This document shows positions 1-43,442 of a stretch of DNA of 43,442 bases, one piece after another. A program made the translations under genes and the position numbers. The notes below the pieces were generated by a model. That model searched no databases, was not told where the DNA came from, and saw only the letters and a list, made by a program, of their open reading frames with translations. Position 1 is the first letter of the stretch, and the number at the start of each line of letters is the position of its first letter. Location of the stretch: NCBI GenBank assembly GCA_964482065.1, contig CAYZWC010000001.1:1-43442 (forward strand), in the 5' to 3' direction. The DNA comes from an uncultured Gammaproteobacteria bacterium. Its GTDB lineage: Bacteria > Patescibacteriota > Patescibacteriia > JAQUQO01.

Positions 1-53
1 AAGAAGAATTACAAAAGAAAATAGACCCTGTTTTGTAAGTTTTTTATTTACTT

Positions 54-995
54 ATGATTAGTGATGTTATAATTATAGGTTCCGGACCCGCCGGCTATAC
101 GGCGGCGATTTATGCCGCCCGCGCCAATCTGAAAACTTTATTAATTTCCGGCGAGCAGCTCGGTGGACAGCTTACCATTACCAGCGAAGTGGAAAATTTT
201 CCCGGTTTTCCGGAAGGTGTCGGCGGATTGGAGCTTATGGGCCTTATGAAAAAACAGGCGGAGCGTTTTGGTGTGGAGGTTATTACGGGAAAAGTTCAAT
301 CCACGGAATTGTCAGATCGGCCATTTAAAATAAAATTAAGCGATGGTAAGGAATACCAAGCCAAGTCGCTTATAATTTCTTCGGGGGCGTCGGCTAAATG
401 GCTTGGACTTCCTTCTGAAGAGCGCCTGATGGGTAAGGGGGTTTCCGGTTGCGCCACTTGCGATGGATTTTTCTTTAAGGACAAGGAAGTCGCCGTGGTG
501 GGTGGTGGAGATACGGCCATGGAAGAAGCGAATTTTCTCACCCGTTTTGCCAAAAAAGTAAATTTGATACATCGCCGCGGCGAATTTCGGGCTTCAAAAA
601 TTATGTCCAACCGCGCCAAAGAAAATCCAAAAATCGAATTTATTTTAAATTCCGTGGTTGAAGAAATTTTGGGTGAAGACAAAGTGGAAGGATTAAAAAT
701 AAAAAATGTAGAGACCGGAGAAGAAAAAGAAATCAAATGCGATGGAGTTTTTATCGCTATTGGGCACCATCCCAATGTTGATTTTTTAGAAGGCCGAGTG
801 GAGCTTGACGGCAAAGGATATATAAAGGTTATGCCCGGCACAACCCGAACCAATGTTGATGGAGTTTTTGCTGCCGGCGATGTTTGCGATTCGCGTTATA
901 GACAGGCGGTAACCGCCGCCGGCATGGGCTGTATGGCCGCCAAGGAAGTTGAGTGGTTTCTTGAATCACAAGAACCCGCCCGCAATGCTTCGTAA
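54..995 (+). CDS. trxB: thioredoxin-disulfide reductase (low-Mr type)
   Basis: 313-aa ORF. It has the FAD GxGxxG motif (GSGPAGYTAA), the redox-active CxxC (SGCATCDG) and a second dinucleotide fold (GGGDTAMEEA). Length is typical for bacterial TrxR. Confidence 0.93.
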   Translation: MISDVIIIGSGPAGYTAAIYAARANLKTLLISGEQLGGQLTITSEVENFPGFPEGVGGLELMGLMKKQAERFGVEVITGKVQSTELSDRPFKIKLSDGKEYQAKSLIISSGASAKWLGLPSEERLMGKGVSGCATCDGFFFKDKEVAVVGGGDTAMEEANFLTRFAKKVNLIHRRGEFRASKIMSNRAKENPKIEFILNSVVEEILGEDKVEGLKIKNVETGEEKEIKCDGVFIAIGHHPNVDFLEGRVELDGKGYIKVMPGTTRTNVDGVFAAGDVCDSRYRQAVTAAGMGCMAAKEVEWFLESQEPARNAS

Positions 996-1043
996 ACTCG
1001 CATAGCGAGGCGGGCAGGCAATATCAATAACTATAACAATAAT

Positions 1044-2282
1044 ATGGCAAACCCATTTCAAAACGCGCAGAAACAGCTTAAGAAAGCTGCGGACGTAATA
1101 AATTTAGAACCAAATGTTTTGGAAGTCCTAAAAACTCCCAAGAGAATTTTACAAGTTTCCATTCCCGTGCGCATGGACGATGGCAACGTTAAAGTTTTTG
1201 AAGGATATAGGGTGCAACACAATGACGCGCGTGGACCCTTTAAAGGCGGTATTAGATTTCATCCCAAAACAAATTTGAATGAAGTGAAGGCGCTGGCATT
1301 TTGGATGGCGATTAAGTGCGCTGTGGCGGGCATTCCCATGGGCGGAGGAAAGGGTGGCGTGACTGTTGATCCCAAAAAGCTGAGCCAAGGAGAGCTCGAG
1401 AGATTATCACGTGGTTTTGCTGAAGCGTTTAAAGATTTTATCGGACCGGAGAAAGATATTCCGGCTCCGGATGTTTATACTAATCCGCAAATTATGGCCT
1501 GGATTGCCGATGAATTTTCACGCATCAAAGGGCACAATGTTCCGGGCGTGGTTACCGGAAAGCCCCTGGAAGTAGGCGGCAGCGAAGGCCGCGGTAGCGC
1601 TACGGCGCAGGGAGGATTTTATGTTCTCTCCAAAGCGGTGAAAAATTTAAAAATAGATCCGGAAAAGTCCACTATGGCTATTCAGGGATTTGGCAATGCC
1701 GGATCAATTATGGCTGATCTCGCTTCTAAGGCCGGATACAAAGTAGTGGCCGTCTCCGATTCCAAGGGAGGAATCTATAATCCTCAGGGACTTGATATTA
1801 AAAAAGTTATTGAATATAAAAAAGAACAAGGAACGGTTTCGGATTTTTATGGAGCTCAAAATATTACCAACAAAAAAATATTGGAGCTACCTTGTGATAT
1901 TTTGGTGCCGGCGGCTCTGGAAAACGCCATTGATAAAAATAATGCCGGTCGCGTCAAAGCAAAAATTGTTTTGGAGCTAGCTAACGGCCCACTCACTCCG
2001 GAAGCTGATGAGAAGTTATTCAAAAAAGGAGTATTAGTAATTCCCGATGTTTTGGCGAATGCCGGTGGTGTGACTGTTTCATATTTTGAATGGGTGCAGA
2101 ACCTGGCCAATTACTATTGGACTGAAAGGGAGGTTTTGGAAAAATTAAAGCCGATTATGGTCAAGGGATTTTCAAATATCTGGGCGATCAAGGAAAAATA
2201 CAATGTGGATATGAGAACCGCTGCTTTTATTTTGGCTATTGAGCGGATTGGCAAGGCCATGAAATTAAAAGGACAAGCGTAA
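1044..2282 (+). CDS. gdhA: glutamate dehydrogenase (Glu/Leu/Phe/Val dehydrogenase family)
   Basis: 412-aa ORF with KGGIRFHP, the active-site Gly-rich/Lys region GIPMGGGKGGV and the Rossmann motif QGFGNAGS. Confidence 0.92.
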   Translation: MANPFQNAQKQLKKAADVINLEPNVLEVLKTPKRILQVSIPVRMDDGNVKVFEGYRVQHNDARGPFKGGIRFHPKTNLNEVKALAFWMAIKCAVAGIPMGGGKGGVTVDPKKLSQGELERLSRGFAEAFKDFIGPEKDIPAPDVYTNPQIMAWIADEFSRIKGHNVPGVVTGKPLEVGGSEGRGSATAQGGFYVLSKAVKNLKIDPEKSTMAIQGFGNAGSIMADLASKAGYKVVAVSDSKGGIYNPQGLDIKKVIEYKKEQGTVSDFYGAQNITNKKILELPCDILVPAALENAIDKNNAGRVKAKIVLELANGPLTPEADEKLFKKGVLVIPDVLANAGGVTVSYFEWVQNLANYYWTEREVLEKLKPIMVKGFSNIWAIKEKYNVDMRTAAFILAIERIGKAMKLKGQA

Positions 2283-2326
2283 ATTTACATAACATAAAGT
2301 CAACATTCTTTCCAAAGGAGGAAGAG

Positions 2327-2983
2327 ATGAGCGAAAAACCGAAACTGATTGTTTTTGCGTCGGGTGACAAGAACGGCGGCGGATCCGGTTTTCAGGAGCT
2401 CGTGGAAAATTCGCGGTCTGGCGTTTTGGATGCCGAGATCGTGGCCGTGGTTTCCAATTGGCCGGAGGGCGGAGTGTTCAAAAGAGCCGAAAAGCTCGGG
2501 ATTCCTTTTGTGCATTTCAAAAAACCCCGCACGGCCGAAAGGTATCGTGAACTTGTGGAATGGTGGAGTGCCGACTTCGTGGCTCTTTCCGGCTGGTTGA
2601 AATTGGCTCGCGGTCTGGATCCGGCCTGCACTATAAATATTCATCCCGGACCCTTGCCCGATTTTGGCGGCAAGGGAATGTATGGACATCGTGTCCATGA
2701 ATCGGTGATGGCAACTCATAAAGTTGACGGCTTGCCGGCTACGGCCGTAACTATGCATTTCGTGACCGAAGAATACGACCGGGGACCTATTTTCTTTGAA
2801 TACCCGGTTTGGATTCGTCCTGATGACACACCAGATTCCATCGGTAGCAGAGTGAACAAAATCGAGCATGGCTGGCAGTCTTATGTTACCAATTTGGTGG
2901 TTCATGGAAAAATTCACTGGGACGGGGAAAATCCCGAAAGTTTAGTGGTACCCGACGGATGGCCGTTTCTGCCCAAGCGGTAA
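2327..2983 (+). CDS. purN: phosphoribosylglycinamide formyltransferase-like (PurN-type formyltransferase)
   Basis: 218-aa ORF with a formyl_trans_N-like core (TINIHPGPLPDFGG, MHFVTEEYDRGPI). The N-terminal KLIVFASG strand is typical of PurN. Confidence 0.7.
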   Translation: MSEKPKLIVFASGDKNGGGSGFQELVENSRSGVLDAEIVAVVSNWPEGGVFKRAEKLGIPFVHFKKPRTAERYRELVEWWSADFVALSGWLKLARGLDPACTINIHPGPLPDFGGKGMYGHRVHESVMATHKVDGLPATAVTMHFVTEEYDRGPIFFEYPVWIRPDDTPDSIGSRVNKIEHGWQSYVTNLVVHGKIHWDGENPESLVVPDGWPFLPKR

Positions 2984-3006
2984 AAATTAGGGAGTGAATA
3001 TATGAG

Positions 3007-3039
3007 CCGTTCTCTAAATAGAGAGCGGTTTTTTATTTT
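3007..3039 (+). terminator. putative Rho-independent terminator after the purN-like gene
   Basis: A 9-bp stem ccgttctct / agagagcgg (one G-T wobble) with a 4-nt loop aaat, followed by ttttttatttt. Confidence 0.55.
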
Positions 3040-3119
3040 GTTTAAAACTTGGGTATAAAGTGTGTAAAACCGCTAATATTAGCTAATTTATTGGCTAAGG
3101 CAAGCTAAGCTTATTTTTC

Positions 3120-3148
3120 TTGATTTTTCTCTGAGAATAGAGTAAAAT
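3120..3148 (+). promoter_or_regulatory. candidate sigma70-type promoter for leuS
   Basis: TTGATT (3120-3125), an exact 17-nt spacer and TAAAAT (3143-3148), about 22 nt upstream of the leuS ATG. AT-rich DNA produces such matches easily. Confidence 0.3.
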
Positions 3149-3169
3149 TAGTATAACTTCTTAAAAAAT

Positions 3170-6100
3170 ATGGAAAAATACAATTTCAAGAAAATTGAGG
3201 CAAAATGGCAGAAAGAGTGGGAAGAAAAAGATTTGTATAAAGCGGACGATAAATCCAAAAAAGAAAAGTATTATTGCCTTGTAGAGTTTCCCTATCCTTC
3301 CGGCGAAGGGCTTCATGTCGGGCATCCGAGAAGCTACACCGCCATGGACATTATTTCGCGCAAGCGGAGAATGGAAGGATACAATGTACTCTATCCGATC
3401 GGCTGGGACGCTTTTGGCCTCCCTGCTGAAAACTATGCCATTAAAACCGGAATTCATCCGAGTGTGGCTACAAAAAAGAATATAGAAACATTTAGGCGCC
3501 AGCTCAAGTCGCTGGGCTTTTCTTTTGATTGGTCGCGCGAGGTAAATACCACCGATCCCGAGTATTACAAATGGACACAGTGGATGTTCCTGAAGTTTTT
3601 TGAACATGGAATGGCTTACAAAGACAAGATTGCCATCAATTGGTGCCCTAAAGATAAAATCGGCTTAGCTAATGAAGAAGTGGTGAATGGGAAATGCGAG
3701 CGCTGCGGAGCCCCGGTGGAGAAAAGAATGAAAGAGCAATGGATGATCGCCATTACCAAGTATGCCGAGCGTTTGCTTCGTGATTTGGAAACAGTTGATT
3801 ACCTTCCGCAGATCAAAGAGCAGCAAAAAAATTGGATTGGTAAGAGTGTTGGCGCTAAAATTAAATTCGAGATTGTTCCTGAAGGCGGAGGTGAAGAGAA
3901 AAATATTAATTTGTCAAAAAATGTCCAACACTCTTCGCGGACTGACGCGGACTTGACGCGGACTGACGCGGAAATAGACAATAATAAGCTTTTGTATAAA
4001 GATTTGACATATAAAATTAGGGGAGCGATTTTTACAATAAAAAAACAACTGGGGTTAGGACATAAAGAAGATGTTTATCATGAAGCCCTGGAAATTGAAT
4101 TTGCAAAAATCGGTTTATCATTCGAATCTAAAAAAAATATAGATGTAAAATATGATAATAAAAAAGTAGGTGTTTACCAGCCGGATTTTATTATAGAAGA
4201 CAAAGTTTTGATTGAATTAAAAGCGCTTCCTGAAATAGGAAAACCGCAACTAAATCAAACATGGACGTATTTAAAGGGAAACGATTATAAATTGGCTCTT
4301 TTGGTAAATTTTGGAAGCAAAGAATTACAAATTAAAAGAATGGTTTATGAGACGGCGCGCAATGTTCCGCGAGAGTCCGCGTCTGTTCAGCAATATTCCG
4401 CGACCTCGGTAGAGGTATTTACTACTCGTCCGGGTACTTTATTCGGCGCGACATATATGGTGCTTGCTCCTGAACATGAATTATTAAAGAATCATGAATT
4501 AAGAATTACGAATTATGAAGAGGTTGAGAAATACATTAAGCAAGCTAGTAAAAAATCCGATTTAGAACGTTCCGAATTACAGAAGGAGAAAACGGGCATA
4601 GAACTTAAAGGCGTCAAAGCTATTAATCCCGCCACCAAAGAAGAGATTCCGATTTGGGTGGCTGACTATGTTCTCGCTTCCTATGGCACCGGAGCGATTA
4701 TGGCCGTGCCCGCTCATGATGAGAGGGATTTTGAATTTGCTAAGAAATATAATTTACCGATAAAACATGTAGTTGAGCCAGAGTATTCAATTTTAGATAT
4801 AAGCGAAGTTCTTTTTGTAGTTGCTACTAAATATGGAGAAGGTATTAAAACATTAAAATATCAGTATAGTATTATAAAAAAGGGCCAAGAAACCAGAACT
4901 TTTTGTTTTGTTGGAGAAGGGACTAATATTAATTCTGATTTTATTAATGGTTTAAAAACTTCAGAAGCAAAAGAGAAAATAATTAATTGGCTAGAAAAGG
5001 AAAAAATCGGCAAACGCGAAGTTAATTATAAACTGCGCGATTGGGTTTTTTCACGCCAGAGATATTGGGGGGAACCGATTCCTTTGGTTCATTGTGATAA
5101 ATGTGCGACAAAAAAGCCTAAGTTTCTTTTTCTCCACGGTTTTAAGGGAACATCAAGGGGAGATTTTTGGCTTTGGCTAAAAGAAGAGTTGGAGAAAAAA
5201 GGTTTTGAAGTCCGGGTTCCCGATTTGCCAAATACAAATGAACCAAATTTGGAAGAGCAAATGAAGTTTGTGTTGGATAATTTTAAAATTGATGAAAACA
5301 CCATAGTTATCACTCATAGCTTAGGTGGAGTTCTGGCAATGGAGTTGTTTGGGCAGGGCAAAGCAAAAGCGCAAAAATTAATTATGGTTGCTCCTCCGCT
5401 AAAAACCGAATTTAAAGATGGCAAGGATCGCCCGGCCTTGAATCGTTATTGCGATTGGAAGTTTAATTTTTCAAAAATTAAAAAACAGGTCGGCGAGATA
5501 AAAGTTATTTTGGACAAGGAAGATGATTGTGTTTCACCGTATCAACCGAGAGAGATTGCAGAAAAGCTGGGAGCTGAACTTATAGAAACAGTTGCTCACT
5601 CCCCGCATTTTAATTGTCCGCAAGCGCCGGCTGTTTTGGATAGTATTTTAACTAGCGATGTCCTAAATCCCGGCTGGGTATCTGTGCCGGAGAAGGATTT
5701 GCCGGTGAAATTGCCGGAGGTCAAAAAATACGAACCGACCGATACCGGAGAATCTCCGCTTGCCAATGTTTCCGATTGGGTCAATACCAAATGTCCTAAG
5801 TGCGGCGGACCGGCCAAACGGGAAACTGACACCATGCCAAACTGGGCGGGGTCTTCCTGGTATTTCCTGCGCTATACCGATCCCGAGAATAACAAAGAAT
5901 TTGCTGACGAGAAAAAATTAAAATACTGGATGCCGGTTGATTGGTATAACGGCGGAATGGAGCACACCACACTGCATCTTTTGTATTCCAGATTTTGGTA
6001 TAAATTTTTATATGACATCGGCGAGATTCCGGAAGAGTGTGGCAATGAGCCGTACAAAAAGAGAACCTCTCAAGGTCTGATTCTCGGGGAGGGCGGAGAA

Positions 6101-6898
6101 AAGATGAGTAAGTCCCGCGGCAATGTGGTAAATCCTGATGAAATGGTAAAAGAATACGGCGCGGATTCCCTTCGTCTTTATGAAATGTTTATGGGACCCT
6201 TTGACCAGCATATTCCTTGGGATACTAATGGACTTATCGGCTGCCAAAGATTTTTAAATAAAGTTTGGAATCTGCAAGAAAAGGTGTGTGAGACGAAAGA
6301 AGATTGGGTGCCTTTAGTTGCAGTAAAATTTGATTCAGATTTAGAGCAAAGGCAAAATATTGCGATAAAAAAAGAGATAAATAATATAGAAAAATTACTA
6401 CACCAAACCATCAAAAAGGTTAGTGAGGATATTGAAGAAATGAAGTTTAATACAGCAATAGCACAGATGATGACCTTTATCAATAGCGGTTTTCCCTCCT
6501 TAGAAGAGTTAATAAATAGATACCCAGAATTAAAAAATCAATTAGTAGAACAAACATTAAATCAAATATTAGTATCTCAGTTTAAAAATTTTTTAATTCT
6601 TTTAGCTCCCTTCGCGCCGCATATTGCGGAAGAAATTTGGAGCAACCTCGGAAACAAGAAAAGTATTCATTTGGAAAAATGGCCGGATTATGACGAAAGT
6701 TTAATTAAAGAAGAAAAAATTAATTTGGTAGTTCAGATTAACGGCAAGCTGCGCGATACTATTAAAGTTGCGGCGGATATTTCCGAAGAGGAAGCGAAGA
6801 AACTGGCTATGGAATCGGAAAAGATTAAAAAGCATTTAACCGGCAAGCCGAAGAAAGTTATTTTTGTGCCGGGCAAGCTAGTTAACATTGTTATTTAA
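3170..6898 (+). CDS. leuS: leucine--tRNA ligase carrying two large in-frame foreign domain insertions
   Basis: HIGH motif (HVGHPRSY), KMSKS motif (KMSKSRGN), first zinc knuckle (CPKD...CERCG), CP1/editing motifs (FTTRPGTLFGATY, AVPAHDERDFEFA), RDWVFSRQRYWGEPIP, and second zinc knuckle halves HCDKC and KCPKCGG. It encodes 1242 aa, against about 800-880 aa for ordinary bacterial LeuRS. Confidence 0.97.
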   Translation: MEKYNFKKIEAKWQKEWEEKDLYKADDKSKKEKYYCLVEFPYPSGEGLHVGHPRSYTAMDIISRKRRMEGYNVLYPIGWDAFGLPAENYAIKTGIHPSVATKKNIETFRRQLKSLGFSFDWSREVNTTDPEYYKWTQWMFLKFFEHGMAYKDKIAINWCPKDKIGLANEEVVNGKCERCGAPVEKRMKEQWMIAITKYAERLLRDLETVDYLPQIKEQQKNWIGKSVGAKIKFEIVPEGGGEEKNINLSKNVQHSSRTDADLTRTDAEIDNNKLLYKDLTYKIRGAIFTIKKQLGLGHKEDVYHEALEIEFAKIGLSFESKKNIDVKYDNKKVGVYQPDFIIEDKVLIELKALPEIGKPQLNQTWTYLKGNDYKLALLVNFGSKELQIKRMVYETARNVPRESASVQQYSATSVEVFTTRPGTLFGATYMVLAPEHELLKNHELRITNYEEVEKYIKQASKKSDLERSELQKEKTGIELKGVKAINPATKEEIPIWVADYVLASYGTGAIMAVPAHDERDFEFAKKYNLPIKHVVEPEYSILDISEVLFVVATKYGEGIKTLKYQYSIIKKGQETRTFCFVGEGTNINSDFINGLKTSEAKEKIINWLEKEKIGKREVNYKLRDWVFSRQRYWGEPIPLVHCDKCATKKPKFLFLHGFKGTSRGDFWLWLKEELEKKGFEVRVPDLPNTNEPNLEEQMKFVLDNFKIDENTIVITHSLGGVLAMELFGQGKAKAQKLIMVAPPLKTEFKDGKDRPALNRYCDWKFNFSKIKKQVGEIKVILDKEDDCVSPYQPREIAEKLGAELIETVAHSPHFNCPQAPAVLDSILTSDVLNPGWVSVPEKDLPVKLPEVKKYEPTDTGESPLANVSDWVNTKCPKCGGPAKRETDTMPNWAGSSWYFLRYTDPENNKEFADEKKLKYWMPVDWYNGGMEHTTLHLLYSRFWYKFLYDIGEIPEECGNEPYKKRTSQGLILGEGGEKMSKSRGNVVNPDEMVKEYGADSLRLYEMFMGPFDQHIPWDTNGLIGCQRFLNKVWNLQEKVCETKEDWVPLVAVKFDSDLEQRQNIAIKKEINNIEKLLHQTIKKVSEDIEEMKFNTAIAQMMTFINSGFPSLEELINRYPELKNQLVEQTLNQILVSQFKNFLILLAPFAPHIAEEIWSNLGNKKSIHLEKWPDYDESLIKEEKINLVVQINGKLRDTIKVAADISEEEAKKLAMESEKIKKHLTGKPKKVIFVPGKLVNIVI
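3934..3972 (+). repeat. left boundary repeat cluster: four tandem copies of a 10-11-nt unit (G/T)(A/T)CGCGGA(CT)
   Basis: Read directly from the sequence: ttcgcggact gacgcggactt gacgcggact gacgcgga. CGCGGA starts at 3936, 3946, 3957 and 3967. This is a GC-rich island in AT-rich coding DNA. Confidence 0.9.
4366..4402 (+). repeat. right boundary repeat cluster: three copies of TCCGCG, inverted relative to the left cluster
   Basis: TCCGCG occurs at 4366, 4376 and 4397. agtccgcgtc (4374-4383) is the perfect reverse complement of gacgcggact (3944-3953 and 3955-3964). Confidence 0.9.
5105..5671 (+). other. alpha/beta serine-hydrolase domain (YdeN/RBBP9-like) inserted in-frame in the second zinc knuckle of LeuRS
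   Basis: 189 codons lie between HCDKC and GWVSVPEKDLPVKLPE...KCPKCGG. They include KFLFLHGF (strand plus oxyanion region), the nucleophile elbow ITHSLGG (Ser codon 5318-5320), ILDKEDDCV (candidate acid) and AHSPHF (candidate His). Domain size matches the small single-domain serine hydrolases. Confidence 0.65.
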
Positions 6899-6934
6899 TT
6901 TATATACTTGTAAATAATTTGTAATTCGTATTGT

Positions 6935-8227
6935 ATGAAAATTTCAGTTATCGGGACAGGGTATGTTGGTCTTGTTACAGGCACGTGTTTTGCTGACATG
7001 GGCAATGATGTTATTTGTGTTGACATTGATGAAGAAAAAATAGAAAAATTAAAAAATGGTGTTATTCCTATTTATGAACCGGGACTTAGGGAGCTCGTGG
7101 AAAAAAATTCCGAGGCCGGGCGTTTGCATTTTACGACTGATATAGAAAAAGTTGTAGGAAATTCAGAATTGATTTTCTTGTGTGTAGGTACTCCGCCAAA
7201 AGAAAGTGGTTCAGCTGATTTAAAATATGTATATGAAGCGGCGCGAGAAATTGCTCAGAATCTAAATGGATATAAATTAATTATCAGTAAAAGCACTGTT
7301 CCTGTTGGCACTAACGGAAAAATAAAAAAGATAATAGGAAATTATTTTTTGGGAGAATTTGGAGTAGCCTCGAATCCCGAATTTTTACGAGAAGGTAGCG
7401 CTGTAGAAGATTTTTTAAACCCGGAAAGAATCATTATAGGCATCAATAATGAGAGAGATAAAAAAATATTGGAAAAACTTTATCAAAATTTTAATTGTCC
7501 TAAAATTTTTACAAATATAGAAAGCGCGGAAATGATAAAGTATGCTTCCAATGCCTTTTTGGCCACCAAAATTTCTTTTATAAATGAGATAGCTAACATT
7601 TGCGAAGTTGTGGGAGCTGATGTTTGTGATGTTGCCAAGGGTATGGGTATGGACAAAAGAATAGGCCCGGATTTTTTAAAAGCCGGAATTGGTTATGGCG
7701 GGTCTTGTTTCCCCAAGGATATTAGAGCACTACACCAAATTTCAGGTGTAAATGGTTATCAGTTTCAGCTTTTAAAATCCGTTATTGAAGTTAATAATAC
7801 TCAACGCTGGTATTTTTTCAGAAAAATAAAAAATATTTTGGGAGAATTAGAAGGCAAGAAAATAGCTATTTGGGGGCTGGCTTTTAAGCCCGATACAGAT
7901 GATATTAGAGAGTCGGTATCATTGGAGATTATAGATAAATTGTTGGATGAAGGGGCGAGGGTTTCCGCTTATGATCCAATGGCTTCCCAAAAAACTAAAG
8001 TGCTATTTCCAGAAGTTGAATATTGCGAAAATCATTTTGACCCTTTAGACTCGGCCGACGCATTGCTTCTTATAACCGAATGGGAAGAGTTTAGAGAAGC
8101 AGATCTGTCTAAAGTTAAAAATTTAATGAAAAGCCCTTTAATTTTTGATGGAAGAAATATTTATTGTCCCAAGAAAATGAAAAAAATGGGTTTTGAGTAT
8201 TTCGGCATGGGGCGACCCAATTTATAA
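6935..8227 (+). CDS. ugd: UDP-glucose 6-dehydrogenase
   Basis: 430-aa ORF with the N-terminal Rossmann motif ISVIGTGYVGLVTG, the catalytic Cys motif GYGGSCFPKD, and the C-terminal UDP-binding GLAFKPDTDDIRES. Confidence 0.9.
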   Translation: MKISVIGTGYVGLVTGTCFADMGNDVICVDIDEEKIEKLKNGVIPIYEPGLRELVEKNSEAGRLHFTTDIEKVVGNSELIFLCVGTPPKESGSADLKYVYEAAREIAQNLNGYKLIISKSTVPVGTNGKIKKIIGNYFLGEFGVASNPEFLREGSAVEDFLNPERIIIGINNERDKKILEKLYQNFNCPKIFTNIESAEMIKYASNAFLATKISFINEIANICEVVGADVCDVAKGMGMDKRIGPDFLKAGIGYGGSCFPKDIRALHQISGVNGYQFQLLKSVIEVNNTQRWYFFRKIKNILGELEGKKIAIWGLAFKPDTDDIRESVSLEIIDKLLDEGARVSAYDPMASQKTKVLFPEVEYCENHFDPLDSADALLLITEWEEFREADLSKVKNLMKSPLIFDGRNIYCPKKMKKMGFEYFGMGRPNL

Positions 8228-8247
8228 TTTAGTATTAATTTTAAAAT

Positions 8248-8433
8248 ATGAAAATTAAAATTGATAAGGAAAAATGTCTTAAATGTGGAACTTGCGTTTC
8301 GTTGTATCCTGAATATTTTCGCTTTGATGATGAAGGTAATGTGGAAATAATTGATGCGGGGAATGTTCCCGAAGATATAATTAGGCAGGCTTTAAGTACT
8401 TGTCCCGTGGAAGCTATAAGCCATGAAGAATAA
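8248..8433 (+). CDS. small single-cluster ferredoxin
   Basis: 61-aa ORF with CLKCGTC (CxxCxxC) plus a distal CP (TCPVEAI), the classical Fe-S ferredoxin pattern. Confidence 0.8.
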   Translation: MKIKIDKEKCLKCGTCVSLYPEYFRFDDEGNVEIIDAGNVPEDIIRQALSTCPVEAISHEE

Positions 8434-8450
8434 TTATTTTATTTAATATT

Positions 8451-8969
8451 ATGGATTTAAAATTAAAAATAAGAGAAATTCCGAATTGGCCCATAAAAGG
8501 GGTAAATTTTAAAGATATTACTACTTTATTGCAGGACGGAGAGGCTTTTAAATTTATAATTGATGAGATGGCAAAGCCCTTTTGCGATAAAGATATAGAC
8601 AAAATAGTGGTTATTGATGCTAGAGGATTTTTGTTAGGCACCCCCATTGCTTATAATCTGGGAGTTGGTATAAGTTTGGTTAGAAAAAAAAGCAAACTTC
8701 CTTATAAAACTATTGAGGGAAGTTTTGAGAAAGAATACGGTCCTGATACTATTGCCATGCATGAAGATACTATTAAAAAAGGAGAAAAAGTTTTAATTGT
8801 CGATGATTTATTGGCCACCGGCGGAACTATGGCCGCTACTATAAGAATGATAGAAAAATTGGGCGGTGATATAGTTGGTATTAGTTTAATTGTGGACTTG
8901 CCTTTTTTGGGCGGGAGTAAAAAATTAGGGGGATATAATATAAATTATTTAATAAGCTATGACAGTTAA
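8451..8969 (+). CDS. apt: adenine phosphoribosyltransferase
   Basis: 172-aa ORF with the PRPP-binding motif VLIVDDLLATGGT. Length and N-terminal FKDIT region are typical of Apt. Confidence 0.9.
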   Translation: MDLKLKIREIPNWPIKGVNFKDITTLLQDGEAFKFIIDEMAKPFCDKDIDKIVVIDARGFLLGTPIAYNLGVGISLVRKKSKLPYKTIEGSFEKEYGPDTIAMHEDTIKKGEKVLIVDDLLATGGTMAATIRMIEKLGGDIVGISLIVDLPFLGGSKKLGGYNINYLISYDS

Positions 8970-9699
8970 TAAGATAGGAGTAATCGGTGGCAGCGGGTTG
9001 GATGATCCGAAAATTTTTTCCGATTATCGAACAAAAGAAGTTAAGACCCCTTATGGTAATCCGGCCAGTGAGTTAACTTTAGGGAAAATAGGTGATATTG
9101 AGGTAGTGGTTGTGGCCCGTCATGGAAAGAAGCACACCATAATACCCACGCATGTACCTTTCCGCTCTAATATTTGGGCGTTAAAAGAAGAAGGATGCAC
9201 GCATATTTTGGCCACTACAGCGTGCGGGTCTTTATGTAAAAAAATAAAGCCGGGTGATCTTATTTTCATTGATCAGTTTATAGACAATACTAAACACCGT
9301 ATTCTTACTTTTTTTGAAGATAAGGTGATTCATACTCCTATGGCTGAACCTTTTGACAAGAATTTACGTGACAAACTTGTGGCGGCAGCTGAAAGATTAG
9401 ATTTGGATTTTCACTCGGAAGGAACAATGATAACTATTGAAGGTCCGAGATTCTCCACTAAAGCTGAATCTCATATGTTTCGTTCTTGGGGAGCAGATGT
9501 GATTAATATGTCCACGATCCCAGAAGTAATTTTAACTAACGAACTTGGCATCCCCTATCAGTCAATCGCTATGTCTACTGATTATGACTGTTGGAAAGAG
9601 GATGAAGATCCTGTGACTTTTGAAATGATTATGGAGAGAATGAAAGAAAATGCGGAAAAAGTTAAAAAATTATTAATTCAAACAATTGAAAATTTTTAG
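8959..9699 (+). CDS. mtnP: S-methyl-5'-thioadenosine phosphorylase (PNP/MTAP family)
   Basis: 246-aa ORF with IGVIGGSG, ARHGKKHTIIPTHVPFRSNIWALK, ATTACGSL and VINMSTIPE. It overlaps apt by 11 nt. Confidence 0.88.
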   Translation: MTVNKIGVIGGSGLDDPKIFSDYRTKEVKTPYGNPASELTLGKIGDIEVVVVARHGKKHTIIPTHVPFRSNIWALKEEGCTHILATTACGSLCKKIKPGDLIFIDQFIDNTKHRILTFFEDKVIHTPMAEPFDKNLRDKLVAAAERLDLDFHSEGTMITIEGPRFSTKAESHMFRSWGADVINMSTIPEVILTNELGIPYQSIAMSTDYDCWKEDEDPVTFEMIMERMKENAEKVKKLLIQTIENF

Positions 9700-9713
9700 A
9701 TAAAAAAATATTT

Positions 9714-11024
9714 ATGACCCAAGAATTAAGTAATTTAATTACAAACAAAGAAGCGAGAATAGCCGTGGTCGGACTTGGTTATGTCGGTCTTCCTCTGTCA
9801 GTAGAATTTGCCAAAGCTGGTTTTAAAGTTGTGGGGGTTGATAATTTTCAGGACAAAATAAATATGTTGATGCGGGGGGAGTCTTATATCGCCGATGTCT
9901 TATCAGAAGATTTAAAAAATGTGGTTGAGGAGAAAAAATTGATCGGCTCTTATTCTTTTGAAAATATTAGTGAAGCTGACGTGATTGTGATTTGTGTGCC
10001 CACTCCTTTGGATAATCATAAAGATCCCGATGTTTCTTATATAAAAGATGCTTGCAAAACAATCAGCCCCAAATTAAAAAAAGGATGTTTGGTAATTTTG
10101 GAAAGCACGACCTTCCCGGGAACTACAGAAGAGGTGGTCCAGCCGCTGCTCGAAGAACACGGTCTTCGAGCCGGTAAAGATTTTTATTTGGCTTTTTCTC
10201 CGGAAAGAGTTGACCCCGGAAATAAGAATTATAATACCAAAAATACTCCAAAAGTAGTTGGCGGCATCAATAAAGAGAGTACCGATTTGGCCGCTTTGGT
10301 TTACAGTTCTTTTAATGAGAGCGTTCATAAAGTAAGTTCTCCTAGGGTGGCGGAAATGGAAAAGCTTTTAGAAAATATTTTTCGTATTGTTAATGTTTCT
10401 TTAGTTAATGAAATGGCTCTTTTGGCTAACCGTATGGATATTGATATTTGGGAAGTAATTGAAGCGGCTGCGACCAAGCCTTACGGTTTTATGCCTTTTT
10501 ATCCCGGACCTGGCGCCGGTGGTCATTGTATTCCTTTGGATCCTTTTTATCTTTCATGGAAGGCTAAGGAATATAATTTTAATGCCAAATTTATTGAACT
10601 GGCGGGTGAAATTAATGACATGATGCCCCACTATATTCTAGTTAAAGCATTAAATGTTTTAAATCGGAGACAAAAATCACTAAACGGATCGAAAATTTTA
10701 GTTTTAGGTGTGGCCTATAAAAAAGATATCTCTGATGACCGTGAATCTCCAATTTTAAAAATAATAGAATTATTAAGACATAAAGGGGCCGAGGTTATAT
10801 ATAATGATCCTTACGTTAAAAAGATAACAGTAGCTAATGGTAAGGTTGAAGATTTGTATTCTCAGGAATTAACTGGAGAACTTCTTCGTGATGTCGATTT
10901 GGTTTTAATTGGTACGGATCATAGCTTTTATGATTATGATAAGATTCCCAAGGAAGCCCAACTGGTTGTGGATACAAGAAATGCCATCAAGAGTCGTGAA
11001 TTTAAAAATGTTTATCGTTTGTAG
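9714..11024 (+). CDS. UDP-N-acetyl-D-hexosamine (ManNAc/GlcNAc) 6-dehydrogenase family
   Basis: 436-aa ORF with the Rossmann motif IAVVGLGYVGLPLS, the catalytic Cys GAGGHCIPLDP, and GVAYKKDISDDRESP. This pattern is typical of the WecC/Cap5O/WbpA branch. The sugar substrate is not assignable by eye. Confidence 0.82.
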   Translation: MTQELSNLITNKEARIAVVGLGYVGLPLSVEFAKAGFKVVGVDNFQDKINMLMRGESYIADVLSEDLKNVVEEKKLIGSYSFENISEADVIVICVPTPLDNHKDPDVSYIKDACKTISPKLKKGCLVILESTTFPGTTEEVVQPLLEEHGLRAGKDFYLAFSPERVDPGNKNYNTKNTPKVVGGINKESTDLAALVYSSFNESVHKVSSPRVAEMEKLLENIFRIVNVSLVNEMALLANRMDIDIWEVIEAAATKPYGFMPFYPGPGAGGHCIPLDPFYLSWKAKEYNFNAKFIELAGEINDMMPHYILVKALNVLNRRQKSLNGSKILVLGVAYKKDISDDRESPILKIIELLRHKGAEVIYNDPYVKKITVANGKVEDLYSQELTGELLRDVDLVLIGTDHSFYDYDKIPKEAQLVVDTRNAIKSREFKNVYRL

Positions 11025-11047
11025 TTTTTAATTACCTCATTTTTTAT

Positions 11048-12010
11048 ATGAAAGTTTTAGTTACCGGCGGAGCCGGATTTATAGGTTCGCATTTAATAAA
11101 AAGGTTAATCGAGGGCGGAGACCAAGTTGTTTGTGTTGATAATTTTAATGATTATTATGATATCGGATTGAAAAGGGACAGAATAAAAATTTTTTTGGGC
11201 AAATTTGATTTTCCTGTTTATGAGATAAATTTAGATAATTATAAAGCCCTGGAAAATATTTTTGAAAATAATAAAATTGACGCTGTTTGCAATTTGGCCG
11301 CTCAGCCAGGAGTCCGTTTTTATTTTGCTCGGACTGATGCTTATCAGACTTACAAAGAAAGCAATTTAGATGGTTTTGTAAATTTGTTGGAGCTATCAAA
11401 AAAATATCAAGTTAAAAATTTTGTTTACGCCAGCACCTCTTCCGTTTACGGAGATAGCCAAGAATTCCCACTGCGGGAAGATTTGCCTACCGACAAGCCC
11501 CTTTCCCTCTATGCTGCTACCAAAAAAAGCAATGAAGTTTTGGCTCATACATATAGCCATCTTTTTAATTTGCCAACAACCGGCCTCAGATTTTTTAATG
11601 TTTACGGACCTTGGGGCAGACCAGATGGAGTCTATTATATTTGGACGAAAAATATTCTAAAAAACAAGCCTATCCAAGTTTTTGGCCACGGAGAGCAGGA
11701 AAGGGACTGGACTTATGTTGATGATATTATTACTGGCGTGGCAAAAGTCATCCATAAACCGCAGCCTTACGCTATGTATAATATAGGAAGGGGGAAACCG
11801 GAAAAACTTATGGATTTTCTACGTTACACGGAAAAATATTTAGGCAAAAAAGCGCAAACGGAAATGATGCCTCTTCAGCCGGGTGAAGTACAAAAAACAT
11901 ATTGTTCCGAAGAAAATTTGAAAAAAGATTTTGGCTACCAGCCACAAGTAAATATTAAGCAGGGAATTAAAGAATTTATTGAATGGTATAGGGGATATTA
12001 TCATATATAG
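11048..12010 (+). CDS. NAD-dependent nucleotide-sugar epimerase, UDP-glucuronate 4-epimerase-like
   Basis: 320-aa extended SDR with TGGAGFIGSHL, VDNFNDYYDIGLKRDR (CapI/UDP-GlcA epimerase-like) and the catalytic YAATKKS. Confidence 0.78.
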   Translation: MKVLVTGGAGFIGSHLIKRLIEGGDQVVCVDNFNDYYDIGLKRDRIKIFLGKFDFPVYEINLDNYKALENIFENNKIDAVCNLAAQPGVRFYFARTDAYQTYKESNLDGFVNLLELSKKYQVKNFVYASTSSVYGDSQEFPLREDLPTDKPLSLYAATKKSNEVLAHTYSHLFNLPTTGLRFFNVYGPWGRPDGVYYIWTKNILKNKPIQVFGHGEQERDWTYVDDIITGVAKVIHKPQPYAMYNIGRGKPEKLMDFLRYTEKYLGKKAQTEMMPLQPGEVQKTYCSEENLKKDFGYQPQVNIKQGIKEFIEWYRGYYHI

Positions 12011-12036
12011 AATATTAATTTTCAGATTTATAAAAA

Positions 12037-13716
12037 ATGATTAATATAAAAAAAATATATAAAGATTCCATTAGCTCCTTGTATAAAAAGTGGTGGTTTG
12101 TGTTGTATTTTATTTTTATAATAATTATTGCTACGACTGATCTTTCTTGGACGGAAAGAAGTCTGTTTTTTGTTTATTCGTTAATAATTTTTTTGGTTAT
12201 TGAACGAGTTGTAAAAATAAAAAAATACAATAATGCATTGAGACAAGCCGGTCCTTATTCGGAAAATAAATTTTTTTTGTATCTTTTAATTTTTTCCGTA
12301 ATTTTTATTATTGCCACCCGATTAGTTCTTTTTATACGTTTTGGTGAAGCTCCGCTTGGTTACGATACAGGTTATTATTTATCAAGATTTTTAAAATTTG
12401 ATATATCTCTATCTTCACACCGACCTTTGTTTTTAAGCATAGTTCCTCTGCATCGTTTGGGATTGCCGCCTTCGGCGGCGCTTCATGTTATGTATGTACT
12501 TTACCAATTTTTGATTGTCGGAGGTCTTTATATTTTTTTTCGTTTTTCTAACTTATCGAATAATTTAAAATTCACCGCCGCTGGTATTTTCTTTTTTGCT
12601 ATTTCGGCTACGCAGTTTTATGCTTATTGGTGGATGTTCGCCCAGCAGATATTTGCCTTAGGCCTTATGTTTGCCACCTTAGCGCTCCTTTTTAAAAAAC
12701 CTGTTTTAGCAATTCTCACCGGAGGATTGGGTATCATTATTCATACCCCAACTTTTGCGGTGTTTGGCTTTGCGTTGACAATTTTTTTTATTGTTTGGTC
12801 GGCAGCGGATATGATTAAGACAAAAAAATTGAATAAAAATTTTTTTATTATCATGGGCGCGGCTTTAGGCATGTTTTTGATTTTAGTAACTCTCTATACC
12901 GACGCTTTTCTATCATATGTTAATTATATTGTCGAGCATCGTGGATTAACCACCACTTTTCCTGTCTGGGAAGTACCTGAAGCAAAGGGGCTATTCATTA
13001 GTGTGCCTTATTTTAAGCTTTTAAGCTTAATTATAATACCTTTTACTTTGATAGGTCTTTTACGACCTTCGTTATGGGGCAGACCTCTTAGAAAAAATAA
13101 TAATAGTTTTTCGTTTGAAATATTATTATTATTCCTATACATTATCTTTATAACCCTGCTTATTTTGATCTCCTTTCCTTTTATTTACCAAAATCGCTTT
13201 ATTATAATTTTTGATCTTTTTCTTATTATCTTTGCCACTCCCACGTTTGTTAGTTTTACCCGTTATTTTTTTAAAGAGAAATTTGGCTCGGTTATTTTGA
13301 TTATGTTTTTATTAACTCTTTTTGTGCGTTCCGGTATTATAGTTTGGGAACAAAAACCTTATATATATAATAATGAATTGCAGGATATCAAAAACGTTGC
13401 TTTGTGTACCGAGAAAAATGTTTATATTATGGCCACTCTAAATACCTATGCTCCCTGGGTAGCTGGATATTCTCGCCGCCCGTCGATTGGTCCCGGTCTC
13501 GGTTATGATCTGTGGGATTTGCCGCAATGGATAGAATTTTGGGAAAGTGAGGACAATAATAGAAGATTAGAATTATTAAATATGTATGATTATCCTCTTT
13601 ATATTTTCTTAAGTTCCCACCAAGATTCCTCATTACCATTTTATCAATTTATAATAAGTGATAGCCATTTTACCAAAATTAATAGTCATATTTGGAAATA
13701 TAACCCAGGAATATGA
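12037..13716 (+). CDS. polytopic membrane protein, possible GT-C-fold glycosyltransferase
   Basis: 559-aa ORF with about 12 or more hydrophobic helices over the first ~430 aa, followed by a ~120-aa soluble C-terminal domain. This architecture resembles the ArnT/PMT/oligosaccharyltransferase type. No diagnostic motif was confirmed. Confidence 0.4.
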   Translation: MINIKKIYKDSISSLYKKWWFVLYFIFIIIIATTDLSWTERSLFFVYSLIIFLVIERVVKIKKYNNALRQAGPYSENKFFLYLLIFSVIFIIATRLVLFIRFGEAPLGYDTGYYLSRFLKFDISLSSHRPLFLSIVPLHRLGLPPSAALHVMYVLYQFLIVGGLYIFFRFSNLSNNLKFTAAGIFFFAISATQFYAYWWMFAQQIFALGLMFATLALLFKKPVLAILTGGLGIIIHTPTFAVFGFALTIFFIVWSAADMIKTKKLNKNFFIIMGAALGMFLILVTLYTDAFLSYVNYIVEHRGLTTTFPVWEVPEAKGLFISVPYFKLLSLIIIPFTLIGLLRPSLWGRPLRKNNNSFSFEILLLFLYIIFITLLILISFPFIYQNRFIIIFDLFLIIFATPTFVSFTRYFFKEKFGSVILIMFLLTLFVRSGIIVWEQKPYIYNNELQDIKNVALCTEKNVYIMATLNTYAPWVAGYSRRPSIGPGLGYDLWDLPQWIEFWESEDNNRRLELLNMYDYPLYIFLSSHQDSSLPFYQFIISDSHFTKINSHIWKYNPGI

Positions 13717-14135
13717 AAAAATCCGCTATAAATTTTATTAAAAATTTTTTTATTATAATTATTATATTGTTTATTTTGTCTGGAGTTTTAATGATTTGGT
13801 TTTCTTTGCTGGATTCATTGCGTATTGTTTTTGGAGCATTTTCCGTGTTAGCATTACCTGGATTTTTTTTAAGTTACATCTTTTTTCCAAATGCTGCACC
13901 ATATACAGAACAGCCGGATGTTAAAAATTCAAAATCGTTGGATTATATTGAGAGGGGTATCCTCAGTTTATTTTTTTCCATTTCTATGGTAACATTAGCA
14001 TTGACTTTTTTGCGCCGTATTGAGATTATTCTTTCCCCTTTTATTATAACGATGGTTGTTTTGGTTATTAATGTTGTATGTTTAGTTGGCGCTTTACTTG
14101 TGCATTGGCGTTGGCGTTTAAACAAAAGTAAATAA
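13713..14135 (+). CDS. small 4-TM membrane protein of unknown function
   Basis: 140-aa ORF with four clear hydrophobic segments. Its start overlaps the preceding stop (ATGA), implying translational coupling. Confidence 0.5.
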   Translation: MKKSAINFIKNFFIIIIILFILSGVLMIWFSLLDSLRIVFGAFSVLALPGFFLSYIFFPNAAPYTEQPDVKNSKSLDYIERGILSLFFSISMVTLALTFLRRIEIILSPFIITMVVLVINVVCLVGALLVHWRWRLNKSK

Positions 14136-14143
14136 TTATTTAT

Positions 14144-14944
14144 ATGAATAATTTGTCAAAATTAGAAAATCAAAGCATTTATATAATACGCGAAGCCTAT
14201 AACCAATTTAAGAACGTGGCTCTACTTTGGTCCATTGGTAAGGATTCGACCACTCTTTTGTGGCTTTGCCGCAAAGCTTTTTATGGGAAGCTACCTTTCC
14301 CGGTTTTACATTTGGATACCGGTTATAAATTTAAAGAGATTTATAATTTTAGGGAGAAGTATGCCAAAGAGTGGGGGCTAGATTTAATAGTAGAAAAAAA
14401 TCAAGCCGTTTTGGATGCGGGCATGGGTCCGGAAAAGGGAAATTTGAAATGTTGCACCGCCCTGAAGACAAATAATTTAAAACAGGCAATTAGCAAGCAT
14501 CAATTTCAGGCTCTTTATTTAGCAATTCGTCGTGATGAGCACGGCATCAGAGCTAAAGAAAGAATTTTTAGTCCGCGCGACGATGAATTTTCTTGGAATT
14601 ATAAAAATCAGCCGCCGGAGCTTTGGGATCAATATAAAACCAAGGCTAAAGAAGAAGAGCACCTTCGCGTTCATCCCATGCTTGCCTGGAGAGAAATAGA
14701 TATTTGGGAATACACCAAAAGAGAAAATATTCCCGTTGCCGATTTGTATTTTGCCAAAAACGGCAAAAGATACAGAAGCATTGGCTGCGCACCCTGTTGT
14801 TCCCCTGTTGATTCCGAGGCCGATACTTTGGATAAAATTATTGAGGAATTAAAAACCACTAATGTCTCTGAAAGGAGCGGCCGGTCTCAAGATAAAGAAT
14901 CTGATTATATGATGCAGAAATTAAGAAGTTTGGGATACATGTAA
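14144..14944 (+). CDS. cysD: sulfate adenylyltransferase subunit 2
   Basis: 266-aa ORF that is collinear with CysD: LENQSIYIIRE, LWSIGKDSTTLL, PFPVLHLDTGYKFKE, RRDEHGIRAKERIFSPRD, NQPPELW, SERSGRSQDKE and LGYM at the C-terminus. Confidence 0.88.
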   Translation: MNNLSKLENQSIYIIREAYNQFKNVALLWSIGKDSTTLLWLCRKAFYGKLPFPVLHLDTGYKFKEIYNFREKYAKEWGLDLIVEKNQAVLDAGMGPEKGNLKCCTALKTNNLKQAISKHQFQALYLAIRRDEHGIRAKERIFSPRDDEFSWNYKNQPPELWDQYKTKAKEEEHLRVHPMLAWREIDIWEYTKRENIPVADLYFAKNGKRYRSIGCAPCCSPVDSEADTLDKIIEELKTTNVSERSGRSQDKESDYMMQKLRSLGYM

Positions 14945-14951
14945 ATATTTT

Positions 14952-16193
14952 ATGTCTAATAAAAAAGATAGTTTAAAATTTGTAATTATTGGCCATGTTG
15001 ACCACGGCAAATCCACTTTGATAGGACGATTGCTTTATGATACTAATTCTCTTTCGCCAGAAAAGATTATGGAGATGGAAAAATGTTCCAGCGACTTGGG
15101 AAGGAAGTCGGAGTTTGCTTTTATTCTGGATCATCTTGAAGAAGAGCGCAGCCAGGGCATTACCATTGATACCGCCCAGATTTTTTTTGATACGCCGGAA
15201 AGGGAATATGTCATCATTGATGCTCCGGGTCATGTGGAATTTGTAAAAAATATGATTACCGGAGCTTCCCAAGCCGACGCGGCCATTTTGATAGTTAGCG
15301 GTAAAGAAGGCATGCAGGAGCAAACCAGGCGGCATTCTTATATTTTAAGTTTATTGGGGATTAAGCAGGTTGCCGTAGCGGTGAATTTATGGGAGGATCA
15401 ATTGCCCGGTGCCGAGGATGATTTTAAAAAAATAAAAAAGGAAATTGAAGAGTTTTTCGGCAAGATTAATATCAGCGCTGGCTGCATTGTTCCGATTGTC
15501 GCCACCGAAGGAGATAATATAGCTTCCAAGTCTGAAAGATTTAAATGGTATCGGGGCGAGACTATTTTGGAAGTCCTGGCTGATTTTAAATCAGCTCCGG
15601 TTCTTGAAGAAAAACCTTTGTATTTTGCCGTGCAGGATGTTTATAAAATAGAAGATAAAAGGATTTACGCCGGACGGGTAGAGTCGGGGTTTTTGAAAGA
15701 GGAACAAAAAATTAATATTTATCCTGAAAAGACATCCACCACGGTTAAAAGCATTGAAAAATTTCAGGAATCGGTATCCGAAGCCGGCCCGGGAGAAGCT
15801 GCGGGTTTTACCACCGCTGATCCGGTCTTTATAGACCGCGGCAATATTATTTGCGAGGCCGGGTTTCAACCGTATATTACTAAAGAATTTCAAGCCAGTA
15901 TTTTTTGGATGAATAAAAAACCACTCAAGGCGGGAGAGATTGTCGTATTAAAATGCGCTTGCCAAGAAGTGAGCGCGCATTTGGAAATTAAAAAAATAAT
16001 TAATTCTTCCACCCTGGAAGAACAGAATAGAACAGAAAACAATTTAGAAAATTTAGAAGTTGCCGAAGCTATTGTAAAAATGAAAAAGTCGGTTGTAGTT
16101 ACCAAATTCAGCAATATCCAAGAAATAGGGAGATTTGTTTTGCTCCGCGACGATGATATTTGCGCCGGAGGAATTATTACACAAATTTTATGA
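14952..16193 (+). CDS. cysN: sulfate adenylyltransferase subunit 1 (EF-Tu-like GTPase), with no fused APS kinase domain
   Basis: 413-aa ORF with G1 (GHVDHGKST), G2 (RSQGITID), G3 (DAPGH) and EF-Tu-like domains II/III. The G4 position reads NLWE instead of NKxD. The protein ends after domain III. Confidence 0.8.
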   Translation: MSNKKDSLKFVIIGHVDHGKSTLIGRLLYDTNSLSPEKIMEMEKCSSDLGRKSEFAFILDHLEEERSQGITIDTAQIFFDTPEREYVIIDAPGHVEFVKNMITGASQADAAILIVSGKEGMQEQTRRHSYILSLLGIKQVAVAVNLWEDQLPGAEDDFKKIKKEIEEFFGKINISAGCIVPIVATEGDNIASKSERFKWYRGETILEVLADFKSAPVLEEKPLYFAVQDVYKIEDKRIYAGRVESGFLKEEQKINIYPEKTSTTVKSIEKFQESVSEAGPGEAAGFTTADPVFIDRGNIICEAGFQPYITKEFQASIFWMNKKPLKAGEIVVLKCACQEVSAHLEIKKIINSSTLEEQNRTENNLENLEVAEAIVKMKKSVVVTKFSNIQEIGRFVLLRDDDICAGGIITQIL

Positions 16194-17461
16194 CAACAAA
16201 ATCAAAAACAATTATAATCGGATTGGACGGAGTTCCCTACGGTCTGCTTCAAACTCTGGCCAATGAAGGTGTCATGCCCAATACCCAAAAATTAATTGAT
16301 AACGGAATTTTTAAGCAGATGAGCTCTTCCATACCAGAGGTTTCCTCAGTAGCCTGGTCTTCCATTATTACCGGGAAGAATCCGGCTGAGCATGGAATTT
16401 TTGGATTTATGGATTTGGTTCCGGGGTCATACAAGATAAATTTTCCCAATTACAATGATTTAAAAACGCCGGCATTTTGGGAAAATTTGGAAGAACGTTC
16501 TGTTATTATTAACGTCCCCTCCACCTATCCGGTACATTCCATGAATGGAGCACATATATCAGGGTTTGTTTCTTTATTCTTGGAGCAAAGCGTTTATCCT
16601 GCTGATCTTGTTCCCAAATTAAAAGAATTGGATTATCGGCTTGATGTGGATTCGGAAAAAGCCCACGAGTCCATGGATGATTTTTTAGATGATTTGCGAG
16701 CCACCCTGGAAGCGAGAATCAAGACTTATGAATATTTATGGGAGAGAGAGGATTGGCGGACTTTTATGCTGGTGTTTACCGGTACCGATCGTTTGATGCA
16801 TTTTTTGTGGGAAGCATATGAAAATAAGGAACATAAATATCATGAAGAATTTTTAAATCATTTTCGTCGGGTTGATCAAGCCATCGGAGACGTCAGGGGC
16901 AAAATAACCGATGATGATTTGCTGATAATGCTTTCTGATCATGGTTTTGAGCGTTTAGATAAAGAAATTTATATCAATTATTTGTTGCAAGAAAAAGAGT
17001 TTTTAAAATTTAAACCGGGAGAGGAGTACAGTTTGGAAAACATAGACGAAGGCAGCAAGGCTTTTGCCCTGGATCCTTCCCGTATTTATATAAATTTAAA
17101 AGGAAAGTATCCGGGCGGAAGTGTCGCCCTGGAAGACAAAGAAAAGATTTTGCAAGAGCTAGAAGAATTGTTTCAAGAGCTGGAAGTTGATAATAAAAAA
17201 GTAATCAGAGACGTTTATAGAAAAGAGAATATTTATAACGGGCCGGGCTTGGCGCAGGCTCCCGATTTGGTTTTGGTTAGCAATTCCGGCTTTGACCTTA
17301 AGGCCAATCTCCGTGCCACCGAGTTGGCGGGTAAAAAGATTTTTACTGGCAAGCATACGCAGGATTCCGCCTTTCTGCTGGTTAATAATTTTTCGGGAGA
17401 TAATTTCCCTGAAAAAGTCTCCGTTTTTGATGTCGCGAATATTATAAAGAGAAAATTTTAG
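16190..17461 (+). CDS. cytoplasmic alkaline-phosphatase-superfamily protein (type I phosphodiesterase / nucleotide pyrophosphatase-like)
   Basis: I prefer the ATG at 16190, which overlaps the cysN stop (ATGA) and gives MTTKSKTIIIGLDGVPYG. Motifs are IIGLDG (metal Asp), SSVAWSSIITGKNPAEHG (nucleophile region), MLSDHGFE and TGKHT. No signal peptide or TM helix is present. Confidence 0.7.
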   Translation: MTTKSKTIIIGLDGVPYGLLQTLANEGVMPNTQKLIDNGIFKQMSSSIPEVSSVAWSSIITGKNPAEHGIFGFMDLVPGSYKINFPNYNDLKTPAFWENLEERSVIINVPSTYPVHSMNGAHISGFVSLFLEQSVYPADLVPKLKELDYRLDVDSEKAHESMDDFLDDLRATLEARIKTYEYLWEREDWRTFMLVFTGTDRLMHFLWEAYENKEHKYHEEFLNHFRRVDQAIGDVRGKITDDDLLIMLSDHGFERLDKEIYINYLLQEKEFLKFKPGEEYSLENIDEGSKAFALDPSRIYINLKGKYPGGSVALEDKEKILQELEELFQELEVDNKKVIRDVYRKENIYNGPGLAQAPDLVLVSNSGFDLKANLRATELAGKKIFTGKHTQDSAFLLVNNFSGDNFPEKVSVFDVANIIKRKF

Positions 17462-17550
17462 CTTTCATATTATCTTTGACGCGAAGCTCAATTTGCATTA
17501 AACTATAATAAAATTAAATTTTTGATAAATAATAATTTAAACAAATAATT

Positions 17551-18528
17551 ATGGCAAAATCTTACGTTGATCCAACATTTCATTTAAAGAAGAAAAACAA
17601 GGATATCGAGCATGAAGATTATTTGGAATACCGCCGGAAGTGGAGTGAAAATCCTAAAAATTTTATTGTGGGTGATTTCCCTATTCATCTTGATTTGGAG
17701 GCCACTTCAAATTGTAACCTCAGGTGTTTTATGTGTTTTCAATCTTTTGACAAGCCCGAGTCGGTTACTATGGATTTGGATCTTTTCAAAAAAAATATTG
17801 ATGAGGGAGCATCCAAGGGCCTTTGCTCCATAAAAACCATGTACCGCGGCGAGCCCCTACTGCACCCGGATATAGTAGAGATGGTTAGATATGCCAAAGA
17901 AAAGGGAATTATTGAAGTTATGTTTAATAGCAATGCGACTCTTTTGACTGAAGATAAGGCTCGCGCTCTTATAGAAGCCGGGCTTGATAAATTAATTTGT
18001 TCGGTGGATGGATGTACCAAAGAAGTTTATGAAAGCGTGAGAATAGGAGCGAATTTTGAAACCATGCTTAACAATATAAAAACCTTGCAGCGCCTGAAAA
18101 AAGAAATGGGTTCTAAAACTCCGATAGTAAGAGTGCAGATGGTAGACACGCCGAGGAATCACCATCAAATAGATGAGTATTTGGAATTTTGGGGGAAGAT
18201 TGTAGATCACGTGGCGGTAGAGGATATGTTGGACTGGAATGCAGAAGACGAAGACGCGACTCCATTTCCTGATTTTGCCTGCGCTCAATTGTGGCAGAGG
18301 CTTGTTATTACCGCTGATGGCGATGTACTTCCTTGCTGCCGGGCTTTGCGCGGCGGAAATGAGAAGCTCGAAGTTTTGGGAAATGTTAAAGAAAGTACGG
18401 TTGAAGAAATTTGGAAAGGCGATAAATTGAATCAATTCAGAGAGTTGCATAAAGGCGGTAATTCTCATGCCATGCGCCTTTGCCGTTTATGTGGGCTCAG
18501 AAAATCTTTGCTTAACAAAAACAATTAA
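17551..18528 (+). CDS. radical SAM enzyme with a C-terminal Cys-rich SPASM/twitch-like domain
   Basis: 325-aa ORF with the CX3CX2C motif (SNCNLRCFMC), a GEPLL SAM-binding strand, and C-terminal cysteines (FACAQLW..., DGDVLPCC, LCRLCG). Confidence 0.8.
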   Translation: MAKSYVDPTFHLKKKNKDIEHEDYLEYRRKWSENPKNFIVGDFPIHLDLEATSNCNLRCFMCFQSFDKPESVTMDLDLFKKNIDEGASKGLCSIKTMYRGEPLLHPDIVEMVRYAKEKGIIEVMFNSNATLLTEDKARALIEAGLDKLICSVDGCTKEVYESVRIGANFETMLNNIKTLQRLKKEMGSKTPIVRVQMVDTPRNHHQIDEYLEFWGKIVDHVAVEDMLDWNAEDEDATPFPDFACAQLWQRLVITADGDVLPCCRALRGGNEKLEVLGNVKESTVEEIWKGDKLNQFRELHKGGNSHAMRLCRLCGLRKSLLNKNN

Positions 18529-18532
18529 AATC

Positions 18533-19558
18533 ATGAGCATTTTACAAGCAGATAAAAAACCATACTTGATTGCCGAATGCGCCTATTCTTATGAAGGTGA
18601 TGAAAATTATTTAAGGGAATCAATAAAAAGAATAGCGGAATCTGATTCTGCTAATGCTGTTAAGTTTCACATTCTTTTGGATATAGACACCTATGCTTGT
18701 CGTGACCACGAAGTTTATGATTTGCTGAGACCTTGGCTTTTTTCTACACAAAAGTGGGAAGAAATTATAGATTTTGCCAAAGGCTTAAATCTCGATGTAA
18801 TTATTTTGGCCGATGATTTAGGCAGTTTGCCGTTTTTAAAGAGTATTGAGGAAAAATTATCAGCTATTGAAATTCATGCTTGTTCACTTAATGATACTGA
18901 TATGCTGGCAAGGGCCGCGGAGTTTAAGATTCCCGTGATTTTGGGCATCGGCGGATCTACACTAGAAGAAATTTCTTTTTCCATTGATTTCTTAAAAGGC
19001 AATGGGAAAGACGAGATAATATTAATGTATGGCTTTCAGAATTTCCCCACCCGCTATGAATATATCAATTTTCGCAAAATGGAAAAATTAAAAAAAGAAT
19101 TTGTCTTGCCTATGGGCTATGCGGACCATACGGCTTGGGATAATGAAAATCAGGAATTAATTACTTTGGCCGGCTTTTTACTTAGTGACGGAATAATTGA
19201 AAAACATTTTGTTTTGCGTGCGGGAGACAAGAGAACTGACGCGGCCGCCGCGGTTTCCGCTGAAGATTTTAAAAGTTTGACGGAAAAAATGAAAATTTTA
19301 CAAAAAGCTTTAGGCAGCGGCTCGTTGGAGCTCAATAAATATGAACTGGATTACGGGAAAATAGGAATTATTAAGAAAACCATTGTTGCCGCCCGCGATA
19401 TAGCGCAAGACGAAGAAATAACCGAAGAAAATATCGCTTTCAAAAGAACCTCCCAAGAAAACGGCGCTCCGCAAAAAGAAATAATTAATTTTTTAGGCAA
19501 AAAAGCCAAAGTGTCAATTTCAAAAGACCAGCTGATTACCGCCAATAACATTTATTAA
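18533..19558 (+). CDS. divergent NeuB-family sugar-PEP condensing enzyme (SpsE-like) with a C-terminal SAF domain
   Basis: I prefer the ATG at 18533, 4 nt after the preceding stop. The protein is collinear with the NeuB at 20647, but key motifs are altered: LIAECAYSYEGD versus IIVDAGVNHNGD, GYADHTAW versus GYSDHTQG, and EKHFVLR versus EKHFTLD. A SAF-like tail (IVAARDIAQDEEITEENIAFKR) is present. Confidence 0.65.
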   Translation: MSILQADKKPYLIAECAYSYEGDENYLRESIKRIAESDSANAVKFHILLDIDTYACRDHEVYDLLRPWLFSTQKWEEIIDFAKGLNLDVIILADDLGSLPFLKSIEEKLSAIEIHACSLNDTDMLARAAEFKIPVILGIGGSTLEEISFSIDFLKGNGKDEIILMYGFQNFPTRYEYINFRKMEKLKKEFVLPMGYADHTAWDNENQELITLAGFLLSDGIIEKHFVLRAGDKRTDAAAAVSAEDFKSLTEKMKILQKALGSGSLELNKYELDYGKIGIIKKTIVAARDIAQDEEITEENIAFKRTSQENGAPQKEIINFLGKKAKVSISKDQLITANNIY

Positions 19559-19566
19559 TTTTATAT

Positions 19567-20637
19567 ATGAGAACCGCAGTTACCATAACAGTAAGAATGA
19601 AGTCCACTCGGCTTCCTAAAAAAGCTTTGAAGGAATTTTGCGGCAAGCCGATGATTGACCATCTCATAGAAAGAGTGGGGAGGGCCAAGCATCCGGATGA
19701 GATCATTTTGTGCACTTCGACAAATCCTCAAGACGATGTCTTGGAAGAAGTGGCTCGGAGAAATAACATTAAATTGTTTCGAGGTGATGAGGATGATGTT
19801 CTGGACCGTTTGTTTAGGGCGGCTCGGGAAAATGATATTAATTTTATTGTTTCCACCACCGGAGATAACCCATTGACTGATCCGGAACACATTGATAAAA
19901 CAATCGAAAAATTCAAGGAAACCGGAGCTGATTACATTACCGGTTTGGACCTGCCCTGGGGAACTTTTTCTTACGGATTAAAAATTGGGGCTTTGGAAAA
20001 AGTTTTGGAATTAAAAGAAGAACGCGACACCGAAGTTTGGGGCCAATATTTTACAAAATCAAATTTATTTAAATTGGATAAAATAGATGTAGATGATTTT
20101 TTGAAAGATTCAGATCTTCGTTTAACCGTAGATACGCCGGAAGATTTTCAATTAATTGAAAGTATCTATAATGAATTATACAATAGCAACCCAGAATTTA
20201 CCTTGGCTGATGTGGTCAGGCTCATGAATACAAAGCCGGAGTTAAAAGAAATTAACGGGCATATAATCCAAAAAATTTCTAATCCCATAAATACCGATTC
20301 ATTAATTAATTCAAATAAAGCTATGCATATTTCCAAAGAAGTTATTAAGGATTGTTTTAATCAGCTGGAAGATAAGAAGGAACTGTCATTTACCTTTAAT
20401 GAAGATCCCAAGATATTTTTTATAAATTTGCTGGCTGAGTTTAAGGGCGAAGATGAGGTCCATGAAAATGATGATGATTTGTATTATGTTGCGGAAGGAA
20501 GCGCTGAATTAATTGTAGATGGAAAAAGTCTAAATATAGCCGCTGGCGATTTTGCGCATGTCCCGGCCGGGCAAGTACATAAAATAAGTTATACAAAACA
20601 AGGAATAAAATACATTGTCATTAAAATGGCAAAATAA
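19567..20637 (+). CDS. cytidylyltransferase (SpsF/CMP-ulosonic acid synthetase-like) fused to a C-terminal cupin domain
   Basis: 356-aa ORF. The N-terminal ~240 aa carry ITVRMKSTRLPKKALKEFCGKPMIDH and TTGDNPL (CTP_transf_3-like). The C-terminal ~100 aa carry the cupin-like HENDDDLYYVAEGSAELIVDG...GDFAHVPAGQVHK. Confidence 0.7.
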   Translation: MRTAVTITVRMKSTRLPKKALKEFCGKPMIDHLIERVGRAKHPDEIILCTSTNPQDDVLEEVARRNNIKLFRGDEDDVLDRLFRAARENDINFIVSTTGDNPLTDPEHIDKTIEKFKETGADYITGLDLPWGTFSYGLKIGALEKVLELKEERDTEVWGQYFTKSNLFKLDKIDVDDFLKDSDLRLTVDTPEDFQLIESIYNELYNSNPEFTLADVVRLMNTKPELKEINGHIIQKISNPINTDSLINSNKAMHISKEVIKDCFNQLEDKKELSFTFNEDPKIFFINLLAEFKGEDEVHENDDDLYYVAEGSAELIVDGKSLNIAAGDFAHVPAGQVHKISYTKQGIKYIVIKMAK

Positions 20638-20646
20638 TATTTTAAT

Positions 20647-21702
20647 TTGAATTGGATGCAGATAAGAATAGGTCAAAAAATAATAAGTGAAGAGCACCCT
20701 GTTTTTATTATTGTTGATGCCGGAGTAAACCATAACGGAGATTTAGACCTGGCAAAAAAATTAATCGACGCCGCTGCTCGGTCAGGAGCCGACGCTGTTA
20801 AATTTCAAACTTTTAATCCCGATACTTTAATTACCAAAACCGCCAAACGAGCCAAATATCAGGAGAAAAATATAGGAGGGGAAGAAACGCAGTATGAAAT
20901 GCTTAAGAGATTGATGCTAAAAAGGGAATACCACCCTTCGTTAAAAGATTATGCGGAGGATAAAGGCTTGATTTTTCTATCCACGCCTTTTAGCCTAGAT
21001 GACGCTGATTATCTTTACGATTTGGGGATTCCCGCCTTTAAAGTCGGTTCTACGGATTGCAATAATATTCCTTATTTAAAACATATTGCCAAGAAGGGTT
21101 TGCCAATTATTTTATCAACCGGCATGTCTTCTCTGGAGGAAGTTAAAGAATCGGTTTTAGCTATACAAAATGAAGGCAATGATCAAATTGTAGTTTTGCA
21201 CTGCACTACTAATTACCCTACGGCTATGGAGGAGGTAAATTTAAAAGTCATGGATACTTTAGCTCGTGAGCTCGGGACTTTGGTGGGTTATTCTGACCAT
21301 ACTCAAGGAATTGAAGTCCCTATTGCTGCCGCTGCCCGTGGCGCCAGAATAATTGAGAAACATTTTACTTTGGATAGGAATATGGAAGGGCCGGACCACA
21401 AAGCTTCTTTGGAACCCGGAGAATTGGAGGCCATGATAAGAGCCGTCAATAATATAGAAAAATCTTTGGGGTCAGGAATTAAAGAACCGGCTCCATCTGA
21501 ATTAGAAGTCGCGGAAGTGGCTCGCAAAAGCATTGTTGCCGGCACTGACATTCCCAAAGGCAGCGTCTTGTCAAAAAACATGCTTGTCTTAAAAAGGCCC
21601 GGCATCGGACTAAAACCGGCGATTATTGAAGAGCTTATCGGTAGAAAAACAAAAGAGGATATAAAAAAAGACGAATTGATAAAATGGGAACAAATTTTAT
21701 GA
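20647..21702 (+). CDS. neuB: N-acylneuraminate/legionaminate-type nonulosonic acid synthase
   Basis: 351-aa ORF with canonical NeuB motifs (GVNHNGDLDLAKKLIDAAARSGADAVKFQTF, STPFS, GYSDHTQG, EKHFTLD) and a SAF domain at the C-terminus. The track start at 20647 is TTG; an in-frame ATG lies at 20656. Confidence 0.88.
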   Translation: MNWMQIRIGQKIISEEHPVFIIVDAGVNHNGDLDLAKKLIDAAARSGADAVKFQTFNPDTLITKTAKRAKYQEKNIGGEETQYEMLKRLMLKREYHPSLKDYAEDKGLIFLSTPFSLDDADYLYDLGIPAFKVGSTDCNNIPYLKHIAKKGLPIILSTGMSSLEEVKESVLAIQNEGNDQIVVLHCTTNYPTAMEEVNLKVMDTLARELGTLVGYSDHTQGIEVPIAAAARGARIIEKHFTLDRNMEGPDHKASLEPGELEAMIRAVNNIEKSLGSGIKEPAPSELEVAEVARKSIVAGTDIPKGSVLSKNMLVLKRPGIGLKPAIIEELIGRKTKEDIKKDELIKWEQIL

Positions 21703-22847
21703 AGAAAAGAAAAATTTTATACATTTCCGGTACGCGCGCCGATTACGGGTTGATGCGAGAAACATTGTTTAAAATTAAAAACAATTCCAAGCTTGATTTG
21801 TCTATTGCCGCCTGTGGTATGCATATTATGCCTGAATTTGGAAATACCGTTCAAGAAATAAAAAATGATAATTTTAAAGTCCATATTTTGAATGCCAAAT
21901 TCCAGAGGGATAATTATGAGTCCATGGCCCGTTTTGTCGGCAAGTTAGTTGGGTTATTGGTTGGCGAGGTCAAAAAGATTAAGCCGGACATTATTTTACT
22001 TTTGGGTGATCGTGGAGAAATGCTTGCCGGCGCTATAGTGGGAGCTTATTTAAAAATTCCGGTAGCGCATATACATGGGGGCGAAGCGACGATGACCGTG
22101 GATGAATTTGCCCGGCACGCCATTACAAAACTTAGCCATATTCATTTTGCTGTTTCGAAAAAATCTGCCGAACGCATCAAAAAAATGGGCGAGGATTCAT
22201 GGCGAATATTTTTAACCGGGGCTCCGGGATTGGATAGTATTTTGTCGCATAAATTTTCGCCGGCAAAAAAAATGGCCGCCAAATATAATTTGGATTTATC
22301 AAAAAAAATCATATTAATGGTCCAGCATCCGGCTGAAGCTGAAGCTAAAGAATCAGCCCGCCAAATAAAAGAAACATTGGAAGCGATTAAGGAGATTGGC
22401 GAGCAAGCTATTATAATTTATCCAAATGCTGATGCTGGAGGGCGTGAGATGATAAAAGTTATTAAAAAATATGAAAATGTTCCATTTTTTCAAATATATA
22501 GAAGTCTCCCGCATGACGACTATTTAAGTTTATTAAAATTAGCCGATGTTTTAGTGGGTAATACTAGTTCCGGGATAGTTGAGGCGCCTTCTTTTGGCTT
22601 GCCGGTAGTAAATATAGGATTGAGGCAAGAAGGCAGGGAGGCTTCAGCTAACGCGCTTCATGTTAATTACGACAAGGCCAAAATAAAAGCGGTTATTAAT
22701 AGGGCATTGCGTGATAAAGTTTTTATTAGAAAGGCAAAAAATTGCCATAGTCCTTATGGAAACGGCCGCGCGGGGGAGAAAATAGCAAAAGTTTTAAGCA
22801 ATATTAAAATAGATAGCAAGCTGTTGAATAAAAAAATAGCTTACTAA
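21699..22847 (+). CDS. neuC: UDP-N-acetylglucosamine 2-epimerase (hydrolysing), NeuC/LegG type
   Basis: I prefer the ATG at 21699, which overlaps the neuB stop (ATGA) and gives MKKRKILYISGTRADYG. Motifs are LLGDRGEML, AHIHGGE, HFAVS and GNTSSGIVEAPSFGLPVVNIG. Confidence 0.85.
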   Translation: MKKRKILYISGTRADYGLMRETLFKIKNNSKLDLSIAACGMHIMPEFGNTVQEIKNDNFKVHILNAKFQRDNYESMARFVGKLVGLLVGEVKKIKPDIILLLGDRGEMLAGAIVGAYLKIPVAHIHGGEATMTVDEFARHAITKLSHIHFAVSKKSAERIKKMGEDSWRIFLTGAPGLDSILSHKFSPAKKMAAKYNLDLSKKIILMVQHPAEAEAKESARQIKETLEAIKEIGEQAIIIYPNADAGGREMIKVIKKYENVPFFQIYRSLPHDDYLSLLKLADVLVGNTSSGIVEAPSFGLPVVNIGLRQEGREASANALHVNYDKAKIKAVINRALRDKVFIRKAKNCHSPYGNGRAGEKIAKVLSNIKIDSKLLNKKIAY

Positions 22848-22852
22848 ATAGC

Positions 22853-23641
22853 ATGACTGCGAATACTAAAGAAAAAAAAGACAAAGTAATTTTTGCCGGC
22901 GATAGGGATTTGGCGGTCGATGTTTTGAAATTTATTTTGGAAAGCGGAGTGCGTCCTTTGGCGCTTATGGTCCCCGACAGAGGGAAAGCTTCCCACGCGG
23001 AAGATTTAATTTCTTTGTGTTCCCACCTAGATAAGTCTCATATTATAGAGGGGGCTGGATTTAAAAGCCCGGAAGGCATCAATTTTTTGTCTTCTTTGGA
23101 TGCTGACTATATCGTGAGCATACATTATCCTTATATATACCCGGCCGAAGTTTTGCGTGTCCCCAAATATGGAGCCATGAATTTGCACCCGGCCTACCTT
23201 CCCTTTACTCGGGGGTGGCATACTTCCAGTTGGGCTATTTGGGATGAAGTTCCTTTTGGAGCCACTCTGCATTTTATGAATGAAGGTCTTGATACCGGAG
23301 ATATTATACACCAAAAAGAGCTTGAAGTTTTACCGGAGGATACAGCTGACTCAGCTTATAAAAAAGCCAAACAATTAGAATTGGAGGTTTTTAAGGAAGC
23401 TTGGCCATCCATTGTTTCAGGCGATTACCAATTAAAAGTTCAGTCCGCCGCTTCCGGTACTTTTCATAAAAAGAAAGATCTATCCGCCATTCAAAAAATT
23501 GATTTGGAAGAGTTTGTTAAAGCCAAAGATTTAATTAAAAAAATTAGAGCGCTGACTACTAATAATATAGAAGAGGGAGCTTATTTTGAATCCGGCGGGC
23601 AAAAGTATCGTTTACAAATACGAATTAAAAAAGAAGATTAA
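22853..23641 (+). CDS. formyltransferase (Fmt/ArnA-N-like), probable sugar N-formyltransferase
   Basis: 262-aa ORF with the formyl_trans_N catalytic pattern: MNLHPAYLPFTRG (Asn/His) and LDTGDII (Asp). Its location inside an amino-sugar block suggests a sugar substrate. Confidence 0.75.
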   Translation: MTANTKEKKDKVIFAGDRDLAVDVLKFILESGVRPLALMVPDRGKASHAEDLISLCSHLDKSHIIEGAGFKSPEGINFLSSLDADYIVSIHYPYIYPAEVLRVPKYGAMNLHPAYLPFTRGWHTSSWAIWDEVPFGATLHFMNEGLDTGDIIHQKELEVLPEDTADSAYKKAKQLELEVFKEAWPSIVSGDYQLKVQSAASGTFHKKKDLSAIQKIDLEEFVKAKDLIKKIRALTTNNIEEGAYFESGGQKYRLQIRIKKED

Positions 23642-23659
23642 TTTATTTTAAAGTAATTT

Positions 23660-25117
23660 ATGACAGACAAAGATATTGCTTCTTTGATGGTAGAAGCGGC
23701 AGGCACAATTAAAGAAGCCATGGAAAATATTACTAAAGGCAAGCGGGGGATTGCCGTTGTTGTTGATAAAAATAAAAAATTACAAGGAGTGGTAACCGAT
23801 CGGGATATCCGAGTAGCTCTTCTTAATAATACTGATTTTTCTGAACCGGTATCAAAGATAATGAATGCCGTGCCGGTGATAGCTCGGGAAGGAACTCCAG
23901 CGGCCGACCTTTTGGAAATATCTTTAGAAAAAAATGTCCTTCAAATTCCAATCGTAGATTCAGACAACAAGTTAGTGGATATTATCGGACGTAACGAATT
24001 AAAAACCATACCGCTTTCTTCTCCCGATATTACAAAAAAAGAAGTGGATGTGATTAATAAAGTTTTAGCGAGCGCTCATTTGAGTATTGGTCCCCAGATC
24101 AAAGAGTTTGAACAAAAAATAGCTGATTTTATCGGCGTAAAATACGCGGTGGGCGTAAATAGCGGGACTAGCGGTCTTCATTTATGCATCAGAAGTTTAG
24201 ATATAAAAGACGGCGATGAAGTAATTACTTCACCATTCAGTTTTATTGCTTCGGCTAATTGCATGCTCTTTGAAAGAGCAAAGTCGGTCTTTGCCGATAT
24301 TGACGAACAGACACTTTGCATAGATCCGGAAAAAATAGAAGAAAAAATAACGGAAAAAACCAAAGCCATTCTGCCGATTCATATTTTCGGGCAGCCGGCT
24401 GCCATGGATAAAATTATGGAAATCGCCCGTCGCTACAATTTAGCGGTGATTGAAGATGCTTGCGAGGCCATTGGCGCGGAGATTAATGGAAAGAAAGTGG
24501 GCTCTTTCGGCGACGCCGCGGTTTTTGCTTTTTATCCCAATAAACAGATTACTACGGCCGAGGGCGGCATGGTGGTAACCAATAATGAAGAGATAGCCAA
24601 GCTTTGCTACAGTATGCGTAACCAAGGACGCGATGAAGATATGAGTTGGCTCAATCACAAAAGATTGGGTTATAATTACCGCATGAGCGAACTTAGCGCG
24701 GCTCTGGGGGTCGTTCAGATGGAACGTATTCATGAAATTTTGGATAAACGCCAGCGGGTAGCCGATTTGTATAATAAAAAATTAAGCCGTTTAGATGGAA
24801 TTATTATTCCCGAAGCAGCTCCGGACACCAAGATGAGTTGGTTTGTTTATGTGATTCGCCTCAACCCTTCCAAATTTTCCAAAGAAGATCGCGATGAAAT
24901 TATAAATAAATTGAGAGACGCGGGCGTGAGCTGCAAAGAGTATTTCCCCCCGATTCATCTAGAGCCTTTTTATACTGAAAATTTTGGCTTTAAGCCCGGC
25001 GATTTTCCCATCACCGAGAGAGTTTCCGGATCCAGCATCGCCTTGCCCTTCCACAATAATTTAAGTGAAGAAGAAATAGATTATGTTGTGGAATCTTTAG
25101 AAAAAATAATTAAATAA
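23660..25117 (+). CDS. CBS-pair domain fused to a DegT/DnrJ/EryC1/StrS-family sugar aminotransferase
   Basis: 485-aa ORF. The N-terminal ~115 aa form two CBS-like repeats (GIAVVVDKNKKLQGVVTDRDI; IPIVDSDNKLVDIIGRNEL). The remainder is typical DegT (GPQIKEFEQKIADF, NSGTSGLHL, SFIASAN, FYPNKQITTAEGG, GYNYRMSEL). Confidence 0.82.
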   Translation: MTDKDIASLMVEAAGTIKEAMENITKGKRGIAVVVDKNKKLQGVVTDRDIRVALLNNTDFSEPVSKIMNAVPVIAREGTPAADLLEISLEKNVLQIPIVDSDNKLVDIIGRNELKTIPLSSPDITKKEVDVINKVLASAHLSIGPQIKEFEQKIADFIGVKYAVGVNSGTSGLHLCIRSLDIKDGDEVITSPFSFIASANCMLFERAKSVFADIDEQTLCIDPEKIEEKITEKTKAILPIHIFGQPAAMDKIMEIARRYNLAVIEDACEAIGAEINGKKVGSFGDAAVFAFYPNKQITTAEGGMVVTNNEEIAKLCYSMRNQGRDEDMSWLNHKRLGYNYRMSELSAALGVVQMERIHEILDKRQRVADLYNKKLSRLDGIIIPEAAPDTKMSWFVYVIRLNPSKFSKEDRDEIINKLRDAGVSCKEYFPPIHLEPFYTENFGFKPGDFPITERVSGSSIALPFHNNLSEEEIDYVVESLEKIIK

Positions 25118-25121
25118 AAAC

Positions 25122-26609
25122 ATGGAACAACAGGATTCCATTTTCTCCAAGTTTAAAAAATTATCCAAACACTCCATCTATTATTCTTTCGGTAATGTGG
25201 CCGTGAGATTTTTGTCTTTTTTGCTGCTGCCTCTCTATACTCGTTTTTTGACTCCGGAAGAATATGGAATTATTTATACGATGCTCATCACCTCTTTTTT
25301 TGTAGGTATTATTTTGGATTTGCGCCAAAACGCTTCGGTTTTGCGGCTGTATTATGATCATAAAGACGAGCCGTCCCGATTGCGCGAATATTTAGGCTCG
25401 GTATTTATTTTTTGTATTTTTTTTTCCGCCGCGGTCATAGGATTGCTTTTGTGGCAAGGCGCGCCGATTTTCAATTGGCTTTTCCCGGACATTTCTTTTT
25501 ATCCTTATGTTTTTTTGATTTTAATATACACGTTTTTTCATAATAGTTTGACTTTCCCCATGATGCTTTTTCGTGCTAGAGAACAAGCCTTAAGATATGC
25601 TTTTTTTAATATAGCTAATTTTCTTCTTACTACTGGTTTGATTATTTATTTTGTGGTCGTTTTGCATGGAGGAGCTCTCGGGTATATTAAAGGAAGTTTG
25701 TATTCAGCGGCCGTCTTTTTTGTAGTTTATGTAATTTTGGCGGTTAAAGAAATAAATTTTAGATTTTCTTATTCCTTATTGAAGCCAGGTTTAAAGTATG
25801 GCATCCCTCTTATTCCCATGGCGATCAGCACCTGGATAATACAGGGTTCCGACCGTTTCTTTTTGGCTCGCTACAGTACCTTGTCAGAGGTGGGCCTTTA
25901 TTCCATGGCTTATAATTTGGCCAGCGGCGTGGGTATGGTTGTTTTTAGCGTATCCCAAGCTTGGCAGCCGTTTTTCTTTTCCATTGCCCGTATCAAAGAA
26001 GAAGTGAACAGAGTAATTCCTTCCCTGACTACTTATTTTTTATTGTTTGTCTCCCTGGTTATTTTATCATTATCCCTATTCAGTAAAGAAATTTTATTCA
26101 TCATGACTGACCTAGAGTACCACGCGGCTTATTTTTTAATTCCCATAATTTCCAGCTTATTTTTCTTCGAGGTTATTTTTATCATTACTTCTTATGGCAT
26201 ATCTTTTTTAAAGAAAGTTTATATTCTCTCCGCCATCAACGTTTTGGCCGCTATTATAAATATAGTTTTTAATTATTTATGGATACCGGTTTATGGAATG
26301 TCAGGCGCGGCTTATGCCACGTTGCTTTCTTATATGTTTAAAGCGGCCGCGGTATTTTATTTTTCTTATAAATTTTTTCATATTAAATATGAATTTAAGA
26401 GATTTTTCATGATTTTTGTTAGCGGTTTCATTTTTTTGATGGGTGGTATATATTTAAATAATTTTGAATTAAGCTTTAGAAATGTTTTGTTGAAATGTCT
26501 ATTGTTAATTGGTTTTATCGGCGCCTTATACTTATTCAAATTTTTCAAGCCGGGCGAGATTTCTCGAGTCGCGGCTTTATTTAAAAAATTAAGGTTGTTA
26601 AAGAGTTAA
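25122..26609 (+). CDS. wzx: polysaccharide flippase (Wzx / MOP superfamily)
   Basis: 495-aa ORF with about 12-14 TM helices, a polysaccharide-biosynthesis-protein-like N-terminus (FGNVAVRFLSFLLLPLYTRFLTPEEYG) and a glycan-locus context. Confidence 0.68.
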   Translation: MEQQDSIFSKFKKLSKHSIYYSFGNVAVRFLSFLLLPLYTRFLTPEEYGIIYTMLITSFFVGIILDLRQNASVLRLYYDHKDEPSRLREYLGSVFIFCIFFSAAVIGLLLWQGAPIFNWLFPDISFYPYVFLILIYTFFHNSLTFPMMLFRAREQALRYAFFNIANFLLTTGLIIYFVVVLHGGALGYIKGSLYSAAVFFVVYVILAVKEINFRFSYSLLKPGLKYGIPLIPMAISTWIIQGSDRFFLARYSTLSEVGLYSMAYNLASGVGMVVFSVSQAWQPFFFSIARIKEEVNRVIPSLTTYFLLFVSLVILSLSLFSKEILFIMTDLEYHAAYFLIPIISSLFFFEVIFIITSYGISFLKKVYILSAINVLAAIINIVFNYLWIPVYGMSGAAYATLLSYMFKAAAVFYFSYKFFHIKYEFKRFFMIFVSGFIFLMGGIYLNNFELSFRNVLLKCLLLIGFIGALYLFKFFKPGEISRVAALFKKLRLLKS

Positions 26610-26611
26610 TT

Positions 26612-28459
26612 ATGGCGAGCAGTATTTTATTAATAGACATCAGTAAATTTGATGATCGGCTCATTCCGCTGGTAAAAGATTTTGAACATGGCCCCGGCGG
26701 TAAGATTATTATTTCTTTTTCTTTACCGATTATTTGGAAAATTAAAGAAATTGTTTCGCCTTCGGTTGAGGTGACCTGGAGCCAAGAAGTTTTGGCCGAT
26801 GATTTTGAAATAATTGATGAGGCTGCTTACAGCATAATTCGCGGCTGGCATGATGGGAAAGGTTTTAGCTCCAATTTAATATATAACGGAGTCAATCTGG
26901 GAGCGACGGTTGAGCATTCTTTGTCCTTGGTTTTGCCTCAGCTTTTAGAGAAAATTAAACTTGTTAAAAAAATTTTGCAGCACGAAAATCCGGGACAAGT
27001 GACAGTAATAAGCAACAATAGCTTATTGGCGGATATATGTGAGAATGTTAAGTCCGGTTTGAGTTTGTCTTTGAACATACAAAGTATTGTTTGGAACGAG
27101 GAAAATTGTCAAGAAAATTTTTTCCGGCCGGAAATTGGCAAGCTGCCCATTATTGATTTTTTAGGCGGACAGCTTATGAGGATGTTTGGTTTCTTTTTTA
27201 AAAAAAAATCCGTTGAAAGAAAAGAAGCAATCTTGGTAAGAAATCCCAAACAGCTTTCCACTCTTTTATCAAAAGATTATAAGATTATTTTTTGCGCGGA
27301 AAAAATTAACCGAGAGCTTACTTTGGGCGTATTACGGAAAAAAGTTCCTTGCCATATAGCTAATGCGTTATTTGCTCGGGATAAAAATAAAATGAAGAAG
27401 TTATGGGGCTCGTTGAACAATGGTCACGAGTTTAAAAAAATTTTTATTTTTGAAGAGGTTGATTTTTGGCCTTTGCTTAAAAAAGATTTTAAAAAAATTT
27501 TTATCACAGCGTTTCCATTCTATATAGGTTATATTAAAAAGGCGGATAAAATTATTCAAAAGACTAAGCCTGCTTTGATGATTTCTACGCCGGGAGTTAC
27601 GGCCCCGGACAGGATACTTTTCGAGCTGGCAGATAAGTATAATATTCCTTCACTGGATATCCAGCACGGTCTTTTGGGAGACCGGCGGGCCAGAGAAATT
27701 ATTTATGCTTCGTGTATGGCTGTCTGGGGAGAAGCAACCAGAAGGCAGTTGGTGAATTGGGGAAATAATGAAGATAAAATTTTTGTAACCGGTAATTATA
27801 AGTTTGATAATTATAAAAATACAACAGGCTTAATACCGCGTGAAGATTTGTGTAGCCAGCTGGGTATTGATCCGACTAAAAAATTTTTTGTTTGGGCGAC
27901 CGGAGTTTATTTTGCCGATAATCTTCCCTACGTTTCTGCGGTTAGAACGCCCGATGAGGGAAGAGTCATCTTTACTTCTATTTTGAAGGTATTAGAAAAG
28001 TTTCCAGAAAAGCAATTAGTTGTTAAAACTCACCCCATGGAAAAACTAGAGGGGTATCTGGATATTTTGGAAAATTTTCCATCCTTAGAGAAACGTGTTA
28101 AGGTAATAAAGCAAGTTCATTTATACAGCCTTTTGAAGGAATCTGAACTTTTGTTTACGCGAGGCTCCACCACTGATTTGGAAGCCATGTTTTTTGGCAA
28201 GCCTATTATTGCTATGAATTTTTCATATGATAATGATTTTTTTTATAAATTTGATATGGTTGGTTGTCCTGTTTTAATAGTTAAAGACCGCAATCGATTA
28301 TACGAAATGGTGCAAAGTGTTTTAACTGATAATTCATTGCTAGCAAATTTACACAAAAGTCAGGAAAAATTTATTCAAGAGTTTGCCGGCGAGATGGATG
28401 GCCGGAGCGGAGAACGCCTGACTGCAGCGATTAAAAAAATTGTTCAAAACAATAGCTAA
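26612..28459 (+). CDS. hypothetical 615-aa protein; the C-terminal half looks like a GT-B-fold glycosyl/ulosonic-acid or glycerophospho-transferase
   Basis: No TM helix is present. The C-terminal half shows a Rossmann-like alternation: LMISTPG, LDIQHG, IFVTGNYKFD, FFVWATG, LVVKTHPME and LFTRGSTTDLEAMFFGKPII. No family could be assigned with certainty. Confidence 0.35.
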   Translation: MASSILLIDISKFDDRLIPLVKDFEHGPGGKIIISFSLPIIWKIKEIVSPSVEVTWSQEVLADDFEIIDEAAYSIIRGWHDGKGFSSNLIYNGVNLGATVEHSLSLVLPQLLEKIKLVKKILQHENPGQVTVISNNSLLADICENVKSGLSLSLNIQSIVWNEENCQENFFRPEIGKLPIIDFLGGQLMRMFGFFFKKKSVERKEAILVRNPKQLSTLLSKDYKIIFCAEKINRELTLGVLRKKVPCHIANALFARDKNKMKKLWGSLNNGHEFKKIFIFEEVDFWPLLKKDFKKIFITAFPFYIGYIKKADKIIQKTKPALMISTPGVTAPDRILFELADKYNIPSLDIQHGLLGDRRAREIIYASCMAVWGEATRRQLVNWGNNEDKIFVTGNYKFDNYKNTTGLIPREDLCSQLGIDPTKKFFVWATGVYFADNLPYVSAVRTPDEGRVIFTSILKVLEKFPEKQLVVKTHPMEKLEGYLDILENFPSLEKRVKVIKQVHLYSLLKESELLFTRGSTTDLEAMFFGKPIIAMNFSYDNDFFYKFDMVGCPVLIVKDRNRLYEMVQSVLTDNSLLANLHKSQEKFIQEFAGEMDGRSGERLTAAIKKIVQNNS

Positions 28460-28463
28460 AGTT

Positions 28464-30086
28464 ATGAATCAAGAAAAAAATAAAGTTTTAATTATCGGAC
28501 TTGATGGGGCTACTTTTGATATTTTAAATCCTTTGATGGAAAAAGGATTGATGCCCAATTTAAAAAAGATTAAAGATCATGGCGCTTGGGGAGAACTTTT
28601 AAGCTCTATTCCTCCTATTACCGGACCATCCTGGACATCATTTGCCACTGGAAGAAATCCCGGCAAGACAGGAGTTTTTGATTTTATGATCAAAGAAAAA
28701 GGCAATTATGAATTGAAGCCGATTACCTCATCTTATCTAAAAAGTAGATCAATTTGGGATTATTTGTCTCGTGATGGCAAAAGATCAATTGTTCTAAATT
28801 ATCCCACTCTTTTTCCGACCTATGAAATAAATGGTATTATGGTAAGCGGTATCGGAAGTTACAAGGGAGATGGTTTTTCTTATCCTAGAGAGGTTGAGAA
28901 TTTTTTGGATGAATTGACTGGAGAATATGAAATAGGAACAGAATTTACAGCTAAAAAATATAAAAATAATGAAGATCTTTATTTTAGGGATTCTCATCAA
29001 GTTTTTAGAAAAAAAGTACAAGCCGCAAAATATTTTTTAGAAAATGAAGATTGGGATTTTTTTGCAGTTATTTTTTGTGAAACTGATTTTTCACAACATT
29101 TTTTGTGGAAACATATAGATTCTTCCCACCCCTTATTTATTCCCCAAATTTCTCCAGGGTATAAAGATAAATTTGAAAAGTATTATCATGATATTGATGT
29201 GGCATTAGGCGAGTTATGGCAAATAGCCGGGGGGGATACTAATATTTTTATAGTTTCTGATCATGGTTTCGGACCGAGTAATTTGTGCTTCAGACCTAAT
29301 TTATGGCTGGAGAAAAAAGGGTATTTAGTAAAGAATAAATTGCCCTTAGCTTTAGCCATTAAAAAGAAAATAATGATCTTATTAAAGGTCATCATGGGAA
29401 AAAGAATTAGAGAGTATGTTTCTAAGAAAATTTCACGGGAAAATAAAGAAAAGTTAAAAGTTGGAGTTCTTTCGGAAATTAATTGGAACAAAACCAAGGC
29501 TTTATCTTTGGAACACACAGGTCCTTTAGGAGCTTTTTATATAGTAGATAACCTGAGCGCTGAAGAGAAAAAAGATGTTAAAAATAATTTGCTCAGAGAT
29601 TTGGAAAAACTACCCGAAGAATATGGCAGTAAATTTAAACCCACTGTTTATGATCCTAGTGAGATATATTGGGGCGATAGGACTTCGGAAACTCCGGATA
29701 TTATTTTTACTATAGCGAATTGGAATTGTTTAATGAAAAATTATACATTGAGTGGTCCGGTATGTCAAGAAATGCCTTGTAATCCGGCCATTACAGGCTC
29801 GCATCGTCCCGAAGGAATTTTAATGGCCGCCGGCCCTGGTATTAAAGAAGGCGTAAAAATAGATGGAGCTAAAATTTTTGATATCATGCCCACTTGTTTG
29901 TATCTTTTAAATTCATCTATTCCGAATGAAGTCGATGGAAAAGTTTTAAGGGCTATGCTGCATGAAAGATTTTTAAAAAATGATTTTAGCGATTTTAATA
30001 TGGGCTCGTCGGAAAAGGAATCAATGGACAATCAAATAGAAGAAGAAAAAATAAAAGATAAGCTTAAGGGTTTGGGCTATTTGTAA
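28464..30086 (+). CDS. second cytoplasmic alkaline-phosphatase-superfamily protein (paralogue of 16190..17461)
   Basis: I prefer the ATG at 28464 (MNQEKNKVLIIGLDGATFD). It shares the motif series of the first paralogue: IIGLDG, PPITGPSWTSFATGRNPGKTG, VSDHGFG and TGSHRPEG. It carries an extra basic/hydrophobic segment (LPLALAIKKKIMILLKVIMGKRIREY...). Confidence 0.7.
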   Translation: MNQEKNKVLIIGLDGATFDILNPLMEKGLMPNLKKIKDHGAWGELLSSIPPITGPSWTSFATGRNPGKTGVFDFMIKEKGNYELKPITSSYLKSRSIWDYLSRDGKRSIVLNYPTLFPTYEINGIMVSGIGSYKGDGFSYPREVENFLDELTGEYEIGTEFTAKKYKNNEDLYFRDSHQVFRKKVQAAKYFLENEDWDFFAVIFCETDFSQHFLWKHIDSSHPLFIPQISPGYKDKFEKYYHDIDVALGELWQIAGGDTNIFIVSDHGFGPSNLCFRPNLWLEKKGYLVKNKLPLALAIKKKIMILLKVIMGKRIREYVSKKISRENKEKLKVGVLSEINWNKTKALSLEHTGPLGAFYIVDNLSAEEKKDVKNNLLRDLEKLPEEYGSKFKPTVYDPSEIYWGDRTSETPDIIFTIANWNCLMKNYTLSGPVCQEMPCNPAITGSHRPEGILMAAGPGIKEGVKIDGAKIFDIMPTCLYLLNSSIPNEVDGKVLRAMLHERFLKNDFSDFNMGSSEKESMDNQIEEEKIKDKLKGLGYL

Positions 30087-30179
30087 CTTTTAATAATAAT
30101 GAAATTAATCGTGAAATTTTGAGGAGAAAATTATAAAAGATAAAAAAGTTTAGTTAAATAAGTATGATTTAATATTAAT

Positions 30180-32000
30180 ATGCTTGGATTTTGTGGGGCT
30201 TATTATTTTAAAGATTTATCTCATTCCTCTTTTCAGGAATTGGATTTAATGAGCTTGGCTTTTCAGGATCGATCTTTCGAGAACCGCTATCAAAATAAAA
30301 ATTTTTATTGGCGTGTTTTTGATGGCGAGCACGATAAGACCTCGGCTGAATATACTGAAGACAAAGAAAGCGACAAAGGAAAAATTAACGCGGCGGTTTT
30401 TGGATCTATGGCAATGTCGGGAGTAGAGGTATCCGGGCATAGTTTTTCTGAAGTAAAAAATTTTGTGGAAAACAATTTTGTTAAGAATAAATTTGATGCC
30501 CTGGCAAAGATAAACGGAAATTGGGTAATAGCTCTACGTAATGAAGATTCACTTATTTTATCACGCGATCCCGTTGGTATTCAGACATTGTATTATATTA
30601 AAACTGACAGAGCAGTTTATTTTTCCACTCATTTGTCAGCCTTTGAATGCTTACCTTGTAATAAAAAAATAAATTTTAAGTCTTTAGCTCGTTTTTTACA
30701 TTTCTTTTATATACCATGCCCTGAAACCATTTATGAAGATATTAAATGCGTGCCCGTGGGGCAAGCTGTAGAGATAAACAGCAAAGAGATAAAGTTTCAT
30801 CAATTTGCAAATACTCGTTTTGGACAACGGTCTTCTATTGCTGACAAAGAAAAGACGTCAGAGATTATTAAAGAGCAACTACCAAAATTCGAAGAATTAT
30901 TAGTGGAAACGGTTCGTTTGCGCACGGCACAATCGGGACGTACAGCTATATTTTTAAGCGGAGGCAAAGATTCTTCCGCTTTGGCTATTGCCGCCGCCAA
31001 AATCGATCCCAAAAAGTATCTGGCTGTGACAGTTGGTTTTGAAGACAGCGCGGTTGACGAAACCGATGATGCCAGACTGGTGGCGGAGCATTTTGGCCTT
31101 GAACATTTAGTTTTAAAATTCAGCGCCGAAGACTATGCTTCCTCAGTTGAAGAGTACATTAAAATTCAGGGGCAACCGCACGCAGAGATAGCCGGTTTGC
31201 CGCTATTTTTGGCAGCCAAAAAATTACCGCCTGATGTTGGGGTTATTTTGGATGGCACGGGAAATGATTATTATATGGGAATACCGGCTAGTCTACGCTA
31301 TAATATTTATTTGAAATTTCCCGTTGTTAGATTTTTCGTCAAATTATTACCAAAATTTTTAATAAATTTTTTGCCAGCCAAAGCGTCTCGAGGAGTAAAT
31401 TTTTTTAGGAAGCCGTTTCGGGAAATTTTTCTTTATTGGAATGGTTGGAGCGAGGAAGAGATAAAAAATATTTTCGGCTGGGACGGCGAGTTTGAAAATA
31501 CTGAATTAGCTAAGTTAGTAAAATCACGTCCGGATTGGGATTCTACGGATCTCAAGACTGAGGCAATTTGTAAAATTTGGGAGCCAGATAATGCTTATAG
31601 AAAAGTAGTAGCGGCAGGAAATTTTTATGGAATTACCGTGCGGTTTCCTTTCGCCGACATTTCTTTGTCTGATTTTTTTAAAACCTTGCCCAGTGAATTA
31701 TGTTACCGCGGTATGCTCAATAAAGTTTTATTAAGAGAATTTATGGCCCGCTATTTACCCAAAGAAATTTTAGAAAAACCAAAGGGTTCTTTTGTTTTTA
31801 ATCCCCATATTCTTTTGAGCGCCGATGATTACCAATTAACAAAAAAATATCTTAATTACGAAAAGTTAAAATACTTAAAAATAAAAGACATTGACACCTG
31901 TTTGCATTTAATTAAGAAATATATTGATGGAGAAGAAAAATTAGCAGATAAAGTCTGGCCACTATTTTTTCTTTCGGTCTGGGTAGGAAATAAAAAATAA
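30180..32000 (+). CDS. asparagine synthase-like amidotransferase (PP-loop ATP pyrophosphatase domain)
   Basis: 606-aa ORF with the PP-loop AIFLSGGKDSSALA. The N-terminal domain keeps SRDPVGIQTLYY, but Cys is at position 5 (MLGFCG) rather than position 2. Confidence 0.72.
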   Translation: MLGFCGAYYFKDLSHSSFQELDLMSLAFQDRSFENRYQNKNFYWRVFDGEHDKTSAEYTEDKESDKGKINAAVFGSMAMSGVEVSGHSFSEVKNFVENNFVKNKFDALAKINGNWVIALRNEDSLILSRDPVGIQTLYYIKTDRAVYFSTHLSAFECLPCNKKINFKSLARFLHFFYIPCPETIYEDIKCVPVGQAVEINSKEIKFHQFANTRFGQRSSIADKEKTSEIIKEQLPKFEELLVETVRLRTAQSGRTAIFLSGGKDSSALAIAAAKIDPKKYLAVTVGFEDSAVDETDDARLVAEHFGLEHLVLKFSAEDYASSVEEYIKIQGQPHAEIAGLPLFLAAKKLPPDVGVILDGTGNDYYMGIPASLRYNIYLKFPVVRFFVKLLPKFLINFLPAKASRGVNFFRKPFREIFLYWNGWSEEEIKNIFGWDGEFENTELAKLVKSRPDWDSTDLKTEAICKIWEPDNAYRKVVAAGNFYGITVRFPFADISLSDFFKTLPSELCYRGMLNKVLLREFMARYLPKEILEKPKGSFVFNPHILLSADDYQLTKKYLNYEKLKYLKIKDIDTCLHLIKKYIDGEEKLADKVWPLFFLSVWVGNKK

Positions 32001-32004
32001 TTAT

Positions 32005-33174
32005 ATGAATGTTTTAATGGTTGTAATGCGCGGGCAAACCGCCGGCTATGGCGGTGCTGCTCGGCAGGCAATTTCCCTTTGTCGCTTATTAAACAAAAGG
32101 GGGATTAATACCTTGGTTTTAACCAGCGGAACCCACAAAGACAGCGATGTTAAGATAAAGCCTGTATGCTCCAGCCTTTCCGGTATTTGGGGGAAGATAA
32201 GCTTTCCTGTAGCACTTTTTTTTCAAGTAATTTCCCGAGCCGGTAAATTTGATATTATTCATATTCATGGCGCTTATTGGATGAGCTTCGGCGCGGTTTT
32301 GGCAGCCAAGATTCGCCGCAAGCCCGTGCTTATCAAATTATCCATGTTTGGAGAAGACGACCCTCTGACTATAACAAAAGAAAAGTTTAGTTTGCGCGGG
32401 TTTGGTTTTTTAACTTATTTGGAGTTAAAATGGGCAACTAAAATTATTTGTATCAGCCGCGAGCTGGCCGACGCTTATCGCCGAAGTAAATTTTCTTTGG
32501 AGAAAATGGTGGAAATTCCTAATGGTGTGGATACGGAAAGATTTAGACCGTTGGCGGAAGAAGAGAAAAATTTTTTAAAGAAAAAATTAGGATTTGAATT
32601 AGCTGACAAACTAGTAGCCTTTCAAGGAAGTGTTTCCTTAAGAAAAGGAATAGACGTTTTATTAAAAGTTTGGCCTTCTATTTATGAAAAAAATCCGGAA
32701 GCTAAGTTATTACTGCTCGGACCCGTGGATAAAACTTTAGCGACGAAAGATAATTTTTTCGAGTATGCCAAAAATTTTATAGATGAAGAAATATTTAAAA
32801 AAAGTATTGTGGTAGCAGGTTTGGTTTCGCAAGAGAAAATTATAGAATATTTTCAGATTGCCGATTTGTTCGTTTTGCCTTCCATAAGGGAAGGATTACC
32901 CAATTCTTTGCTGGAAGCGATGTCGTCTGGCTTGCCCAGTGTAGCTACCGCTATTGGCGGTATGAATGATTTGATTGTTTCCGGGCGAAATGGTTTTGTT
33001 TTTTCCAAAGGAGATATTGATGAATTTTTACAGCATTGCCTTGCTGTATTGGAGGACAAGGATTTATCCGCTAGGCTTGCTATGGCTGCTCGGCAGACTA
33101 TTGTGGAAAAATTTTCTTTGGCATCCGTAGCTTTGGAATATCAAGGTTTGTATAATAAAGTAAATAAACGATAA
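32005..33174 (+). CDS. glycosyltransferase family 4 (GT-B, retaining type)
   Basis: 389-aa ORF with the EX7E region PSIREGLPNSLLEAMSSGLPSVATAIGG. Confidence 0.85.
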   Translation: MNVLMVVMRGQTAGYGGAARQAISLCRLLNKRGINTLVLTSGTHKDSDVKIKPVCSSLSGIWGKISFPVALFFQVISRAGKFDIIHIHGAYWMSFGAVLAAKIRRKPVLIKLSMFGEDDPLTITKEKFSLRGFGFLTYLELKWATKIICISRELADAYRRSKFSLEKMVEIPNGVDTERFRPLAEEEKNFLKKKLGFELADKLVAFQGSVSLRKGIDVLLKVWPSIYEKNPEAKLLLLGPVDKTLATKDNFFEYAKNFIDEEIFKKSIVVAGLVSQEKIIEYFQIADLFVLPSIREGLPNSLLEAMSSGLPSVATAIGGMNDLIVSGRNGFVFSKGDIDEFLQHCLAVLEDKDLSARLAMAARQTIVEKFSLASVALEYQGLYNKVNKR

Positions 33175-33181
33175 TTTTTTC

Positions 33182-34117
33182 ATGTTGGACAAGATTAAAA
33201 AATTTTTTAAAAAGTACAGAAAAATAATAGCTGTTTTAATACTGGCCGTAGTTTTTATTTTTTTTATTAAAGTTCTTTACGAAAATTTTTCAGAATTGCC
33301 TTTTTATAATTGGGAGATTAATTATTGGTCTTTGGCTGTCTCCTATGTTTTTTTATCCATGTATTTTATAGGAAATGTTTTGATTTGGCGTTTGATTGTG
33401 AAAAAAATGTATAATGATATAGATAAAGGATATTTTTTAAGATTTTTTAAAATATATTTTTTGCCCTATCTCGGAAAGTACGTGCCGGGTAAAATTGTAT
33501 CTTTTTTTGGTAGGGTGTATTTGTCTGAAAAATTTGGCGTTTCAAAATTTTCAGCGGCTGTCAGTATTATTTGGGAACAAGTATTTTCTTTGCTTGCGGC
33601 TGCTTTATTATTTTTGCTTTCATTATTTTTTTGGAAGAGTGTAATACCGCCGGATTATGCTTATTTAATTATACTATCCCTTGTTTTGTTTTTTGTTGTA
33701 TTAAATTCTCCACTTTACAATAAAGCAATTTATTTTGCGTTAAAAAAAATAGGTAAGGGCGATTATAAATTTAAAATAAATTTATCTCGCTTCACGTCTT
33801 TAAAATTTATAATATTTTATGTTTTTCTTTGGGCTGTTTTTGGCGTGTCTTTTTATTTTTTTGTTAATTCAATATATGGAATATCTTGGGAATATTTTTT
33901 CTTGATTTTGGGAATTTATCCAGCTTCTTGGGCGCTTGGAACGTTGTCTTTTTTGACGCCCGGAGGAATAGGTGTGACTGAAGGTGTTTTGGTCGCTTTA
34001 TTGTCAATTTATTTCCCTTTGCCGGTGGCCATAATTATATCCGTTTCATCCAGAATTTGGTTAAGCCTGGGAGAGGCTGTTTGTTTTGGTTTGGCCGCAC
34101 TTATCAAGGAAAAATAA
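33182..34117 (+). CDS. integral membrane protein, lysylphosphatidylglycerol-synthase-TM-region-like (flippase-like, UPF0104)
   Basis: 311-aa ORF with about 8 TM helices, LGKYVPGKIVSFFGRVYL and the C-terminal LTPGGIGVTEG, which is characteristic of this family. Confidence 0.55.
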   Translation: MLDKIKKFFKKYRKIIAVLILAVVFIFFIKVLYENFSELPFYNWEINYWSLAVSYVFLSMYFIGNVLIWRLIVKKMYNDIDKGYFLRFFKIYFLPYLGKYVPGKIVSFFGRVYLSEKFGVSKFSAAVSIIWEQVFSLLAAALLFLLSLFFWKSVIPPDYAYLIILSLVLFFVVLNSPLYNKAIYFALKKIGKGDYKFKINLSRFTSLKFIIFYVFLWAVFGVSFYFFVNSIYGISWEYFFLILGIYPASWALGTLSFLTPGGIGVTEGVLVALLSIYFPLPVAIIISVSSRIWLSLGEAVCFGLAALIKEK

Positions 34118-34155
34118 ATTGTTAGAAATTTGTATTAAGTAATTAAAATAAATAC

Positions 34156-35214
34156 ATGCGCCTAGTTTTTACCGGAGACATTTCTTTGAACGGTGATTAT
34201 TTAAAAAAAGATGGTTTTCCCCGGGATCCCGAAATTTTTCTTTCCGTGCAAAATTTTTTGCGGGATAAGCAAATTGATTTTTTGATTGGTAATTTGGAAT
34301 CGCCGCTGAAAGGTAATGGAGAGAACATACTAAAAGATCCCCGGATTTTTACGGACGCGCTAGCTGCCGAGTCCTTAAAACAACTTTCTCCAGCAGTTTT
34401 TAATTTGGCCAACAACCATATCTATGATTGTTTGGAGGAAGGGTTTAAAAATACGCGGGAATGGTTGCAAAACAATGGTTTTAATTTTTTTGGCGCCGGA
34501 CTTAATTCTGAAGAGGCGGAGAGACCGTTGACTTTGGAGAAAAATGGCGATAAAATCACCATACTGTCTTATGTGGCTCCGGATACGCACCCTTCGTTGC
34601 CGGAAAATTGCGGAGTTTATCTAAACTTGCTAGATCAAGATAAAGTATTGTCTGAAGTTAAAAATTACAGCCAACATGGATTAATTGTGGTAATGCTGCA
34701 TTGGGGTATGGAATTCAGCCTTTATCCGACGCCGGAGCAAAGACATTTCGCGCGTGCCCTGATTGACGCCGGAGCAAAATTGGTTATTGGTCACCATGCT
34801 CATATGCTACAGGGATTAGAATCTTATAAAGACGGTTTTATTTTTTACAATTTAGGCAATCTTGCTTTTGCTGACGTTTATAGCGCGTCCAATCCCGTCT
34901 TGTGGACCACCGAACAATTGCGCGGCGGTTTGGCTCTCATTGATATTAAGGAAGGACAAATAATGAAGGCAGTAATAATTCCTACTTGTATAGATAATTT
35001 AGCGGTAAAAATCGAACAAAATAAAAAGAGGAATAAACAAGTTAAGCGTCGTTCGTTTCCTCTTAAATTAAATATCGCCGCTTATAAAATTTTTTGGAGC
35101 ATTTATTATTTTAAAGATTTTGTTTTCAAGCGCCCTTTTAGGTATTTTTTCGGCGAAAGAAAAAATTTTTTAAAACAGCTTAGTGTAGCCTGGATGAAAA
35201 TTGTAAAAAAATAA
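34156..35214 (+). CDS. CapA-family (PGA_cap) metallophosphatase-fold protein
   Basis: 352-aa ORF with LVFTGDISL, GNLESPL, NLANNHIYD, MLHWGMEF and GHHAHMLQG. Confidence 0.78.
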   Translation: MRLVFTGDISLNGDYLKKDGFPRDPEIFLSVQNFLRDKQIDFLIGNLESPLKGNGENILKDPRIFTDALAAESLKQLSPAVFNLANNHIYDCLEEGFKNTREWLQNNGFNFFGAGLNSEEAERPLTLEKNGDKITILSYVAPDTHPSLPENCGVYLNLLDQDKVLSEVKNYSQHGLIVVMLHWGMEFSLYPTPEQRHFARALIDAGAKLVIGHHAHMLQGLESYKDGFIFYNLGNLAFADVYSASNPVLWTTEQLRGGLALIDIKEGQIMKAVIIPTCIDNLAVKIEQNKKRNKQVKRRSFPLKLNIAAYKIFWSIYYFKDFVFKRPFRYFFGERKNFLKQLSVAWMKIVKK

Positions 35215-35233
35215 ACGCCAAGCGATTTACCAT

Positions 35234-36271
35234 ATGGAAAATAAAAGAAAACTCTACATTCTTTTGGATTATGATAATAGGTTTTATGCCGAATGGGATA
35301 AGAAAGAGTTTAATTTGAAAAAATTCATAACGAGCCTCGGCGCCCGGGGGTTTGAAGTGAAAATTAAGAAGTTTTCGGAAATTGATTTTAGCTCAATCAA
35401 TTTTCGGGGCAGTTTTGTGCTGTATTCAAGTTCGGAGGCGGGTTTTTATAAAGATTATATAGAAGATATTTTATTAGGGATTGAGAAGCAAGGAGGTATT
35501 TTAATTCCTGATTTTTATTTGTTCAGGGCCCATCATAATAAAGTTTTTCAGGAATATTATAAAGATCTTTTTGGTTTTCGAGATTTGGGTGGCCGACCTT
35601 TTGGTTCGCTTAAAGAGTTTGAAGAGAATTTGAGCGAAATTAGTTTGCCCAAAGTTTTAAAAACTCCCGATGCCTTTGGCAGTGCCGGGGTCAGCCTGTC
35701 TAAAGATCAAAAGCAAGCCAGGCGCCAGGCCAAAAAATTATCTGATTCCATAAAATGTTTTGCCAAAAGATCTTATTACCAGACTCGTGCTATTTTAGCC
35801 GCCAAATTGGGAATTCGCGATCGGGAAAGAATATATCGTAACAACACGAGAAAGTTTGTCGTTCAGGAATTTATTCCTAATCTAAAAGATGATTGGAAAA
35901 TTTTAATTTATGGCGAGAAGTATTATGTCTTAAATAGGGAAGTAAGGACGGGAGACTTCAGGGCCAGTGGCAGTGGAAAATTTTCTTATGTCGATCCGCC
36001 CGAAGGCATGCTTGACTATTGCCGCGATATTTTTAACAAGCTTAAAACTCCGTATCTCTCTCTGGATATTGCCTTTGACGGTCAAAAATATTATTTGATT
36101 GAATTTCAGTCGGTTTATTTTGGCTTGTTTACCATTTTAAACGCTAAATATTTTTATGAAAAAGAAGGTGATATTTGGAAAAAAAAAGAATATTTTTCCA
36201 CGGTCGAGGAAGAGATGGCTTTAAGCATTTTTGATTTTCTTGATAAATATTTCAAAGACACGAATAAATAA
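35234..36271 (+). CDS. ATP-grasp domain protein (sugar-transfer-associated / TupA-like type)
   Basis: 345-aa ORF with FVVQEFIPNLKDDWKILIYGEKYYVLNREVRTGDFRASGSG and YLSLDIAFDGQKYYLIEFQ, which match ATP-grasp central and C-terminal motifs. Confidence 0.62.
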   Translation: MENKRKLYILLDYDNRFYAEWDKKEFNLKKFITSLGARGFEVKIKKFSEIDFSSINFRGSFVLYSSSEAGFYKDYIEDILLGIEKQGGILIPDFYLFRAHHNKVFQEYYKDLFGFRDLGGRPFGSLKEFEENLSEISLPKVLKTPDAFGSAGVSLSKDQKQARRQAKKLSDSIKCFAKRSYYQTRAILAAKLGIRDRERIYRNNTRKFVVQEFIPNLKDDWKILIYGEKYYVLNREVRTGDFRASGSGKFSYVDPPEGMLDYCRDIFNKLKTPYLSLDIAFDGQKYYLIEFQSVYFGLFTILNAKYFYEKEGDIWKKKEYFSTVEEEMALSIFDFLDKYFKDTNK

Positions 36272-36279
36272 TTAGCTTT

Positions 36280-37494
36280 ATGAATAAGCTTGCGCAAACA
36301 AGTTTGGTGGGAAAATGTTGGGCGGCCTTCGCTTTGTTTTTAGTTTTTTCGTTGTGGCTTAATTTTAGGCCGGAACTTGGGAATCTTTCTATTCATACGG
36401 CACTATTTTTGATCCCTATTATAGTTTTGGTTATTTTACCTTTTGGGCTGATATCTTTTAGGGGGATGGGCAAGTATATTTTTTTGGCCGGTCTTTTTTT
36501 GGCTATTGTGCTTTTGTCAGCCTTAGTTAATGGTGATTTCAGAGATAGTCTTTTTATAAAATGGTCTGTTAGTTTTTTTATTATGATTTTTGTCGCCTCA
36601 ACGATCAGGAACCGCCAGGATATTGTTTTGATTTCAAAAGCCCTTGTTTTAGCTGTGGGTTTTATGTGTTTGTATGGATTTATAACTTGGACTGGCACTG
36701 GAAATGCAGTAAATCCTTTTAATTTTGCCACAAGAAATGCTCTTTCAAACTGGACGACAGCGGTTTATCCTGTAGTTTTAGTTTTATCGCTTTTTCTTTC
36801 CAAAAAAATAGTCGGAAAAATTTTTTGGGGGCTGGTTTTTATAGTAATTGCCTTGGGGCAGTTTTTCACTCTAAATCGCTCTGCCTGGATAATTATTTTC
36901 CTTTCTATTTTTGCCGTCTTCCTCATGTTTAAGAATAAGAAAAAAATAATTATATATTTTTTGATTTTAGTATTGTCTTTTTATATTGTAGGGTCACAAT
37001 GGTTGGAATTTAATGAAGTTGTTAAACGCTCCCAAAGCCTTTCCTCGGTCGAGAACGTAATTTCCGATAACAGCGTGGTGGATCGCTACGAACAAGGTAA
37101 AAAAACTTTTATTATTTTTTCCCGTTATCCGTTGCTCGGCATTGGCCTTGGTAATTATATTTATTATGACACCGGGATTAATATTAGATATCCAAACGAG
37201 GAGAGCCATTCGGTTTATTTTAATGTTTTGGCCGAAACCGGTATTTTGGGACTTTCCAGTATAGCTCTAATTATTATATTATTGTTTAGTTCTTTGTGGC
37301 ATGCTTACAAAGAGAGCACAAACGATGAGGATCGTTATATAGCTATGATGCTTATGATTTCCATTGCCATGATTTTGATTCGCGGCACCACTACCCATGA
37401 AATTCAGTTTATTCCTATTACGCCCTTAGTGATAGGCTTGGCCATAAGATTTTCTATAATTGCGAATCCGAGCCGCATTCAAGAAAAAAATTAG
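36280..37494 (+). CDS. O-antigen ligase / Wzy-like polymerase family membrane protein
   Basis: 404-aa ORF with about 10 TM helices, a Wzy_C-like segment (LNRSAWIIIFLSIFAVFL) and a large loop containing SRYPLLGIGLGNY. Confidence 0.62.
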   Translation: MNKLAQTSLVGKCWAAFALFLVFSLWLNFRPELGNLSIHTALFLIPIIVLVILPFGLISFRGMGKYIFLAGLFLAIVLLSALVNGDFRDSLFIKWSVSFFIMIFVASTIRNRQDIVLISKALVLAVGFMCLYGFITWTGTGNAVNPFNFATRNALSNWTTAVYPVVLVLSLFLSKKIVGKIFWGLVFIVIALGQFFTLNRSAWIIIFLSIFAVFLMFKNKKKIIIYFLILVLSFYIVGSQWLEFNEVVKRSQSLSSVENVISDNSVVDRYEQGKKTFIIFSRYPLLGIGLGNYIYYDTGINIRYPNEESHSVYFNVLAETGILGLSSIALIIILLFSSLWHAYKESTNDEDRYIAMMLMISIAMILIRGTTTHEIQFIPITPLVIGLAIRFSIIANPSRIQEKN

Positions 37495-37504
37495 AAATAT
37501 ATTT

Positions 37505-38686
37505 ATGAAAATTTTGCATGTCGGACCGGTAATGGGAGGACGCGCCGATGGGCCTTCGCGCAGTATTTTGGGGTTGGCTAGAGGCCAGGCGGATTTGGGA
37601 GAGGAAATTGGGTTGTTGATTTCAGAGCCGACTAATATTAAAGTGAGCGATATTCCTGAAAATATAAAATTATTAGCCGGGCCATCAAAGCGCCATCGTA
37701 ATCCGTTTTTTCTATCCTCCAAATGGATAGAAAAAATTAAGCGGGAATTCGGAACGCCCGACCTAGTTCATTTTCATGATTTTTACATACCATTTCAGTT
37801 TGCTCTGGCTCGTTTGGTTAAAAAAGAAGGCTGGCCATATATTTCATCTCCGCGAGGAAGTTTAAGAATACTTGCTCAACAAAAGAAAGGGTTTAAAAAA
37901 CGTTTGGCCAATTTTCTCTTTGCTAAAAAGTTTTTAGATGAAGCTACTTTTGTCCATGCTTTAAGCAATGAAGAAGCTAAAGAAATGAAAAAGTTTGTAA
38001 ATGAAGAAAGAATTACAATTTCTCCAAACGGAGTCAGCGCTGAATTAATTTCGTTGTCTAAGCGTATTGAGAAGTCCGATTTGGGCGGCTTTTCTCAGCC
38101 GGAAGATTTAGTTTTGATTTATATAGGGAGAATTGACGTTTTTACCAAGGGTCATGATTTGCTTTTGGGTGCCATAAAGAGGCTTCAAGAACGCGGGCAA
38201 GGAGAAGATGTAAAATTGATCATGGTCGGCCCTTACTACACTGAGCAAGATAAGCAAAAAATAAATTCTTTGATGGCCGATTTACCTTATCCTGATAATG
38301 TTAAATTCACCGGACCGCTTTATTCAGATGAAAAATGGCAAATGCTTGCGGCTAGCGACGTTTTTATTTTAACTTCCAGACACGAAGGCATGCCTAACGC
38401 AGCCCTGGAAGCCATGGCTCTGGGGAAACCTTGCCTCGCTACGCCCGGCACCAGTTTGAGAGAAATTTTGGATGAATCCGGAGGGGGCTGGCTTGCAGAA
38501 GAATCAAGCGAGTCCATTGCTCAAAAAATAATGGACATAAAAAGAAATAGAGAGAATATTTCACTACGCGGACGGGCGGCATTAGAGTATATAAAAAACA
38601 AAATGATTTGGGACAAAGTTGCGACAGGAATGCTTGAAAAAATTAAGGCGGCGATGTATAATAAACCAAGTAATAAAATAGGCTAA
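37505..38686 (+). CDS. glycosyltransferase family 4
   Basis: I prefer the ATG at 37505 (MKILHVGPV), because the track start at 37460 overlaps the previous gene. The EX7E region is SRHEGMPNAALEAMALGKPCLATPG. Confidence 0.85.
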   Translation: MKILHVGPVMGGRADGPSRSILGLARGQADLGEEIGLLISEPTNIKVSDIPENIKLLAGPSKRHRNPFFLSSKWIEKIKREFGTPDLVHFHDFYIPFQFALARLVKKEGWPYISSPRGSLRILAQQKKGFKKRLANFLFAKKFLDEATFVHALSNEEAKEMKKFVNEERITISPNGVSAELISLSKRIEKSDLGGFSQPEDLVLIYIGRIDVFTKGHDLLLGAIKRLQERGQGEDVKLIMVGPYYTEQDKQKINSLMADLPYPDNVKFTGPLYSDEKWQMLAASDVFILTSRHEGMPNAALEAMALGKPCLATPGTSLREILDESGGGWLAEESSESIAQKIMDIKRNRENISLRGRAALEYIKNKMIWDKVATGMLEKIKAAMYNKPSNKIG

Positions 38687-38708
38687 AAATTCTTAAATAT
38701 AACAAAAT

Positions 38709-39686
38709 ATGAAAATTTTCATTACCGGCGGAGCCGGATTTATTGGTTCTCATTTGGCCGAAAGCTACCTTCAAGACGGGGATGAAGTTTTTGTAGTAGA
38801 CAATTTTTCCACCGGCAGTCCGGATAATATTGCCCATCTACAGGACAATGATAAATTTCATTTTCATGAAGACACTATTTTTAATCATGAGTTAATGACC
38901 GAACTTATCGGAACTTGTGATTTGATTGTTCATTTAGCCGCGGCTGTTGGCGTAAAATATGTTTTGGATAATCCTTTATCATCTATTCAAACTAATATCA
39001 AGGGGACGGATGTTATTTTGGAACTGTGCAACAAATTCCGCAAGAAAGTTATTTTGGCTTCTACATCGGAGGTTTATGGGAAACACACCCATGCTCCGCT
39101 CGTGGAAACCGATGATATTGTCTACGGCCCTTCCATGACTTGGCGCTGGAGTTATGCCGCTTCCAAACTGGTTGATGAATTTTTTGCCATAGCTTACCAT
39201 CGGGCAAACAAGTTGCCGGTTATTATCGTGCGTCTTTTTAATACAGTCGGTCCGCGCCAAAGCAAAGAGTATGGAATGGTCATCCCGAGATTTATAGATC
39301 AAGCTTATAAAAATTTTCCGATCACGGTTCATGGAGACGGAAAACAGACGCGTACTTTCACCTATGTTTCTGAAGTAGTTGAAGCCTTAAAAAGACTGGG
39401 GAAGAGCGAGGAAGCTATCGGCCAGGTAGTTAATATCGGGGGAACCGAGGAAGTTAGCATTTTGGAATTAGCTGAAAGAATCAAAGATAAAATGAATAGC
39501 CAATCGTCCGTTGACCTTATTCCTTATAATCAGGCTTATCGGAGTGATTTTGAAGATATGACTAGGCGTGTTCCCAGTACGGAAAAATTAAAAAAATTAA
39601 TAAATTTTGCGCCGCAAATAACTTTGGATGAAATTTTGGAAAAAACCATTGAAGACTATAAGCAAAAAATAAAAGGCGATAATTAA
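38709..39686 (+). CDS. extended SDR, NAD-dependent epimerase/dehydratase; resembles the ArnA C-terminal / UDP-glucuronate decarboxylase type
   Basis: 325-aa ORF with TGGAGFIGSHL, STSEVYG, YGPSMTWRWSYAASK (compare the ArnA-type GP...RW.Y..SK) and LFNTVGPRQ. Confidence 0.7.
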   Translation: MKIFITGGAGFIGSHLAESYLQDGDEVFVVDNFSTGSPDNIAHLQDNDKFHFHEDTIFNHELMTELIGTCDLIVHLAAAVGVKYVLDNPLSSIQTNIKGTDVILELCNKFRKKVILASTSEVYGKHTHAPLVETDDIVYGPSMTWRWSYAASKLVDEFFAIAYHRANKLPVIIVRLFNTVGPRQSKEYGMVIPRFIDQAYKNFPITVHGDGKQTRTFTYVSEVVEALKRLGKSEEAIGQVVNIGGTEEVSILELAERIKDKMNSQSSVDLIPYNQAYRSDFEDMTRRVPSTEKLKKLINFAPQITLDEILEKTIEDYKQKIKGDN

Positions 39687-39695
39687 TATTAAAAA

Positions 39696-40697
39696 ATGAA
39701 AGTTAGCATTATAATTCCTTGCCGCAACGAAGAGAAATATATAGCTTGTTGTTTGGATTCTATAATTAAAAATCAAACATTTCAGGGAGAAAAAGAGATT
39801 TTTGTGGTTGATGGCATGAGTACCGATAAAACCAAAAATATTGTAAAAGAATATGAAGAGAAATATGGTTTTGTTCATTTGGTTGACAATCCCAAATTAA
39901 TAGCGGCCGCCGCCCTTAATTTAGGCATTAAGAGATCTTCTGGCGAGATAATAATAAGATTGGACGCACATACCTCATACAGCGAGAATTATATTGCAAA
40001 ATGTTTGGAAACTCTTCAAAAGTACGCAGCGGCCAATGCCGGAGGCAGCATTAAAACCTTGCCGTCGGACAATACTTTATTGGCAAAAGCTATTGCTTTT
40101 TCCATTTCCCATATTTTCGGAGTGGGTCGATCTTTTTTCCGCATCGGAAGTAAAAAAGCGCGCTACGTTGACACCGTACCCTTCGGTTGTTTTCGTCGTG
40201 ATATCTTTGACAAGATAGGATATTTTAATGAGGACCAGCCGAGGAACGAAGATAAAGATTTTAATTCCAGAATTCTTAAAGCCGGAGAGAAAATAATTTT
40301 ATCTCCGGAAATTGTGAGTTTTTATTATTCGCGGGGGACTTTAAAATCTTTTTGGAAACATAATTTTGATAATGGTAAAAAAACCACTAGCCAAATAAGC
40401 TTTGATAATCTTTTCCTGTCCTTGAGGCATTTTATTCCTCTTTTTTGTCTTTTGTCGTTTGCGGTTTTAGCTGTCCTATCCTTTTTTTACCAGCCGTTTA
40501 TTTTTATTATTTTGGGATTAATAATTATTTATATAATATTTAGTTTATCGTTTTCTTTTCAGATTGCCATTAGAGAACGAGATATAAGATATTTTTTCGT
40601 TATGCCTTTTATTTTTTTTCTTTTGCACTTTGGCTATGCTTTGGGGGCTTTATGGGGCATTATAGTTTATAAAAAGCACCGAAGTTTAAATTTTTAG
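39696..40697 (+). CDS. glycosyltransferase family 2 (ExoA-like) with C-terminal TM helices
   Basis: 333-aa ORF with VSIIIPCRNEEKYI, VDGMSTDKT, RLDAH, NEDKDFN and two or three hydrophobic helices at the C-terminus. Confidence 0.82.
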   Translation: MKVSIIIPCRNEEKYIACCLDSIIKNQTFQGEKEIFVVDGMSTDKTKNIVKEYEEKYGFVHLVDNPKLIAAAALNLGIKRSSGEIIIRLDAHTSYSENYIAKCLETLQKYAAANAGGSIKTLPSDNTLLAKAIAFSISHIFGVGRSFFRIGSKKARYVDTVPFGCFRRDIFDKIGYFNEDQPRNEDKDFNSRILKAGEKIILSPEIVSFYYSRGTLKSFWKHNFDNGKKTTSQISFDNLFLSLRHFIPLFCLLSFAVLAVLSFFYQPFIFIILGLIIIYIIFSLSFSFQIAIRERDIRYFFVMPFIFFLLHFGYALGALWGIIVYKKHRSLNF

Positions 40698-40700
40698 TTT

Positions 40701-41306
40701 ATGTTAAAAAGAATTTTTGATTTTATTTTTAGTTTAATAGGTTTGATAATATTGAGTCCATTTTTGATAATTATTGCCATCTTAATAAAGCTGGAAGATG
40801 GCGGTCCCGTTTTTTATCGAGGAAAAAGAATGGGGCGTTTCGGGCGTTTGTTTAAAATATTTAAATTCAGAAGCATGGTGGTCAATGCCGACAAGATTGG
40901 CGGGCCATCAACCGCCGGCGATGATAAGCGTTTGACTAAGGTAGGTAAATTTTTGCGCAAAGCCAAACTTGACGAAATACCTCAGCTTATTAATGTACTA
41001 AAAGGAGAGATGAGCTTTGTCGGTCCGCGCCCGGAAGTGGAGGAATATGCAAAATTGTATAAAGGTGAAGAGAAAGATATTTTAAATTTGCGTCCCGGCA
41101 TAACCGATTACGCTTCTATTTGGAATTCTGACGAAGGTAGCATCTTGGCTGGTGCCGTTGATCCGGAAAAAGTTTATCTAGAAGAGATTAGGCCCAAAAA
41201 AGTTCAACTGCAGCTAAAATATTTTAAAGAAAAATCATTTTTTACGGATATAAAAATAATTTTTATGACTTTGGCTGCAATCGTGAGGAATTGTATTAAA
41301 AAATAA
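40701..41306 (+). CDS. initiating phosphoglycosyl transferase (small PglC/WbaP-C-terminal-type bacterial sugar transferase)
   Basis: 201-aa ORF with an N-terminal re-entrant helix, PVFYRGKRMGRFGRLFKIFKFRSM and DEIPQLINVLKGEMSFVGPRP. Confidence 0.92.
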   Translation: MLKRIFDFIFSLIGLIILSPFLIIIAILIKLEDGGPVFYRGKRMGRFGRLFKIFKFRSMVVNADKIGGPSTAGDDKRLTKVGKFLRKAKLDEIPQLINVLKGEMSFVGPRPEVEEYAKLYKGEEKDILNLRPGITDYASIWNSDEGSILAGAVDPEKVYLEEIRPKKVQLQLKYFKEKSFFTDIKIIFMTLAAIVRNCIKK

Positions 41307-41312
41307 TTTATT

Positions 41313-42326
41313 ATGGAAGATAAAAAAGAAAAAATAAAAGAAGATAATATTATTATTGCCGATCCCGAGCTGCTTAAAAAAATGTATCGGATCATGCTGA
41401 AAATACGTTTGGTTGAAGAAACTATTGCCGATACTTTATCTCTTCGACCTGAAGAGATTGTTTGTCCATGCCATTTATATGTGGGGCAGGAGGCTGTCGC
41501 CGCTGGAGTTTGTGCGGCGCTTGGAGAAAAAGATTATGTTTTTAGCACGCATCGTAGTCATGGGCATTTTTTGGCAAAGGGTGGTGATTTGAAAGAATTT
41601 TTCGCTGAAGTTTATGGAAAAGACACCGGCTGTTCCGGGGGTCGCGGCGGTTCCATGCATTTAGTTGACCCCAGAATTGGGTTTTTGGGATCTTCAGCTA
41701 TTGTTGGCAGCGGAATTTCTTTGGCCTGCGGAGCCGGCTTGGCTTCCATGCTGCGAAAAGACGGACATCTGGCTGTTACGTTCTTTGGCGACGGCGCTGT
41801 GGGCGAGGGAGTATTTCACGAAACTCTTAATTTTGCCGCTCTTAATAAAATTCCTGTTATTTTTGTATGTGAGAATAATTTGAACGCCACTCACATGCCG
41901 ATTTCCGAATCTTTATCCAATACTAATATTATTGAGTATGCGGATGCGCATAAAATACCTTCGGAAAGAGTTGATGGCAATGATGTAGTTGCGGTATTCG
42001 AGACCGCCGCCAGGCTGGCAGAAAGAGTCAGAGCGGGAGAGGGACCTGTTTTTATGGAATGTATGACTTATCGTTGGCGCGGACATGTGGGACCGAATTT
42101 TGATATTGATAAAGGTTTGCGTACGCGGGAAGAAGTAGATAGCTGGATAGAGAAATGTCCCATTAAAAAGCAAGAAAATATTTTAGCGGAACGTGATATT
42201 CTATCTCCTGATGAAATGGAAGCAATTAAAAAACAATTAAAAGACGAAATTAACGCGGCTTTGGAATTTGCCAAAGAAAGCGCTTATCCGAAGAATTCAG
42301 ATTTTTCCGCTGAAGTTTTTAAATAA
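41313..42326 (+). CDS. thiamine-diphosphate-dependent 2-oxoacid dehydrogenase E1 alpha-subunit homologue
   Basis: 337-aa ORF with HRSHGHFLAKG, the TPP motif FFGDGAVGEGVFHETLNFAALNKIPVIFVCENN and YRWRGH. No E1 beta gene follows. Confidence 0.8.
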   Translation: MEDKKEKIKEDNIIIADPELLKKMYRIMLKIRLVEETIADTLSLRPEEIVCPCHLYVGQEAVAAGVCAALGEKDYVFSTHRSHGHFLAKGGDLKEFFAEVYGKDTGCSGGRGGSMHLVDPRIGFLGSSAIVGSGISLACGAGLASMLRKDGHLAVTFFGDGAVGEGVFHETLNFAALNKIPVIFVCENNLNATHMPISESLSNTNIIEYADAHKIPSERVDGNDVVAVFETAARLAERVRAGEGPVFMECMTYRWRGHVGPNFDIDKGLRTREEVDSWIEKCPIKKQENILAERDILSPDEMEAIKKQLKDEINAALEFAKESAYPKNSDFSAEVFK

Positions 42327-42328
42327 AA

Positions 42329-42356
42329 AAATCCCATCGAAAGTTCGGCGGGATTT
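42329..42356. terminator. bidirectional hairpin terminator between convergent genes
   Basis: The outer stem pairs aaatccc (42329-42335) with gggattt (50-56); an inner cgaa/ttcg helix lies within. An A-run lies upstream, which reads as a T-run for the minus-strand gene, and tttgttgtt lies downstream. Confidence 0.6.
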
Positions 42357-42371
42357 GTTGTTAGTTGTAGT

Positions 42372-43307
42372 TTATTCAAAATTCAGGGCAATAGCGACGG
42401 CTTCGCAAAAATTGGTGTAGCTCTGCCCCGCCTTTGCTGTTTCTATGGACCTGGTGAAATCAAGTATACCTTCCAATTCAGACCTTTTGTAGAGTTCCAG
42501 AAGAAAAACGGAGAGCTGTACGTTGGGCATGAATTTCAAGATACTCCAGTCCACGAGACCATCCGAAAAAAGAATGATTCTTTTTATTGAGGCGCTTTGA
42601 AAAACTTTGCTTTGCCAGAGTTGGTCAAAGTTTGGATCGCCGTTCAGAAAAGAATATCCACCTTCCGTTTTTGCGTTGTTGATTACGCGGATCTTTTCTT
42701 TCTTAAGAATGGGATAAAAACGGTTCCACATCTCCCGACGTATAGCCGATAGTTCTTCATCTTGGATTGAACCAAGTTCAACGTTTCGCTCGGCGGCAAT
42801 TTCCGACATGATTTTTTCGATAGTTTGATGCATTTTTTGATCGGAAACCGCTACTTGGTTTTCCGTGAAGAAGATTTCTCCGTTTTTTTGCTCAACCAGA
42901 GCAAAACAATCACCGCCGGTGATTATGTGCGTGAGCGATGCAGATACTTTCATAGCAGCGAAACAAAGTCCGGCCAGCCGGATAATTTCCGGGTCGCCCT
43001 CTATATCGGTTTTCTGCTCATGGATTGCGCTGTTTACAGACCTTAGCACATTGGGTAAAGTAGGCTGACTTTGAAAAGTTTTTTCAGCTGTTCTGGCGGA
43101 TAATTCACCGAGCGTCATGCCGTTGTGAATAATAGCCGGGTGCTCTGCGCAGAAGGGGCCGCTAAAAGCGTCCACCACCAGAGCCATGTCTGCAGATATA
43201 CTGAATCCGTCTTCCCGATTTTTTGCATCCCCCTGGCTGTAGATTTGTTCAAAACTACCAAAATCAAAAGTTCCCTTATTTTTTTTCAAAACAGTTTTCA
43301 TTTCCAA
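42372..43307 (-). CDS. hypothetical protein, possibly a PP2C-fold phosphatase-like protein
   Basis: 311-aa ORF and the only minus-strand gene. It shows a loose PP2C-like motif series: NREDGFSI, LVVDAFSG, ITGGDCFALV and ILFSDGLVD. The canonical DGMGG motif is not conserved. Confidence 0.4.
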   Translation of the reverse strand: MEMKTVLKKNKGTFDFGSFEQIYSQGDAKNREDGFSISADMALVVDAFSGPFCAEHPAIIHNGMTLGELSARTAEKTFQSQPTLPNVLRSVNSAIHEQKTDIEGDPEIIRLAGLCFAAMKVSASLTHIITGGDCFALVEQKNGEIFFTENQVAVSDQKMHQTIEKIMSEIAAERNVELGSIQDEELSAIRREMWNRFYPILKKEKIRVINNAKTEGGYSFLNGDPNFDQLWQSKVFQSASIKRIILFSDGLVDWSILKFMPNVQLSVFLLELYKRSELEGILDFTRSIETAKAGQSYTNFCEAVAIALNFE

Positions 43308-43346
43308 TCCTTCCCCTGAATTTAATTGTCAATAAACAATCTTTAT

Positions 43347-43375
43347 ATATTACACTGTTGTTTCATTTTTGTCAA
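43347..43375 (-). promoter_or_regulatory. candidate sigma70-type promoter for the minus-strand gene
   Basis: On the minus strand: TTGACA (43375-43370), an exact 17-nt spacer and TAATAT (43352-43347). A purine-rich RBS (ggggaagga) lies just upstream of the ATG at 43307. Confidence 0.45.
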
Positions 43376-43395
43376 ACTTGATTTTTACGTGTCGT

Positions 43396-43439
43396 AGCCA
43401 TATGATAATGTCATAGTACAGCCATTTAGAAATGTCATA
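43396..43439. repeat. two tandem 20-nt direct repeats with 24-nt period, upstream of the minus-strand promoter
   Basis: agccatatgataatgtcata (43396-43415) and agccatttagaaatgtcata (43420-43439) are identical at 15 of 20 positions. The conserved half-sites are AGCCAT and AATGTCATA. Confidence 0.7.
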
Positions 43440-43442
43440 CTT

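Follow-up and report, generated by a model that had tools for sequence, protein, structure and literature searches.

What is a nuclease domain doing in the middle of a leucyl-tRNA synthetase (LeuRS), and could it have come there as a mobile element? The window (the whole stretch of DNA that was analysed, 43,442 nucleotides) carries a leuS gene with an in-frame insert whose parts are as follows.

3170-6898, forward strand: leuS, encoding a bacterial-type LeuRS of 1242 aa in a single unbroken ORF
3842-3852, forward strand: left junction hairpin, outer arm AAGAGTGTTGG, consisting of host codons for K-S-V-G within the conserved NWIGKSxG
3884-3924, forward strand: variable hydrophilic linker beginning GGGEEKNINLSKN, the loop of the left hairpin, differing in length among LeuRS copies
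3925-3935, forward strand: inner arm of the left hairpin, CCAACACTCTT, an inverted copy of the host codons that directly abuts the first repeat unit
3935-3973, forward strand: left array, (A/T)CGCGGA four times in direct orientation, at 3936, 3946, 3957 and 3967 (spacing 10, 11 and 10 nt)
3974-3991, forward strand: short linker IDNNK joining the left array to the nuclease core, without ATG or Shine-Dalgarno sequence
3992-4360, forward strand: GxxExxY / PD-(D/E)XK nuclease core, 369 nt (123 codons), of the same length in every embedded copy
4055-4081, 4187-4189 and 4217-4225, forward strand: core motifs GLGHKEDVY, D of PDF and E-L-K, respectively
4365-4403, forward strand: right array, TCCGCG in inverted orientation at 4366, 4376 and 4397, and a degenerate TCAGCA at 4387
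4403-4416, forward strand: right junction hairpin, ACCTC (4403-4407), GGTA and GAGGT (4412-4416; host codons V-E-V)

The leuS product matches the equivalog profile TIGR00396 with 994 bits (cutoff 548), and both a HIGH-type motif (HVGH) and KMSKS are found in its translation, together with the PF13603 editing domain (E 4.5e-57 in a profile search). The original prediction, made from the letters alone, held that this gene is interrupted in frame by 174 codons at 3884-4405, at a place where ordinary LeuRS has a short linker; ORF and alignment agree with both statements. Aligned with the LeuRS of T. thermophilus, residues 1-235 of the window protein correspond to residues 1-236 and residues 413-537 to residues 242-364, so that about 177 window residues stand in place of 5 at the start of CP1. 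The insert substitutes for a turn of 5-6 residues in a beta-hairpin with which the CP1 editing domain begins, and LeuRS relatives without it have just KNSKLK at this site, so that an empty site reads KFEI-KNSKLK-IKVFTTRP. Its junctions read FEI/VPEGG and SATS/VEVF, with residues that differ among copies, and the predicted peptide contains the linker SRTDADLTRTDAE as well as the junction sequences KFEIVPEGG and YSATSVEVF. A TTRPGT variant was noted next to it. The AT-rich interior between GC-rich islands that had been noted was likewise recovered (25-33% GC in the core, 41-56% in the islands on either side).

The core corresponds over its full length to the GxxExxY family, with matches to PF13366 (PDDEXK_3; 109.7 bits, cutoff 22, E 1.4e-31, positions 1-116 of 117) and TIGR04256 (116 bits, cutoff 35, E 1.2e-33, positions 1-116 of 116), and GHKEDVY, PDF and ELK are all in place. 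The idea of a whole free-standing GxxExxY protein thus stands as regards the full-length domain; because its own start codon is missing, the module corresponds to the domain of such a protein rather than to a gene in its own right. The E..PD..ExK residues are invariant in the 31 embedded cores that were checked (31/31) and the dN/dS of the core is 0.09; as judged from these sequence comparisons, the nuclease is under strong purifying selection. Amino acid identity is higher for the core than for the host in nearly all pairs. An AF2 model of the stand-alone domain predicts a PD-(D/E)XK fold with pLDDT >90 over the core and disorder in the rest of the insert. When AF2 was run on LeuRS residues 1-640, the insert had pLDDT <50, being covered by a small number of alignment rows. 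A sequence search retrieved no solved structure for the core; Foldseek returned generic neighbours only, all of them PD-(D/E)XK nucleases (3syy, 4ic1, MGME1, Hjc and EndA) with a TM of only about 0.4, the nearest solved folds being Cas4, lambda-exonuclease-like enzymes, MGME1, Hjc and EndA. The function of GxxExxY proteins (TIGR04256 / PF13366 PDDEXK_3) is listed as unknown (PMC3424549), and the family comprises more than 7,000 sequence clusters.

The predicted coordinates of the CGCGGA and TCCGCG copies around this core proved exact, and the degenerate unit at 4387 could be added to them as the fourth on the right. The seven CGCGGA copies of the cassette (both strands) lie within 470 nt, the whole 43 kb window having 22 copies and no further CGCRGA cluster. 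The decamer GACGCGGACT occurs at 3944 and 3955 and as its exact inverse at 4374-4383, with no other perfect copy in the window. The two arms (3935-3973 and 4365-4403) are 74% complementary and are translated as S-R-T-D-A-D-L-T-R-T-D-A-E on the left and P-R-E-S-A-S-V-Q-Q-Y-S-A on the right. Across copies, the consensus unit is the 7-nt A-CGC-R-GA, in direct orientation in left arrays and inverted in right ones; 33 of 41 arrays comprise precisely four units, and 85% of the spacings are 10-11 nt. Such clusters were found almost only beside cores in the 245 kb of sequence scanned. The inverted arrays are terminal inverted repeats of a kind, but they are built of repeated units, with no unique terminal sequence. 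The spacers of the two arrays are no more complementary than expected by chance (42%, versus 39% with shuffled partners), which favours protein-binding sites over a stem.

Outside the arrays, the junctions carry inverted copies of the host flank. The arms of the left hairpin are complementary at 11/11 positions, and in the LeuRS copy L002 this hairpin shows the compensated pair AAAAGTGTTGG/CCAACACTTTT; on the right, the pair covaries and is ACTTC/GAAGT in other LeuRS copies. The inner arm of each copy mirrors its own synonymous host codons. At 10/19 left and 5/19 right junctions, the array is directly adjoined by a perfect inverted repeat of 9 nt or more, compared with 0.6% of random positions. 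The GatB and RecG copies likewise have left hairpins; their right junctions, and the DHFR and GT2 copies in general, show a weak hairpin or none. No direct target-site duplication was detected, the longest word shared by the two flanks averaging 4.7 nt versus 4.9 nt for mismatched flanks; host flank is instead present as the inverted copies.

Paired repeats at both ends raise the possibility of an intervening sequence removed from the RNA, which the original prediction had offered in the form of a long excised stem. Arrays and hairpins would fold as a three-way junction, to be cut either by RNase III or by the nuclease of the insert itself, in the manner of the tRNA splicing endonuclease with its PD-(D/E)XK fold, and the mRNA would be religated, for instance by RtcB. 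Exactly this three-way junction is the predicted minimum free energy fold of 3830-4432, although its z-score of -2.6 is modest; the hairpins covary, and splicing endonucleases are among the weak fold matches. Splicing would not, however, require that the DNA stay readable, and the 41 embedded DNA copies (37 from ORF-independent tblastn scans and 4 from annotated proteins) are all in frame (41/41) and stop-free through linkers, arrays and core. The arrays pair through their shared unit only, and in the hairpins A.C mismatches are as frequent as G.T, so that a wobble signature specific to RNA is missing. Neither tRNAs nor Rfam features were detected across the 43 kb window, and no intron or other Rfam family reached the gathering threshold in it, the sole match at E <=1 within 3700-4600 being a chance-level one of 16.6 bits. 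The excised stem thus found no support in spacers, reading frames or Rfam, and we regard removal at the RNA level as improbable.

The embedded DNA copies reside in LeuRS, LepA, RecG, GatB, DHFR and GT2 proteins, and Pfam lists the core also inside GT4, RtcB, Wzy_C, transketolase, asparagine synthase and P-type ATPase proteins, so that the hosts amount to at least 12 functionally unrelated families. All embedded copies have the 369-nt core and arrays, often with hairpins. Core-less elements made of arrays and hairpins were detected at a second position within LeuRS and LepA proteins (L002, L010 and L012). Free-standing GxxExxY genes are also bordered by inverted arrays, here in non-coding DNA and with lineage-specific units (CGCTGAT, CACGAAT and GCGGAT); the embedded cores form a clade apart from the free-standing proteins in a core tree that is an unbootstrapped neighbour-joining tree of 123 residues. 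Copy number is low, with one cassette in the whole 43 kb window and one locus per genome among the species representatives scanned, and tblastn detected no second insert copy in the window. In JGI metagenomes, no relative of the window core exceeded 73% identity, so that a recent jump to another gene could not be caught. In public records, insert-bearing LepA fragments are called 'GxxExxY protein, partial'.

Among LeuRS proteins the distribution is patchy. Close relatives that are 69-72% identical to the window LeuRS have no insert, whereas insert-bearing LeuRS of another subclade are just 58-62% identical to it; the insert-bearing proteins fall in at least two LeuRS subclades, which answers the call for an orthologue comparison with several cases of presence and of absence. 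The core of P0045 clusters with the window core; its host does not cluster with the window host. At least nine LeuRS that were obtained independently, from different samples and with different assemblers, carry the same insert at the same codon. This speaks against an assembly or chimera artefact, a concern suggested by the metagenome-type assembly of this contig and by the single cluster member of the window protein; the ORF is also continuous and the divergence of the insert is evolutionarily coherent, and we consider the probability of an artefact negligible.

The comparison with the nearest relative (L033/P0002) delimits one further feature.

3830-4420, forward strand: low-divergence tract relative to L033/P0002, equal to the cassette with both junction hairpins

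Synonymous-codon differences between the window and L033 amount to 0.16 inside this tract and 0.455 outside it (2dLL 40) in the synonymous-codon analysis, an all-nucleotide single-segment change-point having given only the most conserved part of the core, and the lower codon diversity of the AT-rich core somewhat inflates the apparent similarity. For most pairs of copies, synonymous sites are as saturated as those of their hosts, which fits long vertical inheritance and leaves window/L033, and perhaps L037/L042, as the informative pairs.

These data bear directly on an explanation without mobility, in which an accessory nuclease domain, for example one for nucleic-acid surveillance or repair, was domesticated by fusion into several proteins long ago and then inherited vertically, the repeats being merely low-complexity DNA that encodes linkers. 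The invariant catalytic residues, the low dN/dS, a core better conserved than its hosts, the saturation of most pairs, the congruence of L016/L017, the low copy number and the absence of core relatives in the viral contigs searched all agree with it. Selection on the protein, however, cannot explain why the left and right linkers derive from a single DNA unit, helically spaced and in reverse complement on one side relative to the other, and domestication accounts neither for the core-less arrays nor for the inverted arrays in non-coding DNA around free-standing genes, nor for the hairpins copied from host codons. Moreover, the functionally unrelated hosts, which number over twelve, share no need for a nuclease, the closest LeuRS relatives manage without the insert, and the low-divergence tract is at odds with simple vertical descent. 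We therefore regard ancient domestication as unlikely, even though the long-term retention of the catalytic residues could also mean that the host benefits from the domain.

We conclude that the segment from about 3925 to 4411 is probably a translated, non-splicing, nuclease-encoding mobile element inserted in frame in LeuRS; with the same cassette also in frame in over a dozen other proteins, it looks like an undescribed selfish element living inside proteins. The original prediction of a mobile in-frame insertion bounded by terminal inverted repeats is thereby upheld by the patchy LeuRS distribution, the many hosts and the core-less forms, and has to be amended in that the ends are phased arrays, not plain terminal repeats, with host-codon hairpins outside them. 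The findings named in advance as speaking against it turned out otherwise: the profiles match, relatives without insert exist, and the unit clusters occur almost only at such modules. A full-text literature search found no description of a nuclease cassette inside proteins, in line with the suspicion that the arrangement was undescribed.

We infer the mobility of the cassette and its mechanism, no mobility event having been directly observed. The element, laid out as a junction hairpin, four phased A-CGC-R-GA units, the 369-nt core, three to four inverted units and a second junction hairpin, would have colonised a beta-hairpin turn that is exposed to solvent, at the exit of the CP1 editing domain from the catalytic body of LeuRS. 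It would be transcribed and translated within LeuRS, with the arrays as disordered hydrophilic linkers and the nuclease folding as an independent domain that projects from the CP1 hinge. The nuclease may bind the repeat units bordering its own coding sequence, which lie at intervals of one helical turn, mostly in fours at each end, and whose motif differs between lineages. Cleavage at these putative sites would promote spread, through homing into, or gene conversion of, empty alleles or through occasional transposition to new sites, and core-less copies could be mobilised in trans. Only in-frame insertions in tolerant loops would survive, and a cassette inside an essential gene would be hard to lose. 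The junction palindromes may be scars of the joining step, produced by snap-back copying of broken host ends, or else part of the recognised structure and kept perfect afterwards. More tentatively, with confidence a little short of even, we propose that GxxExxY cassettes are an unrecognised class of autonomous mobile elements inhabiting protein-coding genes. The enzyme of each element would be a minimal PD-(D/E)XK nuclease that is made solely as a passenger within the host protein. It would recognise the phased 7-nt units at either end of its own coding sequence and drive homing or transposition, with a joining chemistry by which the host flanks are copied in inverted, snap-back form.

To our knowledge, selfish inserts inside bacterial proteins are of two kinds, the self-splicing inteins and the Rickettsia palindromic elements, which carry no coding cargo. 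If our reading is correct, a nuclease-encoding cassette retained in the protein represents a third lifestyle, and the GxxExxY family would gain an assigned function, one that is testable for this large group of orphan nucleases, with A-CGC-R-GA at helical spacing as the likely DNA site. Many unexplained 'extra domains' and insertions in essential housekeeping proteins of CPR/Patescibacteria would be accounted for, the naming of LepA fragments after their insert would be flagged as an annotation problem, and the insertions in LeuRS, LepA, RecG, GatB and others would provide natural maps of sites permissive for domain insertion. The host-codon palindromes at the junctions are an unusual mechanistic signature.

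How does this cassette compare with known systems? It has likenesses to inteins, to REPIN/RAYT and to Rickettsia palindromic elements without being a member of any of these groups. Inteins with homing endonucleases are also selfish, patchily distributed, nuclease-bearing inserts, in frame near conserved motifs of housekeeping proteins, and the low-divergence tract that takes in the flanks resembles their co-conversion. An intein-like element from which LeuRS is freed by post-translational protein splicing is nevertheless very improbable: Pfam and NCBIfam reveal no Hint or intein domain, the variable junctions have neither an N-terminal Cys/Ser/Thr nor a C-terminal His-Asn followed by a nucleophile, disorder is predicted for all of the insert outside the nuclease, and the DNA-level repeat arrays are absent from inteins. 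Without Hint domain or splice-junction residues, the insert should remain in the protein. Free-standing GxxExxY proteins share with the cassette the same domain from end to end, the catalytic motifs and the inverted arrays around the ORF, whereas the window copy, devoid of its own start or stop, is expressed solely as an internal domain of LeuRS. Small PD-(D/E)XK enzymes such as I-Ssp6803I, TnsA of Tn7 and Rpn/PDDEXK_2 drive the mobility of DNA elements; they are unrelated in sequence beyond the fold, and their genes belong to introns or to transposons of several genes rather than being embedded in those of host proteins. Perfect inverted repeats with both arms translated within functional genes are known from mitochondrial genes of Nematomorpha, where they are much longer, have neither cargo gene nor repeat arrays and belong to another biological setting (PMC6649704). 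Transposons with terminal inverted repeats and MITEs likewise have inverted ends and dispersed copies, including non-autonomous ones; the cassette departs from the classical type in the lack of a direct target-site duplication and in ends made of unit arrays. The REPIN/RAYT system consists of REP doublets and a REP-associated tyrosine transposase. As in our cassettes, a nuclease gene lies between inverted copies of a short repeat thought to be its target, enzyme-less hairpin derivatives occur elsewhere, and repeat and enzyme co-vary between lineages. RAYT is, however, an HUH/Y1 enzyme, and the insert has a PD-(D/E)XK domain only, with no HUH/Y1 (TnpA_REP) match; REPINs are extragenic and of high copy number, whereas the cassettes are intragenic, in frame and of low copy number. 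Finally, the Rickettsia palindromic elements, reportedly described by Ogata and colleagues in 2000, are inverted-repeat DNAs translated in frame within protein-coding, often essential, genes and tolerated because they land in surface loops. The likeness is architectural only, that of an in-frame inverted-repeat insertion, with core-less copies here of about the same size; those elements, found in Rickettsia only, encode no enzyme and lack phased arrays of units. Unlike them, the cassette has an 'autonomous' form with a nuclease domain, inverted host-codon junctions and patescibacterial hosts.

In an HMM search with the equivalog model for bacterial LeuRS (cutoff 548), the protein encoded by the window's leuS scores 994 bits; bacterial LeuRS typically comprise about 800–880 residues.

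3170–6898, + strand: leuS, a single ORF of 1242 aa

Residues 1–235 and 413–537 correspond to residues 1–236 and 242–364 of Thermus thermophilus LeuRS (1h3n/2v0c), a five-residue turn of the latter being replaced by about 177 residues. With this reference, the insertion point follows the strand that ends in '…AEILFPV' and precedes 'RIPVFTTRPDT', the strand with which the CP1 editing domain opens; insert-less LeuRS relatives have only 'KNSKLK' or 'KSEKLKVD' there. The near-invariant TTRPDT motif of the editing domain (D conserved in at least 90% of sequences of LeuRS alignment A1) reads TTRPGT directly downstream of the insert (4421–4438, aa 418–423). The original prediction, which described an in-frame nuclease module bracketed by clusters of CGCGGA, is confirmed in its observation, and all its CGCGGA coordinates are correct. 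Matches of the insert to PF13366 (E 1e-31) and TIGR04256 (E 1e-33) run from the first to the last model position, and it is a genuine GxxExxY/PDDEXK_3 family member. Among the 22 copies of CGCGGA in the 43 kb window, 7 lie inside 470 nt around the insert, and the 10-mer GACGCGGACT and its inverse are unique to the insert flanks within the window. The core is AT-rich (25–33% GC) and the flanking islands reach 41–56% GC. An intein was excluded, no Hint motifs being present, and an assembly artefact was excluded by independent assemblies.

Scans of species (one genome each) and of metagenomes yielded 30 loci and 31 additional ones, respectively. The 41 embedded DNA copies (about 33 distinct) were recovered by ORF-independent tblastn scans (37) or via annotated proteins (4: the window and loci L033, L035 and L036). 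Every embedded copy has a nuclease core of exactly 369 nt. It lies between arrays of a conserved unit, A-CGC-R-GA-(A/C)-T, which is repeated directly on the left side and in inverted orientation on the right. Of 41 arrays, 33 contain exactly four units. Units follow one another at 10 nt in 59% of cases and at 11 nt in 26%, roughly the helical turn of B-DNA. The units are conserved in sequence, the spacers are not, and the complementarity of paired left and right spacers (42%) is close to that obtained with shuffled partners (39 ± 4%); these sequence patterns therefore suggest that the arrays are repeated binding sites for a protein and not a long stem under selection. The 74% complementarity of the array arms is a by-product of the common unit. 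The alternative raised in the original prediction, excision of the insert as a long RNA stem, can draw on a predicted fold with a three-way junction (z = −2.6); it is disfavoured by these non-complementary spacers, by the single reading frame that runs through both junctions in 41 of 41 embedded copies, and by the lack of any RNA family match in the window.

The unit is stop-free in all frames; on the left it is translated as T-(Q/R)-N or D-A-E, on the right as P-R or S-A-S, and this accounts for the conserved peptides 'SxTxAxxTQNxAE … SASxxRxSATS' of the LeuRS alignment. AlphaFold models the core with pLDDT >90 and the translated arrays with low confidence, as expected for flexible linkers. 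Since none of the embedded copies has its own start codon, the nuclease is produced solely within the host protein. Solo A-CGC-R-GA arrays, in a single orientation and with neither partner array nor core, form translated in-frame parts of LeuRS and of a glycosyltransferase (L002, 3965–3986; L004, 1855–1886; a second site of L036). In the LepA fragment P0121 the left array is much expanded, to about 9 units.

Beyond the arrays, adjacent host codons recur as an inverted copy within the insert, forming hairpins at the junctions of the window:

3842–3852: outer arm of the left hairpin, AAGAGTGTTGG, host codons K-S-V-G, exact complement of the arm at 3925–3935
3925–3935: inner arm of the left hairpin, CCAACACTCTT, adjoining the first unit
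4403–4416: right hairpin, ACCTC-GGTA-GAGGT, insert bases pairing with host V-E-V codons

Exact inverted repeats of 9 nt or more directly adjoin the array at 10 of the 19 left junctions and 5 of the 19 right ones, versus 0.6% of random positions; several further right hairpins lie 6–9 nt away from the array. In LepA, the inner arm mirrors the synonymous host codons of each individual copy, all four codon versions of L-N-L being mirrored, so that the insert-side peptide 'INQVE' is 'LNLID' read backwards. There, 98% of cells pair and double changes are seen in three pairs; none of 500 shuffles matches the observed score. Left hairpins are also present in the GatB and RecG copies; in those of DHFR and GT2, hairpins are weak or missing. 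Among mismatches, A.C is as frequent as G.T and thus gives no specific pointer to RNA. The flanks of embedded copies show no direct target-site duplication. The palindromes could be joining scars, in which a broken 3′ end would fold back, copy a few of its own bases and then switch to the element; analogous snap-back templated insertions occur in alternative end joining. Alternatively, they could be a required structure that selection or quasipalindrome template-switch correction would keep perfect.

The hosts seen at the DNA level are LeuRS, a LepA/EF4-type GTPase, RecG, GatB, DHFR and a GT2 glycosyltransferase, with insertion sites such as:

LepA/EF4-type GTPase: between switch I and DTPGH
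RecG: between DEQH and SATPIPRT

The sites found are β-hairpin turns or inter-motif loops adjoining highly conserved sequence, which fits structural tolerance and also homing through conserved recognition or homology. Among 1.84 billion cluster representatives, 7,453 family members were detected at E ≤1e-3; among the best 60 of these, most are internal to long proteins, and Pfam analysis of 20 of them added GT4/GT1 glycosyltransferases, RtcB, O-antigen ligase, transketolase, asparagine synthase and P-type ATPase as hosts. The module within the RNA ligase RtcB (P0250) is of interest only regarding the disfavoured RNA excision. Many hits of this search, about 255–275 aa long and matched in two stretches, consist of two tandem GxxExxY domains, and N-terminal LepA fragments carrying the insert (P0121 and similar entries) are publicly annotated as 'GxxExxY protein, partial'. 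Core-less versions, with left array, right array and hairpins in frame, occur at second sites in LeuRS (L002) and LepA (L010, L012). Free-standing GxxExxY genes (124–170 aa), which occur in Patescibacteria, Omnitrophota and other groups, likewise lie between inverted arrays, with lineage-specific units (CGCTGAT, CACGAAT, GCGGAT); such co-variation of unit and protein would be expected if the protein recognises the unit.

The insert occupies the same codon in all insert-bearing LeuRS compared. The window LeuRS is 69–72% identical to five insert-less LeuRS and only 58–62% identical to insert-bearing LeuRS of another subclade. In a neighbour-joining tree without support values, all embedded cores form one clade separate from free-standing cores, LeuRS and LepA cores interleave, and the core of P0045 (signature PEIGKPQ) groups with the window core while its host does not. 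Compared with its nearest relative (P0002, locus L033; LeuRS 77% identical in the BLASTP listing), the window core has a pS of 0.30 and a dN/dS of 0.09, and the host a pS of about 0.71; a caveat is the lower saturation level of the AT-rich core (about 0.45) than of the host (about 0.62). When only codons that encode the same amino acid in both sequences are counted, differences amount to 16% within 3830–4420 versus 45.5% outside (2dLL 40). This low-divergence tract corresponds to the cassette and both hairpins, as would be expected of homing or gene conversion in which the flanks are co-converted. Most other pairs of copies are saturated and the pair L016/L017 is congruent with vertical descent, pointing to long residence with occasional lateral replacement rather than rapid proliferation. 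No relatives of the cassette were found in viral contigs. A purely domesticated domain would account for the strong purifying selection; it leaves unexplained the symmetry at the DNA level, the core-less copies, the free-standing relatives and the unrelated hosts.

Other inserts were observed in CPR housekeeping proteins. The window LeuRS contains a second in-frame insert (5108–5668, aa ~647–833), a Ser_hydrolase/alpha-beta hydrolase domain (PF06821, E 2.7e-9) between 'PLVHCDKCA' and 'NPGWVSVPEKDLP', with no flanking repeat arrays on reading the sequence; this insert, or NUDIX, Ham1 or nucleotidyltransferase domains, are present in many CPR LeuRS at that or other sites. At the window's hinge site, LeuRS P0010 (L034, 1245–1330) carries a different in-frame palindromic mini-element, absent from the window, with terminal repeats GTCATTGCGAG / CTCGCAATGAC; it is translated as 'VIASGAKQSHDKGIAASSLDGTPRND', and a similar peptide occurs within RecG of L018. 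At this same site, LeuRS P0052 (L068, ~960–2140) has a 370-aa in-frame insert with an alpha/beta hydrolase and a DUF559 (Vsr-like endonuclease) module, bounded by G/C-rich palindromes translated as 'NPSPALPEGEG' and 'ALSFGEGLGGVFGEGLGG'. DUF559 seems to be a second nuclease family with this lifestyle at this LeuRS site. Six tandem copies of 'VLQPGSGQ' within the GTPase domain of a LepA (L037, open-frame residues ~330–380) are a further case of repeat expansion tolerated in a CPR housekeeping protein.

Most likely, the cassette is a translated, non-splicing element whose nuclease probably binds the flanking units of its own cassette and promotes its spread, survival being presumably restricted to in-frame insertions in tolerant loops. 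The function of the GxxExxY/PDDEXK_3 family was listed as unknown in a 2012 superfamily survey (PMC3424549), and our full-text literature search retrieved no description of in-frame GxxExxY cassettes, their unit arrays or host-codon junction palindromes. Selfish in-frame insertions are a known kind of element, and there is a substantial chance that the cassette represents a new class of mobile element. It resembles Rickettsia palindromic elements in being palindromic DNA translated in frame, REPIN/RAYT in that inverted repeats flank the enzyme they belong to and derivatives lacking the enzyme exist, and inteins in being an in-frame nuclease-bearing parasite of conserved proteins; it is like a hybrid of the three, and falls short of the defining traits of each, its resemblance to Rickettsia palindromic elements being one of architecture.

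What the first reader, a model, noticed from the sequence alone, without database searches (positions are those of the whole stretch)
5105..5671. Intact-looking alpha/beta serine hydrolase domain inserted between the two CxxC halves of the LeuRS second zinc knuckle
In canonical bacterial LeuRS, the sequence ...PLVHC-x2-CG continues almost directly into ...VPVPEKDLPV.LP... and then the second C-x2-C (here KCPKCGGPAKRETDTM). In this gene 189 codons are inserted immediately after HCDKC.

The insert reads as a compact single-domain serine hydrolase of the YdeN/RBBP9 kind. Its motifs are KFLFLHGF, PDLPNTNEP, the nucleophile elbow THSLGG (Ser717, codon 5318-5320), a candidate acid in ILDKEDDCV and a candidate His in AHSPHF. 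A full Ser-Asp-His triad therefore appears to be conserved, which argues for selection on catalysis rather than a decaying remnant.

I am not aware of a hydrolase domain nested inside an aminoacyl-tRNA synthetase as a described architecture. It could be an additional ester-hydrolysing proofreading or deacylase activity, or an unrelated moonlighting enzyme stabilised by the host protein.
Basis: partly seen in the sequence, partly recalled or inferred. Interest (0 to 1): 0.8.

Follow-up and report, generated by a model that had tools for sequence, protein, structure and literature searches.

The report
Serine hydrolase nested inside leucyl-tRNA synthetase
A complete, apparently active small esterase-type enzyme is built into a zinc-binding loop of the enzyme that charges tRNA with leucine. 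The same combination recurs across hundreds of ultra-small (CPR) bacteria, which suggests an undescribed accessory activity attached to the translation machinery.

Summary
Nucleotides 5105-5671 (aa 646-834 of a 1242-aa LeuRS) encode a complete YdeN/RBBP9-type serine hydrolase (PF06821). It lies in frame between the two CxxC halves of the second zinc knuckle.

- **Fold:** AlphaFold gives pLDDT 96. The best PDB folds are YdeN and RBBP9 (TM 0.80-0.83).
- **Active site:** Ser717 and His813 are invariant in 126 copies. Asp785 is acidic in 108 of 126.
- **Selection:** dN/dS is at most 0.18.
- **Not an artefact:** it is not a chimera, an intein or an intron.

It is not unique. Of the 120 nearest LeuRS relatives, 86 carry the domain, at four or more different sites. 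It also sits in IleRS, ValRS and a Der GTPase. In two genomes it is a separate gene directly upstream of an insert-free leuS.

The closest relative of this LeuRS lacks the insert, with a clean junction. The same sites host unrelated small enzymes in other lineages (NUDIX, GNAT, Ham1, nucleases). In this window a PD-(D/E)XK domain sits at the other main site.

Function is unproven. I favour a tethered hydrolase of alpha-aminoacyl linkages working with the synthetase (about 0.4). A passenger housekeeping enzyme is nearly as likely. I found no published description.

The parts
3170..6898 (+). leuS ORF: 1242-aa bacterial-type leucyl-tRNA synthetase that hosts the nested domains
   Evidence: ORF. 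TIGR00396 leuS_bact scores 994 bits against a cut-off of 548. The sequence contains HVGH (aa 49-52) and KMSKS (aa 978-982).
5093..5104 (+). First half of the ZN-2 knuckle, C642-D-K-C645, immediately upstream of the insert
   Evidence: Aligns to the T. thermophilus LeuRS motif HCEAC (C439/C442). Codons checked.
5105..5671 (+). Nested YdeN/RBBP9-type alpha/beta serine hydrolase domain, A646-P834 (189 aa)
   Evidence: PF06821 at 42.7 bits against a gathering score of 22. PDB phmmer hits YdeN at 4.6e-11. AF2 gives pLDDT 96.1 and pTM 0.92. Foldseek finds 1uxo at TM 0.80 and RBBP9 at TM 0.82-0.83. The indel is clean against P0008.
5135..5140 (+). His656-Gly657, the 'HG' motif after strand beta1 (putative oxyanion-hole element)
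   Evidence: H is present in 123/126 and G in 118/126 domain copies. The oxyanion-hole role is inferred from general alpha/beta-hydrolase knowledge.
5312..5329 (+). Nucleophile elbow T-H-S717-L-G-G (GxSxG type); Ser717 is codon 5318-5320
   Evidence: Ser is 126/126, the preceding His 114/126 and the following Gly 123/126. It aligns with the nucleophile elbow (HSLG) of YdeN and with Ser75 of RBBP9.
5522..5524 (+). Asp785, the candidate catalytic acid
   Evidence: D in 90 and E in 18 of 126 copies; the neighbouring D786 is not conserved. It aligns within one residue of RBBP9 Asp138.
5606..5608 (+). His813, the catalytic histidine (in the HF motif)
   Evidence: 126/126 copies. Aligns with the GGHF histidine of YdeN.
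5792..5803 (+). Second half of the ZN-2 knuckle, C875-P-K-C878 (followed by GGPAKRETDTM)
   Evidence: Aligns to T. thermophilus TCPKCGG (C484/C487). Both halves are retained in 56 of 69 site-A carriers.
3875..4405 (+). Separate insert at 'site B' (aa 236-412). It holds a PD-(D/E)XK / GxxExxY nuclease-like domain (aa 277-392, nt 3998-4345) flanked by low-complexity linkers. It ends just before the editing-site motif VFTTRPGT
   Evidence: PF13366 at 105.7 bits and TIGR04256 at 110 bits. Absent from P0009 and P0035 and present in P0008, P0010 and P0021. In other lineages the same site carries the hydrolase.
4400..4996 (+). CP1 editing domain (aa 411-609), with T-rich motif TTRPGT (aa 418-423, nt 4421-4438) and GTGAIMAVPAHDERD
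   Evidence: PF13603 at 193 bits. Motifs.

Best explanation
SHOWN. Nucleotides 5105-5671 encode a complete, autonomously folding Ser717-His813-Asp785 hydrolase of the YdeN/RBBP9 (PF06821) family. It is translated as an integral part of LeuRS, spliced in frame into the ZN-2 zinc knuckle.

It is one instance of a widespread architecture in CPR/Patescibacteria. The same hydrolase family has been captured repeatedly by the three CP1-editing class Ia synthetases: LeuRS at four or more sites, IleRS and ValRS. It also occurs as a separate gene immediately upstream of an insert-free leuS.

INFERRED. The domain keeps its own active site and works as a tethered accessory hydrolase of soluble alpha-aminoacyl linkages, that is, an amino acid with a free alpha-amine joined by an ester or amide bond. 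The likeliest substrates are aminoacyl esters produced by the synthetase itself: mis-acylated tRNA 3' ends, or released aminoacyl-adenylate or aminoacyl-nucleoside species. LeuRS contributes proximity rather than catalytic residues. The CP1 editing site stays intact, so this would add to canonical editing rather than replace it.

Rough confidences: domain identity and catalytic competence about 0.9; functional coupling to the synthetase about 0.5; aminoacyl-ester deacylation specifically about 0.3.
For: **Identity, fold and selection**
- Pfam, PDB, AF2 and Foldseek all agree on the family.
- Ser and His are invariant and the acid is 86% acidic across 126 copies, whatever the host site.
- dN of the insert (0.27) equals that of the CP1 segment (aa 413-645), and dN/dS is at most 0.18 against the Falkowbacteria orthologue.

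**Integration into the host**
- In the full-length model of orthologue P0009, junction pLDDT is about 88-90 and pTM is 0.80. There is no disordered linker.

**Association with the synthetase**
- 86 of the 120 nearest LeuRS relatives carry the domain.
- In a scan of GTDB species genomes with a hydrolase-only query, all 80 best loci are nested in LeuRS (63) or IleRS (17).
- Insertion sites in LeuRS include reference positions ~440, ~235-241, ~362-378, ~206 and ~600.
- Inserts at the ZN-2 site derive from two deeply separated hydrolase subfamilies, so capture there happened more than once.
- In IleRS the domain ends about 10 residues before the editing motif WTTTPWT. In the commonest LeuRS arrangement it ends 2-4 residues before TTRPDT, which is the homologous position.
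- Standalone genes P0281 and P0282 lie 48 and 36 bp upstream of insert-free leuS genes, on the same strand, in otherwise different neighbourhoods. The closest relatives of P0281 (74% aa identity) are nested in LeuRS.

**Chemistry of the family**
- RBBP9 removes N-terminal amino acids and requires a free alpha-amine (PMC8866121).
- RBBP9 activates valacyclovir, the L-valyl ester of a nucleoside analogue (Shenoy 2020, cited in PMC7730578).
- ML-005 hydrolyses short-chain esters. YdeN has no lid, which was read as pointing to soluble esters or thioesters (PMC6119806).
Against: - The same landing sites carry unrelated small enzymes in other lineages: NUDIX, Ham1, GNAT, LMW phosphatase, a nucleotidyltransferase, PD-(D/E)XK and DUF559. 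Some sit in tandem with the hydrolase. The sites may therefore simply tolerate insertions.
- The same hydrolase is also nested in a Der/EngA GTPase.
- The closest relative of this LeuRS (82% nt identity) lacks the insert, so it is dispensable.
- CP1 editing motifs are intact in carriers and non-carriers alike, so no editing gap is evident.
- The domains are near neutral or acidic, with no basic RNA-binding signature.
- Five of the seven standalone genes examined are not next to leuS.
- Counts of carriers are inflated by vertical inheritance.
- No coordinates were available, so I could not measure the distance from Ser717 to the tRNA 3'-end path.
Confidence: 0.42

Rival explanations
1. Passenger housekeeping enzyme. 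The hydrolase is active, but its substrate has nothing to do with aminoacylation. Surface loops of CPR class Ia synthetases (the CP1 N-terminal linker, a CP1 variable loop, ZN-2) tolerate insertions. In these streamlined genomes, small single-domain enzymes become fixed there and ride on a constitutively expressed essential protein.
For: - LeuRS and IleRS of the same clade carry NUDIX, Ham1, GNAT, LMWPc, NTP_transf_5, PDDEXK_3 and DUF559 at the same sites, sometimes two or three in tandem.
- This window's own site B holds a nuclease-like domain instead of the hydrolase.
- The hydrolase is also nested in the inter-domain linker of a Der GTPase.
- Presence and absence vary among close relatives.
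- CP1 editing motifs are intact.
- Most standalone homologues are not next to leuS.
Against: - All 80 best hydrolase-only matches are in LeuRS or IleRS.
- Independent capture occurred at several LeuRS sites and from two subfamilies.
- The hydrolase-leuS gene pair is conserved in two different contexts.
- The domain sits at the homologous position next to the editing motif in both LeuRS and IleRS.
Confidence: 0.35
2. Amino-acid supply. The domain is an RBBP9-like aminopeptidase that releases hydrophobic N-terminal residues (Leu, Ile, Val) from scavenged peptides. This would feed the branched-chain synthetases of amino-acid-auxotrophic CPR cells.
For: - The hosts found are LeuRS, IleRS and ValRS, the three branched-chain amino-acid synthetases.
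- RBBP9 is a serine aminopeptidase that needs a free alpha-amine (PMC8866121).
Against: - The host bias is equally explained by the shared CP1 architecture.
- No peptide-binding features were identified.
- ML-005, from the bacterial branch of the family, is an esterase on short-chain esters.
- The residue aligned to the alpha-amine-anchoring Glu108 of RBBP9 is acidic in only 58 of 126 copies.
Confidence: 0.1
3. Catalytically dead structural or regulatory module, or a decaying remnant of an insertion.
For: No activity has been measured. The insert is absent from a close relative.
Against: - Ser, His and the HG motif are conserved in 118-126 of 126 copies.
- dN/dS is at most 0.18, the same dN as the CP1 segment.
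- The fold prediction has pLDDT 96.
Confidence: 0.03
4. Artefact or removable element: an assembly chimera, an intein that splices out, or an intron.
For: None found.
Against: - The identical protein and DNA occur in an independent Logan assembly.
- The orthologue with the same junction is present on 11 contigs from JGI, ENA and NCBI.
- About 35 clusters (at 50% identity) match flank-insert-flank colinearly.
- The insert begins with Ala, ends Leu-Asn-Pro and is followed by Gly. There is no intein His-Asn plus Cys/Ser/Thr junction, and the fold is not HINT.
- No Rfam family matches anywhere in the window.
- There are no terminal repeats or target-site duplication.
Confidence: 0.02

Closest known systems
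YdeN of Bacillus subtilis (PDB 1UXO) and the PF06821/COG3545 'Ser_hydrolase' family, including the esterase ML-005
   Same: Same family by profile, sequence and fold (TM 0.80). It shares the ~190-aa lidless alpha/beta hydrolase fold, the nucleophile elbow and the Ser-Asp-His triad. ML-005 hydrolyses short-chain esters.
   Different: YdeN and ML-005 are free-standing proteins. Here the domain is nested inside another enzyme. No physiological substrate is known for the bacterial family.
Human RBBP9 (PDB 2QS9, 7OEX, 9FCR)
   Same: Same fold (TM 0.82-0.83) and an aligned Ser75/Asp138. It is the family member with a defined substrate class: alpha-aminoacyl linkages with a free amine, and the valyl ester valacyclovir (reference cited).
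   Different: About 20% identity. It is a eukaryotic, free-standing protein. The residue aligned to its amine-anchoring Glu108 is only partly conserved here (acidic in 58/126).
CP1 editing domain of class Ia synthetases (PF13603 in LeuRS)
   Same: It is a hydrolytic domain nested inside the Rossmann fold of LeuRS, IleRS and ValRS, and it acts on aminoacyl esters. The new domain is most often inserted directly beside its T-rich active-site motif.
   Different: The fold and catalytic mechanism are unrelated: CP1 has no Ser-His-Asp triad. CP1 is universal and ancient, whereas the hydrolase is lineage-specific, polymorphic and found at several sites.
NCBIfam NF040702 'isoleucine--tRNA ligase, N-acetyltransferase domain-containing'
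   Same: It is a curated precedent for an accessory enzyme domain nested in a class Ia synthetase. Saccharibacteria IleRS with hydrolase plus GNAT partially matches it.
   Different: The guest domain is GNAT rather than a hydrolase, and the host is IleRS rather than LeuRS. No NCBIfam model exists for the LeuRS-hydrolase architecture.
Free-standing trans-editing deacylases (AlaXp, YbaK/ProXp, DTD), recalled from my own knowledge
   Same: These are small hydrolases that clear aminoacyl-tRNA, and some are homologous to synthetase-embedded editing domains. The standalone hydrolase gene upstream of leuS, alongside nested versions, mirrors that free/embedded duality.
   Different: There is no sequence or fold relationship. 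Deacylase activity of the PF06821 domain is untested.

Membership tests
PF06821 Ser_hydrolase (YdeN/RBBP9 family) | Profile match above Pfam's gathering score | tested here: met
   42.7 bits for the insert alone and 37.6 bits within the whole protein, against a gathering score of 22.
PF06821 Ser_hydrolase (YdeN/RBBP9 family) | Compact (~190 aa) lidless alpha/beta-hydrolase fold | tested here: met
   AF2 gives pLDDT 96.1 and pTM 0.92. The top Foldseek PDB hits are 1uxo (TM 0.80) and 2qs9/7oex/9fcr (TM 0.80-0.83); larger lidded hydrolases score TM 0.75 or lower.
PF06821 Ser_hydrolase (YdeN/RBBP9 family) | GxSxG-type nucleophile elbow and Ser-Asp-His triad at the canonical positions | tested here: met
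   THS717LGG, D785 and H813 align with the YdeN and RBBP9 residues. Conservation is 126/126, 108/126 (D or E) and 126/126. The 3D geometry of the triad could not be measured because no coordinates are returned.
PF06821 Ser_hydrolase (YdeN/RBBP9 family) | Hydrolytic activity | not testable with these tools
   This needs an enzyme assay or activity-based probe labelling, with and without S717A.
Bacterial-type leucyl-tRNA synthetase (TIGR00396) | Equivalog HMM above the curated cut-off | tested here: met
   994.3 bits against a cut-off of 548.4, in three stretches interrupted by the inserts.
Bacterial-type leucyl-tRNA synthetase (TIGR00396) | Class I signature motifs HIGH and KMSKS | tested here: met
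   HVGH at aa 49-52 and KMSKS at aa 978-982 are present in the translation.
Bacterial-type leucyl-tRNA synthetase (TIGR00396) | CP1 editing domain with the T-rich and GTG...HDxRD motifs | tested here: met
   PF13603 scores 193 bits and GTGAIMAVPAHDERD is intact. The T-rich motif reads TTRPGT. The Asp-to-Gly change is unique among the 236 LeuRS compared.
Intein | N-terminal Cys/Ser/Thr (or Ala), C-terminal His-Asn, a downstream Cys/Ser/Thr, and a HINT fold | tested here: not met
   The insert ends ...VLNP and is followed by Gly. The fold is an alpha/beta hydrolase.
Known aminoacyl-tRNA editing/deacylase families (CP1, AlaX, YbaK/INS, DTD) | Homology to one of those folds | tested here: not met
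   Pfam and NCBIfam scans of the insert list only alpha/beta-hydrolase-type families above any curated cut-off, and the fold search returns only alpha/beta hydrolases. Any deacylase role would be analogous, not homologous.
Nested-enzyme class Ia synthetases (e.g. NF040702 ileS_w_GNAT) | Match to the curated model | tested here: not met
   The window LeuRS scores 89 bits against a cut-off of 1999. The resemblance is one of architecture only.

The most novel reading that the evidence does not exclude
The PF06821 domain is a third, modular proofreading site. It would be the first alpha/beta-hydrolase-fold aminoacyl-tRNA or aminoacyl-adenylate deacylase. It exists both as a trans factor encoded upstream of leuS and as a cis module captured repeatedly by LeuRS, IleRS and ValRS in CPR bacteria and some DPANN archaea. 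It would clear a class of mis-acylation products that CP1 does not handle.
Probability: 0.25. Interest if true: 0.9.

Novelty: new variant of a known kind. Interest (0 to 1): 0.68.

Why it matters
Aminoacyl-tRNA synthetases are among the best-studied enzymes, and their editing domains are textbook examples of quality control. An intact Ser-His-Asp hydrolase built into LeuRS, IleRS and ValRS across a large bacterial radiation would be a new accessory module of the translation apparatus, either as extra proofreading or as a new form of enzyme piggy-backing in minimal genomes.

The idea can be tested directly. Some carriers are Saccharibacteria (one locus is labelled Candidatus Nanosynbacter sp.), a group that from my own knowledge includes strains cultivable on host bacteria. 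The domain should label with fluorophosphonate probes, and an S-to-A mutant is an obvious control.

The pattern also gives natural data on which loops of a large enzyme accept whole-domain insertions: several sites, several guest enzymes, and clean presence/absence among close relatives.

Tried and rejected
**Searches that led nowhere**
- The word-indexed protein searches with the insert alone or with its profile returned only ~180-aa standalone proteins and missed all nested copies, including the window's own protein. They are useless as a host census. The nested copies came from the full-length search, the exhaustive search and the genome scan.
- Alignment A1 was too diverse for a locus scan, so I used the narrower A2.
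- The scan of metagenome contigs with P0281 gave only 3 loci.
- The Cusack 2000 LeuRS paper is not held. Papers mentioning 'Zn2' did not describe the T. thermophilus second knuckle. The position of ZN-2 relative to tRNA therefore rests on nothing tested here.

**Hypotheses tested and rejected**
- *The hydrolase compensates for a degenerate CP1 editing site.* Rejected as a general rule: TTRxDT and HDxRD are equally intact in 179 carriers and 57 non-carriers. Two isolated oddities remain: G422 in this window, and a degenerate T-rich motif in L089.
- *Mobile-element signatures at the boundaries.* I found no target-site duplication, no terminal repeats and only 1 nt of microhomology.
- *Intron.* No Rfam hit anywhere in the window.
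- *Intein.* The junction residues and the fold exclude it.
- *A basic RNA-binding surface.* Net charge is about -1 to -3, and about -10 in the IleRS copies.

**Other limits**
- Gene neighbourhoods of five standalone homologues were uninformative.
- Six literature searches for a prior description found none. The library lacks most subscription journals, so this is absence of evidence only.
Full report
**What is there**

The window carries one uninterrupted ORF, 3170..6898 (+), of 1242 aa. It is a bacterial-type leucyl-tRNA synthetase: TIGR00396 scores 994 bits against a cut-off of 548. It has HVGH, KMSKS, a CP1 editing domain (PF13603, 193 bits) and an anticodon-binding domain.

Against T. thermophilus LeuRS (1h3n) it aligns colinearly, with three interruptions:
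- aa 236-412;
- aa 538-582;
- aa 647-834.

It also lacks the Thermus leucine-specific domain.

The third interruption falls exactly between Thermus C442 and G443. That places it after the first CxxC (window C642/C645) and before the second CxxC (window C875/C878).

The 189 inserted residues (nt 5105-5671) match PF06821 Ser_hydrolase at 42.7 bits (gathering score 22), plus general alpha/beta-hydrolase models. They match the sequences of YdeN (1uxo, E 4.6e-11) and RBBP9 (E 4e-6).

**Is it a real, folded, selected domain?**

An AlphaFold2 model of the insert, built with a 37-sequence alignment, has mean pLDDT 96.1 and pTM 0.92, with a beta-alpha-beta pattern. Foldseek against the PDB ranks YdeN first (TM 0.80) and then RBBP9 (TM 0.80-0.83). 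Larger, lidded hydrolases come well behind.

In an alignment of 126 copies of the domain from different proteins:

| Residue | Conservation |
|---|---|
| Ser717 | 126/126 |
| His813 | 126/126 |
| Gly of the elbow | 123/126 |
| His656 (HG motif) | 123/126 |
| Gly657 (HG motif) | 118/126 |
| Asp785 | D in 90, E in 18 |

The catalytic His is therefore the second His of AHSPHF, and the acid is the first Asp of EDD.

Against the Falkowbacteria orthologue the insert has dN 0.27, the same as the CP1 segment, with dS saturated. dN/dS is at most 0.18.

**Is it an artefact or a removable element?**

No.
- The identical protein and DNA are present in an independent Logan assembly of SRR7048228.
- Orthologue P0009 (Candidatus Falkowbacteria, GCA_001780335.1) has the same junction. 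It was found on 11 contigs from JGI, ENA and NCBI and shares upstream synteny with the window.
- An exhaustive search of 1.84 billion representatives, with a query spanning flank-insert-flank, found about 35 clusters that match colinearly.
- The closest relative, P0008 (82% nt identity), reads HCQKC|GWVQV where the window reads HCDKC|[189 aa]|GWVSV. At DNA level the two junctions share only a single G, with no duplication or terminal repeats.
- The insert has no intein junction residues and a non-HINT fold.
- No Rfam family, and hence no known intron class, matches anywhere in the window.
- In a full-length model of P0009 the junction blocks have pLDDT about 88-90 and the whole model has pTM 0.80. 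The domain is therefore predicted to be rigidly integrated rather than hung on a floppy linker.

**How common is it, and where else does it sit?**

Of the 120 LeuRS sequences closest to this one, all from Patescibacteria, 86 contain the domain. JGI's pipeline has already labelled some of them 'leucyl-tRNA synthetase/predicted alpha/beta hydrolase family esterase'.

Mapping the domain onto an insert-free reference LeuRS shows several insertion sites:
- the ZN-2 site used here (reference position ~440);
- a more frequent site at ~235-241, which ends two to four residues before the editing-site motif VFTTRPDT;
- a site inside or after CP1 (~362-378);
- rarer sites at ~206 and in the leucine-specific-domain region.

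A neighbour-joining tree is rough and has no support values. It separates two deep hydrolase subfamilies, both of which supply inserts at the ZN-2 site. The window's copy, with P0009, groups among site-B copies rather than with most other ZN-2 copies. Capture at this site therefore happened more than once.

A scan of one genome per GTDB species used a hydrolase-only query and found 223 relatives. The 80 best all lie inside large ORFs: 63 LeuRS and 17 Saccharibacteria IleRS.

In the IleRS hosts the domain ends about 10 residues before the editing motif WTTTPWT. This is the position homologous to the common LeuRS site. Further hosts are a ValRS and a Der/EngA GTPase.

**Standalone copies**

About 30 clusters of 176-210-aa standalone homologues exist in Patescibacteria. 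I examined seven of them in genomic context.

Two of these, P0281 and P0282, rank first and third among the hits to the family profile. They lie 48 and 36 bp upstream of an insert-free leuS (817 and 801 aa), on the same strand. Their wider neighbourhoods are otherwise unrelated. The other five are elsewhere.

The closest relatives of P0281 (74% aa identity) are nested at the common LeuRS site. The N-terminal part of those LeuRS proteins is 81% identical to the LeuRS encoded next to P0281. The free-gene-beside-leuS state and the nested state have therefore interconverted recently.

**What argues against a synthetase-specific role?**

- The same sites are general landing pads. Other CPR LeuRS proteins carry Ham1, DUF559 or PDDEXK_3 at the site before TTRPDT, and NUDIX or a nucleotidyltransferase at the CP1 loop.
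- Saccharibacteria IleRS carries LMW-phosphatase + NUDIX + hydrolase, or hydrolase + GNAT, in tandem.
- NCBI already curates an 'IleRS with GNAT' model, NF040702.
- In this window the site before TTRPGT holds a PD-(D/E)XK/GxxExxY domain (110 bits). Its motifs are intact, and it is more conserved between relatives than the host's catalytic core: 94% against 79-81% with P0008.
- The two inserts vary independently. P0008 has the nuclease-like domain but not the hydrolase, and P0009 has the reverse.
- CP1 editing motifs are intact in carriers and non-carriers alike.
- The hydrolase domains are not basic.

**How it most likely works**

*Shown:* the domain is a complete Ser-His-Asp hydrolase of a lidless, soluble-ester-type family. 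It is translated within LeuRS, is under purifying selection, and is repeatedly and preferentially associated with the three CP1-containing synthetases.

*Established for relatives:*
- RBBP9 forms an aminoacyl-enzyme intermediate and needs a free alpha-amine on its substrate (PMC8866121).
- RBBP9 activates the valyl ester valacyclovir (reference cited).
- ML-005 cleaves short-chain esters, and YdeN's missing lid was read as pointing to soluble esters or thioesters (PMC6119806).

*Inferred:* tethered to the synthetase, the domain hydrolyses alpha-aminoacyl esters generated there, namely mis-acylated 3' ends or released aminoacyl-adenylate. This would add to CP1 editing rather than replace it. 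I give this about 0.3, and functional coupling of any kind about 0.5.

The main rival, at about 0.35, is that the hydrolase is an unrelated housekeeping enzyme fixed in a permissive loop. A branched-chain-amino-acid-releasing aminopeptidase is a minor third option.

The tools here cannot discriminate further. No model coordinates are available to measure the distance from Ser717 to the tRNA 3' end, and no complete host census was possible.

**Novelty**

Both parts are known families, and domain accretion in synthetases is a known theme. A YdeN/RBBP9 hydrolase nested in LeuRS, IleRS or ValRS, with a free-standing form beside leuS, was not found in any paper I could search. No NCBIfam model covers it. 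I therefore class it as a new variant of a known kind.

This window is one well-preserved example of it, not a one-off.

Noticed in passing
window 3875-4405 (aa 236-412; domain at 3998-4345): A second nested domain in the same LeuRS. It is a PD-(D/E)XK / GxxExxY nuclease-like domain (PF13366 105.7 bits, TIGR04256 110 bits) with intact GHKEDVY and PD...ELK motifs, flanked by low-complexity linkers, and inserted just before the editing motif. It is more conserved between relatives (94% with P0008) than the host's catalytic core (79-81%).
   Followed up: partly
window 4433-4435 (Gly422, codon GGT): The T-rich editing motif reads TTRPGT instead of TTRPDT. This Asp-to-Gly change, a single GAT-to-GGT transition, is unique among the 236 LeuRS sequences compared and is absent from the closest relatives. 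It could be a real variant that affects CP1 editing, or a sequencing error.
   Followed up: partly
window 4781-4915 (aa 538-582): A hypervariable ~45-aa loop in the C-terminal part of CP1, with low confidence in the P0009 model. It corresponds to the site where other CPR LeuRS proteins carry NUDIX, a nucleotidyltransferase or the hydrolase.
   Followed up: partly
window ~6089-6115 (aa 974-982, GEGGEKMSKS): This LeuRS and its CPR relatives lack the leucine-specific domain found in T. thermophilus LeuRS (Tt ~577-634 by alignment).
   Followed up: no
L024:2881-8118 and L025:3787-8262 (Saccharibacteria IleRS): IleRS proteins of 1260-1750 aa carry tandem nested enzymes before the WTTTPWT editing motif: LMW phosphatase + NUDIX + Ser_hydrolase in one, and Ser_hydrolase + GNAT in the other. 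One locus is labelled Candidatus Nanosynbacter sp.
   Followed up: partly
L011, L022, L027, L031, L033, L042, L048, L075, L080: Contigs binned as DPANN archaea (Woesearchaeota, Pacearchaeota) encode a bacterial-type LeuRS with the hydrolase at the common site. In L022 the neighbouring gene is a TyrRS whose best NCBIfam match is PRK08560, which I believe is the archaeal type. This suggests transfer from CPR to DPANN rather than mis-binning.
   Followed up: partly
L089:6607-9060: The insert-free leuS encoded directly downstream of standalone hydrolase P0281 has a degenerate T-rich editing motif (YDSIPQT instead of FTTRPDT) and an altered GTG motif (GTGIVNCSAHDERD). The other such pair, in L094, has intact motifs.
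   Followed up: partly
P0188 (635 aa): A Der/EngA GTPase carries the same hydrolase family nested in the linker between its two GTPase domains. In the rough tree it is the closest neighbour of the window/P0009 pair.
   Followed up: partly
window 6935-16193: Downstream of leuS are two UDP-glucose/GDP-mannose dehydrogenase genes, a nucleoside phosphorylase, an epimerase/dehydratase and a CysD/CysN-like pair (PAPS_reduct + EF-Tu-type GTPase). Then comes a long same-strand run of ORFs that I did not scan. This may be an envelope-polysaccharide/sulfation cluster, which is unusual metabolic content for a CPR genome.
   Followed up: no
window 2300-2900: The formyltransferase gene (2327-2983) has GC 0.50-0.53, against 0.30-0.45 in the surrounding genes.
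   Followed up: no

Follow-up and report, generated by a model that had tools for sequence, protein, structure and literature searches.

A probable variable surface-glycan island between leuS and comEC in a Patescibacteria genome of about 1 Mb

What does an array of some thirty closely packed, co-directional glycan genes make in a genome of about 1 Mb, and how unusual is it for its lineage? The window that we analysed is a contig of 43,442 nucleotides (C1), and a preliminary description had taken its array for a single locus that would direct synthesis of a chemically unusual surface polymer, for instance in host attachment or in immune or phage evasion. With a probability of about 0.8 we read it as a variable surface-glycan island of Patescibacteria (CPR), situated at the leuS-comEC site and encoding a complete undecaprenyl-phosphate-linked assembly line of the Wzx/Wzy type. 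Variable surface-polysaccharide islands are a well-known kind of locus; what is noteworthy here is the size of the island relative to the genome, together with a few of its parts.

Genome context and boundaries of the island

The assembly comprises 1,034,890 bp in 133 contigs (completeness 96.5%, contamination 0.9%), and the named relatives of its LeuRS come from the Patescibacteria group, Candidatus Falkowbacteria and Buchananbacteria. The CPR-type genome of about 1 Mb that had been surmised is thus borne out in both size and placement; all sampled genomes of the class fall between 0.6 and 1.6 Mb. The share of several percent proposed for the locus also holds, as positions 6935-42326 make up 3.42% of the assembly. 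These positions enclose the gene array correctly but not its end, the island running past 42326 and past the window. The flanking features are as follows.

3170..6898, plus strand: leuS, the conserved left anchor (Pfam)
42372..43307, minus strand: ORF of 311 aa between E1-alpha and the E1-beta operon, no family assigned
43376-43389, no strand: 14-bp target-site duplication ACTTGATTTTTACG, after which the insertion sequence starts
43390-43442, no strand: first 53 nt of the insertion sequence, at the contig break

On the left, a gap of 36 nt separates leuS from the island within the same contig. The leuS gene carries in-frame PDDEXK_3 and Ser_hydrolase inserts, and over its C-terminal part (residues 833-1241) it shares 70% identity with the leuS of G001, which belongs to a sister genus and is the only genome of the same family. 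TrxR is found upstream of leuS in G001 too, as it is on JGI contig Ga0395807_0000227, a closer metagenomic relative. On the right, the 311-aa ORF has no match in Pfam, NCBIfam or PDB.

The 53-nt insertion-sequence end terminates 35 contigs and a second type of end terminates 27; a complete element within one metagenome contig is 1,479 bp long, contains a 432-aa rve-like ORF and is accompanied by a 14-bp duplication. In the present genome the 14-mer ACTTGATTTTTACG is found at just two places, on C1 and C29, each time abutting a different end of the same insertion sequence, and C1 joins C29 through this target duplication. C29 begins with E1-beta and also encodes aminotransferases (including a second DegT), a PglF-type dehydratase and Wzz. 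The join is supported by relatives in which E1-alpha and E1-beta are neighbours, and by Falkowbacteria in which PglF-DUF218-Wzz lies directly 3' of the unk559-DUF1616 pair described below; the order after this pair in Kuenenbacteria is PglF then Wzz, without DUF218. C29 in turn joins C68, which carries comEC-ndk, through an 8-bp duplication, the two contigs bearing inverted ends of a second repeat with a common 8-bp flank, and in G001 the sec479 gene is followed directly by ComEC-Lactamase_B-NDK. Both joins rest on short duplications (14 bp and 8 bp), and no matching duplication was found for other pairs of insertion-sequence ends in the assembly. Given these joins, the whole island between leuS and comEC is about 46 kb long, or about 4.4% of the genome. 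It ends with the gene for a secreted, conserved, GY-rich protein of 487 aa (sec487), a counterpart of which ends the island of G001.

It is very improbable that the contig is chimeric or mis-binned, with glycan genes from another, larger-genome organism. Such an origin might be suspected from the drop in GC content (about 45% at 1-3000, 32-40% within the locus), from the nearest relatives of CysD and AlkP1, which are in other phyla, and from the high fragmentation of the MAG. The two high-copy insertion sequences account for the fragmentation, however, and no compositional discontinuity was seen in tetranucleotides of 5-kb pieces of the contig, every one of which correlates with the rest of the genome at r = 0.964-0.982 and falls within its bulk (percentiles 28-83). 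The physical linkage to leuS, the synteny of the left flank (TrxR-GDH-leuS) with relatives, the presence of UGDH directly 3' of leuS in G001 as well, the CPR names borne by the closest relatives of unk559, NeuB and PglF, and the match of the right edge (sec487) and downstream backbone (ComEC-LactB-NDK) to G001 all argue for a genuine part of this genome.

Gene content and proposed assembly line

About thirty tightly spaced genes had been described, and the array indeed consists of 31 consecutive plus-strand ORFs (6935-42326) with a median intergenic distance of 7.5 nt and seven overlapping junctions. Most junctions are below 25 nt, and gaps of more than 40 nt are limited to three, of 223 nt (8228-8450), 89 nt (17462-17550) and 93 nt (30087-30179). 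Since runs of 11-18 genes on the same strand are frequent genome-wide, co-directionality alone is no proof of one operon, and with promoter and terminator scans at chance level a single operon, and even a single product, is putative.

6935..8227, plus: UDP-glucose 6-dehydrogenase (UGDH), first island gene (Pfam UDPG_MGDP_dh N, central and C domains)
8451-8969, plus: PRTase (Pfam)
8959-9699, plus: PNP_UDP_1 nucleoside phosphorylase (Pfam)
9714-11024, plus: second NDP-sugar dehydrogenase, UDP-ManNAc/GlcNAc-DH-like (Pfam, NCBIfam)
11048-12010, plus: SDR epimerase/dehydratase 1 (Pfam)
12037..14135, plus: 559-aa membrane protein (unk559) and 140-aa DUF1616 membrane protein (TM prediction, homologues)
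14144-14944, plus: ATP sulfurylase CysD (NCBIfam PRK05253)
14952-16193, plus: CysN, without fused APS kinase (NCBIfam TIGR02034)
16160..17461, plus: AlkP1, alkaline-phosphatase superfamily, NPP/PhnA-like (Pfam Phosphodiest)
17551..25117, plus: nonulosonic-acid and amino-sugar block of seven genes (Pfam, NCBIfam), which follow
from 17551, plus: radical SAM/SPASM protein (Pfam)
from 18467, plus: divergent NeuB paralogue (Pfam)
from 19567, plus: cytidylyltransferase-cupin fusion (Pfam)
from 20647, plus: NeuB (NCBIfam NeuB_NnaB)
from 21684, plus: NeuC-type hydrolysing 2-epimerase (NCBIfam NeuC_NnaA)
from 22853, plus: sugar N-formyltransferase (Pfam)
from 23660, plus: CBS-DegT aminotransferase (Pfam)
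25122..26609, plus: Wzx-type flippase (Pfam Polysacc_synt, Polysacc_synt_3; at least 9 TM segments)
26612..28459, plus: BFO_1060-family GT-B protein, 615 aa (NCBIfam)
28440..30086, plus: AlkP2, a longer paralogue of AlkP1 (Pfam Phosphodiest)
30180..36271, plus: tailoring block of five genes (Pfam, NCBIfam)
from 30180, plus: AsnB-type amidotransferase (Pfam, NCBIfam)
from 32005, plus: glycosyltransferase GT4a (Pfam, NCBIfam)
from 33182, plus: UPF0104/LPG_synthase_TM membrane protein (Pfam, NCBIfam)
from 34156, plus: CapA/PGA_cap protein (Pfam, NCBIfam)
35234-36271, plus: ATP-grasp ligase, 345 aa (AF2 model and Foldseek)
36280..37494, plus: Wzy_C-family protein (Pfam Wzy_C, 59.1 bits, cut-off 31.7; 12 TM segments)
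from 37460, plus: GT4b, opening the block 37460..41306 (Pfam, NCBIfam)
from 38709, plus: SDR 2, LegB/ArnA-C-like (Pfam, NCBIfam)
from 39696, plus: GT2 (Pfam, NCBIfam)
from 40701 to the block end at 41306, plus: small monotopic phosphoglycosyltransferase, Bac_transf, 201 aa (Pfam, NCBIfam)
41313..42326, plus: TPP-dependent E1 alpha subunit, last plus-strand gene in the window (Pfam E1_dh, 231 bits)

Pfam and NCBIfam support the functional classes proposed for the array (precursor synthesis, tailoring, initiation, transfer, flipping and polymerisation), except that the PRTase and the nucleoside phosphorylase belong to nucleotide salvage; these two genes overlap by 11 nt, lie 14 nt from the next gene and would feed NDP-sugar synthesis. 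UGDH matches TuaD with 601 bits (cut-off 700) and the NDP-sugar dehydrogenase family with 498; the second dehydrogenase scores 432 bits as NDP-sugDHase, with weaker TviB- and TviC-like matches for the 9714..12010 pair. The predicted nonulosonic acid is borne out by NeuB_NnaB (457.7 bits, cut-off 399.65), by NeuC_NnaA (417.5 bits, cut-off 235.9) and by the presence of a cytidylyltransferase, the last, like the LegB-, LegC- and PseC-like and BFO_1060 assignments, standing under curated cut-offs (347 and 301 bits for the PseC/LegC matches). The closest relatives of NeuB are other CPR genes; NeuB, formyltransferase and DegT also lie within a few genes of one another on two other contigs, one of which has a radical SAM/SPASM gene as well. 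SDR 2 shares 48% identity with an SDR located ahead of the initiating transferase in a locus of Kuenenbacteria.

The unk559 protein has at least 11 predicted TM segments and no Pfam match. Its homologues in Candidatus Falkowbacteria and Kuenenbacteria ('EpsG family') are 39-40% identical and distant ones carry PF14897 or PF13231, making it a candidate EpsG/PMT_2-like polymerase or GT-C transferase. Together with DUF1616 it forms a conserved CPR pair, with a WecA-type transferase directly upstream elsewhere and PglF and Wzz downstream. The Wzy_C protein may act as polymerase, ligase or O-oligosaccharyltransferase, and the 615-aa GT-B protein is a candidate nonulosonic-acid transferase (NF046086, E 1.6e-30, 106 bits, cut-off 200; TIGR04396, 86 bits). 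Elsewhere in the genome we find a second phosphoglycosyltransferase (on C65) and an LCP ligase; a tblastn search with the Wzx of the window as query detects a single Wzx homologue, and the only Wzz found is that on C29.

Formyl and amido tailoring are matched by the N-formyltransferase and AsnB-type genes, and aminoacyl addition, which had been offered as a possibility, gains support from the 345-aa ORF, which has no Pfam match and yields an AF2 model (pLDDT 91.6) resembling ArgX/LysX/RimK in Foldseek (E 1e-15, TMt 0.71). For the suggested C2 branch, the E1-alpha gene is present and its E1-beta partner lies on the adjoining contig, while the branch itself rests on this gene pair. E1-beta is directly 3' of E1-alpha in all three class genomes having E1-alpha; here a hairpin (about 42331-42357) follows E1-alpha.

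The genes for sulfate activation are present as described, CysD scoring 354.9 bits (cut-off 195) and CysN 320 (cut-off 336). No APS kinase (PF01583) was found anywhere in the 96.5%-complete genome, and no sulfotransferase is recognised among the annotated genes of the window; sulfation is therefore putative. AlkP1 overlaps cysN by 34 nt and is predicted to be translationally coupled to it. Its AF2 model (pLDDT 91.6) is closest to phosphonoacetate hydrolase and NPP folds (TM 0.64), and the metal-site and Ser62 nucleophile columns are invariant in 18 homologues. The family adjoins CysD/CysN or CysC in many phyla; here this CysDN-linked AlkP-superfamily enzyme, kept across many phyla, stands in a genome without APS kinase. 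AlkP2 is 30% identical to AlkP1 and, over its full length, 28% identical to a protein beside Wzx-CysN-CysD in the class genome G032; it occurs in 16 of the 301 class genomes and is enriched among those with CysD.

Gene content, genome context, contig joins and variability among relatives are observed; the scheme that follows is inferred from them, including the order of its steps, its donor and acceptor sugars, the chemistry of sulfation, the site of attachment and the biological role. The PglC-like small phosphoglycosyltransferase would begin a repeat unit on the lipid carrier, to which GT2, the two GT4 enzymes and the BFO_1060-type transferase would add uronic acids, amino sugars and a CMP-activated Neu/Leg-type nonulosonic acid. 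In tailoring, N-formyl groups would be added, AsnB and the ATP-grasp ligase would amidate or amino-acylate carboxylates, E1 alpha/beta would possibly attach a two-carbon branch, and a sulfate-derived group could be attached via CysDN and the AlkP-superfamily enzymes. The unit would cross the membrane via Wzx and be polymerised by Wzy_C and/or the EpsG-like protein under control of Wzz, with fixation to the wall most likely by the LCP ligase.

Variation among relatives and alternative readings

At the same site G001 carries a 31-kb island of different content (3.4% of its genome); the UGDH that directly follows leuS there is 52% identical to the first gene of the island described here. On Ga0395807_0000227, leuS is directly beside comEC and the site is empty. 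The flanks are conserved and the content variable, and an island that is swapped or missing at one fixed position would be consistent with diversifying selection acting on the surface. The machinery itself is routine: Wzy_C genes are present in 300 of the 301 genomes of the class, mostly in several copies (six here), NeuB in 57 (19%), NulO+CysDN loci extend over about 20 kb in other families, and the glycan region of G032 is at least 40 kb long. For its lineage, then, the locus is typical rather than exceptional; the genome is not a large one, yet such loci are routine within its lineage.

We consider it unlikely that the product is instead a short oligosaccharide moved en bloc to surface proteins, in a general protein-glycosylation locus like that of Tannerella forsythia, with S-layer proteins, pilins or the GY-rich secreted protein as candidate acceptors and a Wzy_C-type O-oligosaccharyltransferase or the EpsG/PMT_2-like GT-C protein as the transferring enzyme. 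The Wzy_C family does include PglL/PilO-type O-OTases and its near-universal occurrence and copy number here exceed the need for polymerases alone, a transferase of the BFO_1060 type belongs to the NulO locus for protein O-glycans in T. forsythia, distant unk559 homologues have the PMT_2 protein-mannosyltransferase domain, and a conserved secreted protein closes the island both here and in G001; but Wzz in the same island and an LCP wall ligase in the genome are typical of polymers. A rather doubtful possibility is that the array is a mosaic of independently acquired modules that make two or more separate glycans or have partly non-glycan roles (sulfur assimilation, nucleotide salvage), the 'mega-locus' being an accident of strand bias and compaction. 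CysD and AlkP1 are nearer to Planctomycetota, WOR-3 and Desulfobacterota (64-75% identity) than to in-class proteins (63-65%), NeuB is nearest to other CPR genes, and the unk559-DUF1616 core also occurs in Falkowbacteria and Kuenenbacteria; two polymerase-like proteins, two NeuB paralogues, three gaps above 80 nt, the embedded salvage genes and the frequency of same-strand runs also fit a mosaic. One Wzx, one island phosphoglycosyltransferase and one Wzz nevertheless suit a single assembly line, as do the short junctions, and CysDN is surrounded by glycan genes here, as it is in G032, G039 and G085, not beside cysteine-synthesis genes; joint function is, moreover, compatible with mosaic origin. 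We thus favour the variable surface-glycan island with one Wzx/Wzy-type line.

Comparison with known systems

Wzx/Wzy O-antigen and capsule loci occupy fixed chromosomal sites, as in the K loci of Acinetobacter baumannii, which in some cases specify legionaminic or pseudaminic acids. Like these, the island combines an initiating phosphoglycosyltransferase, several glycosyltransferases, Wzx, Wzy and a Wzz-type regulator with sugar-nucleotide and NulO synthesis genes in one co-directional cluster, and has conserved flanks, a variable centre and relatives whose cluster at this site is a different one. A K locus takes up well under 1% of a genome of about 4 Mb, whereas the island takes up about 4.4% of a monoderm-type CPR genome of about 1 Mb. 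It also differs in having no Wza/Wzc export genes, in adding CysDN and AlkP-superfamily enzymes, a radical SAM/SPASM enzyme, an ATP-grasp ligase and an E1 alpha/beta pair, and in the empty site of one relative. For one K locus, KL49, 8-epi-legionaminic acid is reported (PMC13656337).

In T. forsythia, BFO_1060/Tanf_01245 lies at the 5' end of the NulO locus (PMC5378307). Both loci place a BFO_1060-family protein beside NulO biosynthesis genes and include a hydrolysing 2-epimerase, which favours a Leg/Neu route and argues against a Pse route; the match in the island is below cut-off (106 versus 200 bits), phylum and cell envelope differ, and the target here may be protein or wall polymer. The legionaminic acid pathway LegB/C/H/G/I/F is that of Campylobacter jejuni and Legionella. 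The island shares with it a synthase and hydrolysing 2-epimerase above curated cut-offs, a DegT aminotransferase, a candidate SDR dehydratase and a cytidylyltransferase, but has an N-formyltransferase in place of the N-acetyltransferase LegH, CBS domains on the aminotransferase, a cupin on the cytidylyltransferase, an extra divergent NeuB and the radical SAM/SPASM enzyme. Because the LegB and LegC matches are below cut-off, simple Neu5Ac synthesis may be the alternative.

The pyruvate-dehydrogenase-E1-like pairs AviB1/AviB2 and Pau11/Pau12 equip a 4-keto sugar with a two-carbon branch (PMC4425429, PMC4753412). E1 alpha and beta homologues without E2 or E3 likewise occur in the sugar-tailoring cluster here, and in class relatives the pair adjoins an SDR (in G026 and G090 it is 8-10 kb from NeuB on the same contig). 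The Avi and Pau systems, in contrast, serve antibiotic sugars in Streptomyces; between the E1 genes of the island lie an ORF on the opposite strand and an insertion sequence, no AviO2-type partner was identified, and the activity of the pair is putative. In NodP/NodQ-NodH glycan sulfation, CysDN acts with CysC and a PAPS-dependent sulfotransferase. The island resembles this system in having a dedicated ATP sulfurylase in a glycan locus, apart from cysteine biosynthesis, and departs from it in that, where the genome lacks APS kinase and the window a recognised sulfotransferase, cysN is instead followed by a probably coupled NPP/PhnA-like AlkP-superfamily enzyme.

Layout and gene content of the island

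The island at 6935-42326 comprises 31 consecutive ORFs, all called on the + strand and separated by a median gap of 7.5 nt with seven overlaps, which bears out the preliminary description of about 30 co-directional genes with minimal or overlapping junctions. Just three spacers in the array are longer than 40 nt, those ahead of 8451 (223 nt), 17551 (89 nt) and 30180 (93 nt). The sole opposite-strand gene of the whole contig (C1) lies at 42372-43307, and GC skew is positive throughout. Since the genome has many other same-strand runs, of 11-18 genes each, the co-directionality is partly a genomic habit and no proof of a single operon; nor can operon boundaries be read from consensus promoter and terminator scans of the locus, in which the counts equalled those of shuffled controls and were thus at chance level. 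Gene families were assigned with Pfam and NCBIfam profiles and their model cut-offs.

Genes of the island on contig C1, in order
First gene, +: UDP-glucose dehydrogenase (UGDH)
Following UGDH, +: phosphoribosyltransferase and nucleoside phosphorylase (nucleotide salvage)
Following the salvage pair, +: second NDP-sugar dehydrogenase and SDR
12037-14135, +: 559-aa multi-pass membrane protein (12037-13716) and small DUF1616 protein, before CysD
14144-17461, +: CysD, CysN and AlkP1 (16160-17461, alkaline-phosphatase superfamily; overlaps cysN by 34 nt)
17551-18528, +: radical SAM/SPASM protein
Next, +: divergent NeuB
19567-20637, +: cytidylyltransferase-cupin fusion
20647-21702, +: NeuB, above NCBIfam cut-off
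21684-22847, +: NeuC-type hydrolysing 2-epimerase, above NCBIfam cut-off
Next, +: sugar N-formyltransferase
23660-25117, +: CBS-DegT
25122-26609, +: Wzx
Next, +: 615-aa BFO_1060-family GT
28440-30086, +: AlkP2 (paralogue of AlkP1)
Following AlkP2, +: AsnB-type amidotransferase, GT4, UPF0104 membrane protein and CapA
35234-36271, +: 345-aa ORF without a Pfam match, between CapA and Wzy_C (predicted ATP-grasp fold)
36280-37494, +: Wzy_C protein
Next, +: GT4
38709-39686, +: SDR
Next, +: GT2
40701-41306, +: 201-aa phosphoglycosyltransferase
41313-42326, +: E1-alpha

Searches of PDB sequences with the 345-aa ORF, the 311-aa opposite-strand ORF and the 615-aa BFO_1060-family protein gave nothing useful, and a fold search was therefore used for the first of these. 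Its model, built from 35 homologues (pLDDT 91.6), retrieved ArgX, LysX and RimK with Foldseek at E 1e-15; by its predicted fold the protein is an ATP-grasp ligase, and the aminoacyl tailoring suggested earlier as a possibility is supported at that level.

Host genome, contig joins and variability of the island

Contig C1, which the window covers in full, is the longest of an assembly of 1,034,890 bp in 133 contigs (GC 39.2 %, N50 9.7 kb; completeness 96.46 %, contamination 0.88 %). All sampled genomes of the class measure 0.6-1.6 Mb and the named relatives of the LeuRS are 'Patescibacteria group bacterium', Candidatus Falkowbacteria (66 %) and Buchananbacteria, which identifies the organism as a CPR bacterium; relatives of the 559-aa protein and of NeuB are named Falkowbacteria, Kuenenbacteria and Parcubacteria group, and within the CPR the organism probably belongs close to the Falkowbacteria and Kuenenbacteria. 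The CPR-type genome of about 1 Mb that had been proposed from composition and compaction therefore stands, as does the devotion of several percent of it to the locus, 6935-42326 being 3.42 % of the assembly. No sign was seen of a chimeric assembly, a possibility raised at the same stage: all eight 5-kb pieces of C1 have tetranucleotide profiles close to that of the remaining genome (r = 0.964-0.982) and rank at percentiles 28-83 of the pieces from other contigs, and the left flank (TrxR-GDH-...-leuS) is syntenic with two relatives. The LeuRS itself (3170-6898; 1,242 aa) contains two in-frame insertions, a PDDEXK_3 nuclease domain at aa 277-390 and a Ser_hydrolase domain at aa 652-816; the inserts in relatives' LeuRS vary, being NUDIX, hydrolase, HAD or PDDEXK.

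The right end of C1 is broken by an insertion sequence, IS#1. The final 53 nt (43390-43442) are common to 35 contig ends and a second terminus type is common to 27, neither being internal to any contig. A complete copy in metagenome contig Ga0307992_1053318 (L091; 127-1606, minus strand) is 1,479 bp long, and its one ORF, of 432 aa, matches rve_3 (DDE integrase) weakly; the element starts with TGTC at both ends, which and have subterminal repeats of about 21 nt, and a 14-bp direct duplication flanks it. The transposase is absent from the MAG, so that the assembly lacks an estimated 30-35 copies, some 50 kb; about one contig end in four is due to IS#1. The tandem repeats at 43396-43439, considered as a regulator-binding array, proved to be the subterminal repeats of this common IS end, and that interpretation was rejected.

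The 14 nt ACTTGATTTTTACG directly adjoin IS#1 on two contigs, at its A-type end on C1 and at its B-type end on C29, another contig of the same assembly, in the orientation of a target duplication. This 14-mer is found nowhere else in the genome, and the 35 x 27 IS#1 ends yielded no other matching target duplication. Across the join the island continues as follows.

Genes of contig C29, read from its IS#1 end
8648-9628: E1-beta
Next: class I/II aminotransferase
Next: DegT
Next: methyltransferase
Next: PglF-type 4,6-dehydratase
Next: DUF218 protein
1846-2856: Wzz
253-1716, minus strand of C29: 487-aa secreted GY-rich protein

The join agrees with two independent facts: E1-alpha occurs in three of 150 class genomes (G026, G077 and G090) and is immediately followed by E1-beta in all three, and in Falkowbacteria PglF-DUF218-Wzz directly follow the 559-aa protein and its DUF1616 partner (in Kuenenbacteria PglF and then Wzz, without DUF218). 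A second repeat family, IS#2, contributes one terminus each to C29 (1-54, the end away from IS#1) and C68 (5287-5341); the termini are inverted (GAGTAACTAGACATTTTGGTGGGGCTAA and GGTTAACTAGACATTTTGGTGGGGCTAA) and have a common 8-bp flank, ATTTTTCC, an apparent target duplication. IS#2 termini, of which no adjoining interior was recovered, lie at about eight further contig ends of each type. Beyond IS#2, C68 encodes ComEC, a metallo-beta-lactamase-fold protein and NDK. Two high-copy insertion sequences thus explain much of the fragmentation of this MAG, and their target duplications can be used for scaffolding.

Excluding insertion sequences, the island measures about 45.9 kb (36.5 kb on C1 and 9.4 kb on C29), or 4.4 % of the assembly, and comparison of the C1-C29-C68 order with two relatives places it in a leuS/comEC backbone. 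In the JGI metagenome contig Ga0395807_0000227, the LeuRS of which is 69 % identical, leuS is followed directly by ComEC-Lactamase_B-NDK, without an island. The sister-genus genome G001, the only one of the same family in the sample (circular chromosome, 3,134-bp terminal redundancy), has the order leuS, UGDH, a 31.1-kb co-directional island, a homologue of the 487-aa protein and ComEC-Lactamase_B-NDK. Only the edges are common to the two islands, UGDH (52 % identity) and the secreted protein (57 %), together with generic SDR and DegT folds. The G001 island has no NeuB, CysD, AlkP or E1, and holds instead a 2-epimerase, a TPP decarboxylase, a HAD-GNAT protein, a hexapeptide acetyltransferase, a GFO oxidoreductase, GMD/Fcl-like enzymes, a GT-C, a giant CotH/beta-helix protein and VTC. 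Replacement in the sister genus and absence from a nearer relative are what marks a diversifying surface locus of the serotype-like kind.

Within the G001 island (L010 and L011; C1 908000-927681 and 1-9842 of that genome) the decarboxylase is of the POR_N/TPP_enzyme_C kind, possibly phosphonate-type, the GT-C is AftD-like and the CotH plus beta-helix protein exceeds 1,400 aa; an HD-domain protein and VTC/DUF4956 genes are also present. The 487-aa secreted protein (L011 8403-9842 in G001) is the last island gene in both genomes. It starts with a TM segment and contains GYGYGY repeats; Kuenenbacteria have a weaker homologue after Wzz. The protein could be the glycan acceptor or a component of export or anchoring.

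Proposed assembly line and tailoring modules

The best-supported reading of the island, to which we assign a probability of about 0.8, is an Und-P-linked, Wzx/Wzy-type assembly line. Its product would be a heteroglycan with uronic acids (amidated or amino-acylated) and N-formylated amino sugars, which would also carry a Neu/Leg-type nonulosonic acid, a sulfate-derived substituent and possibly, by analogy with AviB1/AviB2 (PMC4425429), a C2-branched sugar; chain length would be set by Wzz, and attachment would probably proceed via the LCP wall ligase that the genome holds. The sequences themselves show what genes the island has, where it ends, how the contigs join and how it varies; the reaction order, the sugars and the attachment target (a wall polymer or a glycoprotein) we infer, as we do the ecological role of the island.

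The 40701-41306 product is predicted to be the initiating polyprenyl-phosphate phosphoglycosyltransferase, matching Pfam Bac_transf at 209 bits (cut-off 27) and covering the catalytic C-terminal part of the EPS_sugtrans/WcaJ models. A putative Wzx flippase of the MOP/Polysacc_synt family is indicated by a Polysacc_synt score of 70.6 bits (cut-off 28.2) and at least nine TM segments. The Wzy_C protein (59.1 bits, cut-off 31.7; 12 TM segments) carries a domain that covers polymerase, ligase and O-OTase alike, and the EpsG-like 559-aa protein is a second polymerase candidate: its homologues in Candidatus Falkowbacteria and Kuenenbacteria are 39-40 % identical, one of them being named 'EpsG family', and distant relatives carry EpsG or PMT_2 domains. 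The predicted Wzz/PCP chain-length regulator (39.8 bits, cut-off 25.5; 39 % identical to the Kuenenbacteria Wzz) lies outside the window, and would belong to the locus by way of the 14-bp duplication that joins C29. Homologues of the GT, SDR, DegT and PGT genes are present on at least 10 further contigs of the genome. The pairing of a 55x-aa EpsG/PMT_2-like protein with a small DUF1616 protein is conserved in Falkowbacteria/Kuenenbacteria glycan loci (L084 and L086, 10001-12069), where a WecA-type transferase immediately precedes the pair and PglF and Wzz come after it.

The nonulosonic acid would be made by a predicted NeuB-family PEP-condensing synthase (TIGR03569, 457.7 bits; cut-off 399.65) and a predicted hydrolysing NDP-HexNAc 2-epimerase (NeuC/LegG; TIGR03568, 417.5 bits; cut-off 235.9). 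The cytidylyltransferase matches Pfam CTP_transf_3 at 94.8 bits (cut-off 22.6), with all NCBIfam equivalogs below cut-off (best KdsB-like, 70 bits); the SDR at 38709-39686 scores 187.6 bits against the LegB model (cut-off 475), and CBS-DegT scores 301 bits against the LegC family (cut-off 420) and 347 bits against PseC (cut-off 423.5). No acetyltransferase for the LegH step was identified in the locus with Pfam or NCBIfam, and a formyltransferase takes its place. Genes for NeuB, an N-formyltransferase and DegT are near neighbours, a few genes apart at most, on two contigs of other and probably CPR genomes (the P0171 contig and L090), which suggests a recurrent N-formyl (or amidino) nonulosonic-acid pathway. 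One of these contigs adds a radical SAM/SPASM protein and a folate-cycle set (5-FTHF cyclo-ligase, FolC-like, FolD and SHMT), and the other HisF/HisH-like genes and a second NeuB. The NCBIfam model TIGR04321, a 'spiro-SPASM' fusion protein, is matched in one half by the island's radical SAM/SPASM protein (86.9 bits) and in the other by its cytidylyltransferase (27.4 bits); the two activities are therefore fused in other bacteria, and the two proteins probably act together.

E1-beta, with Transket_pyr and Transketolase_C domains, would pair with E1-alpha, and neither E2 nor E3 was found among the genes beside E1-alpha in the window and E1-beta on C29. This predicted E1 pair in a sugar cluster is AviB1/AviB2-like, and by that analogy a putative function here is transfer of a pyruvate-derived C2 unit to a keto-sugar. 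An origin of E1-alpha as a remnant of a central-metabolism pyruvate dehydrogenase was rejected, given its rarity in the class and its sharing of a contig with NeuB in two of the three genomes.

A putative ATP sulfurylase is indicated by CysD (354.9 bits, cut-off 195) and CysN (320 bits, just under the 336 cut-off). The APS kinase that PAPS-dependent glycan sulfation calls for (CysC, PF01583) had no match in a profile search of the whole genome, although the same search found it in 11 of 14 control genomes and six of 10 other CysD-positive class genomes; no sulfotransferase family of Pfam was matched among the window's proteins. APS kinase is absent also from the remaining four CysD-positive class genomes (G032, G085, G098 and G269), and all five kinase-negative genomes have AlkP-like genes, in the same CysD-CysN-AlkP order in G269 and G098. 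Among 54 loci from many phyla surveyed around AlkP1 homologues, a 60-75 %-identical CysD adjoins the homologue in 15 (13 of them also with CysN), a CysD-like gene of about 31 % identity is directly upstream in a further 15, and another four loci have an APS kinase 0.1-2 kb upstream of the homologue, directly adjacent in three. The homologues so placed (37-64 % identical) come from Planctomycetota, Desulfobacterota, Nitrospirota, WOR-3, Coatesbacteria, Eisenbacteria, Gracilibacteria and Woesearchaeota (L030-L082). CysD identity across phyla reaches 75 % for the 14144-17461 module, which points to CysD-CysN-AlkP1 as a horizontally mobile functional unit.

We tentatively suggest, while regarding it as rather doubtful, that AlkP1 and AlkP2 (NPP/PhnA-like) may form an undescribed class of glycan-modifying transferase that uses activated sulfate directly. 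The glycan would then be sulfated independently of PAPS since, without an APS kinase, the donor would be APS itself. Many loci have more than one AlkP1 paralogue, which would suit transferases that differ in their acceptors. Hydrolysis of APS or PAP(S) by these enzymes is the main rival reading. The structures nearest to the AlkP1 model (pLDDT 91.6) are phosphonoacetate hydrolase and nucleotide pyrophosphatases (TM 0.64, 13-16 % identity), and its homologues show no variation at the metal ligands or at the Ser in the nucleophile position. The alkaline-phosphatase superfamily goes unmentioned in a 2024 review of polysaccharide sulfotransferases, and a literature search on CysDN with alkaline-phosphatase-type sulfotransferases found nothing relevant. 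Within the locus the two enzymes are the most promising lead to something undescribed, at a rather low probability.

The island in its lineage and among known systems

Among 301 class genomes, Wzy_C is present in 300, usually in several copies (six in this genome), NeuB in 57, often as two or three copies 10-30 kb apart, AlkP2-like proteins in 16 and CysD in 11. A glycan region of at least 40 kb occurs in G032, and nonulosonic acid plus CysDN loci extend over about 20 kb in G039 and G085. Given these counts and loci, and the glycan-gene homologues on at least 10 other contigs here, heavy investment in surface glycans is a lineage trait, of which this locus is a rich example and not an outlier. 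The earlier proviso that the contig might come from a large genome in which such loci are routine is thus half borne out: the genome, at about 1 Mb, is not large, but the loci are routine within the lineage. The named relatives of NeuB are CPR bacteria (Parcubacteria group, 62 %; Yanofsky-, Taylor-, Magasanik- and Nealsonbacteria, 57-59 %), and CysD and AlkP1 are closest to those of Planctomycetota, WOR-3, Desulfobacterota and Woesearchaeota MAGs (64-75 %; best in-class match 63-65 %), which argues for a mosaic origin of the island.

Much of bacterial diversity belongs to the CPR and, to our knowledge, almost nothing is known of the surface chemistry of these bacteria; our literature searches for a link between Patescibacteria and nonulosonic acids, or for CPR glycan loci, found nothing relevant. 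The interest of the island lies in its host lineage, its share of the genome, the clean comparison of present, replaced and absent states and its unusual tailoring modules. It provides a defined target for comparative or population work on the hosts that episymbionts use and the pressure that phages exert on them, and it offers testable enzymology in the N-formylated Neu/Leg-type sugars, the E1-type C2 branch and the CysDN-coupled AlkP-family enzyme, the last of which could be a new route to sulfated glycans. The island belongs to a known class, that of variable surface-polysaccharide islands, and with its counterpart in the sister genus it has the same architecture of conserved flanks and a variable centre as O-antigen and capsule loci.

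Follow-up and report, generated by a model that had tools for sequence, protein, structure and literature searches.

A Conserved cysD-cysN-AlkP1 Gene Trio as a Candidate Route for Placing Sulfur on Cell-Surface Sugars

Gene Content of the Locus

The window analysed here, a stretch of 43,442 nucleotides whose host we place in Patescibacteria (CPR), carries three consecutive genes encoding a CysD, a CysN-like GTPase, and an alkaline-phosphatase superfamily enzyme, AlkP1 (table 1). They lie within a sialic-acid-like glycan locus, whose sugar genes code for NeuB and a divergent NeuB-like protein, NeuC, a CMP-transferase bearing a cupin domain, a formyltransferase, and a DegT aminotransferase bearing CBS domains. 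The related loci described below are glycan or exopolysaccharide loci as well; thus, the placement of this cysDN pair in a glycan locus, put forward in the original prediction from the sequence, holds. Cysteine biosynthesis is usually absent from CPR bacteria, so that an assimilatory role for cysDN is unlikely in such a host. In related loci, the slot taken here by the DUF1616 protein often holds another membrane protein, for example DUF2061 or TauE. Radical SAM/SPASM and NeuB genes also adjoin the module in two further loci (L073 and L090). The radical SAM enzyme was considered as an anSME-like maturase forming formylglycine on AlkP1, and this was rejected: AlkP1 has no C/S-x-P/A-x-R motif, and the two genes are direct neighbors only in the window, with the radical SAM gene also lying near the module in those two loci.

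Table 1. Genes of the Window Discussed in the Text
Feature	Position	Strand	Remarks
DUF1616 small membrane protein	13713-14135	+	Immediately 5' of cysD; context only
cysD	14144-14944	+	266 aa; catalytic subunit of heterodimeric sulfate adenylyltransferase (predicted)
cysN-like EF-1alpha/EF-Tu-family GTPase	14952-16193	+	413 aa; G domain plus domains II and III only
AlkP1 (PF01663; NPP/PhnA clade of the alkaline-phosphatase superfamily)	16190-17461	+	423 aa from ATG; cytoplasmic
Radical SAM/SPASM enzyme	17551-18528	+	Directly 3' of AlkP1; context, tie to the module uncertain
Nonulosonic-acid (sialic-acid-like) sugar genes	18467-25117	+	Candidate source of the acceptor sugar
AlkP2 (second PF01663 paralog)	28440-30086	+	Possible acceptor-specific partner of the module

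The Predicted Sulfate-Activating Pair

CysD matches NF003587 with 355 bits (cutoff 195), PF01507 (6e-41), and the P. syringae CysD (1ZUN_A, E 3e-67), although it stays under the cutoffs of two stricter equivalog models, TIGR02039 and NF009214. By its match to the CysD model, it is a predicted PP-loop ATP pyrophosphatase of the PAPS_reduct fold. Five extra cysteines (CC103-104 and C215xxC218C219), missing from 1ZUN_A, are invariant in 46/46 AlkP1-linked CysD proteins; their pattern is APS-reductase-like (Fe-S type). CysN comprises the GTP_EFTU, D2, and eEF1A_C domains and stops there, with no APS-kinase domain, and all 47 linked orthologs are only 407-434 aa long, in agreement with the earlier view that CysC is not fused to it. 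Its score against TIGR02034 (320.5) lies slightly below the cutoff of 336 (336.1), and it is equally close to archaeal EF-1alpha (1JNY, 247 bits) and to CysN (1ZUN_B, 242 bits). By homology, sulfate, ATP, and GTP would be the substrates from which the two proteins form APS. Known CysDN(C)/NodPQ complexes feed PAPS-dependent sulfotransferases, as for rhizobial Nod factor and mycobacterial sulfolipids, and the present pair resembles them in its predicted heterodimer of CysD and a CysN-like GTPase and in its nonassimilatory, glycoconjugate setting. It differs from them in that the window has neither a fused or adjacent APS kinase nor an enzyme of the Sulfotransfer family, in its translationally coupled third gene, of PF01663, and in the CC...CxxCC cysteines of CysD.

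AlkP1 and Its Paralog

The cysN stop and the AlkP1 start overlap (...ATT TTA TGA, with the ATG at 16190 in the sequence ATGA), and a signal peptide would not fit, since the metal-ligand Asp13 sits within a GLDG strand beginning at residue 7; both features had been noted before. AlkP1 matches PF01663 with 139 bits (cutoff 23) and is annotated in source records as "AlkP superfamily phosphohydrolase/phosphomutase"; an NCBIfam scan gave no meaningful name, and the AlkP1 profile, searched against PDB sequences, returned a weak N-terminal match to PhnA and nothing else. The AF2 model (pLDDT 86, pTM 0.87) finds its best Foldseek matches in PhnA (1EI6) and NPP1/Xac NPP, with TM-scores of 0.55-0.67. 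Metal ligands D13, D200, H204, D250, H251, and H389, together with S52 at the nucleophile position, are invariant across 78 orthologs. Their pattern (Asp; Asp-x3-His; Asp-His; His) is the full NPP-type two-metal set, the ligands being mapped onto NPP residue numbers as we take these to be. Ser52, the Ser in EVSSVAW already proposed as nucleophile, aligns with the nucleophilic Thr of PhnA, the position mutated in 3T02, and its invariance beside a complete ligand set is consistent with that role. AlkP1 thus shares Pfam family, fold, and the ligand and nucleophile pattern with the NPP/PhnA clade. It departs from the clade, on the other hand, in its low identity (~14%), its Ser instead of Thr nucleophile, its cytoplasmic location, its further invariant Arg and Lys residues next to the metal ligands (Arg201, Lys388, Arg298, and Lys345, none of them present in AlkP2), and a genomic partner that is cysN, not phosphonate or nucleotide-scavenging genes. 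Conservation is very high, with 55-65% identity across phyla.

AlkP1 does not read as a type I (formylglycine) sulfatase: its S-S-V-A-W motif lacks the Arg expected from C/S-x-P/A-x-R, and its NCBIfam arylsulfatase match is negligible (18.7 bits vs. a cutoff of 481). Nor does it read as a CysH, given its different fold and the lack of any invariant cysteine among its orthologs. CysD, the sole PAPS_reduct protein here, ends in ...KLRSLGYM and not in the cysteine-bearing ECGLH of CysH.

AlkP2, which the original prediction did not mention, is 30% identical to AlkP1 and has Thr at the nucleophile position; its true start may be an internal ATG ~24 nt 3' of the TTG. Its C-terminus (...KDKLKGLGYL) is the same tail as that of CysD (...KLRSLGYM), with LGY common to both, and an AlkP2-like paralog with the tail is also found in L090.

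Recurrence of the cysDN-AlkP1 Linkage

Neighbors of AlkP1 orthologs were counted by tblastn in a survey of 80 related loci from many phyla. Among the 70 whose upstream flank is 2.5 kb or longer, cysN lies immediately 5' of the AlkP1 ortholog in 48, a synteny seen in Planctomycetota, Omnitrophota, Chloroflexota, Actinomycetota, Elusimicrobiota, Spirochaetota, and archaea. The gap between cysN stop and AlkP1 start has a median of 4 nt and is 20 nt or less in 42/50 loci, with 14 overlapping. The linkage is beyond chance, and the question originally raised, whether this AlkP clade recurs beside a cysDN without cysC, can be answered: it does so, tightly and across phyla. We propose that CysD, CysN, and AlkP1 constitute one conserved sulfate-activation module. 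AlkP1 occurs in at least 129 species-level genomes, and the family amounts to thousands of protein clusters. One relative comes from the cultured Desulfovibrio inopinatus, on a contig that ends right after the gene. Sulfur-related accessory genes (TauE, DUF2061) recur between or beside cysD and cysN.

The glycan setting also invites a different interpretation, in which AlkP1 is an enzyme of a sugar pathway (a sugar-phosphate mutase, an NDP-sugar pyrophosphatase, or a phospho-sugar transferase) merely coregulated with cysDN. Every context is a glycan or EPS locus, in a number of them AlkP1 adjoins SQD1, the maker of a UDP-sugar, and the COG label reads "phosphohydrolase/phosphomutase". Yet the conserved, translationally coupled partner is cysN and no sugar gene, the sugar genes nearby vary from locus to locus, and one AlkP1-like protein (P0329) is fused to a CysD-like domain, so that we consider this interpretation unlikely. 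P0329 is a single sequence from one assembly, with no further AlkP1::CysD fusion among the best 120 matches; its locus, with NeuB, CMP-transferase, and rSAM-SPASM genes, resembles the window.

An SQD1-Thioredoxin Context

In loci without cysDN, AlkP1 usually lies directly before genes for a UDP-sulfoquinovose synthase (an SQD1 homolog; 1I24, E 3e-81; NF041015, 402 bits) and a thioredoxin. Both flanks are present in 62 loci: cysN lies upstream in 40, SQD1 downstream in 19, both in 4, and neither in 7; in 15 of the 62, AlkP1 accompanies SQD1 with no cysDN nearby. The seven with neither include one with TauE upstream (L033), one with CysC (L035), and one with a partial cysN (L076). The gene order cysD-cysN-AlkP1-SQD1-Trx is found in four loci, and cysDN-linked and SQD1-linked AlkP1 orthologs interleave in the tree. 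With a clear SQD1 homolog 3' of AlkP1 in about a third of the related loci, the family recalls the UDP-sulfoquinovose pathway of SQD1/SqdB/Agl3. Unlike in that pathway, a conserved Cys-rich stretch of ~90 aa extends the N-terminus of the SQD1 homologs, a WCPPC thioredoxin accompanies them, and the window itself has no SQD1 (nor Trx, TauE, or DUF2061 in its 43 kb). SQD1 needs sulfite, yet the loci contain no CysH-type reductase, which we count in favor of AlkP1 as the route to sulfite. Judged from gene content, the SQD1-Trx context points to conversion of APS through sulfite to a C-S sulfonate at least as much as to O-sulfation.

Conventional Sulfation Enzymes

Within the window, a Pfam scan of all ORFs of 120 aa or more, AlkP1 and AlkP2 included, detected no APS_kinase or Sulfotransfer family; tblastn with the APS kinase of L035, a probe verified by Pfam/NCBIfam, gave no match, and a CysD-derived HMM run on six-frame ORFs matched CysD alone, and hence no CysH. 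The reported lack of APS kinase, CysH, and canonical sulfotransferase in the 43 kb is thereby borne out. A P-loop regular-expression scan of the locus ORFs found nothing, and across the 80 loci no canonical sulfotransferase recurs and CysH is absent.

There are two exceptions among the neighbors: in L035, an APS kinase lies directly 5' of AlkP1, and in L042, a genuine CysQ (TIGR01331, 267 bits, cutoff 229) lies directly 5' of AlkP1-SQD1-Trx. They suggest that PAPS or PAP occurs in those genomes and, to the extent that gene content can tell, argue against strict PAPS independence of the AlkP1 family. The original idea of PAPS-independent sulfation therefore survives in part: the window and the linked cysN genes lack cysC, whereas these two loci speak against it as a family-wide rule, and the SQD1-Trx context suits a sulfonate as well. 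AlkP1 itself as a CysQ or APS-kinase analogue was rejected, since real copies adjoin it in L042 and L035. The same two loci are what commends a conventional donor, with cysC elsewhere in the genome and PAPS as the substrate of AlkP1, which would then be a PAPS-dependent transferase, a reductase analogue, or a PAP(S) phosphatase. We think this improbable, given that the probe found APS kinase in only 1/84 loci, that none of 47 loci has a cysNC fusion, that the CysQ neighbor would make a CysQ-like AlkP1 redundant, and that we take the host to be a small-genome CPR bacterium.

A further possibility is that AlkP1 only hydrolyses, removing PPi or APS/AMP and so pulling or throttling CysDN, with no transfer. 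APS synthesis is thermodynamically unfavorable, AlkP1 is tightly coupled to cysN, and nucleotide pyrophosphate bonds are hydrolysed by PF01663 enzymes, all of which would fit. However, cells already own a general pyrophosphatase, and to our knowledge NPP-type enzymes do not act as PPi hydrolases; moreover, AlkP1 keeps SQD1 and Trx in the 15 loci without nearby cysDN, follows CysC and CysQ in the two loci above, and, with its cross-phylum identity and its own cationic residues, appears built for a specific substrate. There is, in our judgment, little chance that hydrolysis is its whole function.

Proposed Role of AlkP1

In the interpretation we prefer, which we rate at somewhat short of an even chance, AlkP1 would use up the activated sulfate that CysDN produces and relay its sulfuryl group, family-wide to sulfite and sulfo-sugars and here to another acceptor. 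AlkP1 would be translated in step with CysN, would probably associate with the complex, a point favored by the P0329 fusion, and would serve as a dedicated consumer of its APS. The two-metal centre, Ser52, and the cationic residues Arg201, Lys388, Arg298, and Lys345 would break the phosphosulfate bond and move the sulfuryl group onward; APS kinase and PAPS would be unnecessary, and the removal of APS would pull the unfavorable adenylylation forward. The best supported family-wide fate would be transfer to a thiol, that of the WCPPC thioredoxin, with release of sulfite for UDP-sulfoquinovose synthase; because AlkP1 has no invariant cysteine, such a reductase role requires direct attack by thioredoxin. 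In the window, the sulfuryl group would be handed to an acceptor in the nonulosonic-acid glycan pathway, possibly via AlkP2 with its CysD-like C-terminal tail. In a more specific form, which we advance tentatively and with some doubt, AlkP1 would represent a third, nonhomologous means of exploiting activated sulfate: an APS:thiol or APS:hydroxyl sulfuryl transferase docked on CysDN that yields sulfate esters, or else sulfite destined for sulfo-sugars, and needs no APS kinase, PAPS, CysH, or canonical sulfotransferase; its partners would be recruited by the LGY tail, and the system would be widespread in uncultured anaerobes and horizontally acquired by the CPR bacterium.

Two points of chemistry count against a sulfuryl relay: canonical NPP/PhnA-clade reactions proceed by attack at phosphorus, not sulfur, and two-zinc sites make poor sulfatases. 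If the canonical NPP mechanism were kept, as the NPP-like active site of AlkP1 would allow, the attack of Ser52 would fall on phosphorus in APS (or ATP), and AMP would pass from a Ser-AMP intermediate to an acceptor. Such adenylyl transfer, which corresponds to the AMP option of the original prediction with a sugar or carrier as acceptor, seems to us very unlikely, as ATP could donate AMP without the costly GTP-driven CysDN and the link to Trx and the sulfite-requiring SQD1 would go unexplained.

Taken with a sulfuryl relay, the cysD-cysN-AlkP1 trio probably marks an undescribed route for sulfur onto cell-surface sugars, as far as gene content and conservation can indicate. Textbook exits of APS are two: PAPS for sulfotransferases, and reduction by CysH- or Apr-type reductases. 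If the proposal is true, the pairing of CysDN with an AlkP-superfamily enzyme would open a new one, and would explain orphan cysDN in organisms without cysC and cysH, such as reported for ANME-1 (PMC6286981). It would also show how anaerobes and CPR bacteria build sulfonated or sulfated surface glycans, and would widen the catalytic repertoire of a superfamily used as a model of enzyme promiscuity. Literature searches on cysDN paired with AlkP-superfamily proteins, DUF2061, COG3379, APS-dependent/PAPS-independent sulfotransferases, and SQD1 with thioredoxin returned nothing relevant.

Relation to Known Sulfur Transfer Enzymes

The proposed net reaction (APS + dithiol -> sulfite + AMP) is that of the thioredoxin-dependent APS reductase, CysH, known in older usage as "APS sulfotransferase". 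AlkP1 clusters of the SQD1 type contain a thioredoxin gene, and the module stands between sulfate activation and a sulfite consumer. The fold of AlkP1 is, by contrast, unrelated to that of CysH, and AlkP1 has no catalytic cysteine, the APS-reductase-like cysteines being on CysD instead. With arylsulfate sulfotransferases (ASST), AlkP1 would share PAPS-free sulfuryl transfer; ASST, however, is a beta-propeller that moves sulfate between phenols, whereas AlkP1 is unrelated to it and would draw on APS. An arylsulfotransferase-like protein (Arylsulfotran_2) is encoded in an operon divergent from cysD-cysN-AlkP1 in L085/L086, which are one locus on two near-identical contigs from related samples.

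Conserved cysD-cysN-AlkP1 Unit without cysC

We found that cysD, cysN and a PF01663 gene (AlkP1) form a conserved, translationally coupled unit without cysC, located in glycan loci, and that AlkP1 also partners, in an alternative context just as closely related to sulfur, with a UDP-sulfoquinovose synthase homolog (SQD1) and a thioredoxin (Trx). In the window, CysD scores 355 bits against NF003587 (cutoff 195) and matches the crystallised Pseudomonas syringae CysD (1ZUN_A) at E 3e-67 in a PDB comparison. CysN reaches 320.5 bits against TIGR02034 (cutoff 336), has equal PDB scores for archaeal EF-1alpha and CysN, and is best classed as a divergent CysN; Pfam identifies a G domain, domain 2 and an eEF1A-like C-terminal domain, with nothing beyond. 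The cysN/AlkP1 junction reads ATT TTA TGA. The first β-strand of AlkP1 (residues 7-12) leads directly to the metal-ligand Asp13, and the protein has no signal peptide. Pfam scans of window ORFs of at least 120 aa detected neither APS kinase nor sulfotransferase families, and an APS-kinase probe taken from the related locus L035 (verified: PF01583, 205 bits; TIGR00455, 231 bits) had no tblastn match in the window; a CysD-based HMM run on six-frame window ORFs matched CysD alone, hence no CysH is present. The original prediction had described cysD and cysN within a glycan locus (gene content below), cysN being unfused to cysC and its stop overlapping (ATGA) the start of a gene for a signal-peptide-less enzyme, with no APS kinase, CysH or sulfotransferase in the 43 kb, and it holds on each of these points.

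Coordinates of features in the window and in related loci
Feature	Position	Strand	Evidence or remark
Leucyl-tRNA synthetase	3170-6898		1242 aa
cysD	14144-14944	same as cysN, AlkP1	PF01507, 6e-41
C-terminal tail of CysD	14920-14944		
cysN-type GTPase	14952-16193	same as cysD, AlkP1	Pfam domains
AlkP1	16190-17461	same as cysD, cysN	PF01663, 139 bits; ATG at 16190
rSAM/SPASM ORF and divergent NeuB-like ORF	17551-19558		62-nt overlap as listed
CMP-sugar cytidylyltransferase + C-terminal cupin domain	19567-20637		unusual fusion
N-terminal CBS domains + DegT-type aminotransferase	23660-25117		unusual fusion
AlkP2 (second PF01663 paralog)	28440-30086		
C-terminal tail of AlkP2	30060-30086		
SQD1 homolog followed by thioredoxin (example)	L050:11406-12938		
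SQD1 homolog followed by thioredoxin (second example)	L042:6677-7012		
P0329 (AlkP1-like::CysD-like fusion)	L090:10001-12124		707 aa

Among the candidates scored, 2800 AlkP1 relatives were recovered at E <=1e-5, and 50%-identity cluster representatives gave 12,689 matches at E <=1e-3 and 2,012 at <=1e-30; close orthologs (55-65% identical) occur in Planctomycetota, Omnitrophota, Chloroflexota, Actinomycetota, Thermodesulfobacteriota, Bathyarchaeota and Hodarchaeota. Scanning one genome per GTDB species yielded 129 loci, 80 of which were kept. Directly 5' of AlkP1 and on the same strand lies cysN in 48 of the 70 loci with enough flank, cysD being present every time, and the gap between the two genes has a median of 4 nt (<=20 nt in 42/50 loci, with overlap in 14). 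Every linked CysN is 407-434 aa long, so none carries a CysC fusion, and of 84 loci only L035 was matched by the APS-kinase probe. cysD and cysN are often separated by a gene for a DUF2061 membrane protein or for a TauE-family anion permease. The recurrence of this AlkP clade beside cysDN without cysC, which the original prediction proposed to look for, is borne out.

AlkP1, a Proposed Link between APS Production and Sulfite Consumption

The AlphaFold model of AlkP1 (pLDDT 86, pTM 0.87) is nearest to phosphonoacetate hydrolase and NPP enzymes (TM-scores 0.55-0.67, ~14% identity). Seven residues are invariant in 78 orthologs (D13, S52, D200, H204, D250, H251 and H389), with S52 aligned to the nucleophilic Thr of PhnA, in agreement with the Ser nucleophile and metal ligands that had been expected, here six. 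R201, K388, R298, K345 and H68 are likewise invariant in AlkP1 and absent in AlkP2, and no cysteine is invariant among the aligned orthologs. Judged by these residues, the hydrolase/transferase site is intact. The same site could belong to a pull or regulatory hydrolase, which we regard as unlikely, or to an enzyme of adenylyl transfer, which seems less likely still; to be weighed with both is the second genomic context of AlkP1.

In 19 of the 62 loci with both flanks present, a 500-aa SDR protein lies directly 3' of AlkP1, 15 of these 19 being without upstream cysN. It is homologous to UDP-sulfoquinovose synthase (1I24, the SQD1 of Arabidopsis, E 3e-81; NF041015, 402 bits), and next to it come a thioredoxin (PF00085; the site is WCPPC in most cases), an epimerase and a GT2 glycosyltransferase. 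At their N-terminus the SQD1 homologs (L038-L079) are extended by a conserved stretch of ~90 aa, in which six or seven cysteines are conserved (CxCWNCP...C...EC...EC). The complete series cysD-cysN-AlkP1-SQD1-Trx is found in 4 loci, SQD1 and Trx are divergently upstream of cysD in 3 further loci, and AlkP1 is beside neither cysN nor SQD1 in only 7/62; three of these exceptions have TauE directly upstream (L033), an APS kinase (L035) or a partial cysN (L076). In a neighbour-joining tree cysDN-linked and SQD1-linked orthologs are interleaved, with the window AlkP1 among both, so they make up a single orthologous family. No surveyed locus holds a CysH-like protein. Together, the two contexts make AlkP1 the constant element between an APS producer and a sulfite consumer.

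We thus favor, tentatively and at somewhat less than an even chance, a reading in which AlkP1 uses APS and relays its sulfuryl group, to sulfite family-wide and to another acceptor in the window. AlkP1 would take APS made by CysDN and pass the sulfuryl group on, a step that, like everything here beyond gene identity and synteny, we infer. Sulfite, formed through an APS:thioredoxin sulfotransferase-type reaction, would be the best-supported family-wide fate given the SQD1/Trx context; in the window, from which SQD1 and Trx are absent, the acceptor could be a nonulosonic-acid intermediate, with AlkP2 as a candidate downstream partner. The components are known families, but neither their cysDN-AlkP1 combination nor the reaction it implies has been described; our literature searches found no paper describing the linkage. 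One paper notes orphan cysDN without APS/PAPS reductases in ANME-1 (PMC6286981). There is a substantial chance, smaller than that of the favored reading itself, that the module is a new enzymatic route.

Two exceptional loci bear on a PAPS-level role. L035 has the order DUF2061 - AlkP paralog - APS kinase - AlkP1, and L042 reads DUF2061 - AlkP paralog - CysQ - AlkP1 - SQD1 - Trx, its CysQ scoring 267 bits, above cutoff, with TIGR01331; these two loci leave a possible part for PAPS/PAP in some genomes. That AlkP1 is a PAPS-level enzyme, served by a cysC elsewhere, is improbable in our judgment, with a single APS-kinase match among the loci probed.

CysD Cysteines, a Shared Tail and Divergent Neighbors

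AlkP1-linked CysD proteins (window and L002-L081) have CC(103-104) and C215-x-x-C218-C219 in 46/46 cases, cysteines that are absent in 1ZUN. The pattern CC...CxxCC, which is that of the 4Fe-4S cluster ligands in APS reductases, suggests an Fe-S-containing CysD subclass. The same 46 CysD all end in the tail [KR]L[KR]xLGY[ILM], which occurs in 84 of 1149 locus ORFs against ~0.8 expected by chance, and in related loci (L002-L090) closes 13/14 DUF2061 proteins, 10/18 sulfatase-fold proteins, AlkP2-like paralogs, the L035 APS kinase, a 61-aa protein and other small proteins (61-170 aa); CysD and AlkP2 are its only carriers in the window. The tail may serve as a docking peptide. The similar ending of the 1ZUN CysD, ...RQGYF, makes CysN the obvious candidate binder, although simple CysN docking is disfavored by the tailed proteins of L090, where cysN is not within reach, and by the Tat signal of one tailed sulfatase-fold protein.

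In Planctomycetota a divergent operon recurs beside cysD (upstream, minus strand, in L082, L083 and L085), with two ~700-aa PF01663 proteins bearing Tat or signal sequences, a 280-aa membrane protein, a 61-aa tailed protein, and a sulfatase-fold or Arylsulfotran_2 protein. A regular-expression scan for the formylglycine motif C/S-x-P/A-x-R gave no match in 18/18 sulfatase-fold proteins, one representative of which reads, by eye, Thr-Arg-Pro-Ser-Ala at that position. In P0329 an AlkP1-like domain with the SS motif (39% identity) is joined to a CysD-like domain that has 27% identity and the same C-terminus. Its locus resembles the window closely, with rSAM/SPASM, NeuB, three CMP-transferases and an AlkP2-like paralog that bears the tail, and has no cysN within reach. 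The fusion is a single sequence, no further fusion appearing in the best 120 matches.

Glycan Locus and Host

The module lies within a ~30 kb glycan locus with all genes on one strand, and its gene order recurs in a second, independent assembly made from that sample (SRR7048228). This locus encodes two UDP-sugar dehydrogenases and an epimerase, two NeuB paralogs, NeuC, a CMP-transferase with a cupin domain, a formyltransferase, a DegT aminotransferase with CBS domains, a flippase, a Wzy-like polymerase, GT4 and GT2 glycosyltransferases and a priming sugar transferase. Such surroundings could accommodate AlkP1 as a sugar-pathway phosphomutase or pyrophosphatase; in view of its conserved coupling to cysN, we give this little credence. 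One NeuB paralog scores far under NeuB/PseI cutoffs, and the divergent NeuB-like gene probably starts at an internal Met near 18533.

The window leucyl-tRNA synthetase is nearest to Patescibacteria (CPR) sequences (top named match Ca. Falkowbacteria, 64%), so the host is a small-genome CPR bacterium. The enzyme contains inserts, a PD-(D/E)XK nuclease-like domain and an alpha/beta (Ser) hydrolase domain, and similar or different inserts, e.g. NUDIX, are seen in many Patescibacteria homologs.

Follow-up and report, generated by a model that had tools for sequence, protein, structure and literature searches.

A divergent NeuB clade with a predicted intact metal site and a dismantled PEP site, paired with SpsF-like cytidylyltransferases in nonulosonate operons

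In the window (the whole stretch of 43,442 nucleotides analysed here), two NeuB paralogues flank a cytidylyltransferase (CT)-cupin fusion, and the upstream paralogue, termed dNeuB, belongs to a clade in which, as read from aligned residues, the metal site of the family is intact and the PEP site is dismantled. We propose with moderate confidence that dNeuB is not a PEP-aldose synthase, and that it would bind the open-chain nonulosonate of the canonical NeuB and convert it, or deliver it, for the CT to which it is coupled. The anatomy of the locus, the residue pattern, the phylogeny, co-occurrence and gene fusions are observed; from them we infer what dNeuB acts on, how the steps are ordered and which chemistry takes place.

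Three closely packed open reading frames were verified at 18533-19558, 19567-20637 and 20647-21702. The first begins with an ATG at 18533, 4 nt beyond the stop codon of a radical SAM gene, and the gaps that follow are 8 nt (dNeuB to CT) and 9 nt (CT to canonical NeuB). These coordinates and the Pfam matches bear out the arrangement described in a first-pass annotation of this DNA, whose motif readings for both NeuB copies also agree with the translations (LIAECAYSYEGD, MGYADHT and IEKHFVLR in dNeuB; IIVDAGVNHNGD, VGYSDHT and IEKHFTLD in the canonical copy). The trio at 18533-21702 lies within a legionaminic-acid-type operon that also encodes NeuC, a formyltransferase and a CBS-aminotransferase:

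17551..18528, + strand: radical SAM/SPASM enzyme of no characterised subfamily (Pfam Radical_SAM 80.7 bits, SPASM 59.1 bits)
18533..19558, + strand: divergent NeuB (dNeuB, E-type), TIM barrel plus SAF (Pfam, NCBIfam, alignment, tree, model)
19567..20250, + strand: SpsF/KdsB-like cytidylyltransferase domain (PF02348, 94.8 bits)
20308..20637, + strand: small C-terminal Cupin_2 domain fused to the CT (39.6 bits)
20647..21702, + strand: canonical PEP-dependent nonulosonate synthase, NeuB/LegI-like (TIGR03569 457.7 bits, cut-off 399.65)
21684..22847, + strand: hydrolysing NDP-sugar 2-epimerase, NeuC/LegG (TIGR03568 417.5 bits, cut-off 235.9)
22853..23641, + strand: sugar N-formyltransferase (Formyl_trans_N 83.9 bits, N_formyltrans_C 28.7 bits)
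23660..25117, + strand: CBS-pair plus DegT/LegC/PseC-type aminotransferase (Pfam DegT 420.4 bits, CBS 54.3 bits)
26612..28459, + strand: BFO_1060-family glycosyltransferase, candidate nonulosonate transferase (NF046086 106.5 bits, cut-off 200; TIGR04396 86 bits)
38709..39686, + strand: SDR 4,6-dehydratase candidate, LegB-like (top NCBIfam match TIGR04180 LegB, 187.6 bits, below the 475 cut-off)

This enzyme set matches that of the legionaminic clusters of Campylobacter, Tannerella and Halorubrum (LegB, C, H, G, I, F, PtmE), the common elements being a dehydratase, an aminotransferase, an N-acyltransferase, a NeuC-type 2-epimerase, a NeuB-type synthase and often a CBS-nucleotidyltransferase. 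Those clusters, however, use a NeuA-type LegF and lack dNeuB, whereas the window fills the slot with dNeuB and an SpsF-type CT. The aminotransferase scores 347 bits with PseC and 301 bits with the LegC family, each under its NCBIfam cut-off, and the Capsule_synth and Epimerase_2 matches of the glycosyltransferase are weak. The N-formyltransferase occupies the slot of the LegH-type acetyltransferases of related clusters, the precedent for an N-formyl group being 5-N-formyl-legionaminic acid in Halorubrum (PMC6137143). In Campylobacter-type clusters, PtmF was weighed as a possible NeuB-like counterpart and rejected, as it is a GFO/IDH/MocA oxidoreductase; homologues of PtmF and PtmA lie downstream of the CT in 12-22 loci, and none in the window.

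The two NeuB copies share 25% identity. The downstream copy (alternative start, ATG at 20656) matches Pfam NeuB with 330.7 bits and SAF with 46.6 bits, exceeds the TIGR03569 cut-off, stays below that of TIGR03586 PseI (300.6 bits, cut-off 340.25) and matches PDB 1vli, 8h2c and 1xuu. Its motifs are the textbook ones that the first-pass annotation named, and every PEP and metal ligand is present, but it carries Asp where all 56 canonical NeuBs compared have Glu25, so that "textbook" applies to the motifs and not to this position. It would act as the PEP-dependent condensing enzyme of the locus. The upstream copy belongs to PF03102 and PF08666 (Pfam NeuB 111.7 bits, SAF 37.3 bits) and reaches neither the 399.65 cut-off of NCBIfam NeuB_NnaB TIGR03569 (142.2 bits, match from residue 58) nor the 340.25 cut-off of PseI TIGR03586 (116.7 bits); automatic annotation labels dNeuB proteins "sialic acid synthase SpsE" or "N,N'-diacetyllegionaminate synthase". 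Fold and SAF domain are retained, as had been claimed for it: the AlphaFold model (pLDDT 91) has a TM-score of 0.85 to C. jejuni PseI, and the same TIM barrel plus SAF is found in N. meningitidis NeuB (NmNeuB, PDB 1XUZ), C. jejuni PseI (8H2C) and LegI, with TM-scores of 0.78-0.85.

Active-site residues were mapped in NmNeuB numbering, with residue roles drawn from published work on that enzyme (PMC11339185, PMC8208679): PEP ligands Lys53 (which binds the carboxylate), Lys129, Ser132, Ser154 and Ser213; metal ligands His215 and His236; catalytic Glu25 and Glu234; and the aldose contact Asp247. At the PEP-ligand positions dNeuB of the window has K44, E113, A116, G138 and A197, so that among PEP ligands only Lys53 is retained, while the metal His pair (H199, H225) and the Glu pair (E15, E223) are kept. 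The first-pass annotation had spoken of a remodelled active site, with alignment to NmNeuB as the check on it, and was right in this, the PEP ligands being replaced and the metal ligands kept; as the latter are conserved together with the Glu pair, dNeuB would be no dead pseudoenzyme. Relative to NmNeuB, PseI and LegI, it also has lost Glu134 and has a beta2-alpha2 loop shorter by 14 residues.

The same pattern runs through the clade. Across 80 aligned members, E25, K53, H215, E234, H236 and D247 are retained in all, Lys129 is replaced by Glu in all, Ser154 by Gly in 79, Ser213 by Ala in 78 and Ser132 by Ala in 64, although this set of loci was chosen via peptide patterns and some "invariants" are thereby biased. 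The pattern recurs in 88 E-type representatives assembled without that bias (H131 88/88, Q184 87/88, A213 87/88, R245 81/83, H215 88/88): the clade has gained invariant His131, Gln184 and Arg245, and the metal His and Glu pairs are kept in all aligned representatives save five with Asp at Glu25. Ser132 is retained in 54 of these 88 and the SAF Arg314 in just 34, the window's branch among those that have it. The dNeuB of the window has a Tyr in place of the otherwise near-invariant His30 and a Ser at Gly229; its Phe at Tyr186 is no anomaly and only seemed one through the peptide-pattern sampling, Phe being the majority residue in the unbiased set. A continuum toward the canonical enzymes is formed by K-type relatives in which Lys129 and Ser132 are preserved. 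Judged from these residues, the dNeuB clade is most likely a repurposed NeuB, with the metal site, Glu pair, Lys53 and Asp247 retained, the PEP site lost and polar residues gained.

In the tree, dNeuB is monophyletic (41/41, SH-aLRT 99) and stands apart from the canonical NeuBs and from NmNeuB, BsSpsE and CjPseI. The phylogeny proposed in the first-pass annotation, read together with the active-site alignment, thus puts dNeuB in no characterised clade, and a literature search gave no characterised member. The Chromobacterium "SpsE" of PDB 3g8r was rejected as a member, since it retains Lys129, Ser132, Ser154 and Ser213. The clade spans Bacteroidota, Planctomycetota, Omnitrophota, Bacillota, Patescibacteria, Thermoplasmatota, DPANN and Asgard archaea, with cultivated carriers in Kriegella aquimaris, Flagellimonas ochracea, Glaciecola amylolytica, Halpernia humi and Methanocalculus chunghsingensis. 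The 896 matches at E <= 1e-30 do not give its size, because the profile also picks up canonical NeuBs, at 77-174 bits, and 44 of 56 of them lie within this threshold; only the best 150 of the 896 (>= 200 bits) can safely be counted as dNeuB-like, 88 of them being E-type. A canonical NeuB lies near dNeuB in about 56 of 83 loci. For loci without one nearby, a copy was found elsewhere in the genome in 6/6 and 14/16 cases (together 20/22), and dNeuB as a stand-alone synthase was rejected for these 20 genomes; two MAGs, both fragmentary, hold dNeuB without canonical NeuB.

The partner of dNeuB is the CT: 71 of 86 loci carry it downstream on the same strand, 30 of them with a 4-nt overlap and 25 with a gap of 1-30 nt. 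The subclade without an adjacent CT consists mostly of Omnitrophota, plus one Planctomycetia locus. In the window, the middle gene matches CTP_transf_3 above threshold and PDB 6oew with 83 bits. It conserves the motifs RMKSTRLPKK, TGDNP and RLTVDTPED, and R10, K12, S13, R15, K19, D100 and D189 are invariant among 11 homologues; by likeness to KdsB, we take the N-terminal R/K-rich loop and the acidic motifs to be catalytic. None of the KdsB, PseF and NeuA equivalog cut-offs of NCBIfam is reached (KdsB 56-70 bits, cut-offs 193-281; PseF 28.5 bits, cut-off 205.7). The first-pass annotation saw only one CMP-transferase, and this holds genome-wide (genome 96.5% complete): a search for a second one elsewhere returned as sole further PF02348 match an NTP_transferase adjoining GlmS. 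The CT is thus, by sequence, the genome's only candidate CMP-nonulosonate synthetase, and in isolate genomes the CT paired with dNeuB is likewise the sole CT besides KdsB.

Gene order and fusions repeat the association. The order dNeuB, CT-cupin, canonical NeuB is seen again in two loci (L085, L086), and a third (L087) has a matching order in which a type-2 divergent NeuB comes first. A single 963-aa protein (P0270) joins a canonical NeuB, a dNeuB-like domain and a CT; the CT fusions among the best 150 matches are, however, K-type relatives with K129, not E-type, and therefore bear only indirectly on the E-type enzyme of the window. The pairing resembles SpsE/SpsF of B. subtilis, where likewise a NeuB-family gene lies directly 5' of an SpsF-type, KdsB-like CT in a legionaminic-acid pathway (PMC7439481). 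SpsE (PDB 1vli), however, is of the canonical PEP type, with 218 bits to the canonical NeuB of the window and just 40 to dNeuB, and B. subtilis has no second NeuB, whereas the SpsF-type CT of the window is paired with a PEP-site-less paralogue on top of the canonical synthase.

The cupin domain fused to this CT exceeds the PF07883 cut-off of 27.2 bits, and its barrel is modelled with a pLDDT of 93.6. Set beside the classical His/His/Glu/His metal motif, its conserved residues are just two His and acidic residues (HxN/D...D...HK), and Foldseek returns generic small cupins, KdgF among them. The fusion is rare and lineage-specific, occurring in 7 of 716 cytidylyltransferase homologues, and nothing ties the cupin to epimerisation or oxygenation, activities that the first-pass annotation had listed as typical of sugar-pathway cupins. 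Of the 83 loci whose neighbours were surveyed, 18 have a YhcH/DUF386 gene near the dNeuB-CT pair, directly abutting in about a dozen, and in one protein (P0295) dNeuB and DUF386 are naturally fused. The Zn anomerase YhcH/DUF386 opens the sialic-acid ring and feeds open-chain Neu5Ac to the aldolase (PMC8141875). The YhcH/NanQ-NanA system likewise sets a small metal-dependent beta-barrel beside, or fused to, an aldolase-type TIM barrel that handles a nonulosonate, but it is catabolic and NanA is a class I aldolase, whereas the context of dNeuB is biosynthetic, the TIM barrel itself is NeuB-like and metal-dependent, and the window has a Cupin_2 fused to the CT instead of DUF386. Homology of the two barrels is not supported: the cupin has no Pfam match to DUF386 (PF04074), no YhcH is in its Foldseek top 50, and an hhalign comparison reaches only 25% probability, across 33 columns. 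The cupin sits in the slot held by a separate YhcH/DUF386 gene in about a fifth of related clusters, and may have a comparable helper role.

The radical SAM gene directly adjoins dNeuB in the window and in L004. Its top NCBIfam matches are far under cut-offs, and a homologue occurs in only about 7 of 86 dNeuB loci (the window, L001, L004, L031, L050, L052 and L087). The module has this gene as an occasional accessory, outside its core, and at this frequency it is not the usual substrate source of the clade, contrary to the suggestion that it might supply dNeuB.

The first-pass annotation had offered two scenarios, in which the locus makes two different ulosonic acids or uses a condensing enzyme specialised for an unusual substrate. 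A role for dNeuB as a second condensing synthase, whose second ulosonic acid a single CT would activate along with the first, could be argued from its NeuB fold and SAF domain, from its metal ligands, Glu25, Glu234, Lys53 and Asp247, and from the K-type relatives with Lys129 and Ser132 that grade into canonical enzymes. It is nevertheless quite unlikely: the residues changed are the PEP ligands themselves, with Lys129, Ser154 and Ser213 replaced across the E-type clade; NeuC and the aminotransferase are each single in the window, as is the CT in the genome; dNeuB is almost never without a canonical NeuB, even in the hard cases; and its constant neighbour is the CT, not an aldose-supplying enzyme or an additional aldose pathway. 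A metal-dependent, class-II-aldolase-like condensation with a non-PEP donor (pyruvate or oxaloacetate), and with the same or a radical-SAM-modified aldose as acceptor, would suit a site whose phosphate pocket is gone while the metal site and Lys53 remain; the new invariant His131, Gln184 and Arg245 could support enolate chemistry, and the radical SAM gene sits next door here and in L004. This too is unlikely: such an enzyme would repeat what the canonical NeuB already does, most loci have no radical SAM gene, and the association and fusion with DUF386 suggest that the substrate is a ring-closed nonulosonate, not a hexose. Against our own proposal, new basic and polar residues such as His131 and Arg245 could form an alternative anion site, with altered PEP or pyruvate binding.

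A non-catalytic dNeuB, serving as scaffold or specificity subunit of the SpsF-like CT or as a SAF-swapped heterodimer with the canonical NeuB, would account for genes that adjoin or overlap, for the natural fusions and for the loss of the PEP site. We regard it as very unlikely, because the metal His pair, Glu pair and Asp247 are conserved and the new polar residues are invariant across Bacteria and Archaea, a pattern characteristic of a functional active site. In the favoured reading, in which dNeuB handles the product of the canonical NeuB, the steps would run from the LegB-like dehydratase through the CBS-aminotransferase, N-formyltransferase, NeuC and canonical NeuB to dNeuB, which would act immediately ahead of CMP activation by the CT-cupin, the sole such enzyme of the genome, and then to the BFO_1060-type transferase. 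Candidate reactions for dNeuB are an isomerisation or a retro-aldol/aldol-type step. A more specific version, speculative and to our mind improbable as it stands, is that E-type dNeuB catalyses an obligatory, metal-dependent and PEP-independent isomerisation in a variant legionaminic-acid pathway that would be widespread. DUF386 or the fused cupin would supply its substrate, the nonulosonate in open-chain form, and the SpsF-type CT would trap the product. L-ribulose-5-phosphate 4-epimerase evolved from a class II aldolase, and by analogy a C4 epimerisation by retro-aldol/aldol chemistry might be one option. Under such a step, carriers of dNeuB would display a legionaminic-acid isomer and not legionaminic acid itself, for instance the 4-epi form, the biosynthesis of which is unknown (PMC5595891).

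The loss of the pocket for the usual substrate of the family, together with the steady company of the activating enzyme, suggests that dNeuB carries out a step of the nonulosonate pathway not described before, and the cultivated carriers make the question directly testable. Flagella, S-layers, capsules and lipopolysaccharides are decorated with nonulosonic acids, whose type is routinely predicted from the NeuB homologue alone. If the dNeuB clade is not a synthase, current annotations misdescribe the pathway in many loci. A conserved enzyme between synthesis and CMP activation would, if real, mean that the actual surface sugar differs from that predicted from gene content, and would bring the NeuB/KDO8PS/DAHPS superfamily a type of reaction new to it.

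The window is an island for glycan biosynthesis, and between 17551 and 25117 seven plus-strand genes follow one another with intergenic gaps of -19 to +18 nt. All seven assignments are backed by Pfam and NCBIfam, and two further candidate pathway members lie outside the run:

17551-18528, + strand: radical SAM/SPASM gene, first in the run
18533-19558, + strand: divergent NeuB-family gene (dNeuB), second
19567-20637, + strand: cytidylyltransferase with a C-terminal cupin (CT-cupin), third
20647-21702, + strand: canonical NeuB, fourth
directly after canonical NeuB, + strand: NeuC, fifth
after NeuC, + strand: sugar N-formyltransferase, sixth
ending at 25117, + strand: CBS-DegT aminotransferase, seventh and last
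38709-39686: LegB-like dehydratase, candidate pathway member outside the run
26612-28459: BFO_1060-family glycosyltransferase, candidate pathway member outside the run

Together these genes plausibly encode a pathway for an N-formylated legionaminic-acid-type sugar, which the LegB-like dehydratase and the BFO_1060-family glycosyltransferase would complete and for which Halorubrum provides a precedent (PMC6137143). The glycosyltransferase, a 615-aa "orphan" protein, matches NF046086 (106 bits) and TIGR04396, with a weak match to Capsule_synth; it is a candidate nonulosonate transferase because in Tannerella BFO_1060 is found at the margin of the nonulosonate locus. A genome-wide search of the host (1.03 Mb, 96.5% complete) found no further NeuB-family gene or CMP-type cytidylyltransferase. 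In locus L087 (14157-18755), whose cluster is closely related to that of the window, genes for SHMT, a FolC-like protein and FolD/5-FTHF-cyclo-ligase adjoin a PIG-L deacetylase and a formyltransferase, and resemble a formyl-tetrahydrofolate supply dedicated to sugar N-formylation.

The first-pass annotation had described two NeuB paralogues, one with a remodelled active-site signature, flanking the cytidylyltransferase; the three genes lie where it placed them, and every motif it quoted is present. The two copies share 25% identity. Against the NCBIfam model NeuB_NnaB (cut-off 399.65 bits), the canonical copy passes with 457.7 bits and dNeuB fails with 142.2. The dNeuB structural model is nevertheless a confident TIM barrel with a SAF domain (pLDDT 91), closest to C. 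jejuni PseI (TM 0.85). Both copies have individual substitutions. In the canonical NeuB, residue 24 is Asp (IIVDAG) in place of the catalytic Glu25 present in 56/56 compared canonical NeuBs and in N. meningitidis NeuB (NmNeuB, used here for numbering), and Glu134 is changed to Asp, as in the archaeal/eukaryotic type. In dNeuB, residue 20 is Tyr, where His30 occurs in 81/84 of its E-type relatives (those with Glu at position 129) and in all canonical NeuBs; residue 218 is Ser, where 81/85 E-type relatives have Gly229, a residue reported as 100% conserved in NeuB (PMC8208679).

Residues were mapped onto NmNeuB and tallied for 80 members of the dNeuB clade, with roles assigned after PMC11339185 and PMC8208679. 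The metal ligands His215 and His236, the catalytic Glu25 and Glu234, the PEP carboxylate contact Lys53 and the aldose contact Asp247 are retained in 80/80. The second PEP carboxylate contact, Lys129, is Glu in 80/80, while the PEP phosphate contacts Ser154, Ser213 and Ser132 become Gly (79/80), Ala (78/80) and Ala (64/80), respectively; Thr110, near PEP, is Leu, and the catalytic Glu134 is Gly or Ser. As these 80 loci had been chosen by peptide patterns, a biased sampling, the tally was redone on unbiased representatives. Among 88 E-type sequences the metal and Glu residues are intact, and His131 (88/88), Gly157 (88/88), Gln184 (87/88), Ala213 (87/88) and Arg245 (81/83) are nearly or fully invariant; Ser132 is retained in 54/88 and the SAF-domain Arg314 in only 34/88. 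The catalytic core is thus retained, whereas the PEP pocket has been dismantled and polar residues absent from NmNeuB have become invariant, a pattern that fits neither a pseudoenzyme nor a PEP-dependent synthase. The description of dNeuB as remodelled rather than dead holds; the metal ligands and the Glu pair are conserved. A further 45 representatives (K-type) retain Lys129 and have mostly lost Ser213, suggesting a graded departure from canonical chemistry. Other divergent subtypes also precede a cytidylyltransferase or are fused to one: L087 7970-9004 (P0241) and the N-terminal half of P0202 have Tyr at Lys129 and Cys at Ser213, and the middle domain of P0270 (residues 381-713) is K-type, with Lys129 and Ser132 retained and His at Ser213. 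These form a graded series from canonical NeuB to E-type.

The clade is large and widely spread. A clustered-protein search with dNeuB gave more than 1000 matches, at least 120 of them at 40-65% identity, from Patescibacteria, Altiarchaeota, Woesearchaeota, Thermoplasmatota, Hodarchaeota, Clostridia and Bacteroidota. An exhaustive profile search returned 150 representatives (50%-identity clusters) at 200 bits or more; canonical NeuBs reach only 77-174 bits with that profile. Of these 150, 88 share the E-type of the window's copy. Maximum-likelihood analysis groups the dNeuB sequences in a single clade (41/41, SH-aLRT 99), apart from every canonical NeuB as well as NmNeuB, BsSpsE and CjPseI, and so outside the characterised clades. 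The nearest relatives of both window copies are two paralogues of one Woesearchaeota MAG (L006), so that dNeuB and canonical NeuB appear to travel as a pair. The window's gene order (dNeuB, cytidylyltransferase, canonical NeuB, NeuC) is that of archaea and, together with the shared nearest relatives, suggests that the block was transferred between DPANN archaea and CPR bacteria.

Neighbouring genes were surveyed at 83 loci; an analysis of the gap to the SpsF/KdsB-like cytidylyltransferase (CT), extended by three loci with a CT-cupin and by the contig of the window (C43), counted 86 loci with a dNeuB. A same-strand CT lies downstream of dNeuB in 71/86, with a 4-nt overlap in 30 of the 71 and a gap of 1-30 nt in 25; five of the CT-less loci are contig ends. 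The surrounding genes make up a legionaminic-acid pathway set: NeuC (66 loci), PglD-type acetyltransferase (53), PglF/LegB-type dehydratase (52), PtmE-like CBS-nucleotidyltransferase (52), DegT aminotransferase (50) and canonical NeuB (about 56). Loci lacking a canonical NeuB within 10 kb had one elsewhere in the genome in 6/6 and 14/16 cases, and the two genomes with dNeuB but no canonical NeuB are fragmentary MAGs. In Bacteroidota isolates and Methanocalculus, the dNeuB-adjacent CT is the sole CTP_transf_3 protein apart from KdsB, and is therefore bound to be the enzyme that activates the final sugar of the pathway; dNeuB is the constant companion of that CT. The characterised legionaminic clusters of Tannerella, Plesiomonas/Campylobacter and Halorubrum have a NeuA-type LegF and no dNeuB. 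The dNeuB-CT pair is often succeeded by a GFO/IDH/MocA oxidoreductase and an SDR (L026, L029, L036, L037, L038, L045, L059, L061, L078), two families to which Campylobacter PtmF and PtmA also belong; the window has neither.

Two functions had been proposed for the paired NeuB copies: synthesis of two different ulosonic acids, or a condensing enzyme specialised for an unusual substrate, possibly supplied by the radical SAM protein. Both are now the less likely readings. Besides the window, L001, L004, L031, L050, L052 and L087 have a radical SAM homologue near dNeuB; the gene is an occasional accessory. The N-terminal half of the NCBIfam spiro-SPASM model (TIGR04321; match at 12-234) corresponds to the CT (19567-20250) and its C-terminal half (match at 225-489) to the radical SAM protein (17551-18528), the two window genes corresponding to two halves of one spirochaete fusion protein; this split match hints at a functional link of the radical SAM protein with the CT rather than with dNeuB.

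The cupin was found fused to 7/716 CT homologues (53-69% identity), always in the order divergent NeuB, CT-cupin, canonical NeuB, the first gene in L087 being a type-2 variant. Its model is a small cupin fold (pLDDT 93.6) in which conservation is limited to two His and a series of acidic residues, and Foldseek retrieves generic small cupins, among them KdgF, a ring-opening enzyme for uronates. An epimerase or oxygenase role, named at first among those typical of cupins in sugar pathways, finds no specific support. The cupin sits where DUF386 sits in other clusters, although homology between the two is unsupported (hhalign probability 25%). The domain might plausibly assist in opening the ring or in delivering an anomer, a role that is unproven.

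A DUF386/YhcH gene occurs near the dNeuB-CT pair in 18/83 surveyed loci, directly abutting in about a dozen, and P0295 is a natural fusion of E-type dNeuB with DUF386. The Zn-dependent anomerase YhcH opens the ring of sialic acid and supplies the open-chain form to the aldolase NanA (PMC8141875). The dNeuB clusters with DUF386 are biosynthetic and without NanA, which leaves the NeuB-scaffold protein as the obvious candidate user of open-chain nonulosonate; the ancestor of that protein releases exactly this form. Among other fusions, P0270 (963 aa) joins, in this order, canonical NeuB, a dNeuB-like domain and CT in one protein; dNeuB-like/CT fusions of ~590 aa are common, but K-type. In P0342 (899 aa) a region with a weak match to AP_endonuc_2 (xylose-isomerase-like TIM barrel) precedes the dNeuB-like domain and CT, and in P0246 (808 aa) a 405-residue N-terminal region without a Pfam match precedes an E-type dNeuB. 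By analogy, C4 epimerisation by retro-aldol/aldol chemistry would be an attractive activity for dNeuB, but the idea is weakened by reported 4-epi-legionaminic acid producers without Leg genes (PMC5595891). Taken together, the DUF386 association and the P0295 and P0270 fusions favour a linear route in which the product of canonical NeuB would pass to dNeuB and then to CT. We lean, with some reserve, to the view that dNeuB is an enzyme independent of PEP, or failing that an obligate partner, which would handle the nonulosonate between its synthesis and its CMP activation.
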